Below are positions 1-64,000 of a stretch of 64,000 nucleotides of DNA, piece by piece. Location of the stretch: assembly GCA_043799545.1 (NCBI GenBank), contig JAZDNO010000005.1, forward strand, positions 649 to 64,648, in the 5' to 3' direction. The notes under the pieces are model-generated. The model was not told the origin of the DNA and made no database searches. It saw nothing but the letters and a program-made list of their open reading frames with translations. The translations under genes were made by a program, and so were the position numbers. Position 1 is the stretch's first letter. Each line of letters begins with the position of its first letter. The stretch is from Methanobacteriota archaeon (GTDB taxonomy: Archaea > Thermoplasmatota > Thermoplasmata > SG8-5 > DAIRED01).

Positions 1-1
1 A

Positions 2-1114
2 ATGGGAGCAAACATAGTGGAATATGCCGGCTGGGACGTGCCGATGCACTTCAAACTTGGGGTGGTCGGGGAGCACAACGCAGTACGAGCCTCTGTAGGC
101 GCCTTCGACGCATCGTTAATGGGGGATATTATAATCAAAGGGGACGGGGCCACCGCCGCTGTTCAGAGAATTTTCACGAACGATTTTACTAGTTGCAATG
201 CGGGAGAATCGAGATACACGCACATGCTCGACGAAAAGGGCCAGATAATCGACGACCCGACGGTCATTCGCATAGCCAAAGATGAGTACCTTTGCGTTCC
301 TAACGCAGCGGCAACGGCAAAGGCGCTGGAATGGATAACCAGCAACGCAACGGGCGCTAGTGTGGAGAACCATACGGGAGAGGTGGCATGCGTATCTGTC
401 CAGGGTCCGAAAGCTTCTGGAATCGTGTCGAAGGTCTTCGGGGGAGCGGTGGGGCGCCTGAAAGATTCGCAATCGGGCTTCTTTCCGATGCCAGAAGCCT
501 GGAAGGTTCTAAAAGATGAGCGCCCCACGCACGACTCGATTTTCCACAGGCAGCTGCAACAGGATATGAAAGTGCTCGTCACCAGGGCTGGGTATACGGG
601 GGAGGACGGTTTCGAGATTATCGTTCCAATTCGGGCTGGGATACAGCTGTGGCGCAACGTTTTGGAGTCCGAGGGCGGGTGCGTGCCGATAGGATTGGGA
701 GCGAGAGACACCCTGAGGATGGAGATGGGGTATCCGATGTCTGGCCAGGATTTCCATGCCAACCGAACCACATTGGAAACACGGAGCGAGCGCGCGCTCA
801 ACTGGAACCACGATTTCGTGGGAAAATCGGCTCTAGAGGCGCAGAAGGCTTCCGGGGGCTACCACGTGTTCTCGGGGCTGGTCCTCGAAGAGCACGGAGT
901 TCCAAGGGGCGGCTGTGCCGTGTTTAACGGGTCGGGCGAGCTTGTTGGCAGGCTTACGAGCGGGGCGATGTCTCCCACACTGGGCACGGGCATCGGTCTG
1001 GGCTACTTCGACGAGGGCAAGACCTCCCCGGGTACGCCCATCATCGTGGAATTCAAAGATAAAAAGGCGCGTGGAAAAATGGCGAAGCTGCCGCTGATAA
1101 AGGTCGGAGCCTGA
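2..1114 (+). CDS. gcvT: Glycine cleavage system T protein (aminomethyltransferase). The 5' end is truncated by the window edge.
   Basis: The 370-aa ORF has a GcvT-like folate-binding core and C-terminal barrel (motifs GYTGEDGFEI, GLGARDTLRME). The ORF begins at position 2 with no start codon. Confidence 0.8.
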   Translation: MGANIVEYAGWDVPMHFKLGVVGEHNAVRASVGAFDASLMGDIIIKGDGATAAVQRIFTNDFTSCNAGESRYTHMLDEKGQIIDDPTVIRIAKDEYLCVPNAAATAKALEWITSNATGASVENHTGEVACVSVQGPKASGIVSKVFGGAVGRLKDSQSGFFPMPEAWKVLKDERPTHDSIFHRQLQQDMKVLVTRAGYTGEDGFEIIVPIRAGIQLWRNVLESEGGCVPIGLGARDTLRMEMGYPMSGQDFHANRTTLETRSERALNWNHDFVGKSALEAQKASGGYHVFSGLVLEEHGVPRGGCAVFNGSGELVGRLTSGAMSPTLGTGIGLGYFDEGKTSPGTPIIVEFKDKKARGKMAKLPLIKVGA

Positions 1115-1137
1115 ATCATGCATGCGGGGGGGAGACC

Positions 1138-1996
1138 ATGAATATCGAGACGCTGAAGGAATTGGTGATGGTGCCTGGCGTGTCCGGGCACGAGAGCAGG
1201 GTGCGGGAATACGTCATGGCCAAGATTGGAAAGAGGGCGGATGGTCACGGTTCACACGGGACGCGGGGACATCGATGGCGTGATGGGCATCAAAGCTCCG
1301 CACCTGACCATCGACAAGGACGAAATCACCAAGGTCACTCCGTGGCAGAAGCTAGTCGTGGACCTGGGAACTCGGAGCCAAAAGGAAACGGAAGGCATCG
1401 GTGTCTCGCATATGGACCCCATCACACTAAAGAAGGGCTGGCAAGTTATGAACGGGAAGTACCTATGCTCAAGGGCATTGGACAATCGGGTTGGCTGCTG
1501 GGCCGTCCTCGAAGCCTTCGGGGCCGCGCTCAAGAAACGGCCGGCTGGCACGGCAAGCTACGTATGGAGCGTCCAAGAAGAAATCGGGTTCAGGGGAGCG
1601 GCAGTCATTGGCAATTCTATGTATATGGATTATGTTGTCGCAGTTGACACATACAGCACTACCGACGCTCCGGGGCAGGACAAGTTCTTCAAGCCCGTGA
1701 TGCTGGGCAAGGGGCCGGTTCTAAGGGCAGTCGATTCGATTGCCGTAGCGACGCCGTGCATGTGCGCCGCGGTCAAAAGGGTGGCCAGGGCTGCCAAGAT
1801 ACCCATGCAGCTGGGAATGACCGGCGGTTCGACCGACGGGGCGAAGCTCCAGGAATCGGGGGTCGCAGCAGCGCCTCTTGGTGTTCCGATGAGGTACACC
1901 CATTCGCCGGCAGAGGTCGTGCATCTAGACGATGTGGAGAACCTTGCAAAACTTGTTAGCGCGTTAATGGCCGACATAGGTAAAAACCCACCGTGA
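1138..1996 (+). pseudogene. M42-family (FrvX/CelM-like) aminopeptidase, disrupted by a frame change near 1226–1260 and missing about 55 aa including the HMDEIG metal-ligand segment.
   Basis: In frame +1 the ORF starts MNIETLKELVMVPGVSGHESRVREYV, a typical M42 N-terminus. The homologous C-terminal two-thirds (GQ-V-IHT, ALDNRVGCWAVLEA, VWSVQEEIGFRGA, GGSTDG) continues in frame +2 from 1226. The combined length (~286 aa) is shorter than the typical ~340 aa. Confidence 0.6.
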
Positions 1997-2012
1997 CGAA
2001 CACATCAATAAT

Positions 2013-5000
2013 TTGGGTCACGGAATGCGAATCACCCAAAGTATTATTACGCCGCAGGCCCAATGTTGTTATATCATGTGGCTGGGAAAAACGACATTGG
2101 TCTATGCTGCAGTGATTATCCTCCTGCTAGCCGCGGTGCCCATCAATAGCGGAACGAGGAGCATCCCCGACCAGGTTTTTAAACATACAAGAGGGGCTAG
2201 CGACCTCCCGGCGAAGAACGCTCCCCCCTCGGTTGCACCTAGAGTCATCAACACCACAATGGAAATCGAGAACATGACGATGTCGGTTTCCGAAGGAGCC
2301 ATGCTACATCATCTGGAAAAGCTGGTGGCGTTCGAGACACGCTATTCATACAGCCCTCGGATAATGGATGCGGCGGAATACGTTTACGAAACCTTCGACA
2401 ATTGCGGACTCCAGGTCGAATACCAAGACTACACATTCAGCGGCTACCAAATGCGGAATGTTATCGGAACACTGGAAGGCGCCAACACTTCGGCTCCAGC
2501 GTTCTATCTCGGCGCGCACCTGGATTCGACGTCGACCTCTGCATATATCGACGCATCTGGGGCGGACGACGACGGAAGCGGAGTGGCTGCAGTGTTGGTC
2601 GCAGCCGAAACCCTTAGCCATTACTCGTTCAACCGCACACTCGTGTTCTGCGCTTTCTCTGGTGAAGAGCAGGGACTACTGGGCAGCAAGGCATTCACCA
2701 AGATGCTTTACCAATCGGGAGCGAACGTCAGCGGGGCGATTTGCCTGGACATGATTGCATACACGCCCCCCATTCCGAACAACGTGCTGCGCTCCCGCGC
2801 CAACGCGGCGTCATTAGACCTAGCAAACTTCACGCACAACATCTCCGAGAAGTATCCAAGCATGGGAATCAACGCAACGGCGATATACGACAACGCGGCC
2901 AACAGCGACCACGCGGCCTTCTGGACATGGGGTTGGGACGCGGTCAATTTCATAGAGTACAACTATTCCACGAACCCAAACTACCACAAGACGACGGACA
3001 CCATCGAGTACCTTAACCTGACCTATGCGGCCAACGCGACGCAGGTGGCGATCGCCTGCGCCGCCGAGAAGTCGGTTTTGATGGGGGGGGACGCCAAAGG
3101 GCCAACCTTCAGGAACGTGGTACCGTTACCCGATGGACACGCGAACGAAACTCCCGTAGTAAGCGTTTGTGTGTTGGACCCGTCTTCCATCGACCCCGCA
3201 ACAGTTCAGTTATACGTCAATGGCTCAATTGTATCATGCGCCGTCACCCAATTTTCATGGGGCTACAATGTAACTTTCGAACCGCCTGCAGCATGGGGCG
3301 ACACCCAATTAATAGCATGCGGGGTCGTAGCCAACGACTCGCTTGGCAACTTTGCCGACCTGTGGTGGAATTTCACGGTCGATGCGACACCGCCTGAAGT
3401 TCCGGTTTTGGCAAGCGTGGAATTGTCAAGGGTACGGGCTGATCGGGGCAGCCTTGCGATTGACCTTGGACCCGCTGGCTCGGATGACGACTATTACGTG
3501 ACGAGCCCGAGCGTGATGCTCGATGGCGCGCTCTATAAAATGTGGTATGGCGGGTGTGACAACTACCCCAAGCCAACAAGCATCGGCGTATATAGGATAT
3601 TCTATGCCACGTCAACGGACGGCACAAACTGGACCAAGCACGGAGTCGTCCTGTCCCCGGGCGCGTCTGGGGAAATGGACTCGACGCACACCGCCGACTG
3701 CTCGGTCGTTAAAATAAACGGGACGTATAAGATGTGGTACAGCGCCCACAACGGCACGACATACCGGATAATGCACGCCACTTCGCCAGACGGCGAAAAC
3801 TGGACCAAGGTGGGGCTTGCTTTGGATTTAGGCTCGCCAGGCACGTACGATGACGCATGGGTCGCGAACCCCGAGGTACTCGTCGTCGGCTCTGAATACT
3901 GGATGTACTACACGGGCAACAGCGACATTAGATTCCAGGTATGCAAGGCAGTATCGAGCGACGGACTGAATTGGACCCGATGCGGTTTTGTAATCGGGTC
4001 GGGAGAGGCCGGTGAGAGGGATTCGGTTCTCGCATACGGGCCGGCGGTTTACCGCTCTGGTACTGGTTATGTCTGCTGGTACTCCGGTTTCGATGGTGTA
4101 AGGAACCGTTTGGTAAAAGCCGTGTCGGCCGACGGGAACAACTGGACGAAGATGGGGCTGGCGCTGGACATCGGGATTGCGGGCAGCTACGATTCCGCTG
4201 CAGTGACACACCCCGCATGTTTATTTGATGGCAACACGACCCGAGTATGGTACGGCGGAAGTAACGGTTATTACAGAATCCTGTCTGCGTCCTTGCCTGA
4301 ATCCGGACCAGGGCAAAAAAAAGAGAGCGTTGTCCTGCGATGGGCCACGGCCATTGGGGAGGTGGCGCGCTACGAGGTGCGGGCCTCTCTCACATGGGAG
4401 GACTGCTTGGCCGTCGAGGGTGGGGTCTGGATGCCGGCCCAAAATGGCTTGTTCGTTCACAACGGCATGGGCGCGGGCAACGGCACGGCATACTATTATT
4501 CGCTTCGGGCGGCGGACAGGGTTGGGCACATCAGCACGCACTGGACTCGCGCGGCGAAGGCAGCGGCTCCGGCCCCAGCAGGCTGGACCCCCCTTGGGCA
4601 CATCGATTCCGAAATGGCAAACCTGACAGCGGCTTTCGAAAGCCTGTCATGGACAGGGCTGATGGCATGGAACTCGACCGATGTGGCTAACCATTGGCGC
4701 ACAAACTTCACGGTCCGCCCCTCGTACATGAACGACCTCGCATCGCTCTGGTCGATGGCAGGCTGTTGGGTCAAAACAAACAACGCTTCGACATACGTAT
4801 CGGTGTGCCTAGTCAAGAACTTCACCGTACAGCTCCAGCCCGGCTGGAATTTCGTTTCGTACCCTCACATGGCAATCAAGACGGCTGCTCAGACAATGGG
4901 TGAAATCGGAAGCGAATGTGCGTCCATCGAGGGATTTGACCAATCTGCAACATACCGGCTGAAGGCGCTTTCCGGTACAGACCCGATGAGCCCCGGGCGG

Positions 5001-5054
5001 GCTTACTGGCTCTTCCTGACCGCTTCGGCCACTTGGACCATTCAAAATTATTGA
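2013..5054 (+). CDS. Membrane-anchored or secreted M28 zinc aminopeptidase fused to a BNR/Asp-box beta-propeller region; likely heavily N-glycosylated.
   Basis: An N-terminal hydrophobic anchor (LVYAAVIILLLAAVPI) is present. M28 metal ligands are present in order (GAHLDST, GADDDGSG, SGEEQGLLGS, CLDMIAY, SDHAAF). At least five repeats of about 60 aa carry S-x-DG-x-NWTK/R Asp-box motifs and Y-MWY strands. More than 40 N-x-S/T sequons occur. Confidence 0.75.
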   Translation: MGHGMRITQSIITPQAQCCYIMWLGKTTLVYAAVIILLLAAVPINSGTRSIPDQVFKHTRGASDLPAKNAPPSVAPRVINTTMEIENMTMSVSEGAMLHHLEKLVAFETRYSYSPRIMDAAEYVYETFDNCGLQVEYQDYTFSGYQMRNVIGTLEGANTSAPAFYLGAHLDSTSTSAYIDASGADDDGSGVAAVLVAAETLSHYSFNRTLVFCAFSGEEQGLLGSKAFTKMLYQSGANVSGAICLDMIAYTPPIPNNVLRSRANAASLDLANFTHNISEKYPSMGINATAIYDNAANSDHAAFWTWGWDAVNFIEYNYSTNPNYHKTTDTIEYLNLTYAANATQVAIACAAEKSVLMGGDAKGPTFRNVVPLPDGHANETPVVSVCVLDPSSIDPATVQLYVNGSIVSCAVTQFSWGYNVTFEPPAAWGDTQLIACGVVANDSLGNFADLWWNFTVDATPPEVPVLASVELSRVRADRGSLAIDLGPAGSDDDYYVTSPSVMLDGALYKMWYGGCDNYPKPTSIGVYRIFYATSTDGTNWTKHGVVLSPGASGEMDSTHTADCSVVKINGTYKMWYSAHNGTTYRIMHATSPDGENWTKVGLALDLGSPGTYDDAWVANPEVLVVGSEYWMYYTGNSDIRFQVCKAVSSDGLNWTRCGFVIGSGEAGERDSVLAYGPAVYRSGTGYVCWYSGFDGVRNRLVKAVSADGNNWTKMGLALDIGIAGSYDSAAVTHPACLFDGNTTRVWYGGSNGYYRILSASLPESGPGQKKESVVLRWATAIGEVARYEVRASLTWEDCLAVEGGVWMPAQNGLFVHNGMGAGNGTAYYYSLRAADRVGHISTHWTRAAKAAAPAPAGWTPLGHIDSEMANLTAAFESLSWTGLMAWNSTDVANHWRTNFTVRPSYMNDLASLWSMAGCWVKTNNASTYVSVCLVKNFTVQLQPGWNFVSYPHMAIKTAAQTMGEIGSECASIEGFDQSATYRLKALSGTDPMSPGRAYWLFLTASATWTIQNY

Positions 5055-5692
5055 TCGCCAGGCGCATCATTTTCCAGCCGTTTCAGAACCCCTCTCGCCC
5101 TTTCCAGCTCCACTATGGCGAGGAGCCTCTTGGAACGCCCGGATAGTTCGGACACGGCCTTGGCGATTTGCGCCTCTCTGCGCTGTTCCAGTAGGTCATA
5201 TCCCCGGACTTTTCGGAGCCGCCTGTCCCAATCGAGTACAAACGCTTCCGCGGAAGATTGGTCGAACCGCGCCGATGAAATTCGGTTGCGCCATAAGGTC
5301 CTTCGCACGAAATCCCAGCCCGAAACCAATGAAACGTATGACCTGGTGAACTCCTCCTCGGTCAGGTCGACGCCGACGACCCTGGCTTTAAGTTCGTCCG
5401 AAATTTTAACAGCGGCCGTGAAGCAGCGCGGGGGGCGCTCAACCTCGCCGAACTGGCAGAGGCCGCTCTCGTAAACATTTTCCTCGACCGTGCCGCACAA
5501 TGGCTCCAGGGGTTTTCCGTCGTGCGCGCGCAGCGCCTTCAGCTCTTCCGGGGATATGGACAGCGCAACAGCGTCAGGCACGAACTCTCTGGCATGGCGC
5601 TCGACGTTCTCGCCTTCGGATACGAGCCCTCGAATGACGGGCAGAAAGAGGATTTCACAGCCCCCCCTGGTAAATCGGGCGGTGTCCATCAC
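5048..5692 (-). CDS. Hypothetical protein with weak TraB/GumN-family-like features.
   Basis: The 214-aa ORF has its start overlapping the stop of the upstream COG1395 regulator by 4 nt (ATGA), suggesting an operon. Only weak motif resemblance to TraB (PDAVAL…EEL; LLAIVELE). Confidence 0.35.
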   Translation of the reverse strand: MMDTARFTRGGCEILFLPVIRGLVSEGENVERHAREFVPDAVALSISPEELKALRAHDGKPLEPLCGTVEENVYESGLCQFGEVERPPRCFTAAVKISDELKARVVGVDLTEEEFTRSYVSLVSGWDFVRRTLWRNRISSARFDQSSAEAFVLDWDRRLRKVRGYDLLEQRREAQIAKAVSELSGRSKRLLAIVELERARGVLKRLENDAPGDQ

Positions 5693-6633
5693 CGGCCCCC
5701 CCTTTCCCGCACGAGCCGCTTGAGCTCCGATGGGTCCCTGACCTTTTTCAGCTCGTCCTGGCCAACCACAGCGGACCCTCCGGCGTTCTTCCTCGGAGAC
5801 GCCCTGCGCGTGAATATCACGGATTGCCTGCCCGCTATCTTGGCCACGTTGAAAGACGCCAAGCCCTTCTCTCCTAGGCCAGCTATATCTTTTGCCACGC
5901 CGGTGACGTAAAGGTTCTCCCGCTCCTTCGTGAGGGCATCGAACGGGCAGTGCGCGGTCTGGTAAACGCTGTAGCCCAATTTGCCCAGGGACGCGAACAC
6001 CTCCGCGTTGAGACCGCTAGCTTCGGGCGCAGACGCGCTCTCTTCCATCGCGCCACCGGAATTGTACGAGAGGGGGTCGACGGGCAGTATCAGATTCCGC
6101 CCGAGGAACTTCTCGAGGCGCAGAGCGGCCTCCAGCATCGCGCCCATCCCGTTTTCGTACATCTGGATGGCTCGGCGCGATACGCCCGCGGCTTCAGCGA
6201 GTTCGCCTATGGACACATTCCCCTCCCTAGCTTTCCTCAGCACATCTGAATCCACTTTGACATAGAGGCCTCCCGGCCCCGCGAACACATACGGTGGAAC
6301 GCCCTCAACGAACAGGTCTTTCAAGGAGCCCAGGGAGAGGAGTGGCACGCCGTACCTGGAAAAGACGACGCCGTCCTCGAGCTTGCCTTTTGCGCCGTGC
6401 GATGCGACTGCCAGCGGCGCCCCGCCGAGGGTCGAGGCCAACACAATCATCTCCCTCGCGGTTTCGCGCTCCATCGAGGCCACGCTCTGCACGCACTTGA
6501 CGACGATGATTAGTCCCTCGCGCCTTGCGACCATGTCGAAGCTCACGCTTCTCAGGCCGTGCGGCTCGGAGACCATGAAATCTGCCCGCGCCAGCAATGC
6601 GCGAAGCTCCCGTTCCAGATGTTCTCGTCTCAT
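5689..6633 (-). CDS. Archaeal HTH-type transcriptional regulator (COG1395 family) with an XRE-type helix-turn-helix.
   Basis: The HTH motif is VSIGELAEAAGVSRRAIQMYENG. The overall 314-aa architecture is typical of the archaea-specific COG1395 family. Confidence 0.7.
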   Translation of the reverse strand: MRREHLERELRALLARADFMVSEPHGLRSVSFDMVARREGLIIVVKCVQSVASMERETAREMIVLASTLGGAPLAVASHGAKGKLEDGVVFSRYGVPLLSLGSLKDLFVEGVPPYVFAGPGGLYVKVDSDVLRKAREGNVSIGELAEAAGVSRRAIQMYENGMGAMLEAALRLEKFLGRNLILPVDPLSYNSGGAMEESASAPEASGLNAEVFASLGKLGYSVYQTAHCPFDALTKERENLYVTGVAKDIAGLGEKGLASFNVAKIAGRQSVIFTRRASPRKNAGGSAVVGQDELKKVRDPSELKRLVRERGGR

Positions 6634-6743
6634 CGGACCAGTTTACGTAGCCCCTATATTTATCAATTGTGTTTAAACAGGCATGCTCGAAACGCATCCG
6701 GGATGAACTGGCGTGTCCAAGTACGGCGTTTGTCTGTTTTAGA

Positions 6744-8177
6744 TTATTCCGTCGCGCTCAGGAACGCCTTGTACGCTAGGTACGCGTGGTAGACATCCAC
6801 CTTGCTGACCAGCTCGTACGGCGAGTGCATGCTCAGCAGCGGCGGGCCTACGTCGACGACGTCCATGTTGTGATGTGCGAGGTACTTGGCGACCGTGCCC
6901 CCACCGCCCTCGTCGACCTTTCCCAGCTCAGCCGATTGCCAGGCCACTCCCGCCTTGTTGAAAATCCTGCGCACGTAACCTACGAATTCGGCGTTCGCGT
7001 CGTTGGAGCCGCCTTTTCCTCCGCTCCCCGTGAACTTGGTGATGCAGACTCCGTGGGAGATGCGCGCGGCGTTGAGCGGTTCGTGCACGTCCTTGAACGA
7101 GGGGTCCATCCCTGCGTCCACATCGGCGGACAGGGCTCGCGATTTGCCCATCGCCAGCTTGAAAACGGTGTAGTCTGATTTCGGTTCTGCCGCCTTCGTG
7201 TATTCTGCCAGGAACAGCTCCAGAAATGCGGACTGGGCCCCGGTCGGACCCTCGCTTCCAATTTCTTCCTTATCATAGAAGACCGCGACCGCAGTCCTCA
7301 GCGGGACCTTCACTTCCTCAATCGCCGTGAGCTCGGTGTAGGCGCAGACGCGGTCGTCGTGGCCGTAGCCGCCTATTATCGAGCGGTCCAGTCCGACATC
7401 CCTGGCCATGTGCGCGGGAACCATTTCGATTTCCGCGCTGATCAGGTCCTCCTCGATGATGCCGTAGGAGTCGTTCAGGTGCTTCAGGACGGCGAGCTTT
7501 ATCTTCTCCTTATCCTCGGATTTTCCATCCAGCGGTATGCCAGCGACGACGATGTTCATCTCTTCGCCCTTGATTCCGTCGAACAGCTTTCTCTCCCCCT
7601 GCAAGCGCCTGGCGAGGTGGGGCAGGAGGTCGGGTATCAGGAAGATTGGCTCGTCCTCCTTCTCCCCTATCACGATGTCAAGGACTTCGCCGTCGCCCTT
7701 CAGGATTCTCCCGTGCAGGGCGAGCGGGACGTTCGTCCACTGGTATTTTTTCACCCCTCCGTAATAGTGGGTCTTGAGGAGGCCTATGCATGCGTCCGTG
7801 TCTTCGTAAAGCGGCTTCTGCTTTAGGTCGACCCTGGGGGAATCGATGTGCGCGCAGACAACGTGGAACCCCTCCGAGGGCCCGAGCTTTCCGGCGATGA
7901 CGAGGGCGACGTTCTTCTCTTTGTTTATCGCGTAGAACCTGTCGCCGGGCTTCACGCTCTTCGCGGCGGCCAGGGGCCGGAACCCCGCCTTCTCGGCGCG
8001 CCTGACGATGTACCTCACGACCTCCCTCTCCGTCTTGCAGGCGGAAAGGAAGCGCGCGTATTCCTCGCAGTAACCGAAAACGGTCTTCTTCTTCGGGTCC
8101 AGGCGGTTCCAGGCCGATTCGCGTTTCAGGACCAGCTTGTCAGACAGCTTGCTCTTTGGTTTAGGCATTTGCATCAA
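6744..8177 (-). CDS. M18-family aminopeptidase (aspartyl aminopeptidase / ApeA-like).
   Basis: The 477-aa ORF has M18 hallmarks: a HIDSP region, GGYGHDDRVC, EEIGSEG, and a C-terminal LSMHSPYE motif. Confidence 0.75.
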   Translation of the reverse strand: MMQMPKPKSKLSDKLVLKRESAWNRLDPKKKTVFGYCEEYARFLSACKTEREVVRYIVRRAEKAGFRPLAAAKSVKPGDRFYAINKEKNVALVIAGKLGPSEGFHVVCAHIDSPRVDLKQKPLYEDTDACIGLLKTHYYGGVKKYQWTNVPLALHGRILKGDGEVLDIVIGEKEDEPIFLIPDLLPHLARRLQGERKLFDGIKGEEMNIVVAGIPLDGKSEDKEKIKLAVLKHLNDSYGIIEEDLISAEIEMVPAHMARDVGLDRSIIGGYGHDDRVCAYTELTAIEEVKVPLRTAVAVFYDKEEIGSEGPTGAQSAFLELFLAEYTKAAEPKSDYTVFKLAMGKSRALSADVDAGMDPSFKDVHEPLNAARISHGVCITKFTGSGGKGGSNDANAEFVGYVRRIFNKAGVAWQSAELGKVDEGGGGTVAKYLAHHNMDVVDVGPPLLSMHSPYELVSKVDVYHAYLAYKAFLSATE

Positions 8178-8255
8178 ACCCCCTTTTTAAAAAAGGCGCA
8201 ACACGAGAATGGGCTGTCATTATTTAGAATTTACTCTGGAAGATTGCGCTCGCGT

Positions 8256-8924
8256 TCAGCGCGCTTTTGGACGAAATTTACCGGGCATGGGCGGTATTTT
8301 GGTTGTGGCCTTGAGCAATTTCATCCGTTCGAGCGAATCAATCGCTTGGATTACCAGATTATCGATGGCGTTTGTGGAGTCGAGGGTGACGAAGCGCCTC
8401 TCCTTTGAAAGCTCCATGTACGCCGCATGAACCCTCCGTAGATAGGCCAGCCTCTCGAACTTGGTCCTGCTCGGGCGGCCCGCCATCCTTTTCATAGACG
8501 TTTGAGGTTCGAGTTTAAGGAAGAAAGTCACATCCGGCGTCAGTATGCTTGGCGGGGATGCCTGTTTGAGCCATGCCAGCGCGCCACCGAGGCCGCCGGG
8601 AAACGTGGGGGCCAGGGCCGAGCCCTGGTAAGCCAGCGTGGAATCGTGGTACCGGTCTGATATCACGATACGTCCCCGGGCGGTTTCCTTGGCGATTTCG
8701 GTGCAATGGACGACCCTGTCAGCCATGAAAAGGTAGGCCTCGACATACGGGCCCGACCTGTCATCCCACGACCTGCGCACGGCATCGCCCAGCCAGGTGC
8801 CTGTCGGCTCGCGGGTTACAACCACCTTGTGGTTGCTGTTCAGCAGCGCTTTTGCCAGCGCCTTGACGAACGTGGACTTGCCGCAGCCGTCTATGCCCTC
8901 CACCGTGATGAAAAGACCGCGCAT
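8256..8924 (-). CDS. tmk: Thymidylate kinase.
   Basis: Starts at an internal Met (MRGLFITVEGIDGCGKST, P-loop) and carries the DRY motif (ISDRYHDSTLAYQG). The longer six-frame ORF extending to 9374 overlaps psd on the opposite strand and is taken as spurious. Confidence 0.85.
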   Translation of the reverse strand: MRGLFITVEGIDGCGKSTFVKALAKALLNSNHKVVVTREPTGTWLGDAVRRSWDDRSGPYVEAYLFMADRVVHCTEIAKETARGRIVISDRYHDSTLAYQGSALAPTFPGGLGGALAWLKQASPPSILTPDVTFFLKLEPQTSMKRMAGRPSRTKFERLAYLRRVHAAYMELSKERRFVTLDSTNAIDNLVIQAIDSLERMKLLKATTKIPPMPGKFRPKAR

Positions 8925-8991
8925 CCACCGTGTATCTGCGAGGTGGGAGATATAGGTTGCCGACCGAAACAGAAATATCACACCCGAGCGA

Positions 8992-9627
8992 TTGGAGGTC
9001 GTGCTAGCAAAAGGTTCGGGCCCGTTCATCGCGGCGGCCGTTATCGCCACAGCAACCTTCGTCGCGCTTGCGTATTTCTGGTCAAATGCAATCGCCATGC
9101 TCTTTGCGGGGCTGGCAGCCGGGCTCCCGGTCTTCGTTTTGTACTTCTTCAGGGACCCGGAAAGGATAATAGGGGAAGGTGTGGTTTCCCCCGCCGATGG
9201 GAAGGTCATGGCTGTCGAGGACGATGGAAAGGATTGGCACGTGGCGATTTTCATGAACGTCCACGACGTGCACGTGAATCGCGCGCCGCTCGATTGCAGG
9301 GTCGCATCCATGCGAAGGGCCGGCGACGGGTTCAGGCTGGCATACGAGCCTGGCTCCAGTTCCAACGTTCGCATGGAGTGGGGGCTCGATTCGGCGGCTG
9401 GGCGCGTGGGCGTGCATCAAATCACTGGATGGTTTGCGAGGCGCATCGTGCCGTACGCGGTCGAGGGCCAGGCGTTGAAGAAGGGGGAGCGCTTCGGCAT
9501 GATAAGGTTCGGCTCGAGGGTGGATGTCTGGCTGCCCAAGGAATCGTTCAAGCCGTCGGTGGAAGCCGGCCAGCGGGTATTGGCCGGCGCAAGCACCATT
9601 GCGGAGCCTGCGGGAGGCGCGGCCTGA
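8992..9627 (+). CDS. psd: Archaeal-type phosphatidylserine (archaetidylserine) decarboxylase proenzyme.
   Basis: Contains FGSRVD, the G-S self-cleavage (pyruvoyl-forming) site, plus an N-terminal TM segment. The stop codon overlaps the start of the next gene by 1 nt. Confidence 0.75.
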   Translation: MEVVLAKGSGPFIAAAVIATATFVALAYFWSNAIAMLFAGLAAGLPVFVLYFFRDPERIIGEGVVSPADGKVMAVEDDGKDWHVAIFMNVHDVHVNRAPLDCRVASMRRAGDGFRLAYEPGSSSNVRMEWGLDSAAGRVGVHQITGWFARRIVPYAVEGQALKKGERFGMIRFGSRVDVWLPKESFKPSVEAGQRVLAGASTIAEPAGGAA

Positions 9628-10388
9628 TGCGATTCAGATCCATCACGGTGGCGGACATGTTCACGCTCGCGAACGGGCTGCTGGGGTTCATGGCTATCAC
9701 ATACATAATCGACCGCAACTTCATGCTAGCATCCTTCCTCATACTCATCGCTATGGTGATGGACGGGCTGGATGGGTACTTCGCACGGAGGCTGGGGACA
9801 GAAAGGCCGATCGGGCGCGTCCTGGATTCCATTTCCGATTCCATATCGTTCTGCATCGCCCCGGCGCTCCTGGTCTACGGGATATTCTACGACAAAGAGC
9901 TGGGGGCGGCGCATTTTTCCCTGCAAAACATTTTGACAATCGTCGCCTCGGCGATGCTGGCAATCTTCGGCATCGTTAGGCTCGTGCGATACACGAGGAA
10001 CGATTACGCGGTAGAGACGTTCCTGGGGCTGCCGACGCCGGCGACTGCCCTGGCAATCATACTCCTGACGTACCTCTTCTCGGGGAAAACGGGAAGCTTC
10101 TTCTACCTCAGCTACCAGCCGTACCTCGTCCTGCTGATGTGCATTGCGATGTCTTTCATAATGATATCCGACCTTCCGTACCCCAAGGTGAGGGGGTGGG
10201 TCCAGAAGGGTACGCTGGCCGGAATTGCCCTGGCAGCAATTCCTGCGGTGATAGCGACATTCGATGTTGGCTGGTCCCTCTTCACTCTGCGGGCCATCTC
10301 GGTTTTCGCATTCATGTTGACATTCGGATATGTGTTGGGGGGGCCTTTGGTTGCCTGGTACGCGACAAAAGACAAAAAAGGGGTCTAG
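9627..10388 (+). CDS. pssA: CDP-alcohol phosphatidyltransferase (archaetidylserine synthase-like).
   Basis: The motif DGLDGYFARRLGTERPIGRVLDSISDSIS fits the D-G-x2-A-R-x8-G-x3-D-x3-D consensus. The protein is polytopic and is translationally coupled to psd (TGATG overlap). Confidence 0.75.
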   Translation: MRFRSITVADMFTLANGLLGFMAITYIIDRNFMLASFLILIAMVMDGLDGYFARRLGTERPIGRVLDSISDSISFCIAPALLVYGIFYDKELGAAHFSLQNILTIVASAMLAIFGIVRLVRYTRNDYAVETFLGLPTPATALAIILLTYLFSGKTGSFFYLSYQPYLVLLMCIAMSFIMISDLPYPKVRGWVQKGTLAGIALAAIPAVIATFDVGWSLFTLRAISVFAFMLTFGYVLGGPLVAWYATKDKKGV

Positions 10389-10767
10389 GTTCACGGACGA
10401 CAAGGGAAGGAGGCACTTCCGGTGCACGGACAGGGAACGCGCCCTGTTCGAGACCGGGATTAAACTGGGCACGATTTATCACCAGTTCGTCGGAACGCCC
10501 GTCTCGAAGGCAAACGTCAGCGCAGTCGAGCACGCTATCGAGGAGAGCGCCAGGGTGCAGCCGTTCGTCGAGGACGTGAAGGTGCACATCGACCGCGCGA
10601 CCCTCCGGGAGAAGAAAGGCCCGTACGACTACTACACCCTCACTGGGTTGATGCTGCAAGTCTACATCCGCGTCAGGTACAACGGCGCGGTGGTGGAGGC
10701 CGAGATGCGGAAGATAGACGAGCTCAGCTATCCCCTGATGTACGTGACTAGGGTGAGCGAGGCCTAG
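10330..10767 (+). CDS. COG2098/MptD-like protein (archaeal dihydroneopterin aldolase family).
   Basis: The segment TDRERALFETGIKLGTIYHQFVGTPVS matches the conserved core of the archaeal DUF381/MptD family. The start codon is uncertain; the ATG at 10330 overlaps the pssA end. Confidence 0.5.
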   Translation: MCWGGLWLPGTRQKTKKGSRFTDDKGRRHFRCTDRERALFETGIKLGTIYHQFVGTPVSKANVSAVEHAIEESARVQPFVEDVKVHIDRATLREKKGPYDYYTLTGLMLQVYIRVRYNGAVVEAEMRKIDELSYPLMYVTRVSEA

Positions 10768-10825
10768 CCCGCAAAATCCTTATTAACCCTCTCGCCGATG
10801 CGGTGGCGAACTGGAGGCATCGAGC

Positions 10826-11419
10826 ATGAAGGGAATAGACACGCTGGTAAAGAAGGCATTGGAGCTGAAGGAGCGCGGGCTGAACGAGCACGAGATCGGC
10901 AGGGAGCTCCACGTCTCAGACAACACGGTGGTCTGGCTTCTCACGAGGAACGTCAAGGGGGAGAAGCCGCCGGTTGATGTGAAAATTGGCTGGCGCTCTA
11001 TAGGGGTTTTCGGAAACCGCATAGGGTATCTCGCGGCGATTTATTCCGATATTATAGGAGAGGAAATCAAGAAGAACGGGACCTCGGTGGACGCCATCGT
11101 CGGCATCGCAATCCAGGGAATCCCCCTCGCCACCTGCATCTCCGAGGAGATGGGGATAGAGCTGGCGATTTACAGGCCAGCAGGTCCGCAAAAAGAAGGC
11201 ACGATTAGTTCCAACTTCGCAGGGGTCGAGGGAAAGAAAGTCGTGGTCATAGACGACGTGACCGGCACGGGCGCCACCATGAGGGGGGCGATAAAGCACC
11301 TCAGGGAGCTGGGCGCGACCCCGATTCTCGCCCTGGTAATAGTGAACAAGAACGACATGAGCGACGTCGACGGAGTCCCTCTTAGGTCGTTGATTAGGGC
11401 TCGGCCAATATCGAGCTGA
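10826..11419 (+). CDS. GfcR/PyrE-like regulator: N-terminal HTH fused to a phosphoribosyltransferase domain.
   Basis: N-terminal HTH (LKERGLNEHEIGRELHVSDNTVVWLL) is followed by a PRPP-binding motif (VVVIDDVTGTGATM). Confidence 0.65.
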   Translation: MKGIDTLVKKALELKERGLNEHEIGRELHVSDNTVVWLLTRNVKGEKPPVDVKIGWRSIGVFGNRIGYLAAIYSDIIGEEIKKNGTSVDAIVGIAIQGIPLATCISEEMGIELAIYRPAGPQKEGTISSNFAGVEGKKVVVIDDVTGTGATMRGAIKHLRELGATPILALVIVNKNDMSDVDGVPLRSLIRARPISS

Positions 11420-11429
11420 AGAGATTACC

Positions 11430-13001
11430 ATGCATTGGGTGGACGTCGTCGCCAAGGAACTGCTGGCCAAGGGCGGGCCGCAGGTAATTGCCAGCGGAAC
11501 TTCAATATCCGGGGTCATACACATAGGTAACGCCGGCGATGTGATTATCGCTGACGCGGTTGCTGCCGCTGTCAGGCGGATGGGCGGAGAGGCCAAAGTC
11601 CTCTGGATAATGGACGACCTGGACCCGCTGAGGAGCGTTCCGGCGAACATGCCGCAGGAGTTCCAGGCCGCGATAGGCAAGCCGGACTTCACCCTTCCGT
11701 GTCCGTTCAACGATTGCGAATCGTTCTGCCACCATTATTCCAGCGAGTTCATGGCGTCCTTGAAGCAGGTGGGGGTTGCCCCTGAGATAATCAGCGGTGC
11801 GGAGATGTACCGCACGGGGCTCTACGACGGGGACGTGCGCGTCGCTCTGACGAACGCGGGCGAGATAAGCAGGCTACTCAAAGAGATATCCGGCTCCGAA
11901 AAAGGGGCGGGGTGGCTGCCGTTCGACCCGATATGCGAGAGATGCGGCAAGATAGCTACCACCAAGGCCTATGCGTTCGAAGGGGACAATGTCCTTTACG
12001 AGTGCAAGGGCGGCGTCGCGGGAAAGAAGGCCATCCTCGGATGCGGACACAAGGGTGGGGTCACAATCCGGCAGGGGAAGCTGACCTGGCGCGTCGAGTG
12101 GGCGGCGAGGTGGAAGACCCTGGGGGTGACCTGCGAGCCATTCGGCAAAGAGCATGCGGCGGCCGGGGGGAGCTACGACACCTGCAGCGCCATCGTTCGC
12201 CGGATTTTCAAATACGAGCCACCATATCCGATTCGCTACGAGCACATCCAGGTCGGCGGCAAGAAGATGTCCAAGTCGGCGGGCAACGTCCGCACTCTGC
12301 AGGAGATAATCGATTTGGCGACGCCCGAGGTCACGCGCTTCTTCTTCTTCAGGACGCAGCCCAACGTCCACAAGGAGCTGGAGCTAGAGAAGAGCCTGCT
12401 GCCAGTCATCGAAGAGTACGAGCAGGCCGAGAGGATTTACTTTGGCGCGGAAAAGGCGTTCTCCGAGAAGGAGGAGCCGGACATCAAGAGGGCGTACGAG
12501 CTGTCCCAAGTCGGCCCGTCTCCGAAGCGGTTTTTCCAGGTCCGATACAGGCATCTGGTCTTCATCATGCAGATTTCCAAGAGCTGGGACGATGCCAAGA
12601 CCATGCTGTCCAGGACAGAGGATATCGCGTCGATGACCCCCGACGAGGAAGAATCGCTCAAGCGAAAGGCGCAGGCCGCGTTAAAGTGGGCTCGGGAGCA
12701 CGCCCCGCTGGACATGCGCGTCGAGCTCAAAGCGGAGCCTCCCGGCTTTGAGATGGCTGGAGAGGAAACCAGGGTGCTGGCAGCGGCATTGGCCAACCTC
12801 GAGAAGAGCGCCTGGAAGGCGGACCAGTTGCACGATTCTGTGCACCAGGCAGCGGTATCGGCGGGCGTGAAGCCCAAGGTCGCGTTCACGGCCATGTACA
12901 AGATATTCCTCGGCCAGGAGCGGGGCCCGAGGCTCGGGTACTTTCTGGCGACGCAGGAGAGGGAGTTCGTGCTGGTGCGCCTTAGGCACTATGCAGGGTG
13001 A
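11430..13001 (+). CDS. lysK: Class I lysyl-tRNA synthetase.
   Basis: HIGH-type motif (ISGVIHIGNAGD) and KMSKS motif (GGKKMSKSAGN) are present. The 523-aa length is typical of archaeal LysK. Confidence 0.85.
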   Translation: MHWVDVVAKELLAKGGPQVIASGTSISGVIHIGNAGDVIIADAVAAAVRRMGGEAKVLWIMDDLDPLRSVPANMPQEFQAAIGKPDFTLPCPFNDCESFCHHYSSEFMASLKQVGVAPEIISGAEMYRTGLYDGDVRVALTNAGEISRLLKEISGSEKGAGWLPFDPICERCGKIATTKAYAFEGDNVLYECKGGVAGKKAILGCGHKGGVTIRQGKLTWRVEWAARWKTLGVTCEPFGKEHAAAGGSYDTCSAIVRRIFKYEPPYPIRYEHIQVGGKKMSKSAGNVRTLQEIIDLATPEVTRFFFFRTQPNVHKELELEKSLLPVIEEYEQAERIYFGAEKAFSEKEEPDIKRAYELSQVGPSPKRFFQVRYRHLVFIMQISKSWDDAKTMLSRTEDIASMTPDEEESLKRKAQAALKWAREHAPLDMRVELKAEPPGFEMAGEETRVLAAALANLEKSAWKADQLHDSVHQAAVSAGVKPKVAFTAMYKIFLGQERGPRLGYFLATQEREFVLVRLRHYAG

Positions 13002-13066
13002 CGCACCAGCGAGAGAAAGGTTTTATAGCAATCGCGTATTCGCCACATTGCCAAATCCATTAGAAT

Positions 13067-13138
13067 AGCCCCGTGGTGTAGTGGTCAGCATAGGAGACTC
13101 TGGATCTCTTGACACCAGTTCGAATCTGGTCGGGGCTA
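13067..13138 (+). tRNA. tRNA-Gln (anticodon CUG), copy 1.
   Basis: Manually folded cloverleaf: acceptor AGCCCCG/CGGGGCU (A1:U72), U8, D-arm GUGU-AGUGGUCA-GCAU, anticodon stem GGAGA/UCUCU with loop CUCUGGA (U33, CUG, G37), 4-nt variable loop, T-arm ACCAG-UUCGAAU-CUGGU, discriminator A. A T-run follows. Confidence 0.8.
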
Positions 13139-13470
13139 TATCGTTTTTTAACGTTCTTGATTCTAGCGTAATTGCGCGATATTCGAACACTAGACTAATC
13201 CACGTCAATTCTTAGCGATTGGATTAGTCTGTGCCTCAGAGAGGGGCGATGATTGCACACCTGCCTCTCTTCGGTCTGGTCGGGGCTGATTGGAGACCAG
13301 ATTCGAACGAGGACTAACGGTATCTTGACGATGTAAGACTTGGGAGTTAGTCCGAAGTTCGGGCAAGGACCACATTATGGATGCCTTGCCCGAATTGGAT
13401 TAGAAAGGCCATATCTATTTTCTATATCGGGGTTTTTTTTATGTCCATAAGGGAGAGCAAGCTTCATGCC
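13139..13470. repeat. Hairpin-rich intergenic region containing direct and inverted copies of the tRNA-Gln 3' end; possible integration scar, MITE or ncRNA.
   Basis: A 13-nt exact direct repeat of the tRNA 3' part (TCTGGTCGGGGCT at 13124–13136 and 13276–13288). An inverted 13-nt copy of the T-loop region (ACCAGATTCGAAC at 13294–13306). Perfect hairpins include GACTAATCCA…TGGATTAGTC, GGACTAAC…GTTAGTCC and TTCGGGCAAGG…CCTTGCCCGAA. Confidence 0.5.
13140..13152 (+). terminator. Oligo-T tract (CGTTTTTTAACG) immediately 3' of tRNA-Gln copy 1; likely an archaeal terminator.
   Basis: A T6 run lies directly after the tRNA discriminator. Confidence 0.45.
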
Positions 13471-13472
13471 CT

Positions 13473-14435
13473 TTGCCGACATCTCCTCCGAAGATGGCTA
13501 CAGAAATACGAAGGATGGAAAAAAGGGACATTCAAGCCTACGCTGAGCTGTACAATCATGCGGAGGCGCACGATCCCGAATTCAGGCGAAAGAGCGCCAA
13601 AGACGTGGAGAGCGATATCTTTAGAAAGCCAACTGACACAATGGATGGGTATTTTATCGCGTTGGAGGACGGCAAGATGGTTGCAGGGGGTGGGGGAAGG
13701 ATAACCTCTGACAAGGGCGGCGATGGACGCAGCCACTTCACTTTTTACATCCTGCAAGAATTTCTAAAATCGGATGTCGAGCTCGCTCTTTTCGAGAGAA
13801 TCGCTGAATACAGCAAGGAAAAAGGGGCGATAAACCTCGGCATAAGGGCCAACACCAGCAACCTTTCAAAAATCAAGATGCTGGATCGGTTGGGGTTCGT
13901 GGAGAATGCCTACCAGCGGCACCACATGGAAAGGAGCCCGCACGGCGTTCCCGAGCCTGCGTTGCCGACTGGGTATAGGCTCCGCAACGCGAGAATGCCG
14001 GACGAGATGGGCGCGCTCTTGGAAACGCTCAATGATGCATTTTCCACACGAATGAAGTTTGGGCTGTTTACGATTGACGAGATTTCGAAATATACATACT
14101 TCTACGAGCTTGAATCTCTGCCCGGTCTCTTCGTATTGGAGAGGGAGGGTGACGGTAGAATTGTCGGTCTCGTAGGGAGCCAGATAGAGCATGTTTACAA
14201 TGTGGAGCATGGAAGGAAGCGGGGCGCGTCTTACTCGCTGGCCGTCATACCGTCCGAGAGGGGGAAGGGCTTCGGAAGGGCTCTGATGCAGAGCAGCCTG
14301 AGATGGCTGGACGAAAAAGGAATGGATGTCGCCTACCTTGGAGTGAACCATCAGAACCCGGACGCGGTTCATTTGTACAGCAACCTCGGATACGAAGTTG
14401 TCGGTATCTGGCAGGGATTCGAACGAAAGCTCTGA
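13473..14435 (+). CDS. GNAT-family N-acetyltransferase with tandem GNAT domains, in a locally AT-richer segment.
   Basis: Two acetyltransferase-like halves are present; the second has an R/Q-x-x-G-x-G/A motif (RGKGFGRALMQ). GC content is visibly lower from 13380 to 14460 than in flanking DNA. Confidence 0.55.
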   Translation: MPTSPPKMATEIRRMEKRDIQAYAELYNHAEAHDPEFRRKSAKDVESDIFRKPTDTMDGYFIALEDGKMVAGGGGRITSDKGGDGRSHFTFYILQEFLKSDVELALFERIAEYSKEKGAINLGIRANTSNLSKIKMLDRLGFVENAYQRHHMERSPHGVPEPALPTGYRLRNARMPDEMGALLETLNDAFSTRMKFGLFTIDEISKYTYFYELESLPGLFVLEREGDGRIVGLVGSQIEHVYNVEHGRKRGASYSLAVIPSERGKGFGRALMQSSLRWLDEKGMDVAYLGVNHQNPDAVHLYSNLGYEVVGIWQGFERKL

Positions 14436-14533
14436 GCTCATGGATTATACGATGTGCTACCACGTTTCTAGAACCCATCTAGGAACGCGAGCCACCCAAA
14501 TATTTTATACTGGTTTGCCGTAGGACTGGCGTC

Positions 14534-16216
14534 ATGAATGAAACGCCGCAAACCTCGAAGGACTTCATCCGCGAGGCGATAGACGAGGACCTCCGCACGG
14601 GGAGGTTCGATCGCGTCCACACGCGATTCCCGCCTGAGCCGAACGGCTACCTCCACATAGGCCACGCCAAGGCCATCTGGATAGACTACGGCGTTGCGCT
14701 CGACTACAAGGGCAAGTTCAACCTCCGGTTCGACGACACGAATCCTGCGAAGGAGGAGCAGGAATATGTGGACGGCGTAATCGAGGACGTGCGCTGGCTC
14801 GGCGCGGACTGGGGAGACAGGATCTTCTTCGCATCGGATTATTTCGAGCAGATGTATCAATGGGCCGTCAAGCTGATAAAGGCCGGCAAGGCGTACGTGG
14901 ACGACCTCCCGCCAGACGAGATAAGCCAGCACAGGGGCGACCTGACGACGCCAGGACGGAACAGCCCCTTCCGCGACAGGAGTGTCGAGGAAAATACGGT
15001 TTTGTTCGAGAGGATGCGAAAGGGGGAGTTCCCAGACGGCTCGAAATCGCTGCGCGCCAAAATAGACATGTCGCATCCCAACATGAACATGCGCGACCCG
15101 GTCATGTACCGCATCGTCCACAAGGGCCACCACCGGCAAGGAGACAAGTGGTGCGTATACCCAATGTACGATTGGGCGCACGGCCTGGAGGATTCCATCG
15201 AAGGCGTCACACATTCCCTGTGCTCGCTCGAATACGAGAACCATCGGCCGTTGTACGACTGGTTCATCGAACAGCTGGGCATCTACCATCCGCGCCAAAT
15301 TGAATTCGCACGCCTCAACATGACTTACACGGTCATGAGCAAGAGGATGCTCCTCGAGCTCGTCGAAAACAAGCTGGTCAACGGCTGGGACGACCCACGC
15401 ATGCCGACGATATGCGGCATGCGCCGGCGAGGATACTCTCCCGAATCGATAAAGGATTTCTGCAGCCGCATAGGAATCGCGAAGGCCCACAACGTAATCG
15501 ACGTGGGCATCCTCGAGCACTGCGTGAGGGAGGACCTCAACAGGTCCGCCCCGCGGTTCATGGGGGTCCTGAACCCGCTGAAGGTCGTAATCGAGAACTT
15601 GCCCGAAGGCCACGAAGACGAGATGGATGTGGTGAACAACCCGGAGAACGAGGCGGCCGGTCGGCGCAAGGTTCCATTCTCCCGCGAGCTGTTCATCGAG
15701 CGCGAAGATTTCATGGAGGAGCCTTCGAAGAAGTTCTTCAGGATGGCGCCGGGGCGAGAGGTGAGGCTGAGGAACGCCTACCTAGTGACTTGCACGGGTG
15801 TCGAGAAGGACGGCGGGGGTATAGAGGCAGTGAAGTGCGCGCTCGACCCAGCCACGCGCGGCGGCGACGCCCCCGACGGCAGAAAGGTCAAGTCGACGAT
15901 ACATTGGGTGTCTGCGGCGCACGCCATCGACGCCGAGGTCAGGCTATACGACAGGCTATTCACCATCGAGGACCCTGCGGGGCAGAAGGAGCGCGACTTC
16001 AAGGAGTACGCGAACCCGGATTCTCTAAAGGTTCTCGGCGGATGCAAGGTCGAGCCCGCTGTCCGCGCGCTTGCGCCGCTCTCGCGCTTCCAGTTCGAAA
16101 GGCTGGGCTATTTCTGCGTAGACCCGGACACGACGCCCGGCAAGATAATTTTAAATAAGACTATAGGATTGCGCGATTCATGGTCGAAGGTCCAGCACAA
16201 GGAGGCGGGCGCTTGA
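14534..16216 (+). CDS. glnS: Glutaminyl-tRNA synthetase, bacterial/eukaryotic type.
   Basis: Near-colinear similarity to E. coli GlnRS from N- to C-terminus: [10 protein letters not shown]…[21 protein letters not shown] (HIGH), [22 protein letters not shown] (KMSKS-like), and a C-terminal [15 protein letters not shown] anticodon-binding region. Confidence 0.85.
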
Positions 16217-16336
16217 CATCCTGCGTTTCCACATCTTCGGTGGAAAACCAGCAGCAGCGGCGCCCCGCGATGTGCTAGGGCGGACGGACCGTTTTTGGCA
16301 CGTTGCGGGGCTTAAACATCAAACTTTTTTTGCTGC

Positions 16337-16409
16337 AGTCCCGTAGTGTAGTGGCCAATCATCCGGGGTTCTGGACCCCGGGACGGAAGTTCGAATCTTC
16401 CCGGGACTA
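16337..16409 (+). tRNA. tRNA-Gln (anticodon CUG), copy 2, with a different sequence from copy 1.
   Basis: Manual fold: acceptor AGUCCCG/CGGGACU (A1:U72), U8, D-arm GUGU-AGUGGCCAA-UCAU, anticodon stem CGGGG/CCCCG with loop UUCUGGA (CUG), T-arm GGAAG-UUCGAAU-CUUCC, discriminator A, followed by a T-rich tract. Confidence 0.75.
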
Positions 16410-16985
16410 TCTTTTCCTTTTCTTTATGAATATCAACCCATAATGGTATGGCCCCGGCTCGAACCAGTTATAGAATTCGAGGCCGAGAGCCGTCACGCGC
16501 TCCACGGCCGCATCCTCTGAAATCCGATGCCCGTACGGCGGACCTTTCGTCATGGGGCGCTTCTTCCAGTCCGCTATCGCCAGCCGCCCGCCGGGTCTGA
16601 GAATCCGCATCACTTCGCGCAGCGTGCCGTCTCCGTCCAGCTCATGAAAGACGTTCACCATCAGCGCCAAATCGATGGAACCGTCGTCGAGTGGTATGGA
16701 ATCCTCTGTCGTGAGAACCGTCGAGATGTTGTCCATCCCTTTGGCACGCGCCCTCAATGCCTCCAGCATTTCCGCCGAGAGGTCGAGGGCGTAGACCTTG
16801 ACCGTTCCGCCGACCAACCCCGCGAGAGGTATTGAGAAGTAGCCAGTTCCGGCTCCGACGTCGGCGGTGACCGCGCCCCGTTTGATGTCCAGCTGCTCGA
16901 CGACGGCGTCCGGGTCCAGATACGTCCGTCTCTCGGGGGAGTCGAGGCGCTCCCTGTTCTTCGGGTCGAATTTTTTGTCGTCCAT
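16407..16985 (-). CDS. Class I SAM-dependent methyltransferase.
   Basis: Motif I VGAGTGYFS and an acidic motif II (ALDLS) are present. Start taken at Met 24 of the longer ORF (MDDKKFDP). Confidence 0.65.
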   Translation of the reverse strand: MDDKKFDPKNRERLDSPERRTYLDPDAVVEQLDIKRGAVTADVGAGTGYFSIPLAGLVGGTVKVYALDLSAEMLEALRARAKGMDNISTVLTTEDSIPLDDGSIDLALMVNVFHELDGDGTLREVMRILRPGGRLAIADWKKRPMTKGPPYGHRISEDAAVERVTALGLEFYNWFEPGPYHYGLIFIKKRKR

Positions 16986-17207
16986 GGCTCGCGCTCGCCA
17001 GTGAAAAATAAAGTGGCTGACAGCGATCGACAGTTCCCGTTGGCTCGCGCACAACAGTACAGTGCCAAACGCTGGCGGACTTAACTTCCGGGTTCGGAAT
17101 GAGACCGGGTGTATCCCCGCCGCTATGGCCGTCAGACCGAACCCTAGTAAAGTGAGGATGTATAAAAGGGCTTCGGCGTAGAGCTTGATGGGGCAGCTGG
17201 AGTAAGC

Positions 17208-18206
17208 TCACACCAGGAAGTTCCCAGCCTTCAATATGACACGCTCCTCGCCCGACTTGTATATCACCTTTATCGTCGGCTTGAAGACCAGGAAGTCCAT
17301 GTGGTTCGCGGAACCGTTCTTTCCACTGGGATAGTCCAGATTGTTGCCCAGCGCTATGTGGCACGTGCCGTGCATCTTCTCCGCCTCGAGGAACTCGTCG
17401 CTGAACCTCGCGGACGGATTCACCCCGAATGCGAACTCGCCGATGACGTTCGACCAGGCGTCGGTTGCGAGCGCCTCCTTGATTTGCTGCAGGGACTTCG
17501 TGTCGTTGCTCTCGACGCTGACGGCCTTGCCGTCCTTGAGGGCGATGGTCACGGGGCTGCGGATTTTACCTACGCCCCCGACCGCCTTGTCGCAAATCAG
17601 GGTGCCGTTCGCCTCGTTCTCGACTGGGGCGCAGATGACCTCTCCCACAGGCAAGTTCATCCATTTCAGCGTCTTCCAGTCCACCTTCGTGTCCGTGAAG
17701 AATGGCCGCTCGTTGACGCTCATGGTGAAATCTGTCCCGTTGGGGGCTGTGAAGTGCATCGATTGGGCACCCTCCAGATGCTGCATCAGCTTGTCCGCGA
17801 ATATCTGCATCTTGCGGTACTCCTCGGAACCGAGGGCGAGGGCGCCGTCCGTGAGCATGTCGTAAGTGACTCCCGGACAGTGGCCGAGCCTGACCCTGCG
17901 GCGCGTCTCCATCTTCGTGACCTTGATGCGGAACGGAGTCTCCTCCGAGGTTCCCCTTAGCAAATTGATGAATATATCCGGGTTCTGCGAGGCGAATATC
18001 TCGTGGAGGTGGGTCGGTATCTCCTTCCTCATCTCGCTCGAGTCCAGGACCACGATGCGCACCCACATCCCTATGTCCATCGCACCCTCTGCGAAAGCCT
18101 TCCCTATGTTGAGGAGCGTGTCGTCGCAGACCACGACTATCTTCTCGCCCGGGGCTCCCTCCAGAACATTCAACAAGGCATTCTTCGCGGCGATGTGTGC
18201 GTCCAT
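17208..18206 (-). CDS. M29-family (AmpS/PepS/aminopeptidase T-like) aminopeptidase.
   Basis: Motifs NLPVGEVICAP and HGTCHIALGNN resemble the M29 NLPxGEVFTAP / HIAFG signatures. Confidence 0.5.
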   Translation of the reverse strand: MDAHIAAKNALLNVLEGAPGEKIVVVCDDTLLNIGKAFAEGAMDIGMWVRIVVLDSSEMRKEIPTHLHEIFASQNPDIFINLLRGTSEETPFRIKVTKMETRRRVRLGHCPGVTYDMLTDGALALGSEEYRKMQIFADKLMQHLEGAQSMHFTAPNGTDFTMSVNERPFFTDTKVDWKTLKWMNLPVGEVICAPVENEANGTLICDKAVGGVGKIRSPVTIALKDGKAVSVESNDTKSLQQIKEALATDAWSNVIGEFAFGVNPSARFSDEFLEAEKMHGTCHIALGNNLDYPSGKNGSANHMDFLVFKPTIKVIYKSGEERVILKAGNFLV

Positions 18207-18308
18207 TTCATATCACGGCCCTGCGCATGCCGACCTCCCATATTTGTTTTGCGGCGGGCGGATCGGGTCGGGCGAAGATATTTCCCACAGAGGAGAATAC
18301 GGGGGTCC

Positions 18309-19934
18309 ATGCCAAGCAAGGCGGTATTGCTGGACGGATACGTGGACGAGCCGGCGATGCTCGGCGTTCCTCCATATCTGTCTCCCCTGGCCCGATACAC
18401 ATACGGAGCCCTATTAGATTCCGGGTGGGAGGCGGAATACCTTACGATAGACCAGTTCCGAGCTGGCGTCAGGCTTCCGAAGGCAGAATTGCTAGCGGTA
18501 GTCAAAGGGGCGATAGTCCCTGGAAAATATCTACGGGGAATGCCGATGAGCGACCGCGAGGCCGGCATAATCGCGCGCGCTTTCCAAGGGACGAAAGTGA
18601 TTGGCGGTGCGGCGGTCCGGTTCGCAAAGGGCGATGAGGTGTTCGACGGCTACGATTTGGCAGCTCGCAAAGACTTGGACGCCTTGGTTTGGGACGTTGC
18701 GAGCGGCAAGGCTCCGAAGGACAGGTGGCGCAAGCCCGGGGAATGGGCCCGATGGGCGCTCGCTGGAGCTGGCCTGGCCTCGAAGCATCCGGATTTCCCC
18801 CAACCGCTTGTTACGGAGGTGGACACCTCTCGCGGGTGCGCGAGGTACTTTTGCGGCGGATGCAGCTTCTGCTCGGAACCTTCGTACGGAAAGCCGTACT
18901 TCAGGCCTCCGGAGGAGATAGTCTCGGAGGTCGAAGCCCTGTCCAAAACCGGGGTCGAGAATTTCCGTCTGGGGGGCCAGGCGTGCATCTACAGCTACAT
19001 GGCGGACGGGATAGGGAAAACGGAAACGCCGAGGCCCAATGTGAGGGCTCTGAGGGGGCTGTTTGAAGGAATCCGGCGCGTGGCGCCGAACCTGAAAATC
19101 CTCCATCTAGACAACGCCAATCCGGCGGTGATGGCGGCCAACCCGGAAGAATCGCGCGCGGTGACGGAAATCCTCGTGAAGCATTGCACGTCGGGCAACG
19201 TCCTCGCGCTGGGGATGGAGAGCGCCGACCCCGCCGTAATCGAGGCGAACAATCTGAACGCCACTAGTGAGCAGGTTTTGTTCGCCGTGAGGCTGCTCAA
19301 CGAAATAGGGGGGGCGCGTAGGGCAAATGGGTTGCCCGAATTGCTGCCCGGAATCAACATCCTGTCGGGCCTTGACGGGGAAACCAAAAGCACCTTCGGT
19401 CTGAACTATCGGTTTCTGAAAGGGATTCTCGCAGACGGGCGGATGCTGCGGAGAATCAACATCAGGCAGGTCGCTCCCAGGGTCAGGCGATTCGAAACGC
19501 GAAGGCATTACGGTGATTTCAGGCGGTTCAAGGAGCGGGTGCGCAGGGAAATCGACGAGCCGATGCTCGCCCGCGTAGCTCCAAACGGGACCGTTTTGCA
19601 CGGGGTTTTCGTAGAAATCCACATCGGAGGGGCCTCCTTCGGGAGGCAGCCCGGCTCATACCCGATATTGTGCGAATTTCCTTACAAGCGCGACCTCGAC
19701 TCATTCGTCGACGCCCTCGTCGTAGGCCATGGACCAAAGAGTCTCAGGGTCGTGGAAACGCCTCTCGAAATTAATCGCGCGTCGATGGGCGCGTTGGAAG
19801 CGCTTCCGGGCGTTGGCAGGAAGCGGGCGAGGCGCATTATGGCGAAGAGACCATATAGCGATTTTAAAGAGTTTGTGAAAGCACTCGACGACCCGAAAAT
19901 CGCGCTCGAAATCTCCAAATATATTTATCTCTAA
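18309..19934 (+). CDS. Radical-SAM-like Fe-S protein with a C-terminal helix-hairpin-helix domain (archaeal COG1031-like).
   Basis: A Cys cluster (CARYFCGGCSFC) and a C-terminal HhH (ALPGVGRKRARRIMAKRPY). Start taken at MPSKAVLLDG; the longer upstream frame overlaps the M29 gene. Confidence 0.55.
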   Translation: MPSKAVLLDGYVDEPAMLGVPPYLSPLARYTYGALLDSGWEAEYLTIDQFRAGVRLPKAELLAVVKGAIVPGKYLRGMPMSDREAGIIARAFQGTKVIGGAAVRFAKGDEVFDGYDLAARKDLDALVWDVASGKAPKDRWRKPGEWARWALAGAGLASKHPDFPQPLVTEVDTSRGCARYFCGGCSFCSEPSYGKPYFRPPEEIVSEVEALSKTGVENFRLGGQACIYSYMADGIGKTETPRPNVRALRGLFEGIRRVAPNLKILHLDNANPAVMAANPEESRAVTEILVKHCTSGNVLALGMESADPAVIEANNLNATSEQVLFAVRLLNEIGGARRANGLPELLPGINILSGLDGETKSTFGLNYRFLKGILADGRMLRRINIRQVAPRVRRFETRRHYGDFRRFKERVRREIDEPMLARVAPNGTVLHGVFVEIHIGGASFGRQPGSYPILCEFPYKRDLDSFVDALVVGHGPKSLRVVETPLEINRASMGALEALPGVGRKRARRIMAKRPYSDFKEFVKALDDPKIALEISKYIYL

Positions 19935-19997
19935 CGGCTGGTGTGGATTTCAAAATCGTTATTAAGCCCTCCGCCATTGTCGTTGCAGGTGAGCGAA

Positions 19998-21281
19998 ATG
20001 TCAATGAGGGGCGAAGCCGATTTCGTGCGCAACACGGTCAAGGAGCACACAAAGTGGTTCGAGGACAGCATCCCGATGATCGCATCGGAGAACCTCATAA
20101 GCCCTCTGGCGCGCGAGATGATGGTCTCGGATTTCTGCGACAGGTACGCCGAGGGGCTTCCAGGGGACCGCTATTACAACGGCAATATCTACGTTGATAA
20201 GGTCGAGCTCAAGGCGATGGAACTCGCGCGCAAGCTTTTCAACTCGAAGATGGCGGACGTGCGCCCGATATCCGGTACTGTGGCGAATATGGCGATGCTC
20301 TTCGCATTCGCAAAGCCGGGCGACACCATAACCACCACCTCGCTCGACCACGGGGCCCACATAAGCACGGCCAAGTTCGGGGCGGTCGGGGTCCGGGGGG
20401 TCTCGACGGTAACATATCCGTTCGACACCGAGAACATGGTCATAGACATCGACGGGACGCGCAAGACGCTGCTGGAAGTTAGGCCGAAGCTAGCCCTTTT
20501 CGGGCAATCTGTCTTCCTGTTTCCGACTCCGATCAAGGAGCTTCAGGACACCTTCCAGGAAATCGGATGCCACGTCTGGTACGACGCGGCCCACGTTCTC
20601 GGCCTCATTGCCGGGGGCAAGTTTCAGGATCCGCTCAGAGAAGGCGCCGAGTTCATATCTGGGAGCACCCACAAAACCCTGCCCGGACCGCAGCGCGGAA
20701 TCATCGTAGGCAACCCGAAGGACGAAGATGCGGAGAAGCGCGTTTACAGGGCTGTCTTCCCAGGCGTGACGAGCAACCACCACCTTCACACGATGGCGGC
20801 TCTTGCAATAACGCTGGCGGAGCACATCGAATTCGGAAAGAATTACGCCAACCAGGTTGTAACAAACGCTAGGGCATTGGGACAAGCGATGCACGAGGAG
20901 GGGTTCAAAGTACTTTGCGAACACCGCGGATTCACGGAATCCCACACCATCGCAGTCGACGTGAGAGATCATGGCGGGGGGGCGGTCGCGGCCCAGCGGA
21001 TGGAGGATTCCAACATCATAGCCAATAAGAACATGTTGCCTGGAGACACGAAACCCAAGAGCCCCAGCGGAATCAGGCTGGGCGCGCAGGAGATGACGCG
21101 AATAGGCATGGGTCCATCGGAGATGAAGGAGGTCGCCAAGCTAATCAAGAGGATAGTGATAACTAAGGAGGCTCCGGCCACGGTCAAGCCAGACGTCAAG
21201 GCGCTGAAATCACTGTTCAGCACAATCCAGTACTGCTTTGAACCGGGGAGACCTGGCTACAAATTCCACGAGTTGATATAA
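19998..21281 (+). CDS. glyA: Serine hydroxymethyltransferase, archaeal (methanogen-like) type.
   Basis: A PLP-lysine region (GSTHKTLPGPQRG), IASENL near the N-terminus, and HHLHTMAALA. The start is probably at MSMRGEADF. Confidence 0.8.
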   Translation: MSMRGEADFVRNTVKEHTKWFEDSIPMIASENLISPLAREMMVSDFCDRYAEGLPGDRYYNGNIYVDKVELKAMELARKLFNSKMADVRPISGTVANMAMLFAFAKPGDTITTTSLDHGAHISTAKFGAVGVRGVSTVTYPFDTENMVIDIDGTRKTLLEVRPKLALFGQSVFLFPTPIKELQDTFQEIGCHVWYDAAHVLGLIAGGKFQDPLREGAEFISGSTHKTLPGPQRGIIVGNPKDEDAEKRVYRAVFPGVTSNHHLHTMAALAITLAEHIEFGKNYANQVVTNARALGQAMHEEGFKVLCEHRGFTESHTIAVDVRDHGGGAVAAQRMEDSNIIANKNMLPGDTKPKSPSGIRLGAQEMTRIGMGPSEMKEVAKLIKRIVITKEAPATVKPDVKALKSLFSTIQYCFEPGRPGYKFHELI

Positions 21282-21386
21282 CGTTGACAAGCGCTTGATA
21301 CGGCGATCTATTCGAGCGAAAGTGTTAATACCAAGTAATTTTTTAGCCTGGATGCCCTCCTCACTTCGGTGGGAGGCTAGGACTGA

Positions 21387-22259
21387 TTGAACATGGTCGA
21401 ACTCCTCGATGAGCTTTTGGATAAGCGCGAGAAGCAGAATATGCAGGCCGAGCGGCACAGGCAGGCCCGCGACAGGTTGAACGACGAGACCCGGCATTGG
21501 GTGGACACCCGCGACCGCCTGAACGCTGAGGTTCGTAAGCTTATCGAACAGGCGACCAAGCACAGGCTCGAGCGAGACAAGCTCAACGACGGGGTCAAAA
21601 CTGCGAAAGCATTGAGGGACGAGTGGAATCACAAGGTCAACGAGTTCGCCGAGAAGCTGATGTATCTGAAGAAGGAGAACGCGCCCAGGGGCGCGGAGTC
21701 GCTGGGCATGCTAAAGAAGAAGCTCAAAGCCATGGAATTTCAGCAGATGACGTCTGTCCTCACGCCCGACAAGGAACGCGAGCTGATAGACTCGCTTTCA
21801 AAATTGCAGGCCGACATCAAGAAGAAGGAGAAGCTTCTCGAAGAGAACGAGGAGATAAAGGCGGCCATCAACGATTCCAGAGAGGCCAAAAAGACTGCGG
21901 AAGAGCACCACAAGCAGGTCGAGGAGCTGGCGCAGAAGGCTCAGGACGAGCACGATGCCATGATGAAGATTTACGAGCAGAGCGATGCGATGAGGAGGGA
22001 GGCGGACAAGGCGCAGGAGGAATTCATCAAGGCGAAGATATCCGCCGATGATGAGCATAAAAAGCACATCGAGTTAATCCGCCAGGTCCACGATTACGAC
22101 AAGATAATCACGGGAATCAGACAGAAGCAGAGCGGCCGCGAGGTCAAGGATGAGGAGACTGTGAAGCAGGAGTCAGAGGCGATATTCGAGAGGTTCAAGA
22201 AAGGTGAGAAGCTGAGCACAGAGGACCTCATGACGCTGCAGAAGTCTGGGTATCTCTGA
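21387..22259 (+). CDS. Archaeal coiled-coil protein (COG1340-like).
   Basis: The 290-aa ORF is K/E/R-rich with strong heptad character throughout, and has no TM segment. Confidence 0.5.
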   Translation: MNMVELLDELLDKREKQNMQAERHRQARDRLNDETRHWVDTRDRLNAEVRKLIEQATKHRLERDKLNDGVKTAKALRDEWNHKVNEFAEKLMYLKKENAPRGAESLGMLKKKLKAMEFQQMTSVLTPDKERELIDSLSKLQADIKKKEKLLEENEEIKAAINDSREAKKTAEEHHKQVEELAQKAQDEHDAMMKIYEQSDAMRREADKAQEEFIKAKISADDEHKKHIELIRQVHDYDKIITGIRQKQSGREVKDEETVKQESEAIFERFKKGEKLSTEDLMTLQKSGYL

Positions 22260-22270
22260 ATTCGAAATTG

Positions 22271-22330
22271 GTCGTATATAAGGCGGTATATATACCTTGC
22301 CGAAAAGGATTATATACCACCGCCCATATA
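22271..22330. promoter_or_regulatory. Palindromic pair of TATA-like elements (GGCGGTATATATACC … TATATACCACCGCC) in the convergent intergenic region.
   Basis: GC-clamped TATATATA repeats arranged as an inverted repeat with arms GGCGGT/ACCGCC. Three perfect hairpins follow between 22340 and 22540. Confidence 0.4.
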
Positions 22331-22561
22331 AGCTAAATGGGGTTTTGGGCTAGTTGTTAGAGTGCATCCCATCCCTTCTGACAAGGCTAGCCCGCCCTTC
22401 CTTTTTGGAACGGGGACAGAAGGGAGCGTCACGTTTTTGCAGTTATGATAGCACGGTTCAGGCCGAAGCCTGAGGGGCTGGAAGGCGAGCCGATGCTTGT
22501 ACGAGTCGCCCTTCCTTTATCAGAAGGAACAGAAGAACGCGAAACTGGATTTATTTTATAA

Positions 22562-25500
22562 TCAATCGGTTTTTCTGCGTTCGCGCTTGAAAAATATCAT
22601 CGATGCCGAAATTATGAAACACGCTGGAACGAAAATCGTATCGTATTCCGGTATCACCAGGCTTGCCGCATCCTCCGAGCCCGAGAGCAATCTTCCCGTC
22701 GAACTCGTATAGTTCAACCGTGCGAGATTATCGATGATACCACTCTGCGCGGTCGCGTTAATTTGTATGGTTACCGTGAACGAATGCGGCCCTGGCGCGA
22801 CATTCACGAAGTACCATCCATAGGTCAGACCGCTTGAGCCGGATGGAGCCATGCTCGACGAAACGAATGCCACGCCTTGAGGGAGCGTGTCGTTCACCCA
22901 AACGTTGGCGGCGATCGTGCTTCCCGTATTGTTATAAAATATCGTGTAAGTCACGACGCTCCCCGCGAGTGCCTGAGCGACATCAGCGACCTTGGCTACG
23001 ATAATCGTCGGTCTGGTTGCTGTGATGTTTGCCCAATCCGTGGTTCGAGCAAACCTGCTTCCGAGGGCGTCATTGTAGTCCGCGGTTCCCGTGTTGTTCA
23101 GCGAGGCGCCGTCCGCGATCGACGTGCCCACCCGGACAGTCAAAGACAGGGAATTAACCGTGTCGTGGGCAATCGTGCCGAAGTACCAAGCAACATTTTG
23201 GCCCGCAACGCTTTGCGGTGCTGGGACTGCGCCTTCGAAAGACGCGCCCGCAGGCATCGTGTCGTTGACCCAGACGCGCTTCGCGTTGCCGTCGCCGGTG
23301 TTGTTGAACCATATGGTGTAAGTCACAAGCTCGCCTACCTCGACGGTGGACAAGTTCACGGATTTTTGAACGACGATTATGGGCATCTTGCGTTCATTGG
23401 GGGCACGCCTGGTGGGCCCTTCGGGTACGAGCCATCCGTTGTTGCTGACGTAGAAGTCGTTCGCATCGCTGTCTGTGTCGAGCGGCATGCCGGTGTCCTC
23501 GTGCTTGAACCGGCTCCATGTGCTCCCGGCTGCCACAGATGGGTACGTCGTATCGTCCACCAGCGTACCTCCTGCATCGTAAAGCCTGACCTGTCTGCCG
23601 TTGTCGGGAAACGTATTCTTGGGAACGTCCACTGCAAGATATTCCGTGCCCGAGCCCCAGGCGCCAACTGTCGTCCCAGCGGGATAGGTGTACTGATAGT
23701 TGTTACCCACGCGAATCCTCCAGTCACTGATATCGATTACAGCTGCTGTCGGGTTGCACAATTCGATCCATTCGGTGTTGGGGCGTGTGGATATTTCGTT
23801 TATTACGACGTTGTCTCCGGCGGGAGTTCTCGTATTCGAATCCGATGCGGGTTTGACGGCAGAATCCGAAGCTCCTTGCCAGTTCTCCGCGATGGTAAGC
23901 ACCCTACCATTACTCGTCAACGCGGACCCTGCGAGAATCTCTATGGAACCTCTCGACGCCGCAGCCTTCGCCGCTCCCGCGTAAAGCCAGGATTCAGAGT
24001 TGCCGCCGCACGCGTAAAAGCTGGCGTTTTTCACTCGTCCCCCAGAGCCACGAACCGTGATGGCCCTTTCAGCGCCAAAACCAACCCGGATGGGCACGCC
24101 TGTCGACTGGTCGCCATCGGCATCCAGGTATATCGTGATGACGTCTTCCCCTATCATCGGAGGTAGCGAGACCGGGCCAATGTATATGCTGATGCGGTCG
24201 CCACGGTATTCGACCGGAAAATCAGAGGGGATTGTGGTGTTCAACCAAATGTCGGAACCCTTCGGCCAATCAAGGATTCCGTCCCCGTCCCTGTCTCCGC
24301 TTTCAAAGGTGTCGTTTACCCCGTTGTTGTCGAAGTCCAGGGGGAACGAGTCCGACGAATCCGGCACGCCGTCGAGGTCGCTGTCCACGTCTCGCGGAAG
24401 CGATACTGGCGCGGTTTCAGGTCGTGGCAAAAAAGTTGGGAATTTCGCTCCGCCCAGCGCCCTTCCATCCACATCGAGTTTTACGTATGAGCCGCCCCCA
24501 TAAGAAACGTGAGAAAAGCCAACCAAATCGACATCCGGGCAATAGAACGGGTCGCGCTCGTCCAAAAAGACGTCCCCCGATGGCAGGGAAACCGGAATGA
24601 TATCGTCCCAATCCGAGAGATATCCGTCTATTGCGAACCCCGAGCCTCTCATTTTATGCACGAAGGGTTCGGAATCGATGACTGTCAATCCAACGTCGTC
24701 CAAGCTTACGCTCGCCATCTCCACAGATAGGCCGCCATCCGACGTGGAAAGGTTCCCTCGGAATTTGATGACCACAGTAGAATCGGAGGGTATGTCCAAA
24801 TTCCCGACGAAGAACCGCGCAATCGAATCGTTCACAAAGATGGGGTCGATTACGGAGTTATCGATTTCAAGCCAAGGCGTTCCGACCAAGGCGGCTGAGG
24901 TCAGTCCCGATCCCTCGAACGCCAGTTCGAAACCGCCTTCCACGTCGCCGCTGCTGAACAATTCGCACTCGAGAAGTGTGCTGGGCCCAGAATCAACGGA
25001 AGGCAGACCAGCGAATGAGCGGCAAAACGTCTTCGACGGCGTCCCCGAAAGCGGACAGTCGAGGACATCCTTGCCTCCGGCGCCGTCAGTGGCGGCGATT
25101 ATGCAGCGAATTTGAGGTGAGAAGCCGATAATCGAAGCCTTGCACTCCACCATCGGACCCTCCGATGCCAGGTTTATTGAGGTCGGGCAGCCGAAACCGT
25201 TCCAATCGTCCCGCTCGGCGTTCGAATCGAACCGTTTCAAGACGCGGGTCGCCGCATTTCCATCATACCCCATTGCCTCTACGAGATAATCGGCTCCGAT
25301 TCCGTAAATCGGATAGCCGGTTTGCGCATCTCCGTCGGAATCAATTAACGCGTAGATGGCCGAAGCGGTATTTCGCACCCGAGGCGTATCCGTAAAAACG
25401 TTGCCCCGCATCAAGACGAATAATGAAACGGTATCACCTTCGCAAATCATCCCGCCCTGCACAATGTCGCTGCTCTCCGAAGGGCAATCGCCTGGCAAAT

Positions 25501-27484
25501 CGTTGACGACGTAGGGGGCCGTCCACTCACCGAAGCGTCCGTCGATACCATTGTTCGAAGATGTGGGGGCGAACATGCTTGAGATTAGGGGCACGGTCAG
25601 AAGAGCCAGCACACACGCGGAAATTAGCAGGGTCGCCACCCAAACGCGCTGCGTCTCCGAGCGCAGGTATCGCCTGCTCGTTTTGTAATCAGCGAGCCCA
25701 TTGGTCATTCCCGTCCCGTTTACAAGGCCACGGAAGTCTGATAAATCAGCGAGCCCATTGTTAAGCCCATTTGTGCGACCCAGCCCGTTTGACAGGCCAT
25801 TCGTTCTCCCGAGCCCGTTGGTACGCCCCCGCAATCCGTTGGTCAAACCGTTGGTAAGGCCGTTGGTGCGCCCTCGCAACCCATTCGTGAGGCCGTTGGT
25901 CCTTCCTCTTCCAGCGCCGTTGACGGGCCCTCCAGGTTTTGCATCCAAGCCGTTGGTACGCCCCGGCCCCGCGGCTCGCGCCGCCTCGAACTCCTTTCTC
26001 ACGACCGCCTCGATGAGTTCTCCGTTGGTCAATCCGACAGCCTTGCCGCGTACGAGCCCGTTCGCCAACCCCCGCTTGCGCCCCTCGGGCGAATCGTGAC
26101 GCTTGCGCTCCCCGGCCTTCTGCTTATCGGCGCCCAGAGCCTTCTTGAACGCTTCCAGGTCATGCAAGAGTTCCCCGCTTTCCTCGCGCTCCTCGACCTC
26201 GTTTATCGCCTCCTCTGCGATGGTCATGAGGATGTCCAGTTCCTCCTCTTCCACGCCAAGGCCGCAAATGGGGCATATCCCCGCCTCGTCCAGAAATGCG
26301 CCGCAGCGCTGACACGAATTCTCGTCCAGAAGCTTGGCAAGAGCGGCCAGCCCGTCCAGCTCCCTCTCGACGGATTGGGAATCGACCGTTGCGCTCCGCT
26401 GGGTTCCGCATATCGGGCATGTTGGCTTTTGGCTGCTCACGAAAGCCCCGCAATCCGGGCACATCTCAAGGTCGCCTGCGGGCACAGTCTCGAGTTTGTC
26501 CTCGTGCAAGACCCTTTTTAATATCGTTGACATCTCTGCCGGGTCGAGCCTCGCACCGCAAATCATGCAATTGGGGCGTCCCTTGTCAACAAAGGCGCCG
26601 CAACCGGGGCACACGCCGATGTCCATCGCGGTTGTCTGAAGCACATCCCTGAGCTTGTTTGGCGTTGACGCATCCCTCGACTTGTCCTTGCCGCAGTTCG
26701 GGCATGCCGAGGCGCTCGCCGAAATCATGGCGCCGCAGTTCGCGCATAGGTCCGGCGTCTCGATTTCGATGAGGGGCGTCTCCTCGCGTGCCGTCCCGTC
26801 AATTGCTGGTTTGCCTCCGCACAGCGGGCACGACCCCTTTCCGATTGTGAAGAACGAGCCGCATTCGGCGCAAACAGTGACTGACGGTAGCTCCTCCTCA
26901 TCCAGGTCCAACTCTTCATTCTCGGCGAGGAATTCTAGTATGACGCCAGCCGCATCCGCAATCTTCGGGACGCTGCTTTTCATGCGGCCGCTCGTCGCGT
27001 GGAACGACGAATCCACGACAACGATGAGCATGGCGCCCGTCTTTTGGGCTTTCCCCGTCATGGATTTGGCAATTTCCAGGAGGTCTTCACCCTCGCCGAA
27101 AGTCGCCAGCGCTGCGGGGATGACGTCCGCGATTATCAGGAGATTCTCTTTGCCCTTCCAGGACCGAAGGATTTTGTTGAGGGCGACCTTGACATTCAGC
27201 AGGTCTCGGGCACACCGCGTTACCACATCTCCCGCCTCCACCCCGATTACCCTCTCTGTGTTGTGGGAATACCAGTCTATGACCTTCAGCCGTCCATCCG
27301 CAACTGCCACTATTTCCGGTTCGAGGAGGTCGTCCGGGGGCAATCGCGACGTGATGACTGCGACGTGCCATTTTGACGGGATGGCCAGGGAAAGAAGCTC
27401 CCTGGCGAAGATCGCGAAGCCACCTGCCTGGTCTATCTCGACTGAAAGGACAGGTCTCGATTCGCTCCTTTCTTTCTCGCTCAT
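22562..27484 (-). CDS. Giant (1640 aa) type-I-like membrane protein 1: cytoplasmic zinc-ribbon arrays, TNGL repeats, one TM, extracellular TSP3/LTD/DUF11 domains, C-terminal PEF-CTERM-like anchor.
   Basis: Cytoplasmic part: an N-terminal alpha/beta domain without Walker A, five CxxC…CxxC zinc ribbons, and (G)RTNGL tetrapeptide repeats. TM helix VWVATLLISACVLALLTVPLI. Extracellular part: Asp-rich Ca-binding TSP3-like motifs (DVDSDLDGVPDSSD…DRDGDGILD), one lamin-tail domain (NVVINEISTRPNTEWIELCNPTAAVIDISDWRIRVG), two DUF11-type repeats (VTYTIWFNNTGDGNAKRVWVNDTMP). The C-terminus PEYDTIFVPACFIISASMIFFKRERRKTD is a PEF-CTERM-like signal. The start is 1 nt after the stop of the upstream KaiC gene. 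Confidence 0.75.
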   Translation of the reverse strand: MSEKERSESRPVLSVEIDQAGGFAIFARELLSLAIPSKWHVAVITSRLPPDDLLEPEIVAVADGRLKVIDWYSHNTERVIGVEAGDVVTRCARDLLNVKVALNKILRSWKGKENLLIIADVIPAALATFGEGEDLLEIAKSMTGKAQKTGAMLIVVVDSSFHATSGRMKSSVPKIADAAGVILEFLAENEELDLDEEELPSVTVCAECGSFFTIGKGSCPLCGGKPAIDGTAREETPLIEIETPDLCANCGAMISASASACPNCGKDKSRDASTPNKLRDVLQTTAMDIGVCPGCGAFVDKGRPNCMICGARLDPAEMSTILKRVLHEDKLETVPAGDLEMCPDCGAFVSSQKPTCPICGTQRSATVDSQSVERELDGLAALAKLLDENSCQRCGAFLDEAGICPICGLGVEEEELDILMTIAEEAINEVEEREESGELLHDLEAFKKALGADKQKAGERKRHDSPEGRKRGLANGLVRGKAVGLTNGELIEAVVRKEFEAARAAGPGRTNGLDAKPGGPVNGAGRGRTNGLTNGLRGRTNGLTNGLTNGLRGRTNGLGRTNGLSNGLGRTNGLNNGLADLSDFRGLVNGTGMTNGLADYKTSRRYLRSETQRVWVATLLISACVLALLTVPLISSMFAPTSSNNGIDGRFGEWTAPYVVNDLPGDCPSESSDIVQGGMICEGDTVSLFVLMRGNVFTDTPRVRNTASAIYALIDSDGDAQTGYPIYGIGADYLVEAMGYDGNAATRVLKRFDSNAERDDWNGFGCPTSINLASEGPMVECKASIIGFSPQIRCIIAATDGAGGKDVLDCPLSGTPSKTFCRSFAGLPSVDSGPSTLLECELFSSGDVEGGFELAFEGSGLTSAALVGTPWLEIDNSVIDPIFVNDSIARFFVGNLDIPSDSTVVIKFRGNLSTSDGGLSVEMASVSLDDVGLTVIDSEPFVHKMRGSGFAIDGYLSDWDDIIPVSLPSGDVFLDERDPFYCPDVDLVGFSHVSYGGGSYVKLDVDGRALGGAKFPTFLPRPETAPVSLPRDVDSDLDGVPDSSDSFPLDFDNNGVNDTFESGDRDGDGILDWPKGSDIWLNTTIPSDFPVEYRGDRISIYIGPVSLPPMIGEDVITIYLDADGDQSTGVPIRVGFGAERAITVRGSGGRVKNASFYACGGNSESWLYAGAAKAAASRGSIEILAGSALTSNGRVLTIAENWQGASDSAVKPASDSNTRTPAGDNVVINEISTRPNTEWIELCNPTAAVIDISDWRIRVGNNYQYTYPAGTTVGAWGSGTEYLAVDVPKNTFPDNGRQVRLYDAGGTLVDDTTYPSVAAGSTWSRFKHEDTGMPLDTDSDANDFYVSNNGWLVPEGPTRRAPNERKMPIIVVQKSVNLSTVEVGELVTYTIWFNNTGDGNAKRVWVNDTMPAGASFEGAVPAPQSVAGQNVAWYFGTIAHDTVNSLSLTVRVGTSIADGASLNNTGTADYNDALGSRFARTTDWANITATRPTIIVAKVADVAQALAGSVVTYTIFYNNTGSTIAANVWVNDTLPQGVAFVSSSMAPSGSSGLTYGWYFVNVAPGPHSFTVTIQINATAQSGIIDNLARLNYTSSTGRLLSGSEDAASLVIPEYDTIFVPACFIISASMIFFKRERRKTD

Positions 27485-27485
27485 G

Positions 27486-28187
27486 TCAGAATATTACCTC
27501 TTCCGAATCGACTTCCATTCCACCTGGCGCTATCATGAATGGGTGTTTGTAGGGGTCGTGCCTCGTGAATCGCATTTTATAAACGGTCAGCGTCCTCCTG
27601 TACTCCCCCTTCACGTTCTCGTAGCCCAGCAAAATCATCGAGTCAGCAATGAACGGTTCCGCACTTGATCGCGTGGCTCCCCCGGCCGTGGCCTCGGCTA
27701 TGAGCAGCGAAGTGAGTCCGGAGGCCTTCAATCCCCTGCAAAATTTGAAAAGGTCGCGCCTGTATTCCTCGTCTGTCTGGTAGTTCAGAGCCACTGCGGA
27801 TAGCGAGTCCACAACCAGCCGCTCCGCCTTCGAGGTTTTCCTCAGTTGCAGCGCCGCTTCAAGTAGGGTGGAAAAATCTGCCATGTCTTCGGAATTTGCA
27901 TTGTGGATGCCGGAAGCGACTCTGGCGGCCCCCATATCCAGTATTGTAACGCGCCCCTCTTTTTCAAAGTCGGCCAACTTAATGCCGTACCCGGCGCTCG
28001 CCCGAAGGGCATTTTCCCTGCTCTCCTCGAGCGTGATGAGGACCCCCTTCTCCCCCGCGCACAGGTACTGCATGGCGAGAAGGCTCTTCGCGCTTCCGGC
28101 CGGCCCGCAGACGAGGTTCACCGTACCCTCCGGAAAACCTCCGTCAATCAATTCATCTAACCCGGGCACTCCGCTTTTTATGCGCAA
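27486..28187 (-). CDS. KaiC-like/RecA-superfamily ATPase (single domain).
   Basis: Walker A (GPAGSAKS), the KaiC-like GVPGLDELIDGGFPEG N-terminus, and Walker B (RLVVDSLS). Confidence 0.75.
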   Translation of the reverse strand: MRIKSGVPGLDELIDGGFPEGTVNLVCGPAGSAKSLLAMQYLCAGEKGVLITLEESRENALRASAGYGIKLADFEKEGRVTILDMGAARVASGIHNANSEDMADFSTLLEAALQLRKTSKAERLVVDSLSAVALNYQTDEEYRRDLFKFCRGLKASGLTSLLIAEATAGGATRSSAEPFIADSMILLGYENVKGEYRRTLTVYKMRFTRHDPYKHPFMIAPGGMEVDSEEVIF

Positions 28188-28742
28188 TCAATCCCCTCCC
28201 ACGGTCTTTTCTGAAAACTCGTGATCGTAACCTGCGGAGGTCATCAGCCCGATGGTCGCGCGCCTGCCGAGCCGGGCGACCGAGCCAGCTACCAGAGCTG
28301 TCAAAAGGAGGTCGCGCTCCCTTTCTCCAATAGCCTCGTTCTCATTAAGCGCCTTTAATGCCTGGCTTGCATTCGTGTTCAATAATCTGACGAGCGCCTC
28401 CCAATCCGCCCCCAGCACCCCGGCCAGCCGCTCCAAGAAACCGGCCAGCGCTCCTGGGTGGTTGATGATGGATGATGGTTTGCAGCCAGCTAGGTCTATC
28501 TCAATTTTGACATTGGATGCGACTAGCCTGTACTCGAACGCCTTGCGCCTTCCGGCACGAAGGCGCCTTTCCGCGATGCCTGCGCTCGCAAGAGCCGACA
28601 AATGGGCGACGGCCGTGGCTATGTGCAGGCTCAAATCCTCCGCAATTTCGCTCGCGCTTTTCCACTCGCTGGTCGACAGGGCACCCGCGATGCGCAGACC
28701 TCCCTTGCTGCCTAGGGCGTACAATTTTTCAACAGTGCTCAT
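28188..28742 (-). CDS. Winged-helix (ArsR-like) DNA-binding protein.
   Basis: N-terminal wHTH (LYALGSKGGLRIAGALSTSEWKSASEIAEDLSLHIATAVAHLSALASAGIAERR). The stop abuts the KaiC start. Confidence 0.5.
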   Translation of the reverse strand: MSTVEKLYALGSKGGLRIAGALSTSEWKSASEIAEDLSLHIATAVAHLSALASAGIAERRLRAGRRKAFEYRLVASNVKIEIDLAGCKPSSIINHPGALAGFLERLAGVLGADWEALVRLLNTNASQALKALNENEAIGERERDLLLTALVAGSVARLGRRATIGLMTSAGYDHEFSEKTVGGD

Positions 28743-28842
28743 GGGTTCACTTCAATTTTATTAAAGCTCGAAATAGTATTTATCGAGTACAAATAACGCA
28801 ACAATATATAAATAACTCTCGTCACACTTCAATTTTATTAAA

Positions 28843-31800
28843 CTAAAACTGTATTTTTCGTCGGATTCTGATTAATACCATTAATGAAGCAAGAATAGTG
28901 AGTGTTGGCACTGCGAAATCACCGAACTCTGGCACGACGACCATTGCCAAATCAGAGCTTCCGGGCAACGACCAACCGTTTGACGTTGTGTAATTGAGAT
29001 CGACAAGGTTGGAGATTATGCCCGACGGGCATGTCGCGTTTACCTGCACGGTGATGGTGAACGAGTATGCGCTAGGGGCAACGTTCGTGAAATGCCAGCT
29101 GTAAGTCAGACCGCTGCTCGACGACGGTGGAACGCTCGCTGACAGATACGTGACGCCGATAGGCAGAGTATCATTTATCCAAACATCCCCGGCGTTTCGG
29201 CTGCCTGTATTGTTATACCATATCGTATAGGTAATCAGGCCGCCCGCCTGCACGTCCGTAACATCCGCAACCTTGGCGACTGTTATCTGTGGGCGCCTGC
29301 AGGTGACGATGGCCGTGTCGGAGCTCGGCGTCATCGGCCTCTGCAGCTGGTCCGAGTAGGCAAGATTCGCCACGTTTGTCAGGACCGTGCCGTCGGCGAC
29401 CGTGGGGGCGATTGTCGCAAATAAGGCGATGGAATTGACAGAATCGTGAATTACATTTGCGAAGTACCAGGTCAGAAGTTGTCCGCTGACGGCTGCCGGC
29501 GCGACGCTGGCGCTGACGTACGTCATGCCCGCTGGTAGCGTGTCGTTCAACCACACGCGCTTCGCATTTCCGTCGCCGGTGTTGTTGTACCAGAGCGTGA
29601 ATGTGACGATGTCGCCGGGCGCTGCCTCGGCCAAAGAGGCCGTCTTTTCAACGCTCATCACCGGGCGCTTGCGGTCGTTAGGCGCCGCCGGAGTCGGCCC
29701 TTCGGGCACCAGCCAGCCGTTGTTGGAGATGTAGAAATCATTGGAATCGACCCCCGTGTCGAGCGGATAGCCCGTGTCCTCGTGCTTGAACCTGGACCAG
29801 GTCTGGGTTGCCAGGATGCCGCCTGGGTAATTGGTCTCGTCTATCGTGGTCCAGAAGAACCCCGTCTGCCTCTGAAGCCTAACCCGGCTCCCCCCATTTG
29901 GGAAGTCGTTGCCACCGCCGGTGTTGGCTACGAAATATTCCGAGCCAGAGCCCCAGGCACCGAGCACAGTGCCAGCCGGGAAGGTGTAGGCGGTTGAGAA
30001 GAAACCCACCCTGATGCGCCAGCCGCTGACGTCGACAGGCGAACCAGTGGGGTTGCACACTTCGACCCACTCGTTGGTGTCCCCCTGGACCGATATTTCA
30101 TTGATGACTATCCTCGACAGCGGATCCGTCACGACGACGGACGCCTGCGCAGTCGTGCGCGGCAGCGACGATCCAGCCAGGTTTTTGTAATCCCCCGTGA
30201 CCGTGTTCGTCAGGACCGTTCCGAGGGGAACCGCACTGCCTATTTGCGCTTGGACAGTTATGAAGTGGTTCCCCGGCGCCACGGCAACGAAGTGCCAGTA
30301 CTGGACTTGACCGGACGTGGCGTTCGGGAGGACGCTCGACGAAACAAAGGTCGTCCCGACCGGGAGAGTGTCGTTGAGCCATACGTGGCCTGCCTCGCCC
30401 GACCCCGTGTTGTTGTAATGTATTGTGTAGGTGATGTCGTCGCCGGGGCTGGGAGTGGGCACATCGACGACCTTCGCGACGGCGATGGATGGGGACGGCG
30501 CCGAAACGACGATGGTCCAGGCGCTGGAAGATGACGGCAGCTGGCGGGATGATTGGTCCGTGTAGGCGAGGGCCGCGACGTTGATGAGAGCCGTTCCGAC
30601 CGGCGTTGATGATGGAATGTGGGCGACCAGCGTCAGGAAATGAGCTCCTGGCGCCACGCTCGTGAAATACCAACCGTATGTCTGCCCCGCGACGGACACG
30701 TATGGTGTGCTGGACGAAACGTAGGTCATTCCGACGGGAAGCGTGTCGTTGAGCCAGACGTGCGCCGCGTTGCGGCTTCCTGTGTTGTTGTAATGGATGG
30801 TATAGGTGACGTCGTCCCCCGGCGCGGCTATGGAAAGGTCGGCGATCTTGACGACGGTTATCTGGGGCCGAACGCAAGTCACAGCCACAGCGTCCGAACT
30901 GGACGCCATCGGCCTGCGAAGCTGGTCCGAGTATGCCAGGCTCGCCGAGTTGGTGAGGACCGAGCCATCGACGACGGACAGATCGATGGTGGCGGAGACG
31001 CTGAGGGAGTTGACCGTGTCGTGGATCACGTTGGCGAAGTACCAGGTGAGCAGCTGGCCGTTTATCGAAGATGGGGCGACGCTGGCGCCAGCGTACGTCA
31101 TGCCCGTCGGCAGCGTGTCGTTGAGCCACACGTTCTTCGCGTTACCATCGCCTGTATTGTTGTACCACAGGGTGAACGTCACCAGGTCTCTGGGAGCCCC
31201 TTCAGGGGCGTTGCTCGATTTCTCGATGGCCATCACCGGGCGACTTCTGTCGTTGGGCGCGCCCCTCGTCGGCCCCTCGGGCACAACCCAGCCATTGTTC
31301 GAGATGTAGAAATCATTGGCGTCGTTGTTCGTGTCGACCGGCTGCCCGGTTTCCACATCCTTGAAGCGTGACCACGTCTGCCCGTTGACCGTCGCTGGGT
31401 AATTGGACCTGTCGATTTCGGCGCCGGTGCCCGTGGTCAGGCGGACGACGCCTCCCGCGTCTGGAAACCGGTTGTTCTGTGTCATGGTGGCAACTAGGTA
31501 TTCCGAACCCGAGCCCCAAGCTCCGATGGCGGTTCCCACAGGGAACGTGTACCTGAGTTGGTTGCCGGAATAGATGCGCCAGCCGCCTATGTTTATCGCA
31601 GAGCTTGTGGGGTTGCAGAGTTCGACCCACTCCGGGTTGGGCCTGGCTGCCAGCTCGTTTATTACTATCCTCGATGCGGGCGACGCGACCGTGACGGAAA
31701 CTTGCGATACTGTGGGCGGCAGCGAGACGCCCGCAGAGTCCTTGAATGCGCAAGTGACGAGGTTTGTCAGAATGGTTCCGGGCGCGACGCCAGCGCCCAC

Positions 31801-34800
31801 CTGTGCAGACAAGGTGACCTGGTAATTCCCCGGCGCGACATTCAGGAAGGACCAGAAGACGTTTTGGCCCGCGACGGTCGCGGGTGGTGGGGTGGCCGAG
31901 ACGTACGACATCCCGACAGGCAACGTGTCATTCAGCCAGACGTTCGAGGCCGTGCCGTCGCCGGTATTGTTGTAATATATCGTGAAATCGACGTAATCGC
32001 CTGGCGATGGCGTTGACGATAGGGCGACTTTTTTTACGGTTATCGACGGAAGAGGCGCCTGCACGGTCACAGTCCAGCTGTCTGTCGATGTGCCCAGGAA
32101 CCTCGAGAGCTGGTCGGTGTACTGAAGCTGGACGTTGTTGACGAGGACGGTTCCGCTCGTGACACCAGCATTAACGGTGGCGCTCACGGTGAACGAGTGC
32201 GTTCCCGGCACGACATTGTTGAAATACCAGCGGTAAGTCTGACCCGCGAAAGAGGCGTAGGGTACGCTTGAGGCGGAGTAGGTCGTGCCCGCCGGGAGCG
32301 TGTCGTTGACCCAAACGTGGCGCGCGTTGCCGTCGCCGGTATTGTTGTAGTAGATTGTGTAAACAATGGCCCCACCAGGCGGGGCTGTGACCCTGTCGCC
32401 CGCCTTGTCCACAGCAATCATCGGCGCGGTCCTGTCGTTGGGCGCCCTGAAGGTCGGCGAGTCAGATATGTAGTAGTCACCGACGGTGTCGGTGTCCATC
32501 GGCATCCCCCAAGTCGCGTTCTTGAAGCGTGCCCAGCTCTGGCCGGCGAGGAGCGCTCCGTATGTGAAGGAATCGACAGTGGCCCACGTCCCGGCCACTT
32601 GAAGGAGTATTGTCGCGCCGCCGTTGGGCAGCTCGTTCCCGTTTCCGTAGAACGTGGCGGCATAGTATTCGGTTCCCGAGCCGAACGCCCCCAGGATTGT
32701 GTTGGCGGGGAAAACGAACAGGTTCGAGCTCCCCATCCTCAGGCGCCAGCCGCCTATGTTTATCGGGGATGAAGTCGGGTTGCAGAGCTCTATCCACTCG
32801 CCGTTGTTCGGCAAAACCACAATCTCGTTTATCACTACGTTGTCCCCCGCGGGAGAGCGCGTCTGAGACACGAAGACTGAAGTCGAGAGCGCCCCGTCGC
32901 TCACATCCGAGCTTCCGTCTGAATCGCGCATCTCAACCGTCACCGCGGTCTGCGGTCCCACGAGCCATTGGGGCAACCGCCCCTCGAACCGCCAGAGGTC
33001 GTTGCCCACCGGAACATCCGGGTCAGTCTCCCTCCAGGGAATCCGGCCTTGGCCCGGGTCGTATGCCGCGAGGGAAGTTCCCAGAACAATCCCGCCCCGC
33101 CCCGTCACTACCAGGGCGTGGTCGGCTCCCAGCCCGCCTGGTACTCGCGCACCGGTCGAAGCGTTTCCGTCTGAGTCAATCCACAGCAGTAGCGAGTCCT
33201 CGCCGAGCCTCTCGCGCTCCCTTTCCGTGACTGGTCCGACATAGACGCCGGATGATACGTTCGCGAAAGGAGCGGGGAAATCGACTGGCGTGGTTGCGTT
33301 CAGCCACAGGTCGGGGCCGTAAGGATATTCGACGAGCCCGTCCCCGTCCTTATCGCCGTCCTCCATGGCATCGTTCACGCCGTCGTTGTCGAAATCGAAT
33401 GGCATGGGGTCCTGTCCGTTGGGCACGCCATCCATGTCGTTGTCGGAAGCGTTCCAGTCTGGTGCCGGAGCTGGGCTCCCGCCTTCCCTCCTGATGGAGT
33501 ACCTCGGGAAAGCCGAACCCCCTAGGGCTGTGCCCGAGACCTGCACGAAGAACTCGCCGCTGTCCAGCAAGGCTGACGAGACGAGGTCGACGTTCCGGTT
33601 CTCCAGCAGCCCGTTACCCAGGGTAGTCGTCACGTCACCAAGCGAATCGGGGGACTTGGGCACCCCGTTCCAGTCCGCGAAAGCGCCGTCGATGTGCACA
33701 TCCGTCCAAAGACCGAGGGAAATCGTCGATGGGGCGAGTTTCGAGATGTGCACGTCGCCCGCCTCCGCGCGCACGATGCGGCTCAGGGTCAGGCCAGTTG
33801 TGTTCGGCAAAACAGCGCCCTGGCCCGCACTGCCAGCAATGGTAATATTTACGACTTCGTCTTCCGCTAGGGCCAATGGCAGAGCGAACGTGATACCTAG
33901 GATGGCGTTGCTCTGGGACTGCGTGAATGCGAGGGGCTCGATCGCCCCGCCAGCGCGAATTGCCGCTATCGAAGAGACGGAAGTGGCGTCGGGGGCGTTG
34001 CCAATGCGCGTCAGCTCCAATCCCATGATGGAGGAAGCACCGCCAGAAGAATGCACCGTCACACGCTGCACCTCGAGCACTCCAGGTTCGGACAAAGACT
34101 CCGATTCCGGGCCGCGCTCGAAGGCTTTTGCCACCGCCAGGCCAGGGGACACCGGGGACTCGGCCATGTCCTGATAGCCGGAGCCGTCGCTCGTGCAGAC
34201 CAGCACCAGCGGCGAGGTGGCATTCGAGGGCAGAAACGCCTCGACCTCGACTTCAGAGTTCGAGACTGCAACGTTCGCCGCCGCGCCCGAGTCGAACCCG
34301 AGCCAGTTGGTCCTGTTCTTCGATCGGTCGAAAGCCCTCAGGACGGCGCCCCCGTCCCCGCGCCACCCGGAAACGTCAAGCAGATAGTCGGCACCAATAG
34401 AACCGATAGAATAACCCGTTAAAGCGTTCCTGTCCGCGTCGATGAATGCATACATGGACGCAGTGGAGTTCAGCTCGGGAGTATGCTGGCCGGCAAGGGC
34501 GCTCCCTCTCACCGAAGCATAAACGAAGAGCTTCTGGTTTTCATAACCAAGTTTAATCTGGTCGATTACAACATCGGCGTTCGCAGATGCGGGCGTGAGC
34601 GCATTGCGGTACCCGGCGACGTTCTCCCAGTCACCGAAGTATCCGTCCACGGAAAGCGTCGTGGCCCTGGGCTTTCCGAGGTCCAGCATGGGGGAGAACA
34701 TCATGAGAGCCACCGCAAGGGCCATGAGCCCGGCCATCCAGTGCCACTGGTTCCGCTGCTCATCCCTTCTCCGGTAAGGTGCAGGAGCGGTTCCGTTGAT

Positions 34801-37341
34801 GAATCCCGTGCCGTTTATCAGGCCGATGCCGTTGACGAGCCCGGCGCCGTTCACAAGGCCCTGGCCGTTCGTGAGGCCGCCCGAATATCCGAGGCCATTG
34901 ACCAGCCCGTTGACCTTGCCCCGTCCGTTGACAAGACCGTTGATGCGGCCGTTGGTCCTGCCACGGCCATTGACCAGCCCGTTAATCCTGCCGTTGGTCT
35001 TGCCGCGCCCGTTGACCATGCCATTGACTCGGCCATTGGTTCTGCCTCGTGCCAAACCGTTAACCATTCCGCCCACGGGCTTTCCCCTCTGACCCTGGGG
35101 CGTGCTGGAAACGCGAGATTTCGGTTGCTGCCCCGGCATGACTGCGGCCGTGGCCGGCTCCGTAAGCTCGCTGATTCGCTCGTACGACAGCCTTATCGCT
35201 TCATGGAACGACCTGGTGGCTTCGGCGCTCTGACCCCGCTTCTGCAACAGTTCCCCCCTCTCTTGCCAGAGTCTGTCGTTTTTCGGGTCGTTTTTAAGGG
35301 ATTCCTCTATGAACCAAAAGCGCGCGTCGAGATTCTCCAGGTCTCTGGACATCTCCTCCTCGTCGACCGCCCCCCCGGCGTCGCGCATCTTGGCAATCAA
35401 TTCCAGAGCTCTGGCCCGGTAATCTGTTTCGCGCTCCGGAGACAGTTCCGCGGCCTTGTCGAAGCAATGCATGGCTTCGTCCAGTTGCTCCGACGCCATC
35501 ATGGATACGCCGCGCTGGAACCAGTCGTCGGACGTCTTCGGCTCTTCGCTATTGGGCTCGGGCTTCGCTTCGCCGGGCAGTGTCTCTTTCTCTACTTTTT
35601 TCGTTACTGGCTTTGTTGTGGCGGTCACTTCGGCTTCCGGGGCGCCCATGCCGGACCAGCGCTGTATGAAATCCTTTGAAATGCCTCGCCTCTTGGATGA
35701 CGTATCTTGCCTCGACGTGTCTGGAACCTTCCCGTCCAGCTTCGCCGTGAGCTTGCTGATGCGGCAATCCAGGCACAGGCTCTCGCCCTCCTTGACACGT
35801 TTGCCGCAGACCTCGCAACCGCGCTCTAGCTCATTCTTTGCCAGCACTTCAACCAGTCGGCTACTTTCCCGTGTGCGCTCCCTGGCGGCGGGGGCGGTCT
35901 TCCCGCCCATGCCGATGGCATATTCCAGGGCTCCGCAGACGTTGCAGTATTCGCCCTCCCCCTCGTAGCCGTCCCCGCAAGTCTTACAGGTCTTCCCCGC
36001 CGGATGGCAAGCCGGGCATGCTGCACCGGCTGCTGTGATGGGCTTACCGCAGTCTGGACACAATGGTGGGGACGGTTCAGGGATGTTTATTTCCGGGGCG
36101 GGTCGGGCTATCTCTGTCTGGCTGAAATCCGCGCCGCAAGCCTGGCACCGGCTGGCCTTTTCCGAAAGGAAGGCTCCGCAGTCCGGGCAGAGGTATAACT
36201 CGACCGGCTCCTCTTCCTTCTCTGCGGGAGCCTTCTCGACGAGCGGCATCTCGACGCCGTCGTCGGGCTCGAAGACTGCTCCGCAGCTAGGGCATTTGTC
36301 CGCGCCTTCCGCAGCCAGCGAGCCGCAACCTGGGCAAATGAAGAGCGACTTTTTGTCCTTGTACCAGAACCCGTCCACATCCTTGCCAGCATCAGCCCCG
36401 GGTTCGGTTTTCTCGATTAGCGGCAGTTCGACCTGCTCATCATCGACGAATTCAACCCCGCACTTGGGGCACAGCTTCGAGCCGGCGGCGGCAAGCGAGC
36501 CGCAACCCGGGCACAGGAACAAGCTCGCACCAGCCTTGTACCAGTGACCGTCGACGTCCCCTTTGTCCTTGACCTCTGGACCGCTGGTAGTTTGCTGGGT
36601 CTCCATCTCCAAAGGCATCTCCACGGCTTCTTCTTCGACGAAATGGGCGCCGCAGCGCGGGCATCCCTTCGAGCCAGCAGCTGCCAGAGAGCCGCACGAC
36701 GGGCATAGGAAAAGTTTCGCCTCATCCTTGTACCAGAATCCGTCTTCCGCATCCTCTTTCTTGGTTTCCAAAGGAACCAATGGAATGTCCACCGTTTTTT
36801 CGTCCGGTTCGAAAACCGCTCCGCACGACGGACATTTTTGCGCATCCGCAGCCGCAAGAGATCCGCATGATGGACAAAGGAAGAGCTTTGCCTCGTCCTT
36901 GTACCAGAATCCGTCATGCGCTTTTTCTTCAATCTTGTCGGGCTCGGTTTCAAGCGGAAGCTCGACCTCGTCCCCTTCCTCGAAGTGCACGCCGCACTTG
37001 GGGCAGCTCGCCGCCCCAGACGATGCCAGGGAACCGCAGGCCGGGCATATGAAAAGGCTGGATTTTCCACTCGACCACCAGCTATCTGCTTCTTCTTTGG
37101 GCTTCTCTGCGCCGATGGCCTCCTTGGCCGCCTTGATGACGTTGTCCGCAAGCGCCAGGCCCATGCCGCCCACTTGTGCCAGGTCTTCGCGGTTGGCTGC
37201 GGCGATGTCGTCCAGAGTCTTGAACCCGGCGCCCTCCAACGCCTTGGCCCTCGATTTGCCCACGCCGGGCAGGGTTGTGAGCTTCCTTGTGGATTTGTCT
37301 TTCGACATCACCCATTCTATATTGGTCTCTATATAAACCAA
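28843..37341 (-). CDS. Giant (2832 aa) membrane protein 2, a paralog of giant protein 1: HhH, six zinc-ribbon repeats, VNG(L/R) repeats, TM, extracellular TSP3/three LTD/many DUF11 repeats, PEF-CTERM.
   Basis: Cytoplasmic part: N-terminal HhH pair (TLPGVGKSRAKALEGAGFKTLDDIAAANREDLAQVGGMG), six near-identical units DGFWYKDEAKLFLCPSCGSLAA…KCPSCGAVFEPDE, further Cys clusters, TPR-like helices, and VNG(L/R) repeats. TM helix MAGLMALAVALMMF. Extracellular part: a TSP3-like DNDMDGVPNGQD…DKDGDGLVE motif, three lamin-tail domains (e.g. RIVINELAARPNPEWVELCNPTSSAINIGGWRIYSG), at least eight DUF11 repeats (IVYTIYYNNTGDGNARHVWVNDTLP). The C-terminus VVVPEFGDFAVPTLTILASLMVLIRIRRKIQF is a PEF-CTERM signal. 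Confidence 0.8.
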   Translation of the reverse strand: MVYIETNIEWVMSKDKSTRKLTTLPGVGKSRAKALEGAGFKTLDDIAAANREDLAQVGGMGLALADNVIKAAKEAIGAEKPKEEADSWWSSGKSSLFICPACGSLASSGAASCPKCGVHFEEGDEVELPLETEPDKIEEKAHDGFWYKDEAKLFLCPSCGSLAAADAQKCPSCGAVFEPDEKTVDIPLVPLETKKEDAEDGFWYKDEAKLFLCPSCGSLAAAGSKGCPRCGAHFVEEEAVEMPLEMETQQTTSGPEVKDKGDVDGHWYKAGASLFLCPGCGSLAAAGSKLCPKCGVEFVDDEQVELPLIEKTEPGADAGKDVDGFWYKDKKSLFICPGCGSLAAEGADKCPSCGAVFEPDDGVEMPLVEKAPAEKEEEPVELYLCPDCGAFLSEKASRCQACGADFSQTEIARPAPEINIPEPSPPLCPDCGKPITAAGAACPACHPAGKTCKTCGDGYEGEGEYCNVCGALEYAIGMGGKTAPAARERTRESSRLVEVLAKNELERGCEVCGKRVKEGESLCLDCRISKLTAKLDGKVPDTSRQDTSSKRRGISKDFIQRWSGMGAPEAEVTATTKPVTKKVEKETLPGEAKPEPNSEEPKTSDDWFQRGVSMMASEQLDEAMHCFDKAAELSPERETDYRARALELIAKMRDAGGAVDEEEMSRDLENLDARFWFIEESLKNDPKNDRLWQERGELLQKRGQSAEATRSFHEAIRLSYERISELTEPATAAVMPGQQPKSRVSSTPQGQRGKPVGGMVNGLARGRTNGRVNGMVNGRGKTNGRINGLVNGRGRTNGRINGLVNGRGKVNGLVNGLGYSGGLTNGQGLVNGAGLVNGIGLINGTGFINGTAPAPYRRRDEQRNQWHWMAGLMALAVALMMFSPMLDLGKPRATTLSVDGYFGDWENVAGYRNALTPASANADVVIDQIKLGYENQKLFVYASVRGSALAGQHTPELNSTASMYAFIDADRNALTGYSIGSIGADYLLDVSGWRGDGGAVLRAFDRSKNRTNWLGFDSGAAANVAVSNSEVEVEAFLPSNATSPLVLVCTSDGSGYQDMAESPVSPGLAVAKAFERGPESESLSEPGVLEVQRVTVHSSGGASSIMGLELTRIGNAPDATSVSSIAAIRAGGAIEPLAFTQSQSNAILGITFALPLALAEDEVVNITIAGSAGQGAVLPNTTGLTLSRIVRAEAGDVHISKLAPSTISLGLWTDVHIDGAFADWNGVPKSPDSLGDVTTTLGNGLLENRNVDLVSSALLDSGEFFVQVSGTALGGSAFPRYSIRREGGSPAPAPDWNASDNDMDGVPNGQDPMPFDFDNDGVNDAMEDGDKDGDGLVEYPYGPDLWLNATTPVDFPAPFANVSSGVYVGPVTERERERLGEDSLLLWIDSDGNASTGARVPGGLGADHALVVTGRGGIVLGTSLAAYDPGQGRIPWRETDPDVPVGNDLWRFEGRLPQWLVGPQTAVTVEMRDSDGSSDVSDGALSTSVFVSQTRSPAGDNVVINEIVVLPNNGEWIELCNPTSSPINIGGWRLRMGSSNLFVFPANTILGAFGSGTEYYAATFYGNGNELPNGGATILLQVAGTWATVDSFTYGALLAGQSWARFKNATWGMPMDTDTVGDYYISDSPTFRAPNDRTAPMIAVDKAGDRVTAPPGGAIVYTIYYNNTGDGNARHVWVNDTLPAGTTYSASSVPYASFAGQTYRWYFNNVVPGTHSFTVSATVNAGVTSGTVLVNNVQLQYTDQLSRFLGTSTDSWTVTVQAPLPSITVKKVALSSTPSPGDYVDFTIYYNNTGDGTASNVWLNDTLPVGMSYVSATPPPATVAGQNVFWSFLNVAPGNYQVTLSAQVGAGVAPGTILTNLVTCAFKDSAGVSLPPTVSQVSVTVASPASRIVINELAARPNPEWVELCNPTSSAINIGGWRIYSGNQLRYTFPVGTAIGAWGSGSEYLVATMTQNNRFPDAGGVVRLTTGTGAEIDRSNYPATVNGQTWSRFKDVETGQPVDTNNDANDFYISNNGWVVPEGPTRGAPNDRSRPVMAIEKSSNAPEGAPRDLVTFTLWYNNTGDGNAKNVWLNDTLPTGMTYAGASVAPSSINGQLLTWYFANVIHDTVNSLSVSATIDLSVVDGSVLTNSASLAYSDQLRRPMASSSDAVAVTCVRPQITVVKIADLSIAAPGDDVTYTIHYNNTGSRNAAHVWLNDTLPVGMTYVSSSTPYVSVAGQTYGWYFTSVAPGAHFLTLVAHIPSSTPVGTALINVAALAYTDQSSRQLPSSSSAWTIVVSAPSPSIAVAKVVDVPTPSPGDDITYTIHYNNTGSGEAGHVWLNDTLPVGTTFVSSSVLPNATSGQVQYWHFVAVAPGNHFITVQAQIGSAVPLGTVLTNTVTGDYKNLAGSSLPRTTAQASVVVTDPLSRIVINEISVQGDTNEWVEVCNPTGSPVDVSGWRIRVGFFSTAYTFPAGTVLGAWGSGSEYFVANTGGGNDFPNGGSRVRLQRQTGFFWTTIDETNYPGGILATQTWSRFKHEDTGYPLDTGVDSNDFYISNNGWLVPEGPTPAAPNDRKRPVMSVEKTASLAEAAPGDIVTFTLWYNNTGDGNAKRVWLNDTLPAGMTYVSASVAPAAVSGQLLTWYFANVIHDSVNSIALFATIAPTVADGTVLTNVANLAYSDQLQRPMTPSSDTAIVTCRRPQITVAKVADVTDVQAGGLITYTIWYNNTGSRNAGDVWINDTLPIGVTYLSASVPPSSSSGLTYSWHFTNVAPSAYSFTITVQVNATCPSGIISNLVDLNYTTSNGWSLPGSSDLAMVVVPEFGDFAVPTLTILASLMVLIRIRRKIQF

Positions 37342-37402
37342 TTATAATGGGAGAAAAGAGATATGACGACATAAAATGGTCATAATGATTACAATATTTT
37401 GT

Positions 37403-38032
37403 TCATTGCCAAAAAAGTGTAACGTACGGGTTCAAGCCGAACCGCAACGTCGTCTGCCTGCCCTTCCCCCCGATTATCACGTAGACCTCCGCGGGATCGC
37501 TCTTAATCACCTTTGGCTGGAGACCCAGGACGGAAAGCTTCGAAAGGGTCCCGTCCAGCAGGCCCTTTCTGCGGTCAAGGTAGGCCTCTCCGGAATTGGA
37601 CAGCAGCTCGGAAGGGTAGTACCTCACGCTCCGCCCGTCGCGCGAAGTTAGGGCCAGCCCAAGCTTTCCGAGGTCCCGCAGAACCCTCGAGACCGATTGC
37701 CTCGAAGAGCCGAGCTTCAGGGCAAGTCCGTCTTGGGCGAGCCCGGGATTGGTAATCACCTCTCTCAGCGCGGCCCTCCTATCCTCATTGGCGAGGAAGG
37801 CGAAAATCTCGAATTCCTCATCCCTCAGCATCCCGACCGGATAATACGCGGCGTGGCCCTTGAAATTGCGCGCCGCCAGCAGTTCGGCCTTGGCGAGCTT
37901 CCTCAGGTGCCATTTAATCGATGCTGGGGACAGCGACATGGCGCTTGCGATTTGAGACCTGATGGAGCATGGCCTGTGCGAAAGGAACGAAAGGACTTCC
38001 GCGTCGTTCTCCGACATGGCAAGCCCGCGCAT
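37403..38032 (-). CDS. Transcriptional regulator with two winged-helix (MarR/ArsR-like) domains.
   Basis: First domain: VLSFLSHRPCSIRSQIASAMSLSPASIKWHLRKLAKAELL. Second domain: LREVITNPGLAQDGLALKLGSSRQSVSRVLRDLGKLGL. Confidence 0.55.
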   Translation of the reverse strand: MRGLAMSENDAEVLSFLSHRPCSIRSQIASAMSLSPASIKWHLRKLAKAELLAARNFKGHAAYYPVGMLRDEEFEIFAFLANEDRRAALREVITNPGLAQDGLALKLGSSRQSVSRVLRDLGKLGLALTSRDGRSVRYYPSELLSNSGEAYLDRRKGLLDGTLSKLSVLGLQPKVIKSDPAEVYVIIGGKGRQTTLRFGLNPYVTLFWQ

Positions 38033-38105
38033 CTGGCTCGGACCGCGCGCTCCGCCCTCTTTCTTCAGCGCTTCAAGCAGGGCCGCCCCGACGCGCTTCG
38101 TGCGC

Positions 38106-38993
38106 TCACCCCGCCTTGTACTCAGCCGCTATGTCTTCCAACAAATCCTCCGGGTCAACGCTCTTAAGGTCCGAATCCCGAACCTCCGCCAGAGCCTTCT
38201 CAATCCTGTCCCGGACCTCCTTGGGAAGCAACGGCGAAATCCTTCCGAGCCCTTCCATGAGCTGGGTGGAAACCCGGTGCTCGTCCCTGACGGGCTCGCC
38301 TCCCCGGGCGACCACGATGCCGAGCCCCTTAATTATGCTGTACGGATGCGACCGCTCGCTGTGCCTGCTGTTCCTGCACTTGACTATCTTGAACCTGCGC
38401 TCGGCGCCTTCGTCCAGCGCCCTGTACCTCAGGTGGATGACGCAATCGGCCAGATACATCGGGATGACCGTCTCGTTTCCGGTCAGGTCGCTCGCCGACC
38501 CGTGCTCCTCCAAGGTCGCCAGTACCGTTCCCACCTTTCGGGTCTCTTTGAGCATGAAACCGATGAGGTCCCGCTGCTCGTATCGGTCTGCGTTCGCCCA
38601 AAGCACGGGCGTGAGCGGGTCGACGACGATTCGGGCGTTCGCCCCCTTCCAATCCTCGACGAAGGAGGGCAGCTCCTTCTTGATGAACGTCGCAAAGTCT
38701 CGCCCAGAGGCGTCTATGAAAACGAGCTGCTCGCGCTCGATGTATTCGAGGATTTCGCCCCACCCCATCTCGATGGCCTCTTTGATTATCTGCTCCTTGT
38801 TCTCGTCGAGGCTCACGAAGATGCCTTCCTGTCCCTCCTCCAGTCCCCTGCGGATGAATTGCGTTGCGAGGGTTGTCTTGCCCGCGCCGGAGGCCCCGAT
38901 GACGACTGTGGTGGAACTCTCGTTGATGCCGCCGTCGATGAGCGCGTTCAGGCCGTAGACTCCGCTTCTTATTTTGCGCATCCGCTTTACCAA
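38106..38993 (-). CDS. KaiC-like/RecA-superfamily ATPase with a C-terminal extension.
   Basis: Walker A (GASGAGKTT), the GVYGLNALIDGGINES N-terminus, Walker B (RIVVDPLT). Confidence 0.75.
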   Translation of the reverse strand: MVKRMRKIRSGVYGLNALIDGGINESSTTVVIGASGAGKTTLATQFIRRGLEEGQEGIFVSLDENKEQIIKEAIEMGWGEILEYIEREQLVFIDASGRDFATFIKKELPSFVEDWKGANARIVVDPLTPVLWANADRYEQRDLIGFMLKETRKVGTVLATLEEHGSASDLTGNETVIPMYLADCVIHLRYRALDEGAERRFKIVKCRNSRHSERSHPYSIIKGLGIVVARGGEPVRDEHRVSTQLMEGLGRISPLLPKEVRDRIEKALAEVRDSDLKSVDPEDLLEDIAAEYKAG

Positions 38994-39038
38994 CGCCTAG
39001 AGCGTATAATAGGCTTTCGACTGGGGGTGCTAGAAACC

Positions 39039-39920
39039 TTAGTGGCCCCTCTCCTGCAAACGCTGCCCAGGCAGCAACTGCTCGACTGCGATGCCTTTCA
39101 TGGCCTCCCCGAGCCCCACGGAGACTTTGACCAGGACCTTCGGGTCGTCGTAGTGCGTGACAGCCTCGACGATAGCTTTCGCCCGTTTCTTCGGGTCGTT
39201 GGACTTGAAGATGCCCGAACCGACAAAGACTCCGTCGCTCCCGAGCTGCATCATCAACGCGGCATCGGCGGGGGTCGCAATGCCGCCGGCCGCGAAGTTC
39301 ACAACTGGCAGCCTCTGAAGTTTAGCGATTTCCTTCACAAGGTCAGCAGGAGCTTCAATCTTCCGAGCGAAGAGCTCAAGCTCCTTCCCATCCTTGCCTT
39401 TCAGCTCCCTGATTGCGCCCATTATCGCGTGCTGGTGCCTGACGGCCTCGACCACGTCGCCTGTTCCAGCCTCGCCCTTCGTGCGAATCATGGCGGCGCC
39501 TTCGGCTATCCTACGGAGCGCCTCGCCTAGGTCTCGCGCCCCGCAAACGAACGGGACTGTGAACTTGGACTTGTCAACATGATGGAACGGATCCGCAATA
39601 GTCAAGACTTCCGACTCGTCTATCATGTCAACGCCCATCGATTCCAGAATCTGGGCCTCGGCGAAGTGGCCGATGCGGACTTTCGCCATCACGGGAATGG
39701 TCACGGTGTCCATTATCTCCTGGATTTTCCTCGGGTCCGCCATTCTGGCGACTCCGCCAGCTGCGCGAATGTCCGCCGGAACGCGCTCCAGGGCCATGAC
39801 CGCCACCGCTCCAGCCTTCTCAGCAATCTCCGCCTGCTTTGCGTCGGTGACGTCCATAATTACGCCCCCCTTCTGCATCTTGGCGAAGCCACGCTTGAGC
39901 AGCTCTGTCCCGTGGCGCAT
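39039..39920 (-). CDS. pdxS: Pyridoxal 5'-phosphate synthase lyase subunit.
   Basis: Colinear with B. subtilis PdxS: [84 protein letters not shown]. Start taken at the Met that gives a ~293-aa product. Confidence 0.85.
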
Positions 39921-40076
39921 CTTCCTTAGGTCCAACTTGACTGGCATTGCATCACCCGCCTGACCCATCGGCGCCAGGTTATTTAACCTTTCCGCGAGGC
40001 CTGGAGATGGCATCCATGGGCATTATGGGTGGTGTACGAGCTAAGGGCCGGCGACCATGTGGCAATCGCTCACATT

Positions 40077-41576
40077 TCAGAAGCCGTATATCTCTCCATA
40101 CTTCTTCTTGAGGTATTTGGCGAAAGGCTCGACTTCGATTGCCTTGATGTTATTGCGCTTGAGCAGCTCCTCTGTCGTGAATTTTGAACCGTGGCGGTAG
40201 ATGCCCTCATTCAGCCAGCCGTGGAGCGTCTTGAACTTGCCGCGCTCTATCTCCTTTGGTATCGACGGCTTCGCCTTGACCGCCTTGTCGTAGAACTGAG
40301 CGCTCATGATTGTTCCCAGCGTGTAACCCTGGAAATACCCGACCAGCGTATGGTACCAGTGGACGTCCTGCATCACGCCTGCGCTGTAATCTGGAGGGGT
40401 CATCCCCAGGTCCGATTCGTATCTGCCGTTCCAAGCTCCAGGGAGCTCCTTTACCGTCAGCGTTTCCTCCATCAGGGCCGTCTCGAGGTCGAACCTTATC
40501 ATCGGGTGGATGTTGTACGTAACCTCGTCAGCCTCCGTCCTGATCAGGGAGGGGGTGACTTTGTTGATGGCCTTGTAGAATTCGTCGAGCGAAACGCCCT
40601 TGAATTGGGAGGGGAAGGTCTTCCTGAGCTCCGGGTAGAAGTGATTCCAGAATCCCCGGCTTCTGCCAACGATGTTCTCCCAAAGGCGTGATTGGCTCTC
40701 GTGGATGCCGGTGGCAGCCCCGCCAGACAAAAGCCCTTCCAGTTTCGGGTCGGAGCCCTGCTCGTAAAGGGCGTGCCCCGTCTCGTGAATCGTGCTGAAC
40801 AAAGATTCTGCCAGAAGCTTCTCGTTGTACCGGGTTGTGATGCGCACATCACCTATCGAGAACGAGGTCGTGAAGGGATGCGGCGTCTTGTCGAGCCTCC
40901 CGCGCTTGAAATCGTAGCCGAGCTTCGCGGCGACGGCTTCGCCGAAGGTTTTCTGCAGCCCCTCAGGAAACTTGCCAGATATGCACGAATCGTCAACCTG
41001 CTCACAATCCGCAATCTTCTTTATCAACGGAACGAGCTCAGACCTGAGTTCCTTGAAAATCCCCTTCACTTTCTTGGTCTTCAAACCGTAGTCGTACATG
41101 TTTACGAGCGGGTCCATGACGTGGTCGTATCCAGGATAGAAATCAGAATACTGGCGCATGTAGTCGAAGGTCTTCTCCAGGTATGGCGCCACGGCCTTGA
41201 AATCGTTCTTTGGCCTCGCCTTGACCCAAGCCTCGTAGGATTCCGCGCCGTGCTTGAAGAGCTTCTCTGCGAACTCCGTGGGTATCTTCGTGACGAGGTC
41301 GTACTGAATTTTCGTCCTTCGAATCAGCGAAGCGTCGTCTGATTCGTAGTCCAGTTTCTTCTCCAGGAGGCGCAGCGATTTTAAAAGTTTTCCAAGGCCC
41401 GGATCCACCATCCGCTCGAAAGCCATCTTCTGCAGCCTCGTCATCTGGCGCGCCCTGGCGGCAGCTCCCCCGGGGGGCATGTAGGTCATCTGGTCCCAGC
41501 TAAGCACGCTGGCAGCCCCGCCAAGGTCAGACATTTCCATGAGCCTCTCCTTCAATTCCGCCAATCCCTTGTCCAT
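40077..41576 (-). CDS. Carboxypeptidase Taq-like (M32 family) metallocarboxypeptidase.
   Basis: HETGHALYEQG (HExxH) and the IHESQSRLWEN motif. Start taken at MDKGLAELKER, giving ~499 aa; the longer upstream frame looks spurious. Confidence 0.8.
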   Translation of the reverse strand: MDKGLAELKERLMEMSDLGGAASVLSWDQMTYMPPGGAAARARQMTRLQKMAFERMVDPGLGKLLKSLRLLEKKLDYESDDASLIRRTKIQYDLVTKIPTEFAEKLFKHGAESYEAWVKARPKNDFKAVAPYLEKTFDYMRQYSDFYPGYDHVMDPLVNMYDYGLKTKKVKGIFKELRSELVPLIKKIADCEQVDDSCISGKFPEGLQKTFGEAVAAKLGYDFKRGRLDKTPHPFTTSFSIGDVRITTRYNEKLLAESLFSTIHETGHALYEQGSDPKLEGLLSGGAATGIHESQSRLWENIVGRSRGFWNHFYPELRKTFPSQFKGVSLDEFYKAINKVTPSLIRTEADEVTYNIHPMIRFDLETALMEETLTVKELPGAWNGRYESDLGMTPPDYSAGVMQDVHWYHTLVGYFQGYTLGTIMSAQFYDKAVKAKPSIPKEIERGKFKTLHGWLNEGIYRHGSKFTTEELLKRNNIKAIEVEPFAKYLKKKYGEIYGF

Positions 41577-41638
41577 TGCAACGACCCGTCCATCAATCGA
41601 CATCGGTGGTAATAAAGGTTGTATTGGTGGCAGACCGC

Positions 41639-42313
41639 TCACGGAACGATTTCGTAGACCAAGGCGTTCACGCGCTTTCCAGCAACACGGATGACGCCTG
41701 CCCTTCTCAAGGCGTATGCGGCCTTTCCCGCGACCGCAACCGGACATTTGGCTGCATCAGCCAACTCCCGAACGGTGAAGCTCTCATGAAGCCCGCGCGG
41801 CAGCAAGCGGCGATAGTCAGCCAAAGATGCCAGCACGATGCTCCCTTCCACTCCGAGCAGCTTCCGATCGGCAACGCTCACGCCCCTCCTGCGCCAGCTT
41901 CCGAGCCCGTCGTCGACTGTGGCAAGCTCTTCCCGGACGAGGACGATTTCGACGGTAAGGTTCGGATCCATCAACAGCGGCGATATGGGCGCGAGCTCGC
42001 CGAGCCCATCCAGAACGCCCCTGCGCTTCGGGGACCTCCTCCGTCCGGCCACGCTTCCGTCGGCGCGCAAGCGCACGCACTCCCGTTTCGCGACAACTGG
42101 GTAAATGATGTGGACGGGATGCCGCGGCAGCAGGTTTGCGAGCTTCGCCTTAAATCCAGAGAAACCCCCTGTCTGTATCTCGATGAGGCGCCCGTCGCGG
42201 ACAATGTCCACAACGTAACCGTCGACCTTATCCTCCAGCAGATCGCCTGGTCTTGCGAAACGCTCCTTCAAAGCAGCGTGGAGGGACTTCTCGGAAAGGG
42301 TTCCGATGCCCAT
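41639..42313 (-). CDS. Hypothetical protein: possible PD-(D/E)xK nuclease-like N-terminus plus a C-terminal winged helix.
   Basis: DIVRDGRLIEIQTG could be a D…E-x-Q nuclease-fold motif. The C-terminal ELADAAKCPVAVAGKAAYALRRAGVIRV is wHTH-like. Weak inference only. Confidence 0.3.
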   Translation of the reverse strand: MGIGTLSEKSLHAALKERFARPGDLLEDKVDGYVVDIVRDGRLIEIQTGGFSGFKAKLANLLPRHPVHIIYPVVAKRECVRLRADGSVAGRRRSPKRRGVLDGLGELAPISPLLMDPNLTVEIVLVREELATVDDGLGSWRRRGVSVADRKLLGVEGSIVLASLADYRRLLPRGLHESFTVRELADAAKCPVAVAGKAAYALRRAGVIRVAGKRVNALVYEIVP

Positions 42314-42314
42314 C

Positions 42315-42875
42315 CTACACCCCGATGTTGAAACACATCCAGCGAATCATGTAGCCTATCGAGAGTTCGAGAACCAAAGGATCGAGCTTTTCGTCATCCG
42401 AATTGACCAGGAGCGTGTAGTCCTTGAGGGATTTCTCCCCCTCCGCAGATATCACGATTTTGCCTCCGTCGACCAGAGGCCATATGATGAAACCAGTCAC
42501 CTTCTCCTTCATGTAATACCGGCCCGAGCCAGTTTCGAATATCGGGAGCTTTAGCTCCCTGTCTCCTACCGGTCTTTTCACAAGTATTGAGCCGTGCACG
42601 AAGTCATAGTGTATCTGGCAGACTTCCAAACCTTCCCGGTCATAGACGCGGTATTTCAGCGAAAAAGCTCTCTTCACCGCTTCCCAGAAGCCTGGCCTTT
42701 CCCAACCCTCCGGTTTTGCGACGTACGCCCTCCCGTCGGCGATAGCCTCCACATTCATTCCGTCGCGCCAAGCCTTTACCAGCTTCATCGGGCATCGTAT
42801 TTCGAAGGGATTTAAGTCACTTTTGATAGGGCCGATGCTGACGAATCCCGATTCCGATGCGCCGAGCCAAACCAT
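42315..42875 (-). CDS. Hypothetical protein.
   Basis: A 186-aa ORF with coding-like composition; its stop is immediately upstream of the start of the preceding gene on the same strand. No recognisable motifs. Confidence 0.35.
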   Translation of the reverse strand: MVWLGASESGFVSIGPIKSDLNPFEIRCPMKLVKAWRDGMNVEAIADGRAYVAKPEGWERPGFWEAVKRAFSLKYRVYDREGLEVCQIHYDFVHGSILVKRPVGDRELKLPIFETGSGRYYMKEKVTGFIIWPLVDGGKIVISAEGEKSLKDYTLLVNSDDEKLDPLVLELSIGYMIRWMCFNIGV

Positions 42876-42910
42876 TTCAACCCCCTTGCATATACGGAAA
42901 CGGCGATTGA

Positions 42911-44626
42911 ATGGACCTCAAGAAGAAATATCCGAGGAAGTTCCTGAAGAAGGGAGAGAACATGGGCAACCCCAAGGCAATCCGGGCGGCCTATTCGCGC
43001 CTCGACAAGATGCCCATGGGGGACAAAATGGAGACCGCCAGGTTTTGCGAGGCCTGGGGCGAGGCGGTCTCGGGGATTTTCGAGGTCTTTGCCCGTTCTT
43101 ACTGGGCGGTCACGACGGACACTAGGGACAAGAAGGCGGAGAAGGAATATTCGCGGCTTGCCGAGGAGGTCATCCCCCTGCAGGAGGAGCTGGACGACAA
43201 AGTCAAACGCCGGCTCTTAAAGGCAAAGAAGGAATGGGTCCCGAAGGATCTGGCCGTTTTCAGGACGAAGGCTGAATGGGCGGTGAAACTCTACAGGGAG
43301 GAGAACCTTCCCAGAGTTGGGGAGAACATAAAGCTGGCGAACGAGTACCAGAGGCTGGTATCGGAATGGCAGACGGAGTTCGACGGGAAAAGGCGCACGG
43401 CTTCGCAGCTCAGGCCATATCTTGAGAAGCCGGACCGCAAGTTGCGCGAGAAGGCCTGGCGCGCGAGGATGAAGATGCAGGCCGACGATTGTGCAAAGCT
43501 GGACGCGCTCTTCGACCGCATGCTCGTGGTTAGAAACCAGATGGCCAAGGCGGCGGGCCTGCCCGATTACGTCGAATACCAGTACAGGCGATACTCCCGG
43601 CTCAGCTACGACCGCAAGGACGCGGAGAAGTTCAGGGCCGCCATCCACAAGTACGTCGTTCCAGCGGCCTCCATGATATTCGAGCGGAGGAGGAAGATGC
43701 TCCGGCTCCCTACAATACGGCCTTGGGACCTGGCCGCCAATCCCGACGGAGCGGACCCTCCGAAGGTGTACAGGGACATACCCGACTTAAAAGCGAAGGC
43801 GGTCAAGGTTCTCGGGGCTGTCGACCCCGAGTTCGCCGAGGCGTTCACGCTTTTGGACAAAAAAGGGTATCTGGACCTGGAAAACAGGCCGGGCAAGGCT
43901 CCAGGGGCTTACTGCAACGACTATGCCGAGGAGCGCATGACCGTGATATTCTGCAACTCCGTCGGAACGAGCGGCGATTTCGACACGCTGATGCACGAGG
44001 GGGGGCACGCGATTCACGGGTTGATGTGCCGGGACAAGAACGCCATGGCAAGGGACGTGCCCCTCGAGTTCGCGGAGCTGGCATCGATGGCGATGGAGAA
44101 GCTCTCGCGGCCGCACTGGAACATGGTTTACAACAAGAAGGACGAGGTGCGAATCAAGAGGCAGCAGCTCGAAACGGCGATGACGTTCCTTCCGTTCATG
44201 GCCATGCTGGACGAGTTCCAGGCCTGGGTGTATTCGGACCCAAAAGGGGCCAGGGCTGCGGAGAGGTCCAAATTCTGGGCCGGTCTCGAGAAGAAATACC
44301 GCCCCCACATCGACTGGTCCGGACTCGAGCAAGAGGAGGGGATGGGATGGCAGTACAACCACGTGTACACGGTTCCGCTGTACTACATCGAATACGGCAT
44401 CGCCCAGGTCGGAGCTCTGCAGGTCTTCCTGCGGTCCAAGCGCGATTATGAGAAAGCTGTGAAAGACTACAAAAAAGGCCTGTCGCTCGGTTGCACGGTG
44501 GGGTTGCCAGAGCTATACAAGGCTGCGGGAATCAAGCTCGTGATGAAGGAGCCCGATATCCTCGGCAAAGTTGTTGGCGGGATAATGGGGGAAGTGGGGC
44601 TAGCCCGATATCCAGGAGGGCTGTGA
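42911..44626 (+). CDS. pepF: Oligoendopeptidase F-like (M3B family).
   Basis: HEGGHAIHG (HExxH), the downstream EFAELASMAMEKL Glu ligand region, ~570 aa. Confidence 0.75.
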   Translation: MDLKKKYPRKFLKKGENMGNPKAIRAAYSRLDKMPMGDKMETARFCEAWGEAVSGIFEVFARSYWAVTTDTRDKKAEKEYSRLAEEVIPLQEELDDKVKRRLLKAKKEWVPKDLAVFRTKAEWAVKLYREENLPRVGENIKLANEYQRLVSEWQTEFDGKRRTASQLRPYLEKPDRKLREKAWRARMKMQADDCAKLDALFDRMLVVRNQMAKAAGLPDYVEYQYRRYSRLSYDRKDAEKFRAAIHKYVVPAASMIFERRRKMLRLPTIRPWDLAANPDGADPPKVYRDIPDLKAKAVKVLGAVDPEFAEAFTLLDKKGYLDLENRPGKAPGAYCNDYAEERMTVIFCNSVGTSGDFDTLMHEGGHAIHGLMCRDKNAMARDVPLEFAELASMAMEKLSRPHWNMVYNKKDEVRIKRQQLETAMTFLPFMAMLDEFQAWVYSDPKGARAAERSKFWAGLEKKYRPHIDWSGLEQEEGMGWQYNHVYTVPLYYIEYGIAQVGALQVFLRSKRDYEKAVKDYKKGLSLGCTVGLPELYKAAGIKLVMKEPDILGKVVGGIMGEVGLARYPGGL

Positions 44627-44663
44627 AGGGATTAAATATCCAGAAACCCTTATTGTCCAATCG

Positions 44664-45914
44664 ATGGAGTCTGAAATCTCAAGGAAGGTCGCGCAGATCA
44701 TGGAGCGCGAGATGGGCTCCGCCGGCGCCTCAATCATCGAGCGCCAGTGCGAGCAGTTAGGCCTGGACAAGGAGAACCTCCGCCCCAACGACCTGCCGCG
44801 GCTCGCTGGACGCCTCTCGGAGCTTATGCGCGTGATGGGGGGCCACCAGAAGGCTAACCGCATCTATCAGGAGATACAGAAGCTCGCCGACCTCGAAAGG
44901 ATCGCCGAGCTTGCGCCAACCGACGATTCCAGGCTCGCGCTTTTCGAGGACCTCGCGAAGGGGAGCATGTTTTCGGGGGACTGGCAAAAGGCGATATTCT
45001 ATTTCAAGAAGCTCCTCCATAACGCCGAGGTGGGGAAGAATCGCTCAGGCATGGCGAAGTATCTGATATGGATAGGTTTCGTCCACAAGGAGAAGAGCTC
45101 GCTTGACCAGGCAATGACGTTCTATGAGCGGGCGATGCGCTTCGCGGAGTCGGTCGGAGACGACGACCAGCTCTCGCACTGCCACTACCAGATGGGGGAC
45201 GTCCTGTGGTACACGGGAGAACTGGACAGGGCACTGGAATCGTACCAAAAGGCGCTGAACCTCGCCACGAGCATCAAGTTCAAAGGGGCGGCGCACGTGG
45301 GCATCGGGAACATGCTGATGAACAAGCACGATTTTCCGGCGGCGACCGGCCACTACCGCGAAGCGCTCAAGCTCCTCGAAGGGACGGACGACTACCTCGA
45401 CCAGGCGCGGGCATACAACAACATCGGCGACGTCCACCTCCAGCTCAAGGAATGGGACTCGGCCGTCGAGTGCTTCGACGAGAGCGCCGAGCTGGCGGAG
45501 AAGGGCGGGTGGCTGAACGTGCGCGCTTTCACCCAGTTCAATACGGCGGATGCGCTCGTCCACAAGGGCGACTACGGCAAGGCCAAGGAAATGCTTGAAA
45601 AAAGCATGGAGATATTGCTGCTGATAGACAGCAAAAGCGGGTTGGCCGGGGCGCACCACGTATACGCGAAGCTGTTCATGGCTTTGAAGGACTACCCGAA
45701 AGTGGTCGAACACTACAAGGCGGCAATCGAAATTTACGAGCTGGCAAAAATCCCGTTCTACAGGGCTCAGTGCAATTACGAACTGGGCAAAGCCTACATC
45801 GAGATGGGCGACAGGGAGAGGGCCCAGGGGCACTTCCACGAAGCCACCAGGATTTACGGGGAACTCAATCTTGACACGATGGTAAAAAAGGCGATGGATG
45901 CGGCGGGGCGCTAG
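44664..45914 (+). CDS. TPR-repeat protein with a conserved N-terminal domain.
   Basis: Multiple 34-aa TPR units (W/Y…A…Y…A patterns). N-terminal ~80 aa is shared with the convergent paralog. Confidence 0.6.
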   Translation: MESEISRKVAQIMEREMGSAGASIIERQCEQLGLDKENLRPNDLPRLAGRLSELMRVMGGHQKANRIYQEIQKLADLERIAELAPTDDSRLALFEDLAKGSMFSGDWQKAIFYFKKLLHNAEVGKNRSGMAKYLIWIGFVHKEKSSLDQAMTFYERAMRFAESVGDDDQLSHCHYQMGDVLWYTGELDRALESYQKALNLATSIKFKGAAHVGIGNMLMNKHDFPAATGHYREALKLLEGTDDYLDQARAYNNIGDVHLQLKEWDSAVECFDESAELAEKGGWLNVRAFTQFNTADALVHKGDYGKAKEMLEKSMEILLLIDSKSGLAGAHHVYAKLFMALKDYPKVVEHYKAAIEIYELAKIPFYRAQCNYELGKAYIEMGDRERAQGHFHEATRIYGELNLDTMVKKAMDAAGR

Positions 45915-47233
45915 GCAACGGCGCTCAGGGTTCGCTCGGCTTTCTCCAGGTATTTCTTAGCCCCTATGGTCTTGAACGTTTCCACCGCGCGTCCCAATAA
46001 CTCCCTCCCCCTCTTCTTCTCTCCCTTGTTGAGGAGCATCTCGCCCCATTCCATGGCGAGGTGGGCGTTGTTGAACGGCGAGTTGATTTTTTTCAGGACA
46101 TCCTCGGATTGCCTGAAGCACTTCTCTGAGTTCTCCCAGTCCTTCTTCAGCCTGTGGGCGAGGCCGAGGTCCCTGTATGCCGCCGACATTCCCACCAAAT
46201 CGTTCAACTGAAGGAGGATTTCGAGAGACTCGGTGCAGCGCTTAATCGTCTCGTCCGGCTTGCCCAGGCGAGCGTACGCTTCGCCGGAGTTGAACAGGCT
46301 CCACGCAATCATCATCCTATGGTTGATGGTCCCGGCGGCCTTCTTGCACTGGTCGAAGCACGTTATGGCGCTCTTCCAGTCATCCTTCTGAAGGTAGATG
46401 TCCCCGAGGTTGTTGAACGCCCTCGAAAGCTGCTGCTGGTCCTTGACGGCCTCCAGAAGCTCGATGGCGCTCCTGTAATGCTCAATCGCCTTGTCCAGGT
46501 TGCCAGTGTCGCTATATACGAGCCCGAATTCTATGTGGATGACCCCGATGGTCGCCTTGTCCCGCGACTCCTCGGCAACCTTCAGCGCCATCCCCAGATG
46601 GCTCTCGGCCTCCGAATACTCGCCCCTGCGCCAATAGACGTAGCCAAGCCCGGCCAGCGCGTCCGCGATTCCGATGGGGTGCCCGACCTTTCTCGAGAGC
46701 GCTATCCCGTGGTTGAAGTGGTCTATCGCCTCGTCCCAGTTGCTCCTGCGCTTGCAGATGTGCCCGATGTTGCGGTGCGCCTCGGCTACTTTCAGGAGGT
46801 CGCCGTGCGCCTTCCCGAGCTTGATGACCTTGGAATAATATTCTAGCGAATCGTCCCAGTCGCCGATGGTGTAGCAGATGGTCCCCAGCTTCGCATATGC
46901 GTCCAGCTCCTTTCGCTCGCGCAGGGGATCTCCGGGCTTCGAACTCAACGCCTCCAGCTCGGCCAGTATTTTGAACTTCAGAATCTCCTTGCCGATTTTG
47001 CTCGCCCTGTCGTCTCCCATCGTCGGCCTGAGCGCCCTTATCATCCGCTGGGAAAGGACAACCAGGTCTCCGGGCTTCACATCCTCCGGCTTGATGTTCA
47101 GCTCGGCGCATTGTTTTTTGTACACCGACATCCCGAGCTCCCCCATTTCCTGGTTGAGCATGCGCTGGATGGAAAGCCCGATGTGTTTACCGAGCAACTT
47201 GTCGACCATATTGCCCCTCTCCACTATCATCAT
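45911..47233 (-). CDS. TPR-repeat protein, paralog of 44664–45914.
   Basis: TPR units throughout. N-terminal domain (…EMGELGMSVYKKQCAELNIKPEDVKPGDL…) is homologous to the neighbour (…EMGSAGASIIERQCEQLGLDKENLRPNDL…). Confidence 0.6.
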   Translation of the reverse strand: MMIVERGNMVDKLLGKHIGLSIQRMLNQEMGELGMSVYKKQCAELNIKPEDVKPGDLVVLSQRMIRALRPTMGDDRASKIGKEILKFKILAELEALSSKPGDPLRERKELDAYAKLGTICYTIGDWDDSLEYYSKVIKLGKAHGDLLKVAEAHRNIGHICKRRSNWDEAIDHFNHGIALSRKVGHPIGIADALAGLGYVYWRRGEYSEAESHLGMALKVAEESRDKATIGVIHIEFGLVYSDTGNLDKAIEHYRSAIELLEAVKDQQQLSRAFNNLGDIYLQKDDWKSAITCFDQCKKAAGTINHRMMIAWSLFNSGEAYARLGKPDETIKRCTESLEILLQLNDLVGMSAAYRDLGLAHRLKKDWENSEKCFRQSEDVLKKINSPFNNAHLAMEWGEMLLNKGEKKRGRELLGRAVETFKTIGAKKYLEKAERTLSAVA

Positions 47234-47304
47234 ATTATATGGTCAAAACTAATAAGCTTTTCTCACGGGGATGGCGTGCACCGTACAATATGGATGGCAA
47301 AACG

Positions 47305-47835
47305 TTAAAATTCCACGCCCTCTCTTCCAAGGATCCCTTTCTTGTATGGGTGCTTTATTTCGCGCATCTCCGTCACAAGATCCGCCATCTCGATTATCTC
47401 CTTTGCGGCGTAACGCCCGGTGACGACAACCTCGACATCATCTCTCCTGGCGCACAGCATATCGACGACCTCGGAGAGCGAGACCAGCCCCCAGTCTATT
47501 GCTGTGTTAAGCTCGTCGAGTATGAGCATATCCGCAGAGCCACCCGCGAGGGCGCTCTTGGCAAATTCTAGACCCTCTCTTGCTAGGTCCACGTCGACCT
47601 GGGCTGGGTTCTTGCGGTCCACGAACTCCGCCCTGCCGAACTGGCGTATTTCGAAGCCGGGGATGCGCTTCGCGCTTTCCAGCTCACCGTAGTTTATCCG
47701 TCCCTTCATGAATTGTACCATCAAAACCTTCAGGCCGTGACCCGCCGCGCGCATGCCCAATCCAAGCGCGGCCGTGGTCTTCCCCTTTCCGTCGCCCGTA
47801 TAGACGTGCAGATAACCGAGCACTTTCTTTGCCAT
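47305..47835 (-). CDS. cobO: Cob(I)yrinic acid a,c-diamide adenosyltransferase (CobO/BtuR type).
   Basis: P-loop YTGDGKGKTTAALG and the HPYKKG C-terminal motif; 176 aa. Confidence 0.75.
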   Translation of the reverse strand: MAKKVLGYLHVYTGDGKGKTTAALGLGMRAAGHGLKVLMVQFMKGRINYGELESAKRIPGFEIRQFGRAEFVDRKNPAQVDVDLAREGLEFAKSALAGGSADMLILDELNTAIDWGLVSLSEVVDMLCARRDDVEVVVTGRYAAKEIIEMADLVTEMREIKHPYKKGILGREGVEF

Positions 47836-47894
47836 CGCAATCGGAAGGGGTTGTCTTTATATTATCTTATCCCAATACGGGCCCAGTGAGATAA

Positions 47895-48188
47895 ATGCCA
47901 TACGCGGTCTTCGCATTCAAGAAGGAACTGGGCTCGAAGGTGGACATGGTCCTGAAGGACGACCTAATCATGAGGCAGAGCATCACGCACAGGACGGGCG
48001 ATGCGATGGGTGTGGGCGCGGAATTCAAAGTCGTTTTCGTCGAGGGCTCGGGCGAGGCTGTTGCCAGGGTTGTGGAGCTCATGAAGCCCCTGGAAATTGC
48101 CAACCACAAAGACCACGAGGCACTGCTGAAGAAGCTGAAGGACGAAGAGAACGCGGCGTCGGAAGGCTTTGGAGCTATCTTTGGCTAA
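47895..48188 (+). CDS. Hypothetical small protein.
   Basis: A 97-aa ORF divergent from cobO; no recognisable motifs. Confidence 0.3.
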   Translation: MPYAVFAFKKELGSKVDMVLKDDLIMRQSITHRTGDAMGVGAEFKVVFVEGSGEAVARVVELMKPLEIANHKDHEALLKKLKDEENAASEGFGAIFG

Positions 48189-48323
48189 TTTTGTTCGCAA
48201 CCGATAGCTCTTGCAGAATCATCGAATACGCTGGGTAAACGAAGCGATTCTGCGGAGCCTTTCCATAATGCGAGAGCATCCAATACGAATTTTCGATGCA
48301 ACATAATGCTTTCAAAATGGCTT

Positions 48324-48788
48324 TCACTCTACGCGCTGGCACTCCCTCTCTAGGAGACCGAGCTCCTTTGGTTCCAGCGCGGAGGGGTTGACGGGTATCA
48401 GCAGCCTCGCCCTGGTCAGAGCGATGTGCTCGTTTATCAGCGACAGGAGCTTCAGGACTGAGGTGAAATCGTTGCTCGTGACCAGGTATTCCAGCCCGTC
48501 CAGGATTATGACCGATTCCCCCTCTATTCTGAGAAAGACCGTGACGATGGTGTGTATCTTTAGAATGTGTTCGGGGTGGACGTTCTGGTAATTGTCCGAC
48601 GACCTGTCGGTCCGCGCCAGCCAGATGACGGGGCACTTGAGGCCGTAGCGCTCCTTTATCATGTCCGGGTTGTGCCTTGAGAGGCACAGCCCCCTCGCCC
48701 CTCCGGCCAGCAATTCGTTGAAGGCTGCGTAGCTGGTGTCCGCCGAAGGCCCGACGAACAGATACGAGAGGCCCCGCAGCAATTCCAT
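48324..48788 (-). CDS. DUF835-family protein (KaiC-associated).
   Basis: GLCLSRHNP, VIILDGLEYLVTSNDF and the LIPVNPSALEPKELGLLEREC tail match the DUF835 pattern. Confidence 0.55.
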   Translation of the reverse strand: MELLRGLSYLFVGPSADTSYAAFNELLAGGARGLCLSRHNPDMIKERYGLKCPVIWLARTDRSSDNYQNVHPEHILKIHTIVTVFLRIEGESVIILDGLEYLVTSNDFTSVLKLLSLINEHIALTRARLLIPVNPSALEPKELGLLERECQRVE

Positions 48789-48792
48789 CCGG

Positions 48793-49485
48793 TTACCTCA
48801 GGCCAGGCTGGACCGCGAAGCCCTCCGGCCCTATCTCGACGAGCTGCCTGCCGGTCACGTGCCTGGTTCCGCGCATCTTCAGGACTTCCAGGAATTTCCG
48901 CCTGACCTTGTCCTCCTCCGGATACGACAGCATGAGGACCCCGTCGACCATGTACGCTTCCATCTTCTTCGATATGTCCTCGTAGTTCATCTCGGCAGTG
49001 ATGAGCGTGATGCAGTCGTAAGCCTTGAGCTTCGCGAAGAGCTCGTGCATGAACTCGCGGGTCTCGCCGCGCCAGTGGAGCATATCTGTTATCGGAGTTA
49101 TCGGGTCTATGACGAGCCTGTCCGGCATGTGCCTCTCCACCAGCTCCGTGATTTTCCCCAATATGGCGCTCGGGTTGGATATGAGCTCCTTTCCCAGGTC
49201 CACGAAGATGACCTTCTCGCTCTCCACGAGCGCCTGATCGTAGAACACGAATCCCGAGAGGAACTTCTGCACGACCCACTGCGGCTCGGATATCGCGGTG
49301 ATGTAGAGCGCCTTCTCCCCGTTCTTCGCGGCCGAGAACATGCTCTGGACGCAGAGGGTGGTCTTCCCGGTGCCCGGCTCTCCCGCGACCAGCAGCGCGC
49401 AGGGGCTCGGCACGCCCCCGACTATCATGTCGTCCAGCCCAGGCACGCCGAGGGACTTCCTTTTAATGGTCCGCTCCGAGCTCAT
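48793..49485 (-). CDS. KaiC-like/RecA-superfamily ATPase.
   Basis: Walker A (GEPGTGKTT), GVPGLDDMIVGGVP, Walker B (RLVIDPIT). Confidence 0.75.
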   Translation of the reverse strand: MSSERTIKRKSLGVPGLDDMIVGGVPSPCALLVAGEPGTGKTTLCVQSMFSAAKNGEKALYITAISEPQWVVQKFLSGFVFYDQALVESEKVIFVDLGKELISNPSAILGKITELVERHMPDRLVIDPITPITDMLHWRGETREFMHELFAKLKAYDCITLITAEMNYEDISKKMEAYMVDGVLMLSYPEEDKVRRKFLEVLKMRGTRHVTGRQLVEIGPEGFAVQPGLR

Positions 49486-49925
49486 TTCGCGTCACCGCCG
49501 TCAATCTTGAAAAGGCACCTGGGCGCACCGGAGCTCTCGCACTCCACCTCGGCGCAGCTCACGCTCGCCCCGGTCTTCTCCTCGTACAGGCAGGTGATTA
49601 CCCCGCGAAGCAGGTGGCAGCTCGGTGCCGCGCCGTTCCTGCTTTCAATGGAGCCCTTCACGACGACTTCGGCGCCATCGAACTCGACGACCTCGGCCCA
49701 TCCCTCTTCCTTCAGGGCGCTGGCCGCGCTCCCGAAATAGTCCTTCGCGTGTTTCGACTCGCCGGCAATCCTTTTTCCCATTATCTTGCCAGTCCTGAAA
49801 AACATTCCGTGCGCCGCGAAGCTCATGACGGACTCGTACAACTTTTTTATGTCCCCGAGCTCCCCCTTGCTGTACCTCAGATATCTCTCCCGACCCGGCA
49901 TGTGTAATCCCCCGCAAACATCCAC
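49482..49925 (-). CDS. V4R (4-vinyl reductase) domain protein.
   Basis: Cys pattern SCHLLRGVITCLYEE…SCAEVECESSGAPRCLF typical of V4R. Its stop overlaps the KaiC start by 4 nt. Confidence 0.5.
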   Translation of the reverse strand: MDVCGGLHMPGRERYLRYSKGELGDIKKLYESVMSFAAHGMFFRTGKIMGKRIAGESKHAKDYFGSAASALKEEGWAEVVEFDGAEVVVKGSIESRNGAAPSCHLLRGVITCLYEEKTGASVSCAEVECESSGAPRCLFKIDGGDAK

Positions 49926-50064
49926 TTTGGGGGTTAAATCACTTTCGATGCGCGCATGGAGAAACGTATATGCCCCGCCAGCTCTATCCAGGTGGCGGAA
50001 GGCTCAGGGATGGGTCGTATGTTGCGCAAACAGCTGGCAGGCCTGACCGGCAGGCGGCGGTAAA

Positions 50065-51753
50065 TTGGAGCCGCTGCTGCTCCAGATGGGTTTCGTCATA
50101 CTCCTGGCATTCGGCGGGGCCGCCATCGCCCACAGGTTCGGGCAGTCGATGATGCTCGCCTACATCATAGTGGGCGTGCTCATCGGCCCGTTCGGGCCGC
50201 TGCCGTGGAAGCTCGTCAGCGCCAGCGAACTCGACGGAGGTTTCATCTCCGTCATCGGGCAGATGGGCCTTGTGATGCTGATGTTCTTCGTGGGGTTGGA
50301 GTTCTATCCGTCGAAGATTAAGGAGATAGGCCACCAGGCCGCGCTTCTGGCCGCGGCGGACATCGGGGCGACGATGATGGTGGGGCTGTCCGTGTGCGCA
50401 TGGTTCGGCATGACGCTGATGGACAGCGTTTTCATTTCGAGCATAGTTGCGATGAGTAGCGTGGCCGTGACGATGAAGGTCCTCGACGAGCTGGGGTGGC
50501 AGGGTTCGAAGGCCTCCCAAGCCCTTATCGGAATGATGGTCATCGAGGACTTCGCGTTCATAATCCTCATCACCGCGGGAAAAGGCATCATCATGGGCCC
50601 CGCTGCGGGGGACGCGGACCTCGTATGGACTTTCGGGGGAATCGCAGTCTTCCTGACATTCTTTTTGGTGCTGATTTTAGTGTTCGTGCCCAGCGTGCTT
50701 TCGCACATAGAGCGGGTGAAACACGAGGAGGCTTTCGTGCTCCTGGCCCTGTCGACGATATTCCTGTCCGGTGCTCTCGCCGAGGCGTTCGGCCTATCGG
50801 CCTTCGTGGGAGCGTTCTTCATGGGGGTGGCCTTTGCAGAAACGAATCTGGCCCGGCGGCTAAAGGAGAAAACGGTCTCCTTCCGCGACGCGTTCGCGGC
50901 GATATTCTTCGTCACATTCGGGATGATGATCGACCCTGGCGGAATAATCGAGGCCGTGCCCCTGCTTCTGGCGATAATACCCGCGATAATACTGGCCGAG
51001 GTCGGCATAGTGGCCGCCACCGCATACCTGGCCGGCCACACTCCGGAGGATTCCATGACGATAGCGGGCGGCACCACGGCCAGGAGCGAGGAGGCGGTTA
51101 TCTTCGCCAGCATGGGGGGCAAGCTCGAGACCCCGACGGGCGAATACGTTCTCAGCCCGAAGGTGCAGCCAGTCATCTACCCGTTCACGGGGGCGTTCTG
51201 CTTCATCATGAGCGCCACGACGCCGTTGCTGATAAAGAACTCGAAATCGATCGCAGCCGTGCTGAAAAACGCGATGCCATGCTGGCTTGGGAGATCCGGC
51301 ACAGTTCTCCAGGGGGCTGTCAGCGCACTGACTGGCGCCGGGGGCGGGGAGAGGCGGGCGGCCTCTTGGGCGTTTCGTTTTTGGCTCGCCGTGACGATGC
51401 TCTCGCTGGCCCTGGCCCCCACATTGTCCATGGCAACGTCCGGCTCTGAACCGGAGTACGCATATCTCTGGGTCGCACTTCTTGCACTGGCTGCGGCAGC
51501 AACAACAGCGCTCTGGTGGGCGATGAAAATGGCGCTGGCGGGGGCTCTACCGCGGCGCGACGCATCGTTCTCGGCGGGAGCGCTGGCAATCATCCTGTCT
51601 GTCGTGCCTGCCGTCGCGCTCGCATGGCCTTCCTCATACGTTTTGGCCTTGTCGGCCACGGGAGTGGCGTTCGCCGTTTTGATGGTCGGTTGCGCCGCGT
51701 TCGGGAGAGGGACGGGGGCGGATTTCGGGTCGTCCCAGTGCCAGGAGACATAG
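50065..51753 (+). CDS. Cation/proton antiporter (CPA2/Kef-NapA family) with an extra C-terminal hydrophobic extension.
   Basis: More than 12 predicted TM helices. N-terminal YIIVGVLIGPFG and the transporter core; no TrkA-N domain; the C-terminal ~180 aa are additional TM segments. Confidence 0.65.
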   Translation: MEPLLLQMGFVILLAFGGAAIAHRFGQSMMLAYIIVGVLIGPFGPLPWKLVSASELDGGFISVIGQMGLVMLMFFVGLEFYPSKIKEIGHQAALLAAADIGATMMVGLSVCAWFGMTLMDSVFISSIVAMSSVAVTMKVLDELGWQGSKASQALIGMMVIEDFAFIILITAGKGIIMGPAAGDADLVWTFGGIAVFLTFFLVLILVFVPSVLSHIERVKHEEAFVLLALSTIFLSGALAEAFGLSAFVGAFFMGVAFAETNLARRLKEKTVSFRDAFAAIFFVTFGMMIDPGGIIEAVPLLLAIIPAIILAEVGIVAATAYLAGHTPEDSMTIAGGTTARSEEAVIFASMGGKLETPTGEYVLSPKVQPVIYPFTGAFCFIMSATTPLLIKNSKSIAAVLKNAMPCWLGRSGTVLQGAVSALTGAGGGERRAASWAFRFWLAVTMLSLALAPTLSMATSGSEPEYAYLWVALLALAAAATTALWWAMKMALAGALPRRDASFSAGALAIILSVVPAVALAWPSSYVLALSATGVAFAVLMVGCAAFGRGTGADFGSSQCQET

Positions 51754-51784
51754 TTTTTTATCGCCCGTTCTGGATTGGGGGGCG

Positions 51785-52021
51785 ATGTTCGACAAGAAGA
51801 ACGACCCGTCGAAGGCTGCCGTGAACGACGCCAAGCGCGCTGCCAAAGAGGCCTCCAACCAGGTAAAGGTGGCAAAGAGGCACGCAAAGGCGGAGAAGCT
51901 GAGGGCCCAGGCGACGAGCTACGATTTGAAAATCAAGAAGCTCGAGATTGAAATCGCCGAGCTGACTGCCAAGGCCCAGGAACTGCGGAGCAAGGCCGAC
52001 CGGGTCGAACGCGAACGATGA
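51785..52021 (+). CDS. Small basic coiled-coil protein.
   Basis: A 78-aa K/A/E-rich ORF with a heptad pattern (LKIKKLEIEIAELTAKAQELRSKA). Confidence 0.35.
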   Translation: MFDKKNDPSKAAVNDAKRAAKEASNQVKVAKRHAKAEKLRAQATSYDLKIKKLEIEIAELTAKAQELRSKADRVERER

Positions 52022-52030
52022 GGTCTGCCA

Positions 52031-53110
52031 ATGGCGGCCATGCGTCCGATATTGTATTACAGCCCCGCCATGGGGCGCGTCGACTTCGGCGCGGGCCATC
52101 CGTTCAGGGGCTCCCGTTTCGACCAATTCGTCAAGCTGCTTCAGGCCAACGGGCTCGAAAAGGACCTTGACGTTCGCCAGCCATTGACAGCGACGGATGC
52201 GGACCTTGCCCTTGTGCACACCCCGGAGTACGTCGCGCACGTCCGAGAGGTCGAGGGTTACGAGGGCGCGCTGTCCATCGACACCCCAGTCCCCAGAGGG
52301 ATGACGGACGCTGTCAAGTTCATCGTCGGCGGTGCGCTGGCGGGGGCTGGCTCCCTCGCCAAGGGCGAGTCCGAGCTGGCGATGACGTTCGGCGGTTTCC
52401 ATCACGCCGGCGTTTCGAACGGGGAGGGCTTTTGCGTCTTCAACGATGTGGCGATAGCGGCCCGCGCCCTCATCCAGCGCCATGAGATGAAGCGCGTTCT
52501 CGTAATCGACACGGACGCGCATCAGGGCAACGGCACCATGGATATTTTCTGGGAGGACCCGCGCGTTCTTTTCATATCTATACACCAGGACCCGCGAACT
52601 GTTTATCCCGGTCGGGGCTTCGCGAGCGAAATCGGCGCAGGCGAGGGCAGGGGATTCACAATAAACATCCCCATGCCGCGGTTCTCGGGCAACGCCCAGT
52701 GGGCGCATGCTCTGGACGAAATCTTCGTGCCGGTGTGCGCCGAGTTCAAGCCCGAGGCCATAATCCGAAACGGCGGCTCGGACCCGTTCTACGCGGACGA
52801 GCTGACGGAGCTCGGGCTCGATTTCGACGGTTTGGCGGAGGTCGGGCGAATAGTGCGCTCCGCCTCCGACAACGGTCCCCGGAGGCTCCTGGACCTGATG
52901 GTCAGCGGCTACGGCGATTTCGTGCCGTACGGTTGGCTGGCGTTGTTCGCGGGAGTCACGGGCATGCAGGTTGATTACAGCAAATACGCTCGATTGGTTT
53001 ACCCGATGCCGAGCCGCGTCCCAGAGGCGACGCTGGAGAGGCAGACGGACGCGGTGGTTGCAGAGGTTAGGCGCAACCTTGCGGAATTCTGGCCGTGCCT
53101 GCGCAAGTGA
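52031..53110 (+). CDS. Histone deacetylase/acetoin-utilization (AcuC-like) family deacetylase.
   Basis: Arginase/deacetylase-fold motifs GGFHHAG, FCVFNDVAIA, VIDTDAHQGNGT. Confidence 0.75.
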   Translation: MAAMRPILYYSPAMGRVDFGAGHPFRGSRFDQFVKLLQANGLEKDLDVRQPLTATDADLALVHTPEYVAHVREVEGYEGALSIDTPVPRGMTDAVKFIVGGALAGAGSLAKGESELAMTFGGFHHAGVSNGEGFCVFNDVAIAARALIQRHEMKRVLVIDTDAHQGNGTMDIFWEDPRVLFISIHQDPRTVYPGRGFASEIGAGEGRGFTINIPMPRFSGNAQWAHALDEIFVPVCAEFKPEAIIRNGGSDPFYADELTELGLDFDGLAEVGRIVRSASDNGPRRLLDLMVSGYGDFVPYGWLALFAGVTGMQVDYSKYARLVYPMPSRVPEATLERQTDAVVAEVRRNLAEFWPCLRK

Positions 53111-53149
53111 GCCTAAAACTATTTATCCCGAGCCCCCATTTTAAAGCCC

Positions 53150-53377
53150 ATGTGCTTGGCCATCCCGGGCAGGGTCCTGGAAATCGACGGAAACGACGCG
53201 CTCATAGACTTCGGCGGCGTGCGCCGCAAGGCCAACGTCAGCCTCGTCGACGCCAAGCCAGGCACGTACGTTATTGTGCACGCAGGCTTCGCGATACAGA
53301 CACTCGACCCGCGCGAGGCCAAGGAGTCGCTCAAGCTTTGGAAAGAGGTTCTCGAGGGGAGCGCTCCGGATGCATGA
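53150..53377 (+). CDS. hypC: Hydrogenase maturation factor HypC.
   Basis: N-terminal MCLAIPGRV signature; 75 aa. Confidence 0.8.
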   Translation: MCLAIPGRVLEIDGNDALIDFGGVRRKANVSLVDAKPGTYVIVHAGFAIQTLDPREAKESLKLWKEVLEGSAPDA

Positions 53378-53747
53378 GTTCTCCATCGCCCAGCAGGTCG
53401 TAGAGGTGGTGCAGGACGCCGCTGCGAAGGCCGGAGGGTCGAAGGTTTCAGAAATCCACTTGCGAATCGGCGAACTGAGCTTCATAGCCGAGGAACAGCT
53501 TCGCTTCGCCATCGGCGAGATGTCCCGGGGAACGGTCCTAGAGGGGGCGGAGCTGACAATATTCAGCGAGCCTGGGGTGGCCCGGTGCAGGTCCTGCGGG
53601 ACCGAGGAAACCGTAAGCTACGAGCGGTTGCGCGCCGCTGTTGCGACGCTGGCAATCTGCGCCAGATGCGGTGGCGCGGCTGAGCTATCTGGCGGTTCAG
53701 GCTGCACGGTCGAAAACATCATCGTCGAGGTTCCGGAGGAAGCCTGA
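53370..53747 (+). CDS. hypA: Hydrogenase nickel incorporation protein HypA.
   Basis: N-terminal MHEFSIA and zinc-finger CxxC…CxxC (CRSCGTE…CARCGG). Overlaps hypC by 8 nt. Confidence 0.8.
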   Translation: MHEFSIAQQVVEVVQDAAAKAGGSKVSEIHLRIGELSFIAEEQLRFAIGEMSRGTVLEGAELTIFSEPGVARCRSCGTEETVSYERLRAAVATLAICARCGGAAELSGGSGCTVENIIVEVPEEA

Positions 53748-54802
53748 TGGTGCATCCGCTCCTGAAGGAAGTGCCCAATCTTGGCCGCACGGTCAGTTTC
53801 ATGCACGTGTGCGGCACGCACCAGGACACCCTCGTGAAGCACGGGCTCGAGCCTTTGCTCGCCGAGGCAGGTGTTCGCATCGTCCAGGGGCCTGGATGCC
53901 CCGTCTGCGTCACGACCCCTGCGGAAATTGAGATGGCGAGGGCGCTCGCTCTCTCGGGAAAGGCGGTCACCGCTTTCGGGGACATGATGAACGTTCCAGG
54001 CCCGTCGGGTTCGCTGGTCTCTGCGCGAAGCGAGGGTGCGGACGTCCGCATCGTGTACTCTGTAACGGACGCGCTGGCGATGGCACGCGCAGAGCCCGGC
54101 AAAGAGTTCGTCTTCATGGGCATCGGCTTCGAGACAACGGCGCCTTCGACGGCCTTCGCCTTGCTGTCCGACCCGCCGGAGAATTTCTCGATACTATCCT
54201 GCCACCGGCTCGTCCCGCCGGCGCTGGAGGCGCTCCTCCAGATGGGTGAAGTCAAGCTCGACGGGCTGATAGAGCCAGGGCACGTCAGCGCTATCATCGG
54301 CACTTTGCCTTACGAGCCAATCAGCGAAAGGTGGAAGGTCCCACAGGTCGTTGCTGGTTTCGAGCCCGAAGACTTGTTGATGGCAGTAGCGATGCTGGCG
54401 AAACAAATTTACAAGGGGCGAGCCGAGGTCGAGAACGAATACTCGCGCGTGGTTAAACCCGAGGGGAATAGAAAGGCGATTCGAATCATGGAGGAGGCCA
54501 TGGCCCCGAGGGATGTGAAATGGCGCGGGTTCCCGTCGATACCCGGAAGCGGTCTGGGAATACGCAAGCGTTTCGAAGAATGGGACGCCGCGAGCAAGTA
54601 CCAAGGCATCCTCGCTCCCTACGCCGACAGGGAGTATCCCGAGCCGGAAGGCTGCCTCTGCGGCGAGGTGCTCCGCGGCTTGGTGGACGCGCGCGAATGC
54701 CCGCAGTTCGGGAAGGGGTGCGCCCCCGAAAACCCCGTGGGGCCGTGCATGGTGAGCGCGGAGGGGAGCTGCAACATCGCTTATAGGTACAGAACGGAAT
54801 AA
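53747..54802 (+). CDS. hypD: Hydrogenase maturation factor HypD.
   Basis: MHVCGTH and GPGCPVC motifs, plus a C-terminal Cys cluster. The start overlaps the hypA stop. Confidence 0.85.
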   Translation: MVHPLLKEVPNLGRTVSFMHVCGTHQDTLVKHGLEPLLAEAGVRIVQGPGCPVCVTTPAEIEMARALALSGKAVTAFGDMMNVPGPSGSLVSARSEGADVRIVYSVTDALAMARAEPGKEFVFMGIGFETTAPSTAFALLSDPPENFSILSCHRLVPPALEALLQMGEVKLDGLIEPGHVSAIIGTLPYEPISERWKVPQVVAGFEPEDLLMAVAMLAKQIYKGRAEVENEYSRVVKPEGNRKAIRIMEEAMAPRDVKWRGFPSIPGSGLGIRKRFEEWDAASKYQGILAPYADREYPEPEGCLCGEVLRGLVDARECPQFGKGCAPENPVGPCMVSAEGSCNIAYRYRTE

Positions 54803-54880
54803 TACCATTGTATTTATTGGACACGATCATTATAACAAGGTATAGAAAGCTAGATTATCACGCGCCTTTTCCCCCTCATC

Positions 54881-55741
54881 ATGGACACCAGGGACCGCGC
54901 AGTGGCGGCAACTGTGGTTTCGAGCTTCCTATGGGGGTCGTCTTTCGTCGTGGCGGGATACGGCGTGGGCATCGCGGACCCCATGCTCTTCCTCCTTCTG
55001 AGGTTCCTCATCGCGACGCCAATCGTAATGGCCGTCTGGCCTTACCGGCGCGCCCTGCGCAGCAGAATCATCTGGACTCTTGCGGCGTTCAACGCCGCCG
55101 CCTTCGTGATGCAATACGTCGCGCTCGGCTGGACGACCGCGACGAACGTTGCGCTGCTCATAAGCATGGACCTGGTGTTCGTCAGCGCGGCGTCCGTATA
55201 TTTCCTCTCCGAGAAGGCGACGTGGCGGCTGGGCGTTTCGCTCTCCCTCGGGCTGGCGGGAGTCTTCCTCGTCGAATACGGTGCGGGTACAATCAGCGTC
55301 TCCTCGGAGGCTCTTTGGGGCGACCTGCTCTCCCTCGGGGCGGCCCTATCCTGGACGGTCTACATCATCCTCTCGAAGAAGGCCCTATCTGGAGAGAACG
55401 ACATGAGCGCTGAAGAGCTCACCGCGGGCGTGTGCATCGCCACCACCGTCCCCCTTCTGTTCGTGCTGCCTTTCGTCAGCGTCTCGGGCAGCGTCGACTG
55501 GGCTTGCCTGCTGCTCCTCTCTGCTTATCTGGCGGTCTTCACAACTATTCTGGCATACGTTCTGTGGTACAAGGGGCTGAAGCACTTGCCAGCATCCACA
55601 ACATCCATCATACTGCTGCTGGAAATCGCTTTCGCAGCAGTTCTGGCCTACATCGTCCTCGGGGAGCGCGTGGGACCGTTCACGGTCGTGGGCGGGGTAT
55701 TGATTTGCGCGGCGGCCCTTTTGACCGTGACGGGAAAGTAA
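54881..55741 (+). CDS. EamA/DMT-superfamily transporter.
   Basis: Ten predicted TM helices in the two-repeat DMT topology. Confidence 0.6.
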   Translation: MDTRDRAVAATVVSSFLWGSSFVVAGYGVGIADPMLFLLLRFLIATPIVMAVWPYRRALRSRIIWTLAAFNAAAFVMQYVALGWTTATNVALLISMDLVFVSAASVYFLSEKATWRLGVSLSLGLAGVFLVEYGAGTISVSSEALWGDLLSLGAALSWTVYIILSKKALSGENDMSAEELTAGVCIATTVPLLFVLPFVSVSGSVDWACLLLLSAYLAVFTTILAYVLWYKGLKHLPASTTSIILLLEIAFAAVLAYIVLGERVGPFTVVGGVLICAAALLTVTGK

Positions 55742-55769
55742 GATATATCACTCAGGGGATTGGCGAGAC

Positions 55770-56399
55770 ATGAAGCTCAAGACGATTGCAGGCGCGATAC
55801 AGGAAGACCTCGACGAGAAGGAGGCTGTGCGGGAGGTTGCGCTGAAATCCTCGCGTGCCATTGTGAGGCTCTGCGGCTCCGCCATCCAGGCAATCCACAA
55901 AGGGGAGAATCCGGCAAAGGCGATGTCCGGTCTCAAAAGGGACGTGGAGCGGCTGAAAGGGGTCATATCGGAACATCCGGAGATGGAGCACGCGGGCTTC
56001 GTGGAGGCCGCGTTCCAGGAATTTGCGGAGGCGTCGATAATTTTCGCCATCGCGAACGGCGCGGACATCCCGGGCCACCGGGAGCTCGGAATCACTCCGC
56101 AGGCCTACCTCGAGGGAATCGGGGACGTGGTTGGGGAGCTGAGGCGGCTGGCCCTGTCGTCGATGATGGTCGGCAATGTGGGAGAAGCCCAGGAAATGCT
56201 CTGCTTGATGGACGAGATATACGGCTTCCTCATGAGGTTCGACTACCCCGCCGCGCTGGCCGGGGTCAGGCGCAAGCAGGACGTTGCCAGGTCTCTCGTC
56301 GAAAAGACCCGGGGAGAGGTGGCGGTTGCGGCCAGGATGCACTCCCTGGAGAAGCGCCTGGAGAATTTGGACAAGGGGGCGGGGAAGAAAAAGATATAG
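55770..56399 (+). CDS. Translin-family protein (archaeal translin/TRAX-like).
   Basis: The 209-aa all-helical ORF carries YLEGIGDVVGELRRLAL, a match to the conserved translin Y-L-x-G-x-x-D-x-x-GEL-R-R motif. Confidence 0.6.
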   Translation: MKLKTIAGAIQEDLDEKEAVREVALKSSRAIVRLCGSAIQAIHKGENPAKAMSGLKRDVERLKGVISEHPEMEHAGFVEAAFQEFAEASIIFAIANGADIPGHRELGITPQAYLEGIGDVVGELRRLALSSMMVGNVGEAQEMLCLMDEIYGFLMRFDYPAALAGVRRKQDVARSLVEKTRGEVAVAARMHSLEKRLENLDKGAGKKKI

Positions 56400-56422
56400 C
56401 CCACGAAGCGCATGTGGGTCGG

Positions 56423-57505
56423 ATGGCATCCTCCGCGACGAGGCGCGTCGCTCTAGTTCACAATCTCAACCACGTTCTGCATCGTTCGGAGAGCAGCAGC
56501 CCCGAGAATCCGGAGCGCGTCACGAGGATTATCCAGTACCTGAAGGCGAGGACGCCATTGCTCACCGACGGGCCGTGCAGCCTGATTGTCGATTTCCCGC
56601 CCGCCTCCGAGGAGGACCTCCTGCGCGTCCACGACAAAAGCTATCTCGATTTCCTCCGGCGCACCGCCCAGCGCGGCAGCACCTTCCTCGGGGACAGCAC
56701 TTACATCTCTCCGCAGACGTTCAACGTGTCGGCCTCGGCCGCAGGGGGCGCGATGGAGGCGCTGCGCGTGGTCGCGACTGCGGAGTATGATGCCAGCTTT
56801 GCGATAATCAGGCCGCCCGGCCACCATGCATCGATGGACCGCTTCAGCGGGTACTGCCTAATCAACAACGCGGCGGTGGCCATACGGTATGTCCAGGCCA
56901 TGCTGGGAGTGCAGAAAGTCATGGTCGTGGACTGGGACGCGCACGCGGGCAACGGAACCATGCGGGTCTTTTACGAAGACCCGTCGGTTCTTCTGGTCTC
57001 ACTGCACAGGGACCCCAACGAGCATTACCCTCACGACGGTTTCGGTCACCAGATAGGGAGGGGGCCTGGTCGCGGCTACAACGTGAACGTCGAGATGCCG
57101 GAGGCCGCGGGCGACGCGGAATACGAGCTGGTGTACGACGAGCTGGTGTCCCCGCTGGCCAAGTCATACCTCCCCGATTTGGTAGTAGGCTTGGTGGGCT
57201 TCGACGCTCATTACAAGGACGGGCAATCGGGGCTGAACATGACCAGCCAAGGTTATTTCAACATGGTTGAGCACCTCATAGGCATCAACGGAAGGCTGGC
57301 GCTCATCCTGGAGGGTGGATACTCGACGGCTAACCCGACAATAGCGCACGCCGTCATCTCGGCGCTGGCCGGATTGCCGGCTCCGTACGAGGAAAACATC
57401 GATGTGCTGGCCGCCGCCGTCACCCGGAGGAAGAAGACCAGGGCCATACTCGAAGACAACATCGCGGATCTGAAGGAGCTTCTTTCCGAGTTCCACAGCA
57501 TGTGA
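56423..57505 (+). CDS. Histone deacetylase-family (class II/acetylpolyamine amidohydrolase-like) deacetylase.
   Basis: RPPGHHA, VVDWDAHAGNGT, GGYS motifs. Start taken at MASSATRR; the longer upstream frame runs through the translin gene in another frame and looks spurious. Confidence 0.75.
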   Translation: MASSATRRVALVHNLNHVLHRSESSSPENPERVTRIIQYLKARTPLLTDGPCSLIVDFPPASEEDLLRVHDKSYLDFLRRTAQRGSTFLGDSTYISPQTFNVSASAAGGAMEALRVVATAEYDASFAIIRPPGHHASMDRFSGYCLINNAAVAIRYVQAMLGVQKVMVVDWDAHAGNGTMRVFYEDPSVLLVSLHRDPNEHYPHDGFGHQIGRGPGRGYNVNVEMPEAAGDAEYELVYDELVSPLAKSYLPDLVVGLVGFDAHYKDGQSGLNMTSQGYFNMVEHLIGINGRLALILEGGYSTANPTIAHAVISALAGLPAPYEENIDVLAAAVTRRKKTRAILEDNIADLKELLSEFHSM

Positions 57506-57539
57506 ATAAGTTTATTTACGCATACCGGGATTCGGAACC

Positions 57540-57851
57540 GTGGTTCAGGCTACTTCGGTGAGCATACAGAAGATTTTCGTCCACAGGGACGAGCATCTGG
57601 TGGGCATAGAGGTAAACGAAGGCCAGCGAGTCAAGTTCTACAGTTACACCTACTACGTCAACATGAGGGATTCCTGGCAACCGTGCGTGCGGTGGGACAA
57701 CGCCGAGCAGCAGCCTCACGTGGACAGATACGATGAGAACGGCACTCTCATCGAGCAGCAGCACTGCCGGGAGAAGAATTTCAAAGAGGTGCTGAAGCTC
57801 GTGAAGATATTCCGGCGGAACCTGGCGGCCATGAATTTGGCGGAGTTGTGA
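57540..57851 (+). CDS. Hypothetical small protein.
   Basis: A 103-aa ORF, 33 nt upstream of the next gene; no recognisable motifs. Confidence 0.3.
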   Translation: MVQATSVSIQKIFVHRDEHLVGIEVNEGQRVKFYSYTYYVNMRDSWQPCVRWDNAEQQPHVDRYDENGTLIEQQHCREKNFKEVLKLVKIFRRNLAAMNLAEL

Positions 57852-57884
57852 GATGCGCGCCATTTTCGAAGGGGGGGCGTCCTG

Positions 57885-58328
57885 ATGCGCGTGGAACTGA
57901 TAAAACACTATACGACGGAAGACGTGGAATCTGAGCTGAGGCGGCTCGCCGACTCCTACGTCACCCTCGATTCGCTTTCCCAGAAGGTGTCTGTAACCAA
58001 ATGTAACAACCCGAAGCTTCAGGACGAACTGATGCTGTGGCGCGCTCTCCAAATACCTCATGTCGAGGTGCGAACGTCGGTCGCGTTCGAGGGTTCGGAA
58101 AAGGTTGCGAACATCACGCCTGCCAGGATAGACCTTCTCGAGGCCATCCGGCGCACGAGGCCCCATTCCGTCAGGGAGCTGGCATTATCTGTAAAAAGGA
58201 ATTACAAAAACGTCTACGACGACATCCAGGCTCTAAGCGATGTCGGTCTGGTCGAATTGGTGGTCAAAGGCCGAAAAAGCCGTCCCGTCTGCACGGCGGA
58301 CGAGATAAAATTCAGTTTGGAAAGCTAA
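57885..58328 (+). CDS. Winged-helix DNA-binding protein.
   Basis: C-terminal wHTH ARIDLLEAIRRTRPHSVRELALSVKRNYKNVYDDIQALSDVGLVEL. Confidence 0.4.
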   Translation: MRVELIKHYTTEDVESELRRLADSYVTLDSLSQKVSVTKCNNPKLQDELMLWRALQIPHVEVRTSVAFEGSEKVANITPARIDLLEAIRRTRPHSVRELALSVKRNYKNVYDDIQALSDVGLVELVVKGRKSRPVCTADEIKFSLES

Positions 58329-58396
58329 TTTACTTTCCACACCATAACTTTCTCATTTACGCATCTGGATTGATATGTTTACTTTCCACACCATAA
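58329..58396. promoter_or_regulatory. Intergenic 19-nt direct repeat (TTTACTTTCCACACCATAA, two copies 49 nt apart) upstream of the AT-rich gene at 58446.
   Basis: Exact 19-mer at 58329–58347 and 58378–58396, in an AT-rich spacer directly after the stop of the wHTH gene. Confidence 0.4.
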
Positions 58397-58445
58397 TTAA
58401 AATCTCAGAAATATATTTAAACAAGTACAACTATTAACCCATGCT

Positions 58446-58970
58446 ATGAAAGCGCAAAAATATGAAGATGTGCAATTCATAATAAGTCAAGATGGGGACG
58501 GAGAGCCCAACCTCAACTTGGTTTGGAAAGAAGGCGGGCTGTTCCTCTCTTTGTCTGGACTATTCATTTCTGACGGAGACACCTGGTACGAGCTGCCAGT
58601 GAAGGACTTGGTCAATGTGAACATCATCAACGAGGAGCCTTTGCAGCTCAGATTTAAAATCCCCGCGCTGGACGTCGTGGTTACGGGGAAGCGGGCCGAG
58701 AGGCTGCTGGCACTGCGGCATTTCCTGCTTCCATACATCAAGCGCGAGAAAGACGGCAGCGGGATGAAGGGGCTAATCAAATTTTGGGCGGTCGGAATCT
58801 ACGATTTGGACATACTCAGCAGGCTGATGTCTGAGGAAGAGTCCGTCGTCATCAACATGATAAACAAGGCCAAAAAAGACGGCCTGGTGTCGGAAGATGG
58901 GAGGGTGACCGAGAAGGGCCTCTCCCTTCTGAGTGCGAGCGAGCGCAAAATCCTGAAGGGGTCGCTGTAA
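58446..58970 (+). CDS. Hypothetical protein in an AT-richer segment.
   Basis: A 174-aa ORF. Local GC is clearly lower (58330–58980) than in flanking genes. Confidence 0.35.
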   Translation: MKAQKYEDVQFIISQDGDGEPNLNLVWKEGGLFLSLSGLFISDGDTWYELPVKDLVNVNIINEEPLQLRFKIPALDVVVTGKRAERLLALRHFLLPYIKREKDGSGMKGLIKFWAVGIYDLDILSRLMSEEESVVINMINKAKKDGLVSEDGRVTEKGLSLLSASERKILKGSL

Positions 58971-58972
58971 CA

Positions 58973-59857
58973 ATGCAGAACGGACCAAACTTCGGAAGCT
59001 TCGCCGAAGCCGTCACGACGCTCGGCAAGCTCACGAAGATGGAGAGCGCCATCCAGGCCGCGATAAAAAATTCCCAGGTCCCTCCGAGGGAGACGAGGAA
59101 GCTCCTCAAGTGCTCGAAGCCGGCCGAAGCAGGCAACACTCCGATTTTCCAGTTCATGCGGGAGCTGTTCCGGAGGATGGATCTGGGGGAGTTGGAGATA
59201 GCATCGCTGGACATTTTCAAGATGAGCTTCCGCGTAAGGGACTGCCCCGTCTGCAGGCTCTACCCCAACGTCAAAGACAAGCACACTTGCTACGTGACCA
59301 CGGACGCCCTTGCGCAGTTCTTCAACAAGGACCTCTCGATACCCTCGACCTCAGAGGAGGTATTGTGCAAGAACAACGGCGACGACGTCTGCGAATTCAT
59401 AGTGTCGATGCAGCCCCTCGCCGTTTACCAGCTCGCGCTCGATGCCTGCGACAGGGACATCATCGGCCACCTGCCGTCCATGAAAGAAACCGCCGCACTA
59501 TCAAAGGCCGTGGACATATCGGAGGACGAGGCCACGTACCGCCTCGATGCCCTGAGGCGCTACCACATCCTCGACGCTGGGAACCACCTCACAGAGATAG
59601 GCGAAACCTACCAGAAGTTCGGCCAGAGCTTCAAACTCCCCGACGAGGACTTTCCGCCGCCGTGGAAGGACATGTCCGAGATATCCGAATCGATATCCGC
59701 GTCCGTGTCGTTCGCCGAGGCCTTCACCGAGGCCGCGGAGACCGAGCCGATATTCGACGTGAAGCGCGAGGACATCGTCAACCTCGCCGAAAAGGCCAAG
59801 AGCTCGAAGAGCTTCGCGGAGTTGATTTCCAAGAACATCTCGAAGGAGGAAGAATAA
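58973..59857 (+). CDS. V4R-domain-containing protein with an acidic C-terminal tail.
   Basis: CPVCRLYPNVKDKHTCYVTTDALAQFF…VLCKNNGDDVCEFIV parallels the Cys spacing of the V4R protein at 49482–49925. Confidence 0.45.
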   Translation: MQNGPNFGSFAEAVTTLGKLTKMESAIQAAIKNSQVPPRETRKLLKCSKPAEAGNTPIFQFMRELFRRMDLGELEIASLDIFKMSFRVRDCPVCRLYPNVKDKHTCYVTTDALAQFFNKDLSIPSTSEEVLCKNNGDDVCEFIVSMQPLAVYQLALDACDRDIIGHLPSMKETAALSKAVDISEDEATYRLDALRRYHILDAGNHLTEIGETYQKFGQSFKLPDEDFPPPWKDMSEISESISASVSFAEAFTEAAETEPIFDVKREDIVNLAEKAKSSKSFAELISKNISKEEE

Positions 59858-59870
59858 CGGAGGGAATGGC

Positions 59871-60752
59871 ATGGCCACGGAGAGGATAAAGACGGGAATA
59901 TTCGGCCTCGACCAGCTGATCGAGGGCGGCGTGAGGGACAATACCGCTGTAGTCATCGTAGGCTCGAGCGGTACGGGAAAGACCACATTCGCGATGCAGT
60001 TCCTGATGCATGGAATTGACAACGGCGAGCAGGGGCTCTACGTGACGATGGAAGAGTCGCCCGAGCAGATAATGAAAGAGGCGGAGATGATGGGCTGGGA
60101 CATGAAGAAGCACTACGAGAAGAGCCTTTTCTTCATCCACCTCAAGGGGAAGAACTTCAAGAAGATGATCGAGGAGCAGCTCCCCAACCTGGTCAAGGCG
60201 CGTAGCGACTACGACATCAGGACGCGCGTCGTCATCGACCCGATGACCCCCGTAATCTGGGCATCGGAGGACAAGCTCGAGCAGCGCGAGCTCATAGGCA
60301 AGCTGTTCTACACCCTGAAGGAACTGGGTGTCGTGATGGCCACGGTCGAGGAGCACTCGAAGCCAGGCGAGATAATAGGCGAGGACGTCCTGCTGCCAAT
60401 ATACCTCTCGGACGGCGTCATCGACCTCGAATACTACCCAATCGGCGGCGCGTTCAACCGCACTCTTAAGATAATCAAGATGAGGGGAACGAAACACGGC
60501 GAGGGAGTTTATCCGTACATCTTCGCCAGGGGCGCGGGAGTCATAGTCCGCTCGTCTCCGAGCGAGGCCGGAACGACCGCTCCGGGGAAGAGCTTCGACC
60601 AGGTCTTCGACGAGGCGATAAAGACTGCTGAATTCATCAAGGCTCCGCCGCACGTCATCGACCGGCTGCAGAAGATGAAGAAGGGCTGGAACTACGACTA
60701 CTCGCCGGAGGAAGCGCTCCAGATAATCTTCGACTCGTACGGGCTGAAGTGA
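59871..60752 (+). CDS. KaiC-like/RecA-superfamily ATPase.
   Basis: Walker A (GSSGTGKTT), GIFGLDQLIEGGV, Walker B (RVVIDPMT). Confidence 0.75.
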   Translation: MATERIKTGIFGLDQLIEGGVRDNTAVVIVGSSGTGKTTFAMQFLMHGIDNGEQGLYVTMEESPEQIMKEAEMMGWDMKKHYEKSLFFIHLKGKNFKKMIEEQLPNLVKARSDYDIRTRVVIDPMTPVIWASEDKLEQRELIGKLFYTLKELGVVMATVEEHSKPGEIIGEDVLLPIYLSDGVIDLEYYPIGGAFNRTLKIIKMRGTKHGEGVYPYIFARGAGVIVRSSPSEAGTTAPGKSFDQVFDEAIKTAEFIKAPPHVIDRLQKMKKGWNYDYSPEEALQIIFDSYGLK

Positions 60753-60763
60753 GGAGGTAGGAG

Positions 60764-61555
60764 ATGGAGACGAGGAAAAAGATAGACAAGACCCTCGACG
60801 CCGAGAACGCGATGCTCCTGAAGCACCTGCTGGACATGGAGCTACGCAGGCTCAGGGAGGACAATGGGATTGACATAGTCCTCTTCATAGGCGTCGACGG
60901 CCGAACCTTCGCCTCAAACATACCGAACGTCTTGTCCGCGCCCCAGTTTCGCCTGCTCAACCTCATCAAGGGGAACCTGCCGTACATCTGCGGCCAACTG
61001 TACGCGGAGAACTTGAAGTTCAGCATCCAGCAATACAAGCACAGCACCGTGATAATCACCGGCGTCGGGGACAACGCCTTCCTCGCGTCCTTAATCGCGA
61101 AGGAGATAGACCTCACGAACGTCCAGGGGCTCGTCAAGAACCTGCTCCGCAGCAGCACGGTCCTGAGGCACGTATTCGAGCTGAGGCCGTTGACGGCCGT
61201 GGCGATGCAGGGTTACGACCCGGAGGTCGTAGACGAGCTGAACAAGCTCAGCCGCCTGCTGTTCGTGGAGAAGTTCGAGGACACCCGTGGCTTCAAGCGC
61301 AACCAGGAGCTCCTGGCCGACTTCAAGAAGAAGATTGGAAGCGTCGTGGGCGTGGGGAACGTCGAGGAGGTCGTGACGCTGACCTTCAACGAGCTCGGGA
61401 CGAACTTCGCCTACATGACCAACGAGCAATGGATGGCGTTCCTGAAGATGGCGATAGACCAGCACATCCGCAAGTTGAGGGGGGACCTGGTAGCGGACGA
61501 GTGCGCGAATACATGGATACCAGAGCTGGAGCGCAAGCTTAAATCGTTCGTGTGA
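60764..61555 (+). CDS. KaiC-associated protein, possibly roadblock/LC7-like or a DUF835 analog.
   Basis: A 263-aa ORF. The N-terminal segment GIDIVLFIGVDGRTFAS resembles roadblock/MglB-type strands. Its position after KaiC mirrors the DUF835 gene in the other module. Confidence 0.3.
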   Translation: METRKKIDKTLDAENAMLLKHLLDMELRRLREDNGIDIVLFIGVDGRTFASNIPNVLSAPQFRLLNLIKGNLPYICGQLYAENLKFSIQQYKHSTVIITGVGDNAFLASLIAKEIDLTNVQGLVKNLLRSSTVLRHVFELRPLTAVAMQGYDPEVVDELNKLSRLLFVEKFEDTRGFKRNQELLADFKKKIGSVVGVGNVEEVVTLTFNELGTNFAYMTNEQWMAFLKMAIDQHIRKLRGDLVADECANTWIPELERKLKSFV

Positions 61556-61562
61556 GGTCCAG

Positions 61563-63887
61563 ATGAGCAAGAAGAAGCCCAATCGAGGCGCGAAGCGGAA
61601 GGCCAAGGCGGAAGTGGTGCAAAGAACAGCGGTCGAGCCATCAGCGACGCCGAAGCCCAAGGCGGCCATGCGTTTGGCCTGCTCCAACTGCGGCAAGACG
61701 GTCAAGGACCAGCGCACCCTCAAGATACACCAAAGCAATTGCAAGGCGGTCCGGCAAAAAGGGGAAGCGGAACGCACCAAGCCGGACCCCATGCTCGCCG
61801 CGCTCATAGACCTGAAGGACGCGATGGCTTCCGAGCGCACGGAGATGCTCAAGCTGGTCGCCGAGAGGGACGCGATTTTCAAGGAGCAGATGTCGGCGAA
61901 GGCGCCGGCGGCGGTGGAAGACGAAAAGCCCGCGCCTCCAAGGGTGGAGCCCGCGATGGCAGCACCACAGAGACAGTCTTCCCCCCACGGAATGGACATG
62001 GGCTCCTATTACGAGAGGCCCGAGCCGTGGATGGAGCAGGCTGGAGCTAGGCAATATTACAGGCAGTATCCGCCGCCGCCATCGCCGGAACCGCCGCCCC
62101 TTTCGCAGGAAGACATCAGGGCGCTCGTGAAAGGCGAGGTTCAGGCGGCTGTCGAAGGGATTGCGGGCTCGGCGGGGAAAAACCTCTCGGAGGACGAGGT
62201 GGCCGCGATTGCTCGAAAAGTGACGGAGGCGGCACTGGCCGGTGTTCCGGAATCCGGCGCCAGCACCGAGGAGGTGGGCTCTCTGGCGAAATCCCTCGAC
62301 GCGAAGCTTGCGGCAGTCGAGCGGCGCATTTCGGAGATGGACCAGCGCATGACCCAGCTCGCGGTGGAGCGGCTGGACCCGTCCAAGTTCCTGAGGTTCG
62401 GGAAGGACATCGAGCGCCTGGACTGGAAGGTCGAGGCGCTGATGGACGAGGTCGGGTTCGGCGACAGCCTCGACGTTTCCAAGATACCGTCGAACATCCT
62501 CGAGATTGTCTACCAGGCCACCCTGGAAGACGTGGTGCGCGAGCTCGGCAAGACTCGCAGCGCCCAGGAGGTCGGCACGATAATCGAGGACACGCTGGAG
62601 GAGGTCAGGAAGAACACCAGCGGGAGCGAGCTCTTCAGGTACAACGGCAGGAGGATACTGACGGAGAATTTGGCCAGGTCAATCGACCACGGGTTGATTT
62701 CCGCGAAGCAGATACAGACGACCTACGCCGAACTTCTCAACACGCTGCTCGCGAGCGTGCCAGCATACAAGCCCAAGAACTTCAGGGCGATGATAAAGAT
62801 AAAGAGCCAGGAATACGCAGTCGACAGGGTCACCCACCTTCTGGGCCGCGCCGAGAATTCAGACAAGATAATCGACAACATGGGACAGATGATAGCCGCA
62901 TTCTCGGCCCAGAGCAACGCCCGCTTCAACCAGTTCTCGGCCAGGCTGGACGAGGTCGCGGGGCCGATGCTGGAGCGCAAGGTCGACGCGTCGCAGTTCG
63001 AGGAGGCGCGCCTGGCGATAAACGAGGTCAGGCTCTCCGTGGCGGAGCTGGCAAGGGAGAGCAGCCGCCTTCTGGCAAAGCTCGAGCTGGGCTCTGTGGA
63101 AGTGCAGCACGACGCGCCTGCCGAGCCCCGTGCAGAGGCCGACGGCGCCGGGCCGTCCCCGGCAATCGAGGTAACCGAAGGGGAGAAGCTCGTGATGAGC
63201 ATGCTCGCCGATGGCGACCTAAGCGTGAGCGCGTTGAGGAAGCGCGCCGAATCATTCCTGTCGCCCGAGGACGTCAAGGCCGCGCTGGAAGGCCTGCACA
63301 CAAAAGGTCTAGTCGAATCGAAGAAATGGAAGAAAGGCAAGAGGCTTTCCCTGGTCAGCCCTGCCCAGGAGCGGGAGGGAGACGGACCTTCGGGCGTGCA
63401 GGAGCCAGCCTCCTCCGAAGGAGCGCCTGACGAGGTCGTCTACGCGCCCGAGGCAGACCAGGGGCGTACGTCAGAGCCCGCCGAAGCTGGAGCGGAGGGG
63501 CCCGACCCTTCCGGGCCCGAGTCTCGGGGCCAGGAACCTGTGGCGGCGCCCGAAGCGGCGGAAGCGGATGCTGCGAACGAGGGTGCCGCGGGAGCAGGCC
63601 TTTCGGAACAGCCGGAGGAAACCGGGCCCGAGGAGGAGAAACCAGAGCCGCCCGCCAAGCCCGTGGAGCTGACGCAGGTGCAGAAGCGCGTCCTGGAGGC
63701 GATAGGCGAGGGGGCGACGATGCCGTCGCTCCGGAGCGCGCTGGACGACTTGAAGTACACGGAGATACTGGTATCCGTGCGCGTGCTCATAGACTGCGGC
63801 CTAGTCACCGCAGAGAGCCACGGGCGCGGCACAACGTACATGAGGGTCAAAGGAGCCAATAGAGAGGAGGTGAAAAACGATGCTTGA
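61563..63887 (+). CDS. Large (774 aa) protein: N-terminal zinc-finger-like motif, long coiled coil, acidic P/E/A-rich linker, two winged-helix domains.
   Basis: CSNCGKTVKDQRTLKIHQSNC (C2-HC-like). Extended heptad regions. Internal wHTH (LVMSMLADGDLSVSALRKRAESFLSPEDVKAALEGLHTKGLV). C-terminal wHTH (VQKRVLEAIGEGATMPSLRSALDDLKYTEILVSVRVLIDCGLV). Confidence 0.45.
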   Translation: MSKKKPNRGAKRKAKAEVVQRTAVEPSATPKPKAAMRLACSNCGKTVKDQRTLKIHQSNCKAVRQKGEAERTKPDPMLAALIDLKDAMASERTEMLKLVAERDAIFKEQMSAKAPAAVEDEKPAPPRVEPAMAAPQRQSSPHGMDMGSYYERPEPWMEQAGARQYYRQYPPPPSPEPPPLSQEDIRALVKGEVQAAVEGIAGSAGKNLSEDEVAAIARKVTEAALAGVPESGASTEEVGSLAKSLDAKLAAVERRISEMDQRMTQLAVERLDPSKFLRFGKDIERLDWKVEALMDEVGFGDSLDVSKIPSNILEIVYQATLEDVVRELGKTRSAQEVGTIIEDTLEEVRKNTSGSELFRYNGRRILTENLARSIDHGLISAKQIQTTYAELLNTLLASVPAYKPKNFRAMIKIKSQEYAVDRVTHLLGRAENSDKIIDNMGQMIAAFSAQSNARFNQFSARLDEVAGPMLERKVDASQFEEARLAINEVRLSVAELARESSRLLAKLELGSVEVQHDAPAEPRAEADGAGPSPAIEVTEGEKLVMSMLADGDLSVSALRKRAESFLSPEDVKAALEGLHTKGLVESKKWKKGKRLSLVSPAQEREGDGPSGVQEPASSEGAPDEVVYAPEADQGRTSEPAEAGAEGPDPSGPESRGQEPVAAPEAAEADAANEGAAGAGLSEQPEETGPEEEKPEPPAKPVELTQVQKRVLEAIGEGATMPSLRSALDDLKYTEILVSVRVLIDCGLVTAESHGRGTTYMRVKGANREEVKNDA

Positions 63888-64000
63888 CGTATCGCTGGTA
63901 TCGCTCATCCAGGACATGAGCGAAAAGGCCGGCGTAGAGGGAACAATACAGTATTGGGCCAGGGTAGGTGAAAGCCTCGCGAAAAGGATGGGAAAGGAAG
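63881..64000 (+). CDS. Hypothetical protein, 5' fragment truncated by the window end.
   Basis: An ATG overlaps the stop of the preceding gene; the reading frame stays open to the window edge (MLDVSLVSLIQDMSEKAGVEG…). Confidence 0.3.

Follow-up and report, generated by a model that had tools for sequence, protein, structure and literature searches.

The lack of a glutaminyl-tRNA synthetase (GlnRS) has been regarded as a defining trait of the archaea for 25 years, as set out in reviews of 2020 and 2022 and in a 2016 survey covering over 2,500 genomes (PMC7373986, PMC9499178, PMC5388404): GatDE is described as the sole archaeal route to Gln-tRNA, GlnRS as never having entered the archaea, and the usual explanation is that archaeal tRNA-Gln is incompatible with bacterial and eukaryotic GlnRS. 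A GlnRS gene has been mentioned in passing beside cox genes in MAGs of Heimdallarchaeia (bioRxiv 10.1101/2024.07.04.601786). No paper describing glnS of Thermoplasmatota was found; automatic annotation already names such genes in many MAGs, as glutamine--tRNA ligase in the NCBI records of the relatives considered here, so the sequence fact is public. According to a hypothesis of Tumbula and Soll, co-evolution of tRNA-Gln with GatDE reportedly kept GlnRS out of archaea. The locus described here contradicts the textbook claim that archaea have no GlnRS and depend on the indirect GatDE route for all of their Gln-tRNA: a bacterial GlnRS appears to have entered an archaeal lineage and to have been retained there for a long time, among tRNA-Gln genes that were apparently changed in response.

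Exactly two tRNA genes are present in the window (the whole 64 kb stretch of DNA that was analysed), on which ARAGORN and Rfam agree; both encode tRNA-Gln(CUG) and flank the sole GlnRS gene, all three on the + strand (Table 1). They are non-identical, as first described, differing in the acceptor stem (AGCCCCG versus AGUCCCG), D-arm, anticodon stem and T-stem. Because the window contains no other tRNA, and because a tRNA-Gln was found near glnS at only 3 of 60 bacterial loci, this arrangement is not a chance pattern.

Table 1. Features of the glnS locus, in window coordinates.
Feature	Position	Strand	Basis
tRNA-Gln(CUG), derived 'class S', 72 nt (tRNA1)	13067..13138	+	ARAGORN, Rfam 63.4 bits
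Structured non-coding element directly 3' of tRNA1	13139..13440	+	MFE, conservation
Double-GNAT acetyltransferase gene	13473..14435	+	Pfam GNAT families
Putative TATA-like box, A/T-rich AAATATTTTATA, 25 nt upstream of glnS ATG	14498..14509	+	Read from sequence
glnS, 560-aa bacterial-type glutaminyl-tRNA synthetase	14534..16216	+	Pfam, NCBIfam, structure-sequence alignments
120-nt spacer between glnS and tRNA2	16217..16336	+	Sequence
tRNA-Gln(CUG), canonical archaeal 'class C', 73 nt (tRNA2)	16337..16409	+	ARAGORN, Rfam 56.0 bits

The product of glnS is a full-length bacterial-type GlnRS, with a catalytic Rossmann domain (PF00749, residues 28-336; HIGH at residues 41-44, VMSKR intact) followed on the C-terminal side by two beta-barrel anticodon-binding domains (PF03950, 339-438; PF20974, 455-530). 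It matches the NCBIfam glnS model TIGR00440 over profile positions 1-524 of 524 with 697.3 bits (cutoff 425.8). The colinearity with Escherichia coli GlnRS that had been proposed from short strings of residues, all of which are present, extends over residues 8-553 at 692 bits, and the E. coli and Pseudomonas aeruginosa enzymes together score 692-698 bits. An archaeal/eukaryotic-type GluRS was rejected, in agreement with the preliminary description: the archaeal gltX model TIGR00463 (gltX_arch; 362.0 bits, cutoff 401.75) and PRK04156 (306 bits, cutoff 516) both fall short, and the archaeal GluRS of M. thermautotrophicus (PDB 3AII) aligns at 180 bits. Also rejected were a eukaryotic GlnRS, since the alignment to the human enzyme (465 bits) begins at human residue 264 and the N-terminal domain (~200-260 aa) is missing, and a GlnRS/YqeY fusion, since the match to NF011291 breaks off at profile position 562 of 769, the protein itself being only 560 residues long. 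As a gene family glnS is ordinary; what is unusual is its host.

Of the residues with a function in E. coli GlnRS, R30, E34, L136, Y211, C229, Q255 and R341 are all conserved in the window GlnRS, as are R402, R410, R412, Q517 and R520 on the anticodon side, which together with R341 make up the contacts to U35, G36 and C34. The equivalents of R30, Y211, C229 and Q255, the residues of the active site that select glutamine in the E. coli structures, do not vary between the window protein and any of the 120 relatives compared. D235, a reader of the acceptor stem in E. coli, is replaced by N; this position is polymorphic (N/D/V) in bacteria and archaea and has no clean correlation with the tRNA.

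The host context is archaeal (Thermoplasmatota) and non-chimeric. Archaeal markers in the window include a class I LysRS (lysS_arch), a GfcR-like PRT and archaetidylserine synthase, accompanied by a KaiC-type ATPase, which matches archaeal members of the KaiC family, and by a lone 5S rRNA; MCM, TBP, aRF1, NAC and PurP are present at distant glnS loci of relatives. The shared gene order is PS-decarboxylase/CDP-OH transferase/DHNA/PRT/lysS/tRNA-Gln/glnS/MTase/M29/radical SAM/SHMT/DUF7121/giant DZR-DUF11 protein. This order was seen again in five independent assemblies from different samples (NCBI, ENA and JGI), both glnS junctions recur in five or more, one assembly with the junctions being a 1.92 Mb single-contig MAG, and the GC3 of glnS (0.80) is like that of lysS (0.80) and M29 (0.835), so the concern of the preliminary description that the contig might be chimeric can be set aside. 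The scan of ORFs in the window turned up no gatD, gatE or gltX, which at 64 kb says little about the genome.

The acquisition of glnS is old, as had been concluded from its composition, because its GC3 matches that of the host and because synteny is kept across relatives whose GlnRS are 69-83% identical; the PRT-lysS-tRNA-glnS linkage persists even at 69% identity (L215). In a rough neighbour-joining (NJ) tree of 100 sequences, all 11 archaeal-labelled or context-verified GlnRS form one clade without bacterial-labelled members, nested among bacterial GlnRS, of which the nearest (~70-72% identity) are Planctomycetota-, Phycisphaerae-, Omnitrophota- and TA06-like. Bootstrap values are 100 for the subclade of the window and 26 for the archaeal-only clade, or 74 if a 'TA06'-labelled sequence is included. 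The tree would fit a single ancient transfer out of bacteria, after which the gene was inherited vertically; its deep nodes are weak, so that a single rather than a multiple transfer, and any particular donor, are tentative.

Both tRNA genes are archaeal in style, as previously stated. The features by which archaeal tRNA-Gln is recognized, a cloverleaf with a YUG anticodon, A1-U72 and A73 (PMC9499178), were found in each, and a bacterial tRNA-Gln identity (U1-A72, with G73 in E. coli) was rejected. The D-arm of tRNA1 has an 8-nt D-loop (GUGU-AGUGGUCA-GCAU) and U13-G22, its acceptor stem G2-C71 and C3-G70, and its anticodon loop is CUCUGGA. Near-identical genes of this class S adjoin glnS or lie no more than 5.5 kb upstream of it at related loci (L081, L082, L083-85, L086, L087/88, L090, L214, L215, L216 and L217). 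Such a gene accompanies glnS within that distance in 11 of the 12 archaeal contexts sampled, directly adjacent in most, although the class S set was gathered through glnS and its linkage therefore carries an ascertainment bias. The linkage is kept in unrelated genomic contexts (L082, L087, L214 and L216), tRNA1 is inverted in L083-85, and whole clusters of tRNA-Gln and tRNA-Glu genes surround glnS in L082, L215 and L216. Half of the class S genes (7 of 14) have G73, compared with 1 of 115 genes of the canonical class; the window lineage keeps A73, so that this 'bacterialising' trend is not universal.

The downstream tRNA2, of class C, has a 9-nt D-loop with GGCCAAUCAU, common to archaeal tRNA-Glu, together with G2-C71, U3-A70 and the anticodon loop UUCUGGA, and it shares its final 3 nt with the stop codon of a convergent methyltransferase ORF. 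The same D-arm type was found in 117 archaeal metagenome tRNA-Gln genes, none of them next to GlnRS, and A73 is shared by 113 of the 115 canonical archaeal genes compared. A counterpart of tRNA2 is absent from the locus in the four closest relatives sampled (L081, L083, L086 and L090); two distant lineages have class C genes just 3' of glnS, as a pseudogene (30.5 bits) in L082 and intact in L216. The bracketing of glnS emphasized in the preliminary description is present in the window and is not conserved in this exact form in the immediate clade. Its suggestion of a dedicated tRNA is borne out insofar as class S is linked to glnS, but not as a tRNA transferred from bacteria along with the synthetase, for class S, though derived, is archaeal, and the gene downstream belongs to the canonical archaeal class. 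The two classes of tRNA-Gln at the glnS locus, and their distribution, are new.

Other elements lie between these genes. The structured element (MFE -105.7 kcal/mol, z = -4.97) has a core of two hairpins at ~13295-13403, ends in GGGG-T8, and had no Rfam covariance match at E <= 10 other than the 3' half of tRNA1. The core is kept in L083-86 and L081, moving with the tRNA where the tRNA is inverted, and compensatory changes affect 4 of 20 predicted pairs in four sequences. A 'long form' insert at ~13150-13294 repeats the 3' end of the tRNA (UCUGGUCGGGGCU, ~13275-13290), and sequence from the 3' end of tRNA1 recurs in partial and inverted form at 13275-13290 and 13297-13310. The GNAT gene (GC 0.526; GC3 0.636 versus ~0.80 in its neighbours) is absent from the matching position in L083, L086 and L081; it is an insertion between the tRNA with its element and glnS, outside the Gln-charging unit. 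The TATA-like box, which has an equivalent (AATTTTTTATAA) at the same distance upstream of glnS in L083, is a candidate archaeal promoter from which glnS would be transcribed as a leaderless or short-leader mRNA. The spacer on the other side of glnS contains a hairpin (UUCCAC...GUGGAA), a T5 run and an A/T-rich stretch ahead of tRNA2; no homolog was found in relatives' loci, and it is present in the window genome only.

These features are probably best explained by a working GlnRS of bacterial ancestry, taken up once by the ancestor of a large Thermoplasmatota clade and inherited vertically thereafter, acquiring host codon usage and an archaeal-type promoter. The enzyme would most likely attach glutamine directly to the archaeal-style tRNA-Gln of the host, and would thereby provide or replace the function of the non-discriminating GluRS (ND-GluRS) and GatDE. 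Such a transfer would have been feasible because the acceptor stem and anticodon loop of the tRNA-Gln genes adjacent to glnS at three loci of related bacteria are already compatible: G2-C71, C3-G70 and A73 or G73 are in place, one anticodon loop is identical, and the weak 1-72 pair would be the sole flip. After the acquisition, a derived class S tRNA-Gln may have arisen and stayed linked to glnS, possibly as a substrate adapted to GlnRS, its D-loop cut to the bacterial 8 nt, its tRNA-Glu-like D-arm lost and A73 changed to G73 in several lineages, in which case the downstream class C gene would be of the legacy type. That the whole clade has replaced or is replacing GatDE with GlnRS and has remodelled tRNA-Gln identity, the window genome being an intermediate that keeps both tRNAs, perhaps for separate pathways, is a tentative extension; if true, it would put the hypothesis of Tumbula and Soll to a natural test.

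A function other than that of GlnRS, either GluRS-like and specific for tRNA-Gln (compare GluRS2 of Helicobacter pylori) or that of a non-translational paralog, is highly improbable: the Pfam families are common to GlnRS and GluRS and the archaeal gltX model still yields a score, but the glnS equivalog is far over its cutoff where the gltX scores are under theirs, the alignment with E. coli GlnRS runs from end to end, the four active-site residues and both anticodon-binding domains are conserved, and identity to the GlnRS of GlnRS-using bacteria is ~72%. An assembly or binning artefact joining a bacterial glnS fragment to archaeal DNA might be suspected from the fact that the closest named non-archaeal homologs, at ~72% identity, are bacterial and that one basal sequence is labelled as a TA06 bacterium; it is effectively refuted by the recurrence of both junctions in independent assemblies, by composition and GC3 that match the neighbours, and by the archaeal-type TATA-like box ahead of glnS.

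The meaning of the two tRNAs is more debatable. It is possible, if rather unlikely, that the bracket is functionally meaningless, tRNA2 being a recent local insertion or translocation and glnS having landed beside tRNA1, for example with a tRNA-targeting integrative element. In the four closest relatives sampled, which have neither tRNA2 nor its spacer, glnS abuts the methyltransferase gene or is followed by no tRNA, and within this subclade a single gain accounts for the pattern more parsimoniously than at least four losses; the copies of the tRNA1 3' end resemble expected att-site remnants, and the inversion of tRNA1 in some relatives points the same way. Against this stand the presence in two distant lineages of a canonical-class tRNA-Gln directly 3' of glnS, the survival of the upstream linkage in unrelated contexts, and the clusters of tRNA-Gln and tRNA-Glu around glnS. 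The coexistence of insulated routes, GlnRS serving class S only and tRNA2 being charged through a non-discriminating GluRS and GatDE encoded elsewhere, would differ from direct charging by an anciently acquired GlnRS only in the survival of the indirect route and in the partitioning of the tRNAs. The intactness of tRNA2, its tRNA-Glu-like D-arm (lost from class S), the A1-U72 and A73 that are canonical in archaea without GlnRS, and the intact class C gene retained beside glnS in L216 speak for such coexistence; the lack of gatD, gatE and gltX in the 64 kb searched, the decaying class C copy in L082 and the lack of a class C gene at the locus in the four closest relatives speak against it. Moreover, the anticodon is the main identity element for GlnRS in E. 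coli, and because both classes share the same anticodon, insulation is not obvious; the proposal is accordingly regarded as doubtful.

The locus and its relatives make several questions testable: how the identity barrier between synthetase and tRNA is crossed, whether direct and indirect routes operate in one archaeon, and whether GluRS turns discriminating after GlnRS is gained. Naturally 'hybrid' GlnRS/tRNA pairs for genetic-code engineering could also result.

Compared with known systems, the window GlnRS is like the bacterial enzymes of E. coli (PDB 1GTS, 1QTQ and 1QRS) and P. aeruginosa (5BNZ) in length and domain order, differing in its archaeal host and in having Asn where the E. coli enzyme has Asp, at position 235. 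Its presumed substrates have A1-U72, C3-G70 or U3-A70, A73, G37 and A38, whereas E. coli tRNA-Gln has U1-A72, G3-C70, G73, A37 and U38. The Deinococcus-type GlnRS-YqeY fusion NF011291 gives the top NCBIfam score (857 bits, profile positions 9-562), but its YqeY/GatB-like C-terminal domain (positions 563-769) is missing, and the score with the Deinococcus-type structure 2HZ7 is below that with E. coli GlnRS. The closest non-archaeal relatives are GlnRS of Planctomycetota, Phycisphaerae, Omnitrophota and 'TA06', several of which also have N at position 235; at the three related bacterial loci, the tRNA-Gln beside glnS has G2-C71, C3-G70 and G or A at 73, and that of Omnitrophota shares the anticodon loop of tRNA1 exactly, but U1-A72 and bacterial D- and T-arms set these genes apart from the window tRNAs. 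The ND-GluRS and GatDE of other archaea yield the same end product, Gln-tRNA-Gln, which GlnRS would make directly, in one step; tRNA2 carries the canonical substrate features of that indirect route (A1-U72, A73 and the tRNA-Glu-like D-arm). The GlnRS of Heimdallarchaeia belongs to a different phylum and genomic context. Thermoplasmatota GlnRS in the databases (for example Thermoplasmatales archaeon ex4484_30, CP070798.1 and GCA_016214785.1) share a clade with the window protein at 69-83% identity and are likewise linked to class S tRNA-Gln, and the nearest share the whole neighbourhood; among these nearest relatives, the window alone has an intact canonical tRNA-Gln(CUG) 3' of glnS and a GNAT gene upstream.

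The ORF between the two tRNA-Gln(CUG) genes, proposed in the preliminary description to encode a bacterial-type glutaminyl-tRNA synthetase (GlnRS), carries the protein strings quoted there and does encode such an enzyme. It matches Pfam families PF00749, PF03950 and PF20974, and scores 697 bits against the NCBIfam glnS model TIGR00440 (cutoff 426) and 362 bits, below the cutoff of 402, against the archaeal gltX model TIGR00463. Among solved structures, it matches the GlnRS of Pseudomonas aeruginosa (698 bits), Escherichia coli (692 bits, residues 8-553), Deinococcus radiodurans (527 bits) and human (465 bits), with identity to GlnRS structures of approximately 60%, and the archaeal GluRS 3AII at 180 bits. 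Its top NCBIfam match is a GlnRS/YqeY fusion model that ends at profile position 562 of 769, so the YqeY tail is missing. All of the E. coli residues checked are conserved: those of glutamine selection (R30, Y211, C229 and Q255), of acceptor-end opening (L136) and of anticodon reading (R341, R402, R410, R412, Q517 and R520). Asparagine at the position of E. coli D235 was considered as an archaeal adaptation to C3-G70 and rejected, since N, D and V are found there in both domains. The enzyme belongs to a well-known family, of which it is an ordinary representative.

Features of the window and of related loci (positions refer to the locus named)
Feature	Locus	Position	Strand	Remarks
tRNA1, tRNA-Gln(CUG), class S	window	13067-13138	+	Rfam 63.4 bits; ARAGORN 13066-13139
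Strongly structured conserved non-coding element	window	13139-13440; core 13295-13403	+	directly 3' of tRNA1
Double-GNAT acetyltransferase gene	window	13473-14435	+	MshD-like two-domain layout; between tRNA element and glnS
A/T-rich TATA-like box AAATATTTTATA	window	14498-14509		25 nt before glnS ATG
glnS, GlnRS	window	14534-16216	+	560 aa; between both tRNA-Gln(CUG) genes
tRNA2, tRNA-Gln(CUG), class C	window	16337-16409	+	Rfam 56.0 bits; ARAGORN 16337-16409
Methyltransferase ORF, longest reading	window	16407-17054	-	
5S rRNA, stand-alone	window	17015-17136	-	Rfam 95.7 bits
Giant ORF	window	22562-27484	-	1640 aa
Giant ORF	window	28843-37341	-	2832 aa
lysS_arch, class I LysRS	window			446 bits
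GfcR-like phosphoribosyltransferase	window			flanking gene
Archaetidylserine synthase	window			flanking gene
PRK04140-type regulator	window			flanking gene
KaiC-type ATPase	window			flanking gene; matches include archaeal KaiC families
Degenerate class C tRNA-Gln(UUG)	L082	11740-11812	+	immediately 3' of glnS; layout as L216
Array of imperfect repeats	L089	8823-9500		upstream of tRNA-Gly
gatD-like and gatE-like genes	L030	~996-2552 and 2375-4330	-	~1.7 kb from glnS

The genes that flank glnS are archaeal. The nearest GlnRS homologs share 75-83% identity and are encoded in independent NCBI, ENA and JGI assemblies; their contigs keep the gene order of the window on both sides of glnS: upstream, the shared order includes PS-decarboxylase, CDP-alcohol phosphatidyltransferase, DHNA, PRT, lysS, tRNA-Gln(CUG) and glnS, and downstream it continues with a methyltransferase (-), an M29 peptidase (-), radical SAM, SHMT, DUF7121 and a giant DZR/DUF11 protein. 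Farther archaeal glnS loci (approximately 69-73% identity) occur with MCM, TBP, aRF1, NAC, PurP and PAC2, and among them is a Thermoplasmatales MAG assembled as a single contig of 1.92 Mb. In GC3, glnS (0.80, with an overall G+C of 0.594) cannot be told from lysS (0.80) or the M29 peptidase (0.835), and a matching TATA-like box is found at the same distance from glnS in the related locus L083. Because of the archaeal flanks, the recurring gene order, the host-like GC3 and the TATA-like box, chimerism or contamination is excluded for practical purposes, and glnS has resided in an archaeal host for a long time, as had been concluded earlier from its host-like composition.

Both giant ORFs encode N-terminal double zinc ribbons together with TPR repeats, lamin-tail domains and numerous DUF11/DUF7619/DUF7507 repeats, and a KaiC-like ATPase gene lies between them, an arrangement kept in two relatives (L083 and L086). 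In its longest reading, the methyltransferase ORF overlaps at its 5' end with the 5S rRNA, which is not linked to 16S or 23S rRNA; the true start of the ORF is therefore probably an ATG at about 16985. Between the methyltransferase and M29 genes, relatives show a gap of corresponding size.

Among the best 120 homologs of the window GlnRS are many from MAGs that carry the label Thermoplasmatota, Thermoplasmatales, Thermoplasmata or Euryarchaeota, along with sequences of Planctomycetes, Phycisphaerae and 'TA06' at approximately 72% identity. In a scan of genome contigs with the GlnRS, which served as a control, the matches listed were all bacterial loci. A neighbour-joining tree of 145 sequences was built from the best homologs, 23 labelled bacterial GlnRS among the matches listed, and E. 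coli GlnRS. The 11 GlnRS with an archaeal label or a verified archaeal context all fell within one clade of 100 sequences that had no bacterial-labelled members and was nested among bacterial GlnRS. Support was 100 for the window subclade, 74 for a clade including a 'TA06' sequence and the homolog P0031, and 26 for the archaeal-only node. A single ancient transfer of glnS from a bacterium to an archaeon, followed by vertical descent, would fit this crude tree, which agrees with the horizontal acquisition proposed earlier. One GlnRS labelled 'candidate division TA06 bacterium DG_24' (P0103, locus L213), which one source names glutamate--tRNA ligase, diverges basally to the archaeal clade; its neighbours (catalase, FUR and a Kelch protein) give no indication of domain, and the sequence may come from a wrongly binned archaeal contig or may point to the donor.

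In the 64 kb window, ARAGORN found no tRNA genes other than two tRNA-Gln(CUG) genes on the + strand, and with Rfam matches at both loci the placement of GlnRS between them is fully confirmed. The two are non-identical, as had been noted, and they belong to different classes, which were compared using the tRNA-Gln genes that surround glnS in twelve separate archaeal contexts and those of 120 metagenome loci picked by the D-arm pattern of tRNA2. Class C has a 9-nt D-loop with GGYCAAUCAU, no U-G pair at positions 13-22, and the D-arm common to archaeal tRNA-Glu; class S lacks that D-arm and has U13-G22 and an 8-nt D-loop (e.g., GGUCAGCAU), the length of the bacterial tRNA-Gln D-loop. Base 73 is A in 113 of 115 metagenome examples of class C, and G in seven of 14 distinct class S genes (L082, L087, L215 and L216); class S genes with A73 are found in the window clade, L214 and L217. 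In 11 of the 12 archaeal contexts, a class S tRNA-Gln precedes glnS by no more than 5.5 kb (approximately 5.3 kb in L090, 2.1 kb in L217, and closer in the others), and ARAGORN counted 18 class S and two class C genes in archaeal glnS loci, versus no class S and 117 class C genes in loci selected by the class C D-arm pattern. None of these pattern-selected metagenome loci, 89 of which include a flank of 2 kb or more on one side, encodes a GlnRS beside the class C gene. Class C is the generic archaeal tRNA-Gln. In the bacterial control, a tRNA-Gln lies close to glnS in only three of 60 loci among the matches listed. Co-transfer of the tRNAs from bacteria was rejected: tRNA1 and tRNA2, in which the preliminary description had noted an archaeal-style A1:U72 pair, are archaeal in every arm, and the tRNA-Gln adjacent to bacterial glnS is clearly different.

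By comparison of loci, the arrangement of glnS between two tRNA genes is partly conserved. The segment comprising tRNA2 and the preceding 120-nt spacer is missing from the four closest relatives sampled; the stop codons of glnS and the methyltransferase abut in L083 and L086, and no tRNA follows glnS in L081 and L090. A recent local gain of tRNA2 in the window lineage would account for this absence, one gain being, within the subclade, more parsimonious than at least four losses. The GNAT gene, which has lower G+C (0.526) and GC3 (0.64) than its neighbours, is missing at the corresponding position in the relatives sampled (L081, L083 and L086) and is probably a recent insertion, which was counted in favour of such a gain. 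The last three bases of tRNA2 (CTA, 16407-16409) form the opposite-strand stop codon of the convergent methyltransferase ORF, which has a longer C-terminus (…KKRKR) than its counterparts in relatives, as an insertion of the tRNA2 segment at this point would lead one to expect. Against a recent gain, however, a class C tRNA-Gln lies immediately 3' of glnS in two distant lineages. The order in L216 is tRNA-Gln(CUG, class S), glnS, tRNA-Gln(UUG, class C, A73), tRNA-Gln(UUG, class S, G73) and tRNA-Glu. The class C copy of L082, a closed Thermoplasmatales MAG, scores 30.5 bits with Rfam, has six non-standard pairs including a G2-A71 mismatch, was missed by ARAGORN, and is accompanied by an intact short-D-loop tRNA-Gln(UUG) and tRNA-Glu. 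In L215, both class S isoacceptors lie between lysS and glnS. Clustering of tRNA-Gln around glnS therefore recurs in the archaeal clade, and the window has one variant of this recurrent cluster, whose class C gene decodes CAG instead of CAA. Since genes of the window use CAA 87 times (CAG 268 times), 25% of their Gln codons, a UUG isoacceptor must exist elsewhere in the genome.

The element that follows tRNA1 has a minimum free energy of -105.7 kcal/mol (z = -4.97), a 3' end of GGGG-T8, and no family match in Rfam. Within it lie a direct copy of the tRNA 3' end (approximately 13275-13290), which in L081 co-varies with the T-stem of that locus's own tRNA, and an inverted T-loop/T-stem copy, GACCAGATTCGAAC (13297-13310). 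A short form occurs in L083-86 and, where the tRNA has been inverted, moves with it. The idea that the element is a glnS leader or a T-box-like riboswitch was rejected, because in L083-85 it shares the inversion of the tRNA and faces away from glnS, and because Rfam gave no match; the element may represent a small RNA linked to the tRNA, a structure for processing or termination, or att-site remnants. Near glnS in another Thermoplasmatota MAG (L089), imperfect repeats of approximately 100 nt each have CCTCGGTCCAGTCGCATC and a hairpin-like segment.

The classical archaeal route to Gln-tRNA through GatDE and non-discriminating GluRS may persist beside GlnRS. No gatD, gatE or gltX was found among ORFs scanned in the 64 kb window, a small sample of the genome, and a regular-expression scan of all loci collected for gatD/gatE matched only the bacterial Ignavibacteriota MAG locus L030. 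Full replacement, redundancy, or two insulated routes using both tRNA classes are possible. A homolog search with the GatE of L030 gave, among the matches listed (P0121-P0240), only Ignavibacteria and Bacteroidota, whose MAGs have numerous close homologs (68-95% identity) annotated as GatE; because the literature calls GatDE exclusive to archaea, bacterial GatDE looks like a mirror-image transfer.

A 2016 study that surveyed over 2,500 genomes reported no archaeal GlnRS (PMC5388404), reviews of 2020 and 2022 say that it is missing from archaeal genomes and discuss the reasons (PMC7373986, PMC9499178), a 2022 paper (PMC8762117) refers to 'almost all archaea', citing Di Giulio 2020 (Biosystems 196:104174), and a 2024 preprint mentions a GlnRS adjoining cox genes in Heimdallarchaeia. 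A full-text literature search, not covering Di Giulio 2020, found no description of GlnRS in Thermoplasmatota. That article may list archaeal GlnRS. The label glutamine--tRNA ligase is already on these proteins in many MAGs (NCBI and JGI pipelines). The earlier observation was real and correctly interpreted, and the host range of GlnRS and the remodelling of tRNA-Gln run counter to a long-standing generalisation that is now open to experimental test.

Acceptor-stem compatibility with related bacterial tRNA-Gln may have made the transfer of glnS workable, and class S may then have co-evolved with GlnRS while escaping GluRS; the bacterial D-loop length, the lost tRNA-Glu-like D-arm, and G73 in several lineages are as expected under such co-evolution. 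In three related bacterial loci (Omnitrophota L016, and Bacteroidales L018 and L037), the tRNA-Gln adjoining glnS has U1-A72, G2-C71 and C3-G70, with base 73 being G in L016 and A in the other two, and the anticodon loop of L016 (CUCUGGA) is identical to that of tRNA1. The acceptor stem of archaeal class S differs from these only in the orientation of the weak first pair, and E. coli GlnRS melts the first acceptor pair anyway. For this reason, the orthogonality of archaeal tRNA-Gln towards bacterial GlnRS, which PMC9499178 and PMC8762117 quote as an argument based on E. coli, need not extend to the GlnRS subfamily of the window.

Follow-up and report, generated by a model that had tools for sequence, protein, structure and literature searches.

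Two paralogous KaiC-centred gene modules with giant surface proteins in a Thermoplasmata archaeon and their possible role in transmembrane signaling

Why would an archaeon encode, twice within one gene cluster, a KaiC-like ATPase, a winged-helix (wHTH) protein and a giant membrane protein? The reading of the locus that we prefer, which in our judgement has about an even chance of being correct, is that it comprises two paralogous, independently conserved KaiC-centred transmembrane signaling modules. An ORF check of the window (the whole stretch of 64,000 nt that was analyzed) recovered all six genes on the minus strand where the earlier note had placed them, and its domain calls were backed by Pfam, with DZR, LTD and DUF11 matching both giant proteins, G1 and G2. 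The cluster is embedded among housekeeping genes; PdxS and an M32 peptidase flank it at one end, DUF7121 and SHMT at the other. Searches of the six proteins against Pfam and NCBIfam gave no match to HisKA, HATPase or REC, and the locus thus does not qualify as a two-component system; they returned no sigma or anti-sigma domain either.

One module, designated type A, is ordered wHTH-1, KaiC-1 and G1 in the window.

28825–28842, minus strand: distal 18-nt repeat TTTAATAAAATTGAAGTG, an imperfect palindrome (CTTtAAT-N3-ATTGAAG) and candidate wHTH-1 operator
28805–28812: TATA-like box, downstream of the distal 18-nt repeat and upstream of wHTH-1
28748–28765, minus strand: proximal 18-nt repeat, an exact second copy, 5 nt upstream of the wHTH-1 ATG
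28188–28742, minus strand: wHTH-1, ArsR/Phr-like winged helix with a C-terminal helical region of ~100 aa
27486–28187, minus strand: KaiC-1, single-domain KaiC-like ATPase of the K1 clade, 233 aa
22562–27484, minus strand: G1, 1640 aa
26900–27484, minus strand: G1 head, aa 1–195, inactivated KaiC (iKaiC) domain with the Walker A lysine lost

The translational coupling claimed for these genes can be read from their junctions: the TGA of wHTH-1 directly abuts the TTG of KaiC-1, upstream of which lies GGAGGGG, and a single nucleotide separates the TGA of KaiC-1 from the ATG of G1. KaiC-1 scored 169.4 bits against Pfam KaiC (PF06745, cut-off 26.6) and keeps the TLEES and LVVDSLS motifs as well as a conserved C-terminus, KMRFTRHDPYKHPF. 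Its Walker A motif is deviant (GPAGSAKS), with Ala replacing the Gly that precedes Lys; GPAGSAKS is found in 5 of 7 K1-clade members and GPAGSGKS in the remaining two. Given this motif, KaiC-1 may be a weak ATPase or a mere nucleotide binder.

Pfam and NCBIfam matches of wHTH-1 fell under their cut-offs. A profile built from six orthologues matched ArsR-family repressors in the PDB, including CadC (E = 1.6e-5) and P. furiosus Phr (PDB 2p4w, E = 7.7e-5), the latter over nearly its full length (profile 8–174, chain 3–182). As judged by these alignments, wHTH-1 resembles dimeric ArsR/Phr repressors, with which it would also share palindromic sites overlapping the promoter, although sequence similarity is low and metal or heat sensing is not indicated. 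The exact 18-nt repeat occurs in two copies in the 64 kb against 0.01 expected. In the window and, at matching positions, in the homologous locus L011, palindromes paired 77–79 nt apart bracket a TATA-like box that precedes wHTH-1. Analogous pairs (two copies each) are present in L001 and L009 and a single full palindrome in L013; no palindrome was scored in L010. The paired palindromes around the wHTH-1 promoter are best described as candidate operators, operator-like in form and conserved in most type A genomes.

The other module, type B, is ordered KaiC-2, a double-wHTH gene (wHTH-2) and G2 in the window, with gaps of 73 nt and, between wHTH-2 and G2, about 94 nt, and without tight coupling.

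38106–38981, minus strand: KaiC-2, single-domain KaiC-like ATPase of the K2 clade; the ORF reaches TTG 38993
37403–38032, minus strand: wHTH-2, two winged-helix domains (ArsR/MarR-like; Pfam aa 8–52 and 86–134)
37330–37337, minus strand: TATA-like box TTTATATA, lying some 25 nt before the ATG of G2, read from the sequence itself
28843–37308, minus strand: G2, 2821 aa from ATG 37308

The most likely start of KaiC-2 is ATG 38981 rather than TTG 38993, and the protein is 291–295 aa long with one KaiC domain (132.4 bits against PF06745, cut-off 26.6), a canonical Walker A motif (GASGAGKT) and a C-terminal acidic helical extension; its NCBIfam KaiC_arch_3 score was under the cut-off. A circadian KaiC was rejected for both ATPases, as each has one domain instead of two in tandem (~500 aa), and NCBIfam circ_KaiC scored 91.5 bits for KaiC-1 and 57.9 bits for KaiC-2 against a cut-off of 546. 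For G2, ATG 37308 is the most likely start rather than TTG 37341, because the TTG adjoins the TTTATATA box and homologues begin at the HhH domain. The position of the box suggests that G2 is transcribed from a promoter of its own, as a near-leaderless mRNA.

The giant proteins themselves have the domains listed below; G2 residues in this list are counted from TTG 37341.

G1, cytoplasmic side: iKaiC aa 1–195; 5 Zn ribbons aa 205–407; Asn-Gly repeats aa 496–595; TM1 aa 616–634
G1, ectodomain: aa 639–1228, two IDGxFxDW domains and an Asp-rich DxDxDG stretch
G1, C-terminal part: LTD aa 1221–1314; two DUF11 aa 1370–1595; PEY, TM and basic tail aa 1610–1640
G2, N-terminal part: HhH aa 19–74; 9 Zn ribbons aa 99–526; TPR aa 606–720
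G2, up to the membrane: Asn-Gly repeats aa 750–849; TM1 aa 868–888
G2, ectodomain: aa 890–1501, two IDGxFxDW domains
G2, C-terminal part: three LTD and 2–3 DUF11 modules aa 1496–2800; PEF, TM and basic tail aa 2800–2832

Both follow one plan, in which the cytoplasmic Zn-ribbon array leads through Asn-Gly repeats to a single TM helix, beyond which come an ectodomain of ~600 aa, LTD/DUF11 modules and a PEF-CTERM-like anchor. G1 and G2 align with 31% identity across 1579 aa (E = 5e-171), in agreement with the earlier note, which had called them paralogs; its further claim of a shared domain grammar is right for everything between the Zn ribbons and the C-terminus and breaks down at the heads, KaiC-like in G1 and HhH plus TPR in G2. 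An N-terminal signal peptide is absent from both proteins. Instead, 600–880 cytoplasmic residues precede a single internal TM helix, the first hydrophobic helix starting at aa 616 in G1 and aa 868 in G2. We infer a cytoplasmic Zn-ribbon side and an outer ectodomain from the positive-inside rule together with where the Zn ribbons lie. No S-layer family in Pfam or NCBIfam matched G1 or G2; given this, the missing signal peptide and the long cytoplasmic stretch ahead of TM1, neither is a simple S-layer gene, as had been argued. Structure prediction of the ectodomain failed to give a usable model (pLDDT 36).

The C-termini have the three parts of a PEF-CTERM signal, namely the PEF motif, a hydrophobic helix and a basic cluster, ending in ...VVVPEFGDFAVPTLTILASLMVLIRIRRKIQF in G2 (PEF) and ...VIPEYDTIFVPACFIISASMIFFKRERRKTD in G1 (PEY variant), and this ending is common to most relatives. 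Against TIGR03024 (cut-off 23), G2 scored 12.4 bits, P0009 (the nearest full-length homologue of G2 among proteins not in a triplet) scored 18.5 bits and G1 gave no match. G1 and G2 differ from PEF-CTERM proteins in these scores, in their long cytoplasmic N-terminus and internal TM helix and in lacking a signal peptide. PEF-CTERM is recognized by archaeosortase C (PMC5244752), and no archaeosortase gene was found among the window ORFs scanned.

The head of G1 had no direct Pfam match itself. Comparison by hhalign related it to KaiC (68% probability, E = 4.9e-5), and the head profile matched, at E values of 1e-36 to 1e-14, regions that Pfam labels KaiC, DUF7504, DUF835 or MEDS (in P0018, P0019, P0020, P0023, P0024, P0036, P0042, P0045 and P0063). 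In the hhalign register, QAGGFAI in the G1 head lies opposite GPAGSAKS, and therefore the head has no Lys or Ser/Thr in its P-loop; the orthologues are alike. With a RecA/KaiC fold, KaiC-superfamily homology and loss of the catalytic P-loop residues, the G1 head (~190 aa) is, as judged by profile alignment, an inactivated KaiC-superfamily (iKaiC) domain. Its structure model was of low confidence (pLDDT 55). The earlier note had overlooked the KaiC-like nature of this N-terminal alpha/beta domain.

The description of the locus as a tandemly duplicated module proved overstated, and recent duplication of a single module was rejected: gene order differs between type A and type B, KaiC-1 and KaiC-2 share 29% identity and belong to separate conserved clades (K1 and K2) whose split tracks the two giant types, and wHTH-1 and wHTH-2 have no detectable similarity when compared (E = 0.62). 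By this comparison, type A and type B are two anciently diverged paralogous systems lying side by side.

Each arrangement is conserved in other genomes. The ordered type A triplet was found in 5 of 5 other genomes with a G1 head domain (L001/L012, L009/L014, L010, L011 and L013; Thermoplasmata or Methanomassiliicoccales MAGs), with wHTH-1 as the leading gene in L001, L009, L010, L011 and L013 and with genes that overlap or abut. Gene order is identical across the six genomes, the proteins sharing just 25–58% identity, and KaiC-1 is 48–58% identical to the KaiC genes at the five other type A loci. The type B triplet was found in six metagenome loci (three clusters after de-replication), L015, L018, L025, L037, L046 and L083, all with a wHTH-2 homologue between KaiC and the giant. 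KaiC-2 is 51–71% identical to the KaiC preceding wHTH2 and the giant in L015, L018, L025, L037 and L083, and the wHTH2–giant gap narrows to 4 nt in type B loci elsewhere. The earlier note would have been undermined had homologues of the giants never neighbored KaiC or wHTH genes, which is not what these loci show; conserved adjacency or fusion across genomes, as expected of a KaiC-centred module, characterizes both types. Relatives of both modules all come from uncultured organisms.

The linkage expected from the earlier note thus exists in the type A and type B sub-families and is missing from most of the wider ectodomain family, where no KaiC gene adjoins 41 of the 46 non-redundant relatives for which enough upstream sequence was available. 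P0009 has no KaiC neighbor either, its upstream gene being a TPR gene, and the ectodomain therefore functions without KaiC in most lineages. Many HhH-DZR-TPR proteins are also without KaiC neighbors. Two ectodomain relatives (L024 and L068) carry DUF835 heads and a third (L021) has a MEDS/KaiC-like gene 4 nt upstream, DUF835 and MEDS both being counted as iKaiC in PMC5847659. These cases would amount to repeated, independent coupling of the ectodomain family to KaiC-type domains. In a full HMMER search, 150 cluster representatives matched the head profile, 38 of them at least 1000 aa long. A TM helix was predicted in 35 of these 38, the first at aa ~420–1020 in nearly all, and the IDGxFxDW motif was present in 30; their ectodomains vary (LTD/DUF11, FG-GAP and MG2). 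The usual receptor design is a conserved transmitter with a variable sensor. By these annotations, about 30–35 giant-protein clusters join a KaiC-like head to ectodomains that differ, a pattern resembling that of receptors.

The two modules look like a receptor-to-gene pathway that uses KaiC in place of histidine kinases. In each, the giant bitopic surface protein would be both a receptor and a scaffold. Outside the cell, the internal signal-anchor helix and the PEF-CTERM-like C-terminal anchor would hold its large ectodomain, which evolves fast; its cytoplasmic part would consist of the Zn-ribbon array plus iKaiC (G1) or HhH and TPR (G2). The dedicated single-domain ATPase, KaiC-1 or KaiC-2, would dock on this cytoplasmic part, in type A probably by co-oligomerizing with the iKaiC head. 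Depending on its nucleotide or phosphorylation state, the ATPase would then control its partner wHTH-1 or wHTH-2, and wHTH-1 would bind the paired palindromic operators flanking its own promoter. Contact between the proteins, the outside-in direction and autoregulation are what we infer here from gene and domain arrangement. LTD and DUF11 domains usually occur in surface proteins that are structural or resemble adhesins, and are not typical of known sensors; their presence counts against the signaling reading, as do the apparent promoter of G2, the width of the wHTH-2 gap, the deviant Walker A motif of KaiC-1, the low confidence of the G1 head and ectodomain models, the modest hhalign probability of the head and the scarcity of KaiC neighbors in the wider ectodomain family, P0009 included.

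Control might run inside out instead, an account that we regard as unlikely while taking it seriously. KaiC and wHTH would then regulate the production, insertion, assembly or conformation of a giant adhesin or envelope protein, KaiC acting as a chaperone or assembly switch on the cytoplasmic head (cf. ArlH modulating ArlI) and the ectodomain as an effector in adhesion or envelope structure, not a sensor. Structural or adhesive surface proteins characteristically have LTD and DUF11 domains, Asp-rich Ca-binding-like motifs and a PEF-CTERM-like anchor, export of 1000–1900 residues behind a 600–880-residue cytoplasmic domain without a signal peptide may require help, and the tight KaiC-1/G1 coupling suggests stoichiometric co-production. 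ArlH and CirA also set precedents for KaiC-like control of surface machinery. Such control leaves an operon-leading DNA-binding protein with conserved operators unexplained save by simple autoregulation, however, and 41 of the 46 family members are made without a KaiC neighbor; variable ectodomains on a conserved head suit sensors better than one fixed assembly task.

An improbable alternative is a loose regulatory neighborhood, in which wHTH and KaiC are ordinary cytoplasmic regulators of surface-protein genes (responding, for example, to energy state or time) that make no direct contact with the giants, whose head domain and Zn ribbons have unrelated roles. KaiC-like genes are abundant, with four in the 64-kb window, and this view also accommodates the 73–94-nt spacing of the type B genes, the TATA-like box of G2 and the absence of KaiC neighbors from P0009 and many HhH-DZR-TPR proteins. 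It does not sit well with overlapping type A genes in identical order in six genomes at such low protein identity, with the fusion of a KaiC-superfamily domain to G1 or with the independent origin of the DUF835 and MEDS associations within the same ectodomain family. That the module is no genuine genetic unit, the giant ORFs being assembly chimeras or misjoined or fused repeats, is extremely improbable. The many internal repeats (Zn ribbons and LTD/DUF11 modules) could mislead assemblers, but they are merely 60–81% identical at the DNA level, and the same end-to-end architecture recurs in independent assemblies (L011, 2119 aa; L013, 1798 aa; L015, 2216 aa; L018, 2706 aa; also P0017 and P0025). 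Because of these full-length equivalents and the divergence of the repeats, the giants are not chimeras, a possibility that the earlier note had itself raised. The G1 and G2 reading frames are moreover unbroken across 4.9 and 8.5 kb, and GC content changes little across the region (54–62% in 2-kb windows against 54–63% in the whole window).

Within the signaling reading, a more specific and tentative proposal, to which we give less than even credence, is that the giants form an undescribed class of archaeal receptor, with the iKaiC or HhH/TPR head and the Zn-ribbon array as cytoplasmic transmitter in a three-component outside-in pathway with the KaiC ATPase and the winged-helix factor. If true, the class would be a KaiC-based counterpart of bacterial two-component/ECF signaling with interchangeable ectodomains (LTD/DUF11, FG-GAP and MG2). 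As in bacterial single-pass receptors (ToxR/CadC-type, anti-sigma/ECF and sensor histidine kinases), the extracytoplasmic domain varies, a lone TM helix connects it to a conserved transmitter in the cytoplasm, and the system has a transcription factor of its own that probably regulates itself. In contrast to those receptors, the modules have a RecA/KaiC-superfamily transmitter and encode the transcription factor separately. ArlH (FlaH) and CirA of the archaellum are KaiC-like proteins that act as regulators, whereas here no archaellum genes lie nearby and the partner is a surface protein instead of ArlI/ArlJ. Orthology to ArlH was rejected, as scores were far under the ArlH cut-off.

Classical two-component systems are few in archaea, and the proposal that KaiC-like ATPases are main archaeal signaling hubs is still mostly genomic inference. 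KaiC and iKaiC domains were put forward as such hubs by Makarova, Galperin & Koonin (mBio 2017), as relayed by PMC5847659 and PMC10983859, so that "unrecognised", the term used for this system in the earlier note, is too strong. In the scheme as those citing papers convey it, predicted input and output domains (wHTH among them) are encoded beside, or in one protein with, single-domain KaiC-like ATPases and iKaiC, DUF835 or MEDS domains, and in their predicted domains both modules fit this scheme. They differ from it in that the partner is a giant bitopic surface protein (1.6–2.8 kaa) running from Zn ribbons to a PEF-CTERM-like anchor, and in that the iKaiC variant forming the G1 head is divergent and missed by Pfam. 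No description of the giant architecture was found in the searchable literature, in which the 2017 paper is represented through citing papers only. The locus offers the hub proposal a conserved wiring diagram: a KaiC-headed surface protein, a dedicated KaiC ATPase and a winged-helix regulator with candidate operators. Should the proteins interact, the biochemistry of KaiC-based transmembrane signaling would gain defined partners and DNA sites, and the role of the common archaeal proteins that combine Zn ribbons, a TM helix, an ectodomain and PEF-CTERM would be explained. If they do not, the analysis still yields a previously unrecognized iKaiC variant and the annotation of two conserved Thermoplasmata operons.

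The six minus-strand ORFs reported in the earlier note are all present in the window and form two triplets, type A (wHTH-1, KaiC-1 and giant protein G1) and type B (KaiC-2, wHTH-2 and giant protein G2), between housekeeping genes:

Upstream flank: PdxS and M32 carboxypeptidase genes
38106–38993 (−), KaiC-2
37403–38032 (−), wHTH-2
28843–37341 (−), giant G2, as first called
28825–28842 and 28748–28765, copies of the 18-nt repeat TTTAATAAAATTGAAGTG
28188–28742 (−), wHTH-1
27486–28187 (−), KaiC-1
22562–27484 (−), giant G1 (1640 aa)
Downstream flank: DUF7121 and SHMT genes

Pfam assigned KaiC domains to KaiC-1 (169 bits) and KaiC-2 (132 bits) and two winged-helix stretches to wHTH-2. wHTH-1 scored under the curated thresholds; a profile of six wHTH-1 orthologues matched PDB structures of ArsR-family repressors, among them P. 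furiosus 2p4w across almost the full length. The proposed translational coupling of type A was visible at both junctions: the TGA of wHTH-1 is followed directly by the TTG of KaiC-1, with GGAGGGG upstream, and a single base separates the TGA of KaiC-1 from the ATG of G1. In the window, the type B genes are separated by gaps of 73 nt and about 94 nt, and a TATA-like box of its own precedes G2 (promoter assigned by eye). The most likely start of G2 is ATG 37308, because TTG 37341 adjoins a TTTATATA box and homologues start at the HhH domain; KaiC-2 most likely starts at ATG 38981.

G1 and G2 are paralogs, as had been claimed, with 31% identity across 1579 aa (E 5e-171). The domain grammar said to be common to both holds from the zinc ribbons onward and breaks down at the heads, which carry HhH in G2, with TPR repeats at a later position, and a ~190-aa domain without a Pfam match in G1 (aa 1–195, the G1 head). 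Double zinc ribbons, LTD (lamin-tail) domains and DUF11 repeats were detected by Pfam in both giants, with HhH and TPR in G2 besides. All CxxC pairs lie N-terminal to one internal hydrophobic helix (G1 aa 616–634; G2 aa 868–888), which is immediately preceded by a basic Asn-Gly repeat tract and followed by a beta-rich region of ~600 aa with two IDGxFxDW-type domains and an Asp-rich stretch. LTD and DUF11 modules come next (a single set in G1, three sets in G2), and the C-terminus runs from PEF or PEY through a hydrophobic helix to a basic tail. The positive-inside rule, together with the location of the zinc ribbons, leads us to infer that the N-terminal 600–880 residues are cytoplasmic and the remainder is outside. 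Identity between the C-terminal module of G1 and the last module of G2 is 54%, against about 30% between the ectodomains. A neighbor-joining tree of ectodomains was star-like, every pair being 21–32% identical, and so does not resolve the order of G1/G2 ectodomain divergence and module separation. An AlphaFold model of the ectodomain was of low confidence (pLDDT 36.5). That the giant ORFs might be assembly chimeras, a possibility raised in the earlier note, is contradicted by internal DNA repeats that are only 60–81% identical and by full-length equivalents in independent assemblies. The Asn-Gly repeats (25700–25999 and 34795–35094 on the minus strand; GRTNGLTNGL and xNGx, 14–17 NG per 100 aa) were matched to no known family. 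Without exception they adjoin the signal-anchor helix on its cytoplasmic side, in the window and in all related loci, and are present even in short family members without zinc ribbons.

The relationship of the G1 head to KaiC was detected only by profile and fold methods; BLASTP of the head against KaiC-1 gave no pairwise similarity. A profile of four head orthologues matched a KaiC profile with 68% probability (E 4.9e-5), placing QAGGFAI at the Walker A position and LLIIADV at the Walker B position. When the head profile was run in an exhaustive HMMER search, 150 cluster representatives matched, 77 at E ≤ 1e-10, and in sampled matches the matched stretch was the region annotated by Pfam as KaiC, DUF7504, DUF835 or MEDS. 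A passage in Galperin, Makarova and Koonin (PMC5847659) counts DUF835 and MEDS among inactivated KaiC (iKaiC) domains. The G1 head is thus a KaiC-superfamily domain, of the iKaiC variant because its P-loop lysine is missing. Apparent rarity of the head domain, suggested by just two matches in an indexed search with the head-only profile, was a search artefact, as the 150 matches of the full HMMER search show.

Scanning the head alignment against 185,579 species genomes yielded five loci, made up of four new sequences together with duplicates of loci L001 and L009; all are in Thermoplasmata, Thermoplasmatota or Methanomassiliicoccales MAGs. In every one, a wHTH-1-like gene, a K1-type KaiC gene (of the KaiC-1 clade) and a head-bearing giant follow one another with overlapping or abutting genes, so the suggested linkage of G1-type giants to KaiC and wHTH genes is kept as an ordered triplet. 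At L011, the C-terminal end of another LTD/DUF11/PEF giant lies directly upstream of the wHTH-1 gene, which repeats the side-by-side arrangement of the window. At L009 (= L014; GCA_049970095.1), an 858-aa protein (4471–7047, minus strand) is encoded ~1.7 kb upstream of the type A operon with one gene between; its N-terminal zinc ribbon, long coiled coil and C-terminal KaiC/DUF7504 make it another zinc ribbon–KaiC fusion.

The 18-nt direct repeat TTTAATAAAATTGAAGTG occurs in two exact copies (0.01 expected in 64 kb) within the 100 nt that separate G2 from wHTH-1. Each copy is an imperfect palindrome, CTTtAAT-N3-ATTGAAG, and a TATA-like box, assigned by eye, lies between them. Other type A loci carry comparable elements: at L011, AACTTCAATAGAATTGAAG occurs in two copies with a 79-nt spacing, placed as in the window; L001 and L009 each have two TTTCAC...GTGAAA-type palindromes at comparable positions; L013 has one full palindrome and, by eye, a distal half-site, and L010 has one palindrome by eye only. 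This conservation is the phylogenetic footprint of a site for a dimeric regulator, and the palindromes would be candidate operators for wHTH-1.

Type B was traced through a metagenome scan with the ectodomain alignment, which gave 203 relatives; 80 loci were kept and scanned with local HMMs. A K2-type KaiC (of the KaiC-2 clade, 290–303 aa), a double-wHTH protein (235–240 aa) and an ectodomain giant occur in this order at L015, L018, L025, L037, L046 and L083, with 4 nt between the wHTH gene end and the giant at L037 and L083. The KaiC and wHTH calls were borne out by Pfam on samples. KaiC identities and a neighbor-joining tree separated two clades. K1 members are 48–58% identical to KaiC-1, with Walker A GPAGSAKS and C-terminus KMRFTRHDPYKHPF; K2 members are 51–71% identical to KaiC-2, with a canonical Walker A and an acidic C-terminal helix. 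The earlier note had described a tandem duplication of one module. A recent duplication does not fit, as KaiC-1 and KaiC-2 are only 29% identical and wHTH-1 and wHTH-2 have no detectable similarity; these sequence relationships instead indicate two old paralogous systems lying side by side. At L018, ~3.3 kb upstream of the type B triplet, a 568-aa protein (1004–2707, plus strand) contains two KaiC-superfamily domains, the first KaiC/DUF7504 by Pfam and the second matching the G1 head profile.

In the wider ectodomain family, most genes lack the linkage proposed for the giants. After redundancy was removed, 46 ectodomain genes had 1.2 kb or more of sequence available upstream; five of them have a same-strand KaiC-superfamily gene as their direct upstream neighbour (three of these also with wHTH2) and 41 do not. 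Given these 41, and given that P0009, the nearest full-length homologue of G2 not belonging to a triplet, is preceded by a TPR gene, the KaiC association is specific to sub-families. It has also arisen more than once. The L024 and L068 giants have an N-terminal DUF835 domain, and the gene ahead of the L024 giant is sister to the K1 clade; at L021 a MEDS/KaiC-like gene lies 4 nt upstream of the ectodomain gene. Of the head-profile matches, 38 representatives have at least 1000 aa. A TM helix is predicted in 35 of the 38, and in nearly all of those the first one lies at aa ~420–1020; 30 of the 38 contain the IDGxFxDW motif and 23 of the 38 end in a PEF-like C-terminus. The ectodomains of these giants differ (LTD/DUF11 in P0017 and P0025, FG-GAP in P0063, MG2 in P0033 and P0045). 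P0026 (2200 aa) combines a G1-type head (aa 11–149), HhH (190–244), zinc ribbons and TPR (~700–730). It bridges the two head types and suggests that both cytoplasmic architectures derive from a common domain-richer form.

Several candidates were set aside. At six short-ectodomain loci, a KaiC gene ~3 kb upstream on the opposite strand was dismissed, as two unrelated genes of ~450–480 aa intervene. The HhH-DZR-TPR matches (P0003, P0004, P0007, P0011 and others) were rejected as G2 orthologues, having only the cytoplasmic module in common and mostly no KaiC neighbours. A search with G1 aa 1–814 was swamped by zinc-ribbon matches, and a word-indexed search with the G2 ectodomain gave no match of any kind. 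At L002, a 655-aa protein with several wHTH domains (13797–15764, plus strand) is encoded immediately after a 1246-aa HhH-DZR-TPR protein, and the pair has no KaiC gene nearby; wHTH linkage to this module is thus possible without KaiC.

Of the readings considered, a KaiC-centred transmembrane signalling module has the best support. In it, the giant protein would serve as receptor and scaffold, the KaiC ATPase would dock on its cytoplasmic head (in type A, likely by co-oligomerisation with the iKaiC domain), and the wHTH protein would be the autoregulating output. Since the cytoplasmic transmitter is conserved and the ectodomains are variable, outside-in sensing is favoured. The LTD/DUF11/PEF-CTERM content of the giants fits the opposite direction, with KaiC governing how an adhesin-like surface protein is produced or assembled; we regard this as the less likely alternative. 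Coincidental neighbourhood is unlikely for type A, where a KaiC-like domain is fused to the giant and the overlapping gene order is conserved. For type B in the window it can be dismissed with less confidence, since the intergenic gaps and the TATA-like box of G2 leave it more room.

Both triplets fit the concept of KaiC and iKaiC as archaeal signalling hubs (Makarova et al. 2017, as cited in PMC5847659 and PMC10983859). KaiC-1 and KaiC-2 differ from circadian KaiC in having a single domain each and scoring far under the equivalog cut-offs, and the KaiC-like proteins are not ArlH orthologues (44 bits versus a cut-off of 215). Neither module is a two-component system, and the giants are not classical S-layer proteins; their C-terminal signal resembles PEF-CTERM yet scores under the curated threshold. 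No description of the giant-protein architecture or of either triplet was found in the searchable literature, Makarova et al. 2017 lying outside that scope.

The window holds two further KaiC-like genes. One, K4, belongs to a third KaiC-centred cluster (58446–63887, plus strand), which begins as follows:

58446–58970 (+), weak wHTH
58973–59857 (+), V4R-domain protein
59871–60752 (+), KaiC-like K4, 39% identical to KaiC-2, with a C-terminal helix of the same type

After K4 come a 263-aa protein without a Pfam match, Roadblock/LC7-like by eye, and, as the last gene, a 774-aa protein with an N-terminal CxxC, a coiled coil and, by eye, two wHTH-like C-terminal segments. The other, K3 (48796–49491, minus strand; Pfam KaiC 138 bits, weak GvpD P-loop match), has a CobA/BtuR adenosyltransferase gene in its vicinity and shares 21–30% identity with the other KaiC sequences compared. 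Elsewhere, convergent TPR-repeat genes (44664–45914, plus strand, 416 aa; 45911–47233, minus strand, 440 aa) overlap by 4 nt at their 3′ ends. Two histone-deacetylase/acetoin-utilisation family genes (52031–53110 and 55760–57505, both plus strand) lie within 5 kb, the latter encoding an N-terminal extension of ~245 aa without a Pfam match. A 1013-aa protein (2013–5054, plus strand) unusually pairs an M28 peptidase domain with a GH130-like segment.

Follow-up and report, generated by a model that had tools for sequence, protein, structure and literature searches.

Giant surface proteins of a Thermoplasmata archaeon lie in cassettes with KaiC-like ATPases and winged-helix regulators

Introduction

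Archaea possess few classical two-component systems, a gap that KaiC-like ATPases are proposed to close, and we know of no membrane receptor that feeds into these ATPases. RsgI-type anti-sigma factors of Clostridium thermocellum combine a cytoplasmic regulator-binding N-terminus and one transmembrane (TM) helix with an extracellular carbohydrate-binding module. Archaeosortase substrates with PEF-CTERM or PGF-CTERM tails, reportedly described by Haft and colleagues in 2012, are large surface proteins that share a tripartite signal at their extreme C-terminus. Many cultivated Thermoplasmata have neither wall nor S-layer, and for the Flg_new adhesins of the Methanomassiliicoccales we know of no description of a large cytoplasmic domain or of a linkage to KaiC. 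These adhesin-like repeat proteins are long, membrane-bound and thought to form fibrils (PMC10673518, PMC9723798), and the cultivated Methanomethylophilus alvi, which has no wall or S-layer, carries surface fibrils of up to 300 nm (PMC10673518). The archaeosortase ArtC has been assigned to PEF-CTERM (PMC9723798, PMC5244752). Finally, a citing paper relays the proposal that KaiC-like ATPases, together with their inactivated forms, act as signal-transduction hubs in archaea (Makarova et al., 2017, via PMC5847659).

The locus described here, within a window of 64 kb (the whole stretch of DNA analyzed), resembles each of these systems in part. As in the hub proposal, a stand-alone KaiC-like ATPase adjoins a winged-helix (wHTH) output protein and a protein bearing an inactivated KaiC (iKaiC) domain; measured against that proposal as relayed in PMC5847659, the putative input partner is a giant surface protein, predicted to be bitopic, whose ectodomain spans 1,000-1,900 aa, and not a small cytoplasmic sensor domain. 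With the RsgI-type factors the giants share a predicted N-in orientation, a single TM helix, an extracellular CBM-like putative sensor and a cytoplasmic tail whose presumed partner, a transcription factor, is encoded by a neighboring gene. They are nevertheless unrelated to RsgI in sequence, the partners are a wHTH protein and a RecA-superfamily ATPase instead of a sigma factor, and the ectodomain is far larger and carries a second, C-terminal anchor. Like the Methanomassiliicoccales adhesins, the giants are long, repeat-rich, membrane-bound and from the same archaeal class, whereas their repeats are LTD, DUF11 and CBM9-like. Unlike archaeosortase substrates with a cleavable signal peptide, they are predicted to open with a cytoplasmic tail, which can reach ~1,000 aa, and then a signal anchor. 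Our literature search found no paper describing this architecture.

Two cassettes, each ending in a giant gene

The window holds two cassettes, in which a KaiC-like ATPase, a double-wHTH protein and Giant 2 are followed by an ArsR-type HTH protein, a second KaiC-like ATPase and Giant 1:

38106..38993 (-), first in cassette 1: KaiC-like ATPase 1 (KaiC1), 295 aa with Walker A GASGAGKT
37403..38032 (-), second in cassette 1: regulator of 209 aa with two winged helices (ArsR/MarR-type)
28843..37308 (-), Giant 2, 2,821 aa, starting MSKDKSTRK...
28188..28742 (-), ArsR-type HTH protein, 184 aa (HTH_20, ArsR/SmtB); first gene of cassette 2
27486..28187 (-), KaiC-like ATPase 2 (KaiC2), 233 aa, Walker A variant GPAGSAKS
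22562..27484 (-), Giant 1, 1,640 aa

Giant 2 occupies an uninterrupted frame of 2,832 codons at 28843..37341(-), with a TTG at 37341 as the upstream limit. The ATG at 37308 is the likely start and puts the helix-hairpin-helix (HhH) domain ~8 residues from the N-terminus, matching the homologues. The first-pass annotation had read this frame as one polypeptide, and so it stands: domain matches are in frame throughout, with no frameshift between the cytoplasmic and extracellular parts, and HhH, zinc ribbons, TPR, NG repeat, TM helix, ectodomain and PEF tail occur together in frame, with no join, at eight or more independent loci. By exact look-up, neither Giant 2 nor the 184-aa HTH protein has an identical entry in the protein collection.

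Both KaiC neighbors score above the cutoff of Pfam KaiC (PF06745) and have Walker A and Walker B motifs (KaiC1, E 2.2e-38, 132 bits; KaiC2, E 1.1e-49, 169 bits), and KaiC1 also matches NCBIfam KaiC_arch_3 at 5e-33. KaiC2 may be inactive as an ATPase, to judge from its atypical Walker A sequence. The 209-aa regulator is matched across both halves by Pfam HTH_24, MarR and HTH_5, and in two stretches by NCBIfam ArsR/SmtB. Spacing is tight in cassette 2, where the HTH stop abuts the KaiC2 start (0 nt) and a single nucleotide separates the KaiC2 stop from the Giant 1 ATG.

Gene order is conserved well beyond the window. Cassette 1 is present in eight genomes, the order KaiC1, wHTH, giant being found in the window and at L006, L007, L008, L014, L018, L019 and L024, with a wHTH homologue between KaiC1 and giant in six loci; across these loci KaiC1 orthologues are 57-67% identical and the giants only ~30%. 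The cassette 2 order (HTH, KaiC2, giant) recurs in four independent contexts, namely the window, L013 (where the KaiC2 homologue at the same position is 44% identical), L055 and L058/L059, the last of which repeats the tandem of two giants. Of the 13 closest loci whose upstream sequence extends to 1.3 kb or more, 8 carry a KaiC cassette (L013, with the other cassette, is counted), and no gene families recur beside the giants apart from KaiC-like and wHTH. This is the arrangement of the proposed KaiC-centered signaling module, a KaiC-like ATPase linked genomically with putative input and output components. The cassettes are limited to a sub-clade; distant family members have no adjacent KaiC gene, and at L056/L057 an iKaiC-bearing member likewise has none adjoining it.

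Two other interpretations of the window were set aside. PADLOC returned generic wHTH matches and one weak P-loop match only, and a known defense system was rejected on that basis; two 560-aa ORFs at 8-17 kb, considered as a duplication, proved to be unrelated and without repeats.

Architecture of Giant 2

In order, Giant 2 comprises an (HhH)2 domain, nine zinc ribbons, a TPR region, a basic xNGx repeat, a TM helix, an ectodomain of ~1,920 aa and a tail of PEF motif, TM helix and basic end:

37120..37287 (-), (HhH)2 domain, aa 8-63; HHH_5, E 2.7e-13
35764..37047 (-), nine CxxC-x10-CxxC zinc ribbons, aa 88-515; 36 Cys
35641..35679 (-), short conserved motif GISKDFIQRW, aa 544-556
35185..35526 (-), TPR region, aa 595-708; TPR_2 at 35.3 bits (cutoff 27), TPR_9, TPR_17
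34789..35067 (-), basic xNG(R/L) repeat, 17 units, aa 748-840
34684..34740 (-), predicted signal-anchor TM helix, aa 857-875; Kyte-Doolittle 1.85
34144..34656 (-), module A, aa 885-1055; predicted CBM9/DOMON-like beta-sandwich (IDGxFxDW ... DxDxxxxTGY ... GADY)
32875..33699 (-), module B, aa 1204-1478; repeats module A, whose HMM matches here too
28954..32856 (-), stalk: LTD, two DUF11, LTD, three DUF11, LTD, two DUF11
28846..28941 (-), PEF motif, TM helix and RIRRK tail, VVVPEFGDFAVPTLTILASLMVLIRIRRKIQF

The cytoplasmic parts noticed in the first pass are borne out by family models and counts, namely the N-terminal HhH pair, the TPR-like helices and the low-complexity VNG(L/R) spacer, while what had been taken for six tandem zinc ribbons with further Cys clusters resolves into nine ribbons: five tandem units related to one another (G[F/H]WYK stands before four of them), a similar sixth and three others, with DZR/Zn_ribbon families scoring above their own cutoffs. 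The solved chains nearest to the (HhH)2 domain are the N-terminal extension of haloarchaeal eL32, the N-terminal domain of RadA/Rad51 and domain 5 of Hel308. This domain is kept at the N-terminus of cassette-linked giants; in the L024 orthologue a SAP/HeH-like motif, seen by eye, seems to stand in for it. An SKDFxxRW-type motif is found in seven of the eight giants with KaiC1 and wHTH genes upstream, some of which have no HhH and few or no zinc ribbons. Related giants carry a homologous TPR. The xNGx repeat of Giant 2 has a 42-nt period in 3.3 copies (TRF), and such a repeat precedes the TM helix in most family members, in 0-34 units. HhH domains, zinc ribbons and Arg-rich repeats are classical nucleic-acid binders too. 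Given the KaiC and wHTH cassettes, the iKaiC identity of the corresponding domain in Giant 1 and the large family, a protein-docking or signaling role of the tail is more likely than generic nucleic-acid binding.

As first proposed, Giant 2 has no N-terminal signal peptide, its N-terminus being non-hydrophobic, and a single internal hydrophobic segment at aa 857-875. The N-terminal ~850 aa very probably lie in the cytoplasm, as had been suggested, a placement that draws on indirect indicators, namely the lack of a signal peptide, the 36 ribbon cysteines, the charge of the TM flanks, the distribution of N-glycosylation sequons (27 in the ectodomain, 2 in the tail) and the ATPase-type domain at the same position in the paralogue. 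Across the family, mean net charge is +3.8 upstream of the helix and -3.2 downstream, the upstream flank is more positive than the downstream one in 120 of 121 members, and Cys content is 2.4% in the tail vs 0.6% in the ectodomain. Giant 2 is thus predicted to be bitopic, N-in/C-out, with anchors at both ends: a long cytoplasmic tail followed by a signal anchor means that the protein would be held at its N-proximal side as well as at its C-terminus. Such a topology would be unusual among sortase-type substrates.

Immediately outside the membrane, aa 876-1480 contain two copies of an unannotated module of ~170 aa with a beta domain between them, and Pfam gives no match there at E<=10 other than a chance-level hit to DUF7327. 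The structure of module A was predicted with AF2 from an alignment of 51 sequences, and the predicted fold is structurally similar to the CBM9/DOMON-like superfamily; a model of the whole 612-aa module from 7 sequences reached a pLDDT of 48 and was set aside. With no sequence-profile match in the PDB and none in Pfam, module A falls outside the CBM9/DOMON sequence families, being ~15% identical to the CBM9 of Thermotoga maritima Xyn10A (1i82), and the modules of the giants differ from that superfamily in being always paired and membrane-proximal. The invariant residues (DxDxxxxTGY, GAD) appear to be structural or to bind Ca, and a CBM9/DOMON-like fold is by itself no proof of sugar binding. 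The Asp-rich insert within module B (aa 1289-1324, 33337-33444; DNDMDG...DFDNDG...DKDGDG) had been likened to a Ca-binding thrombospondin type 3 motif. That likeness did not hold, as no such family model matches at E<=10 and the DxDxDG-type spacing is apparent by eye only; within the module alignment the insert is confined to the two giants of the window.

The stalk contains the three lamin-tail domains (LTD, PF00932) that had been expected, in three stretches above cutoff (E 9.8e-38, 129 bits vs 34.3) at about aa 1479-1625, 1870-2020 and 2399-2545. The earlier count of at least eight DUF11 repeats comes down to seven, by PF01345 (E 8.8e-72, 239 bits vs a cutoff of 24.6, seven stretches), by TIGR01451 (268 bits, seven stretches) and by the seven [YW]NNTG units.

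At the C-terminus, the PEF-CTERM assignment survives in shape and not in score. Giant 2 ends in a tripartite arrangement of PEF motif, hydrophobic helix (aa 2795-2813, Kyte-Doolittle 1.89) and basic end, and of 150 family representatives roughly three in four share this type of tail. Unlike those of archaeosortase substrates, however, the tails score under the curated TIGR03024 (PEF-CTERM) cutoff of 23: Giant 2 reaches 9.2 bits, and Giant 1 and nine other members all fall below the cutoff too, the best at 16.9. The PEF-type tail of this family, in other words, escapes current models. No archaeosortase is encoded in the 64-kb window, whose multi-TM ORFs are a CDP-alcohol phosphatidyltransferase, an Na/H exchanger and an EamA transporter, and no sortase is found among the recurrent neighbors of family members. 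The archaeosortase-type C-terminal processing, with lipidation, that the first pass had put forward for these proteins is conjectural: the tripartite shape and its conservation would suit it, the scores do not support it.

Giant 1 and its inactivated KaiC domain

Giant 1 had been thought to follow the same logic as Giant 2, and its domain matches trace the same plan: an iKaiC domain, five zinc ribbons, an NG repeat, a TM helix (aa 616-634), modules A and B, an LTD, two DUF11 repeats and a PEY tail. Its N-terminal alpha/beta domain, described at first only as lacking Walker A, can now be identified:

26915-27484 (-), iKaiC domain, Giant 1 aa 1-190; hhalign vs the KaiC family

The P-loop is indeed lost, with no GK[ST] left, and the Asp of Walker B is retained. 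Homology to the KaiC family was detected by profile-profile comparison only (hhalign probability 97.6%, E 3.7e-12), Pfam, NCBIfam, phmmer against the PDB and BLAST against KaiC2 giving no match; two family members (P0134 and P0171) do have a recorded Pfam KaiC match at their homologous N-termini.

A large family of surface proteins

An exhaustive HMMER scan with the module profile matched 1,647 clusters at E<=1e-3, of which 566 reached E<=1e-30, and puts the size of the family at no fewer than 1,647 clusters (50% identity). Word-indexed searches with the ectodomain module had returned no protein with a single sequence and two with a profile. Most of the 150 best matches have N-terminal ribbons and/or NG repeats, and most have a TM helix ~30 aa ahead of IDGxFxDW and a tail of IPEF..P, TM helix and RRR. 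To judge from these sequences, the family plan runs from a variable cytoplasmic tail through an xNGx repeat and a signal-anchor helix to a pair of CBM9/DOMON-like modules next to the membrane, and closes with a variable stalk and a PEF-type tail; the new paired CBM9-like module and the conserved basic juxtamembrane repeat are of particular interest. All 50 genome loci, gathered by a degenerate-pattern scan from one sequence and for that reason skewed to close relatives, belong to MAGs of Thermoplasmata, Thermoplasmatota or Methanomassiliicoccales, a few of which are labelled Methanobacteriota. Complete MAG chromosomes encoding family members include CP070629, CP070736 and CP070751. Giant 2 is a real membrane-spanning surface protein of a Thermoplasmata archaeon and a member of a large undescribed family.

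A putative receptor for a KaiC module

How might such a protein work? We know of no member of the giants' KaiC cassettes that has been studied experimentally. Our best explanation, to which we give roughly even odds (about 0.5), is that the giants are surface adhesins or receptors that dock, through their cytoplasmic tail, a module of KaiC-type ATPase and regulator. In the sub-clade that includes both window giants, the tail would have expanded into a docking platform, made in Giant 2 of the RadA-N-like (HhH)2 domain, the zinc-ribbon array, the SKDFxxRW motif and the TPR, and in Giant 1 of iKaiC and zinc ribbons, and the giant gene would be co-transcribed with the KaiC-like ATPase and the winged-helix regulator. 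Since cultivated members of the class can be without wall or S-layer, the long ectodomain would project straight from the membrane, where it might touch glycans or other surfaces, and it may be chiefly through the giants that the cell meets its environment. The state of the ectodomain would then be passed through the membrane anchor or anchors to the tail, which would hold or free a KaiC-type ATPase oligomer and its wHTH partner and so alter transcription. The reverse direction is equally possible, with the ATPase governing clustering or display of the adhesin.

A more specific proposal, which we offer tentatively, is that the giants are the membrane receptors of an unrecognized archaeal signaling pathway, in which the doubly anchored ectodomain would sense surfaces or glycans and the tail would gate a KaiC oligomer acting on the winged-helix regulator. 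Fusion of iKaiC to a receptor tail, near-abutting junctions and deeply conserved gene order are the usual signs of physical coupling.

The giants might instead be passive envelope proteins or adhesins, forming a structural fibril or coat, with a tail that merely anchors or spaces the protein at the inner face of the membrane or at the nucleoid and KaiC and wHTH proteins that regulate expression without contact; simple transcriptional control of the giant could indeed account for the adjacency of these genes as well. LTD, DUF11 and a CBM-like fold are typical adhesin and stalk modules, most family members have no KaiC neighbor, in some the N-terminus ahead of the TM helix is as short as that of an ordinary signal peptide, and cultivated relatives have surface fibrils and no S-layer. 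We nonetheless consider this reading unlikely, though a serious contender: an iKaiC domain fused to the tail beside a stand-alone KaiC gene, across a 1-nt junction, argues for physical coupling, and a long tail built of domains, parts of which are conserved among orthologues only ~30% identical, would be hard to explain as a mere anchor.

A second alternative, that one gene yields two products, we regard as very unlikely. The internal helix would then be a cleavable signal, freeing the ectodomain except for its C-terminal anchor and leaving a tail-anchored zinc-ribbon/HhH protein to a separate cytoplasmic task. Several members do have the equivalent hydrophobic segment at residues 1-12, like a normal signal peptide, module A always starts ~10 residues past this segment, and in some members small residues (e.g., LSYS or FSLS) lie just past the helix. 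By eye, however, neither Giant 2 (MMFSPMLDLGKPRA) nor Giant 1 (ISSMFAPTSS) offers a good -3/-1 small-residue site, and the strongly basic repeat, uniformly conserved ahead of the helix, accords with a permanent type II anchor.

Very unlikely, too, is a membrane-tethered device for handling DNA, in which the HhH domain (or the SAP-like motif of L024), the zinc ribbons and the Arg/Asn/Gly repeats of the tail would bind DNA at the inner membrane face and RadA-superfamily ATPases would act on it, so that DNA is tethered, imported or exported where the ectodomain makes contact. The HhH domain of Giant 2 is closest to the (HhH)2 domains with which RadA/Rad51, Hel308 and Topo V bind DNA, KaiC-like proteins are members of the RecA/RadA superfamily, and the apparent SAP/HeH-like replacement in one orthologue would suit such a role. 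Yet the recurrent neighbors of the giants include no genes for a nuclease, a translocase channel or a pilus, each cassette has a wHTH regulator typical of regulatory modules, the neighbors fit KaiC-family models far better than RadA recombinase models, and a DNA conduit cannot be formed from one TM helix.

That Giant 2 is an artefact, a cytoplasmic zinc-ribbon gene fused to a surface-protein gene by frameshift, chimeric assembly or read-through, is effectively refuted by its unbroken frame with in-frame domain matches all along and by the identical fusion in two adjacent paralogues and dozens of independent assemblies, even if the nearest database fragments (P0001-P0004), which lie on short contigs, cover the cytoplasmic part only (a mild point in its favor).

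Conclusion

The family is a very large and hitherto unannotated set of archaeal surface proteins, and the locus supplies testable receptor candidates for KaiC-like ATPases. It suggests a new archaeal route linking the cell surface to gene control and, if this is true, would provide the first concrete input-to-output wiring for the proposed archaeal KaiC hub network.

KaiC cassettes and an inactivated KaiC domain

Both giant genes of the window close a short minus-strand cassette of putative regulators, and together the two cassettes run in the order KaiC1, double winged-helix regulator, Giant 2 (G2), ArsR-type HTH, KaiC2, Giant 1 (G1).

Genes of the two cassettes
38993-38106 (-): KaiC-like ATPase 1 (Pfam KaiC, E 2e-38; Walker A GASGAGKT)
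38032-37403 (-): double winged-helix regulator
28742-28188 (-): ArsR-type HTH protein
28187-27486 (-): KaiC-like ATPase 2 (Pfam KaiC, E 1e-49; atypical GPAGSAKS)
27484-22562 (-): Giant 1

The gap between the ArsR-type HTH and KaiC2 genes is 0 nt, and that between KaiC2 and Giant 1 is 1 nt. The first cassette recurs in seven loci of relatives (L006, L007, L008, L014, L018, L019 and L024), in which KaiC1 is 57-67% identical and the regulator and giants only ~27-34%; the second recurs in L013, L055 and L058/L059, the last being flanked by two giants, as in the window. Among the 20 loci nearest G2, 13 extend 1.3 kb or more upstream, and 8 of these have a KaiC cassette (seven cassette 1, and L013 with cassette 2). 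KaiC-like and wHTH proteins are the only recurrent neighbour families, and PADLOC returned nothing pointing to a defence system.

Giant 1 had been described as opening with an alpha/beta domain that lacks Walker A. The P-loop is indeed lost, while the Walker-B Asp is retained, in a domain family with relatives in nine other family members; hhalign aligns it with the KaiC family (probability 97.6%, E 3.7e-12), and precomputed Pfam annotation places KaiC (PF06745) on the N-termini of the homologues P0134 and P0171. Taken together, these sequence comparisons identify the domain as an inactivated KaiC domain (iKaiC). Such domains have already been recorded in archaeal signalling proteins, according to PMC5847659, which cites Makarova et al. 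(2017).

The surroundings of the cassettes hold further features. Directly downstream of the giants lies a DUF7121 protein (21387-22259(+)), with close homologues downstream of giants in L005 (5260-6171) and L006 (9326-10201), and local synteny therefore reaches past the cassettes. Some 7 kb from the cassettes are two convergent TPR-rich proteins (TPR_12, MalT-like), each >400 aa (44664-45914(+) and 45911-47233(-)). Two tRNA-Gln(CTG) genes (13066-13139(+) and 16337-16409(+)) lie on either side of a 560-aa ORF (14534-16216(+)) with a motif that by eye is like class I Glx-tRNA synthetase; no DNA duplication was seen in this region. A lone 5S rRNA gene (17015-17136(-), Rfam 95.7 bits) is present, and no 16S or 23S rRNA gene was found within the 64-kb window.

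Predicted cytoplasmic part and topology of Giant 2

The frame at 28843..37341(-) is open over 2,832 codons; homologues start ~8-10 residues ahead of the HhH domain, and the likely start of Giant 2 is therefore the ATG at 37308 (2,821 aa). The domains listed in the first-pass annotation (HhH, zinc ribbon, TPR, lamin tail, DUF11) were mostly recovered by Pfam and NCBIfam models.

Features ahead of the membrane helix
Giant 2 aa 8-63: HHH_5 (E 2.7e-13, Pfam/NCBIfam)
Giant 2: double-zinc-ribbon families (Pfam/NCBIfam)
Giant 2 aa 595-708: TPR (Pfam/NCBIfam)
35641-35679 (-): motif G(I/F)(S/T)KDF(L/I)xRW; also in L006, L007, L008, L014, L019 and L024
25694-26068 (-): xNGx repeat of Giant 1

By residue count, 36 Cys form nine CxxC-x10-CxxC ribbons at aa 88-515, outside which the protein is nearly Cys-free. 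The motif G(I/F)(S/T)KDF(L/I)xRW is a candidate docking peptide in the cytoplasmic tail. It is present in seven of eight cassette-1 giants, including giants without HhH and with few zinc ribbons or none, and occurs twice in the fragments P0001 and P0002. One giant without HhH (L024, 2130-6146(+), cassette 1) begins KKELMSLMKSDLINVANEYGIKVKGYWNKVKICDMI, which by eye resembles the SAP/Rho-N type helix-extension-helix DNA-binding motif and hints at an exchange of small DNA-binding-type heads.

The low-complexity repeat noted as VNG(L/R) is present as 17 xNGx units (aa 748-840; 34789-35067(-)). Across family members such as L013, L005 and P0028, the (V/T)NG(R/L/K) repeat numbers from 0 to ~34 copies, always directly ahead of the signal anchor. 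A topogenic or spacer function is conceivable; this basic repeat may act as an extended positive-inside determinant for an anchor that emerges only after hundreds of residues.

A single TM helix had been proposed, and aa 857-875 is the sole clearly hydrophobic internal segment. That the N-terminal region is cytoplasmic, as also proposed, is predicted by four concurring indicators: flank charge (25 residues each side, 121 family members; mean net +3.8 before the helix and -3.2 after, with the higher charge on the upstream flank in 120 of 121), a roughly fourfold enrichment of Cys N-terminal to the helix, N-glycosylation sequons (27 after and 2 before in Giant 2), and the ATPase-superfamily domain N-terminal to the helix in Giant 1. 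At the other end, the suggested PEF-CTERM holds in the order of its parts (PEF, hydrophobic helix, RIRRKIQF), with a TIGR03024 score of 9.2 bits, below the cutoff of 23; C-terminal processing is putative.

Ectodomain

Seven DUF11 repeats were counted rather than the eight or more first reported, and Pfam/NCBIfam models agree on three lamin tail domains (LTD). These Ig-like units form a stalk in the order LTD-2-LTD-3-LTD-2 (numbers giving DUF11/TIGR01451 units), and for one of the DUF11 units there is a further match, to an isopeptide-forming pilin domain model. The Asp stretch described as thrombospondin-like (aa 1289-1324) matches no model.

The Pfam-free region at aa 876-1480 runs from module A through a beta-rich middle domain to module B, a diverged copy of module A with an Asp-rich insert found in both window giants. 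Modelled alone from a 51-sequence alignment, module A reaches pLDDT 91, against 48 for the complete region, and its top two matches by structure comparison are also those of Foldseek; its fold is CBM9/DOMON-like. Its invariant residues (D-G-x-F-x-x-W; DxDxxxxTGY; GA[DE]) have the look of structural or Ca-binding positions, and sugar binding is therefore a lead only.

Distribution of the family

Used as a query, the cytoplasmic part returned Thermoplasmata proteins, including six (P0021-P0026) that are small versions of the whole plan: zinc ribbons, NG repeats, TM, paired 'IDGxFxDW' (the first ~30 residues past the TM, the second ~285 residues beyond) and PEF, TM and basic tail. The same search returned a different Thermoplasmata family of ~1,000 aa (P0006-P0020). 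Zinc ribbons of the giants' type, 7-8 in number, open these proteins, 6-8 TM helices follow, and a TPR array closes them; their annotation goes no further than 'tetratricopeptide repeat protein' or 'RPABC4/Spt4'.

When an exhaustive scan of 1.84 billion representatives, in a library without taxonomy labels, was made with an HMM built on the juxtamembrane region, 1,647 clusters matched at E<=1e-3; at E<=1e-30 there were 566. Among the best 150 of the 1,647, the majority carry 'IPEF(S/G/D)xxxxP', a TM and an R/K tail, 0-7 ribbons and 0-33 NG units precede the TM, and some have the hydrophobic segment at residues 1-12, in the manner of a conventional signal peptide. One genome per GTDB species was also scanned, with a single-sequence query that favours close relatives; all 50 confirmed loci came from MAGs of Thermoplasmata, Thermoplasmatota or Methanomassiliicoccales, a few of these labelled Methanobacteriota, the top locus being 59% identical. 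Far larger members exist (P0140, 6,763 aa), and ORFs of >4,000 codons extend off the ends of L046 and L047 (Methanomassiliicoccales UBA147 and UBA280). Source databases name family proteins only 'zinc ribbon domain-containing protein'.

Interpretation

The most economical reading of these sequences is that the cytoplasmic tails serve as docking sites for KaiC-type ATPase oligomers and wHTH partners, because an iKaiC fusion lies beside a stand-alone KaiC gene, the junctions nearly abut and the gene order is deeply conserved. This would make the giants surface receptors or adhesins linked to regulation by a KaiC-based module; signalling, whose direction and ligand we infer, might run outside-in or inside-out.

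Foremost among the alternatives is a passive adhesin whose neighbour genes merely regulate its expression; in its favour, more distant family members lack KaiC-like and wHTH neighbours, and against it stands the iKaiC fusion. Second in weight is cleavage of the giant into two products: some relatives have small residues at -3/-1 behind the helix, and by eye neither G1 nor G2 has a good site there. Third comes the reading in which the parts with HhH, zinc-ribbon and RadA-like character tether or transfer DNA; the closest solved relatives of the Giant 2 (HhH)2 domain include the N-terminal domain of RadA/Rad51, a recombinase of the ATPase superfamily to which KaiC also belongs. An artefact is effectively excluded, the open frame and relatives with the whole plan speaking against the frameshift or join that had been considered.

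Zinc ribbons, HhH, TPR, LTD, DUF11, KaiC-like ATPases and PEF-type tails are already known, and a role as archaeal signalling hubs has been proposed for KaiC-like ATPases (Makarova et al., 2017, as cited in PMC5847659). In the papers compared, we found no account of a family with paired CBM9-like modules, a basic xNGx repeat and a tail missed by the curated PEF-CTERM model, nor of the predicted topology anchored at both ends, nor of the conserved giant/KaiC/wHTH coupling and iKaiC fusion. Methanomethylophilus alvi, a relative in culture, is bounded by a single membrane without wall or S-layer and bears surface fibrils up to 300 nm long (PMC10673518). In wall-less, S-layer-free cells, contact with the surroundings may run mainly through proteins of the giant type.
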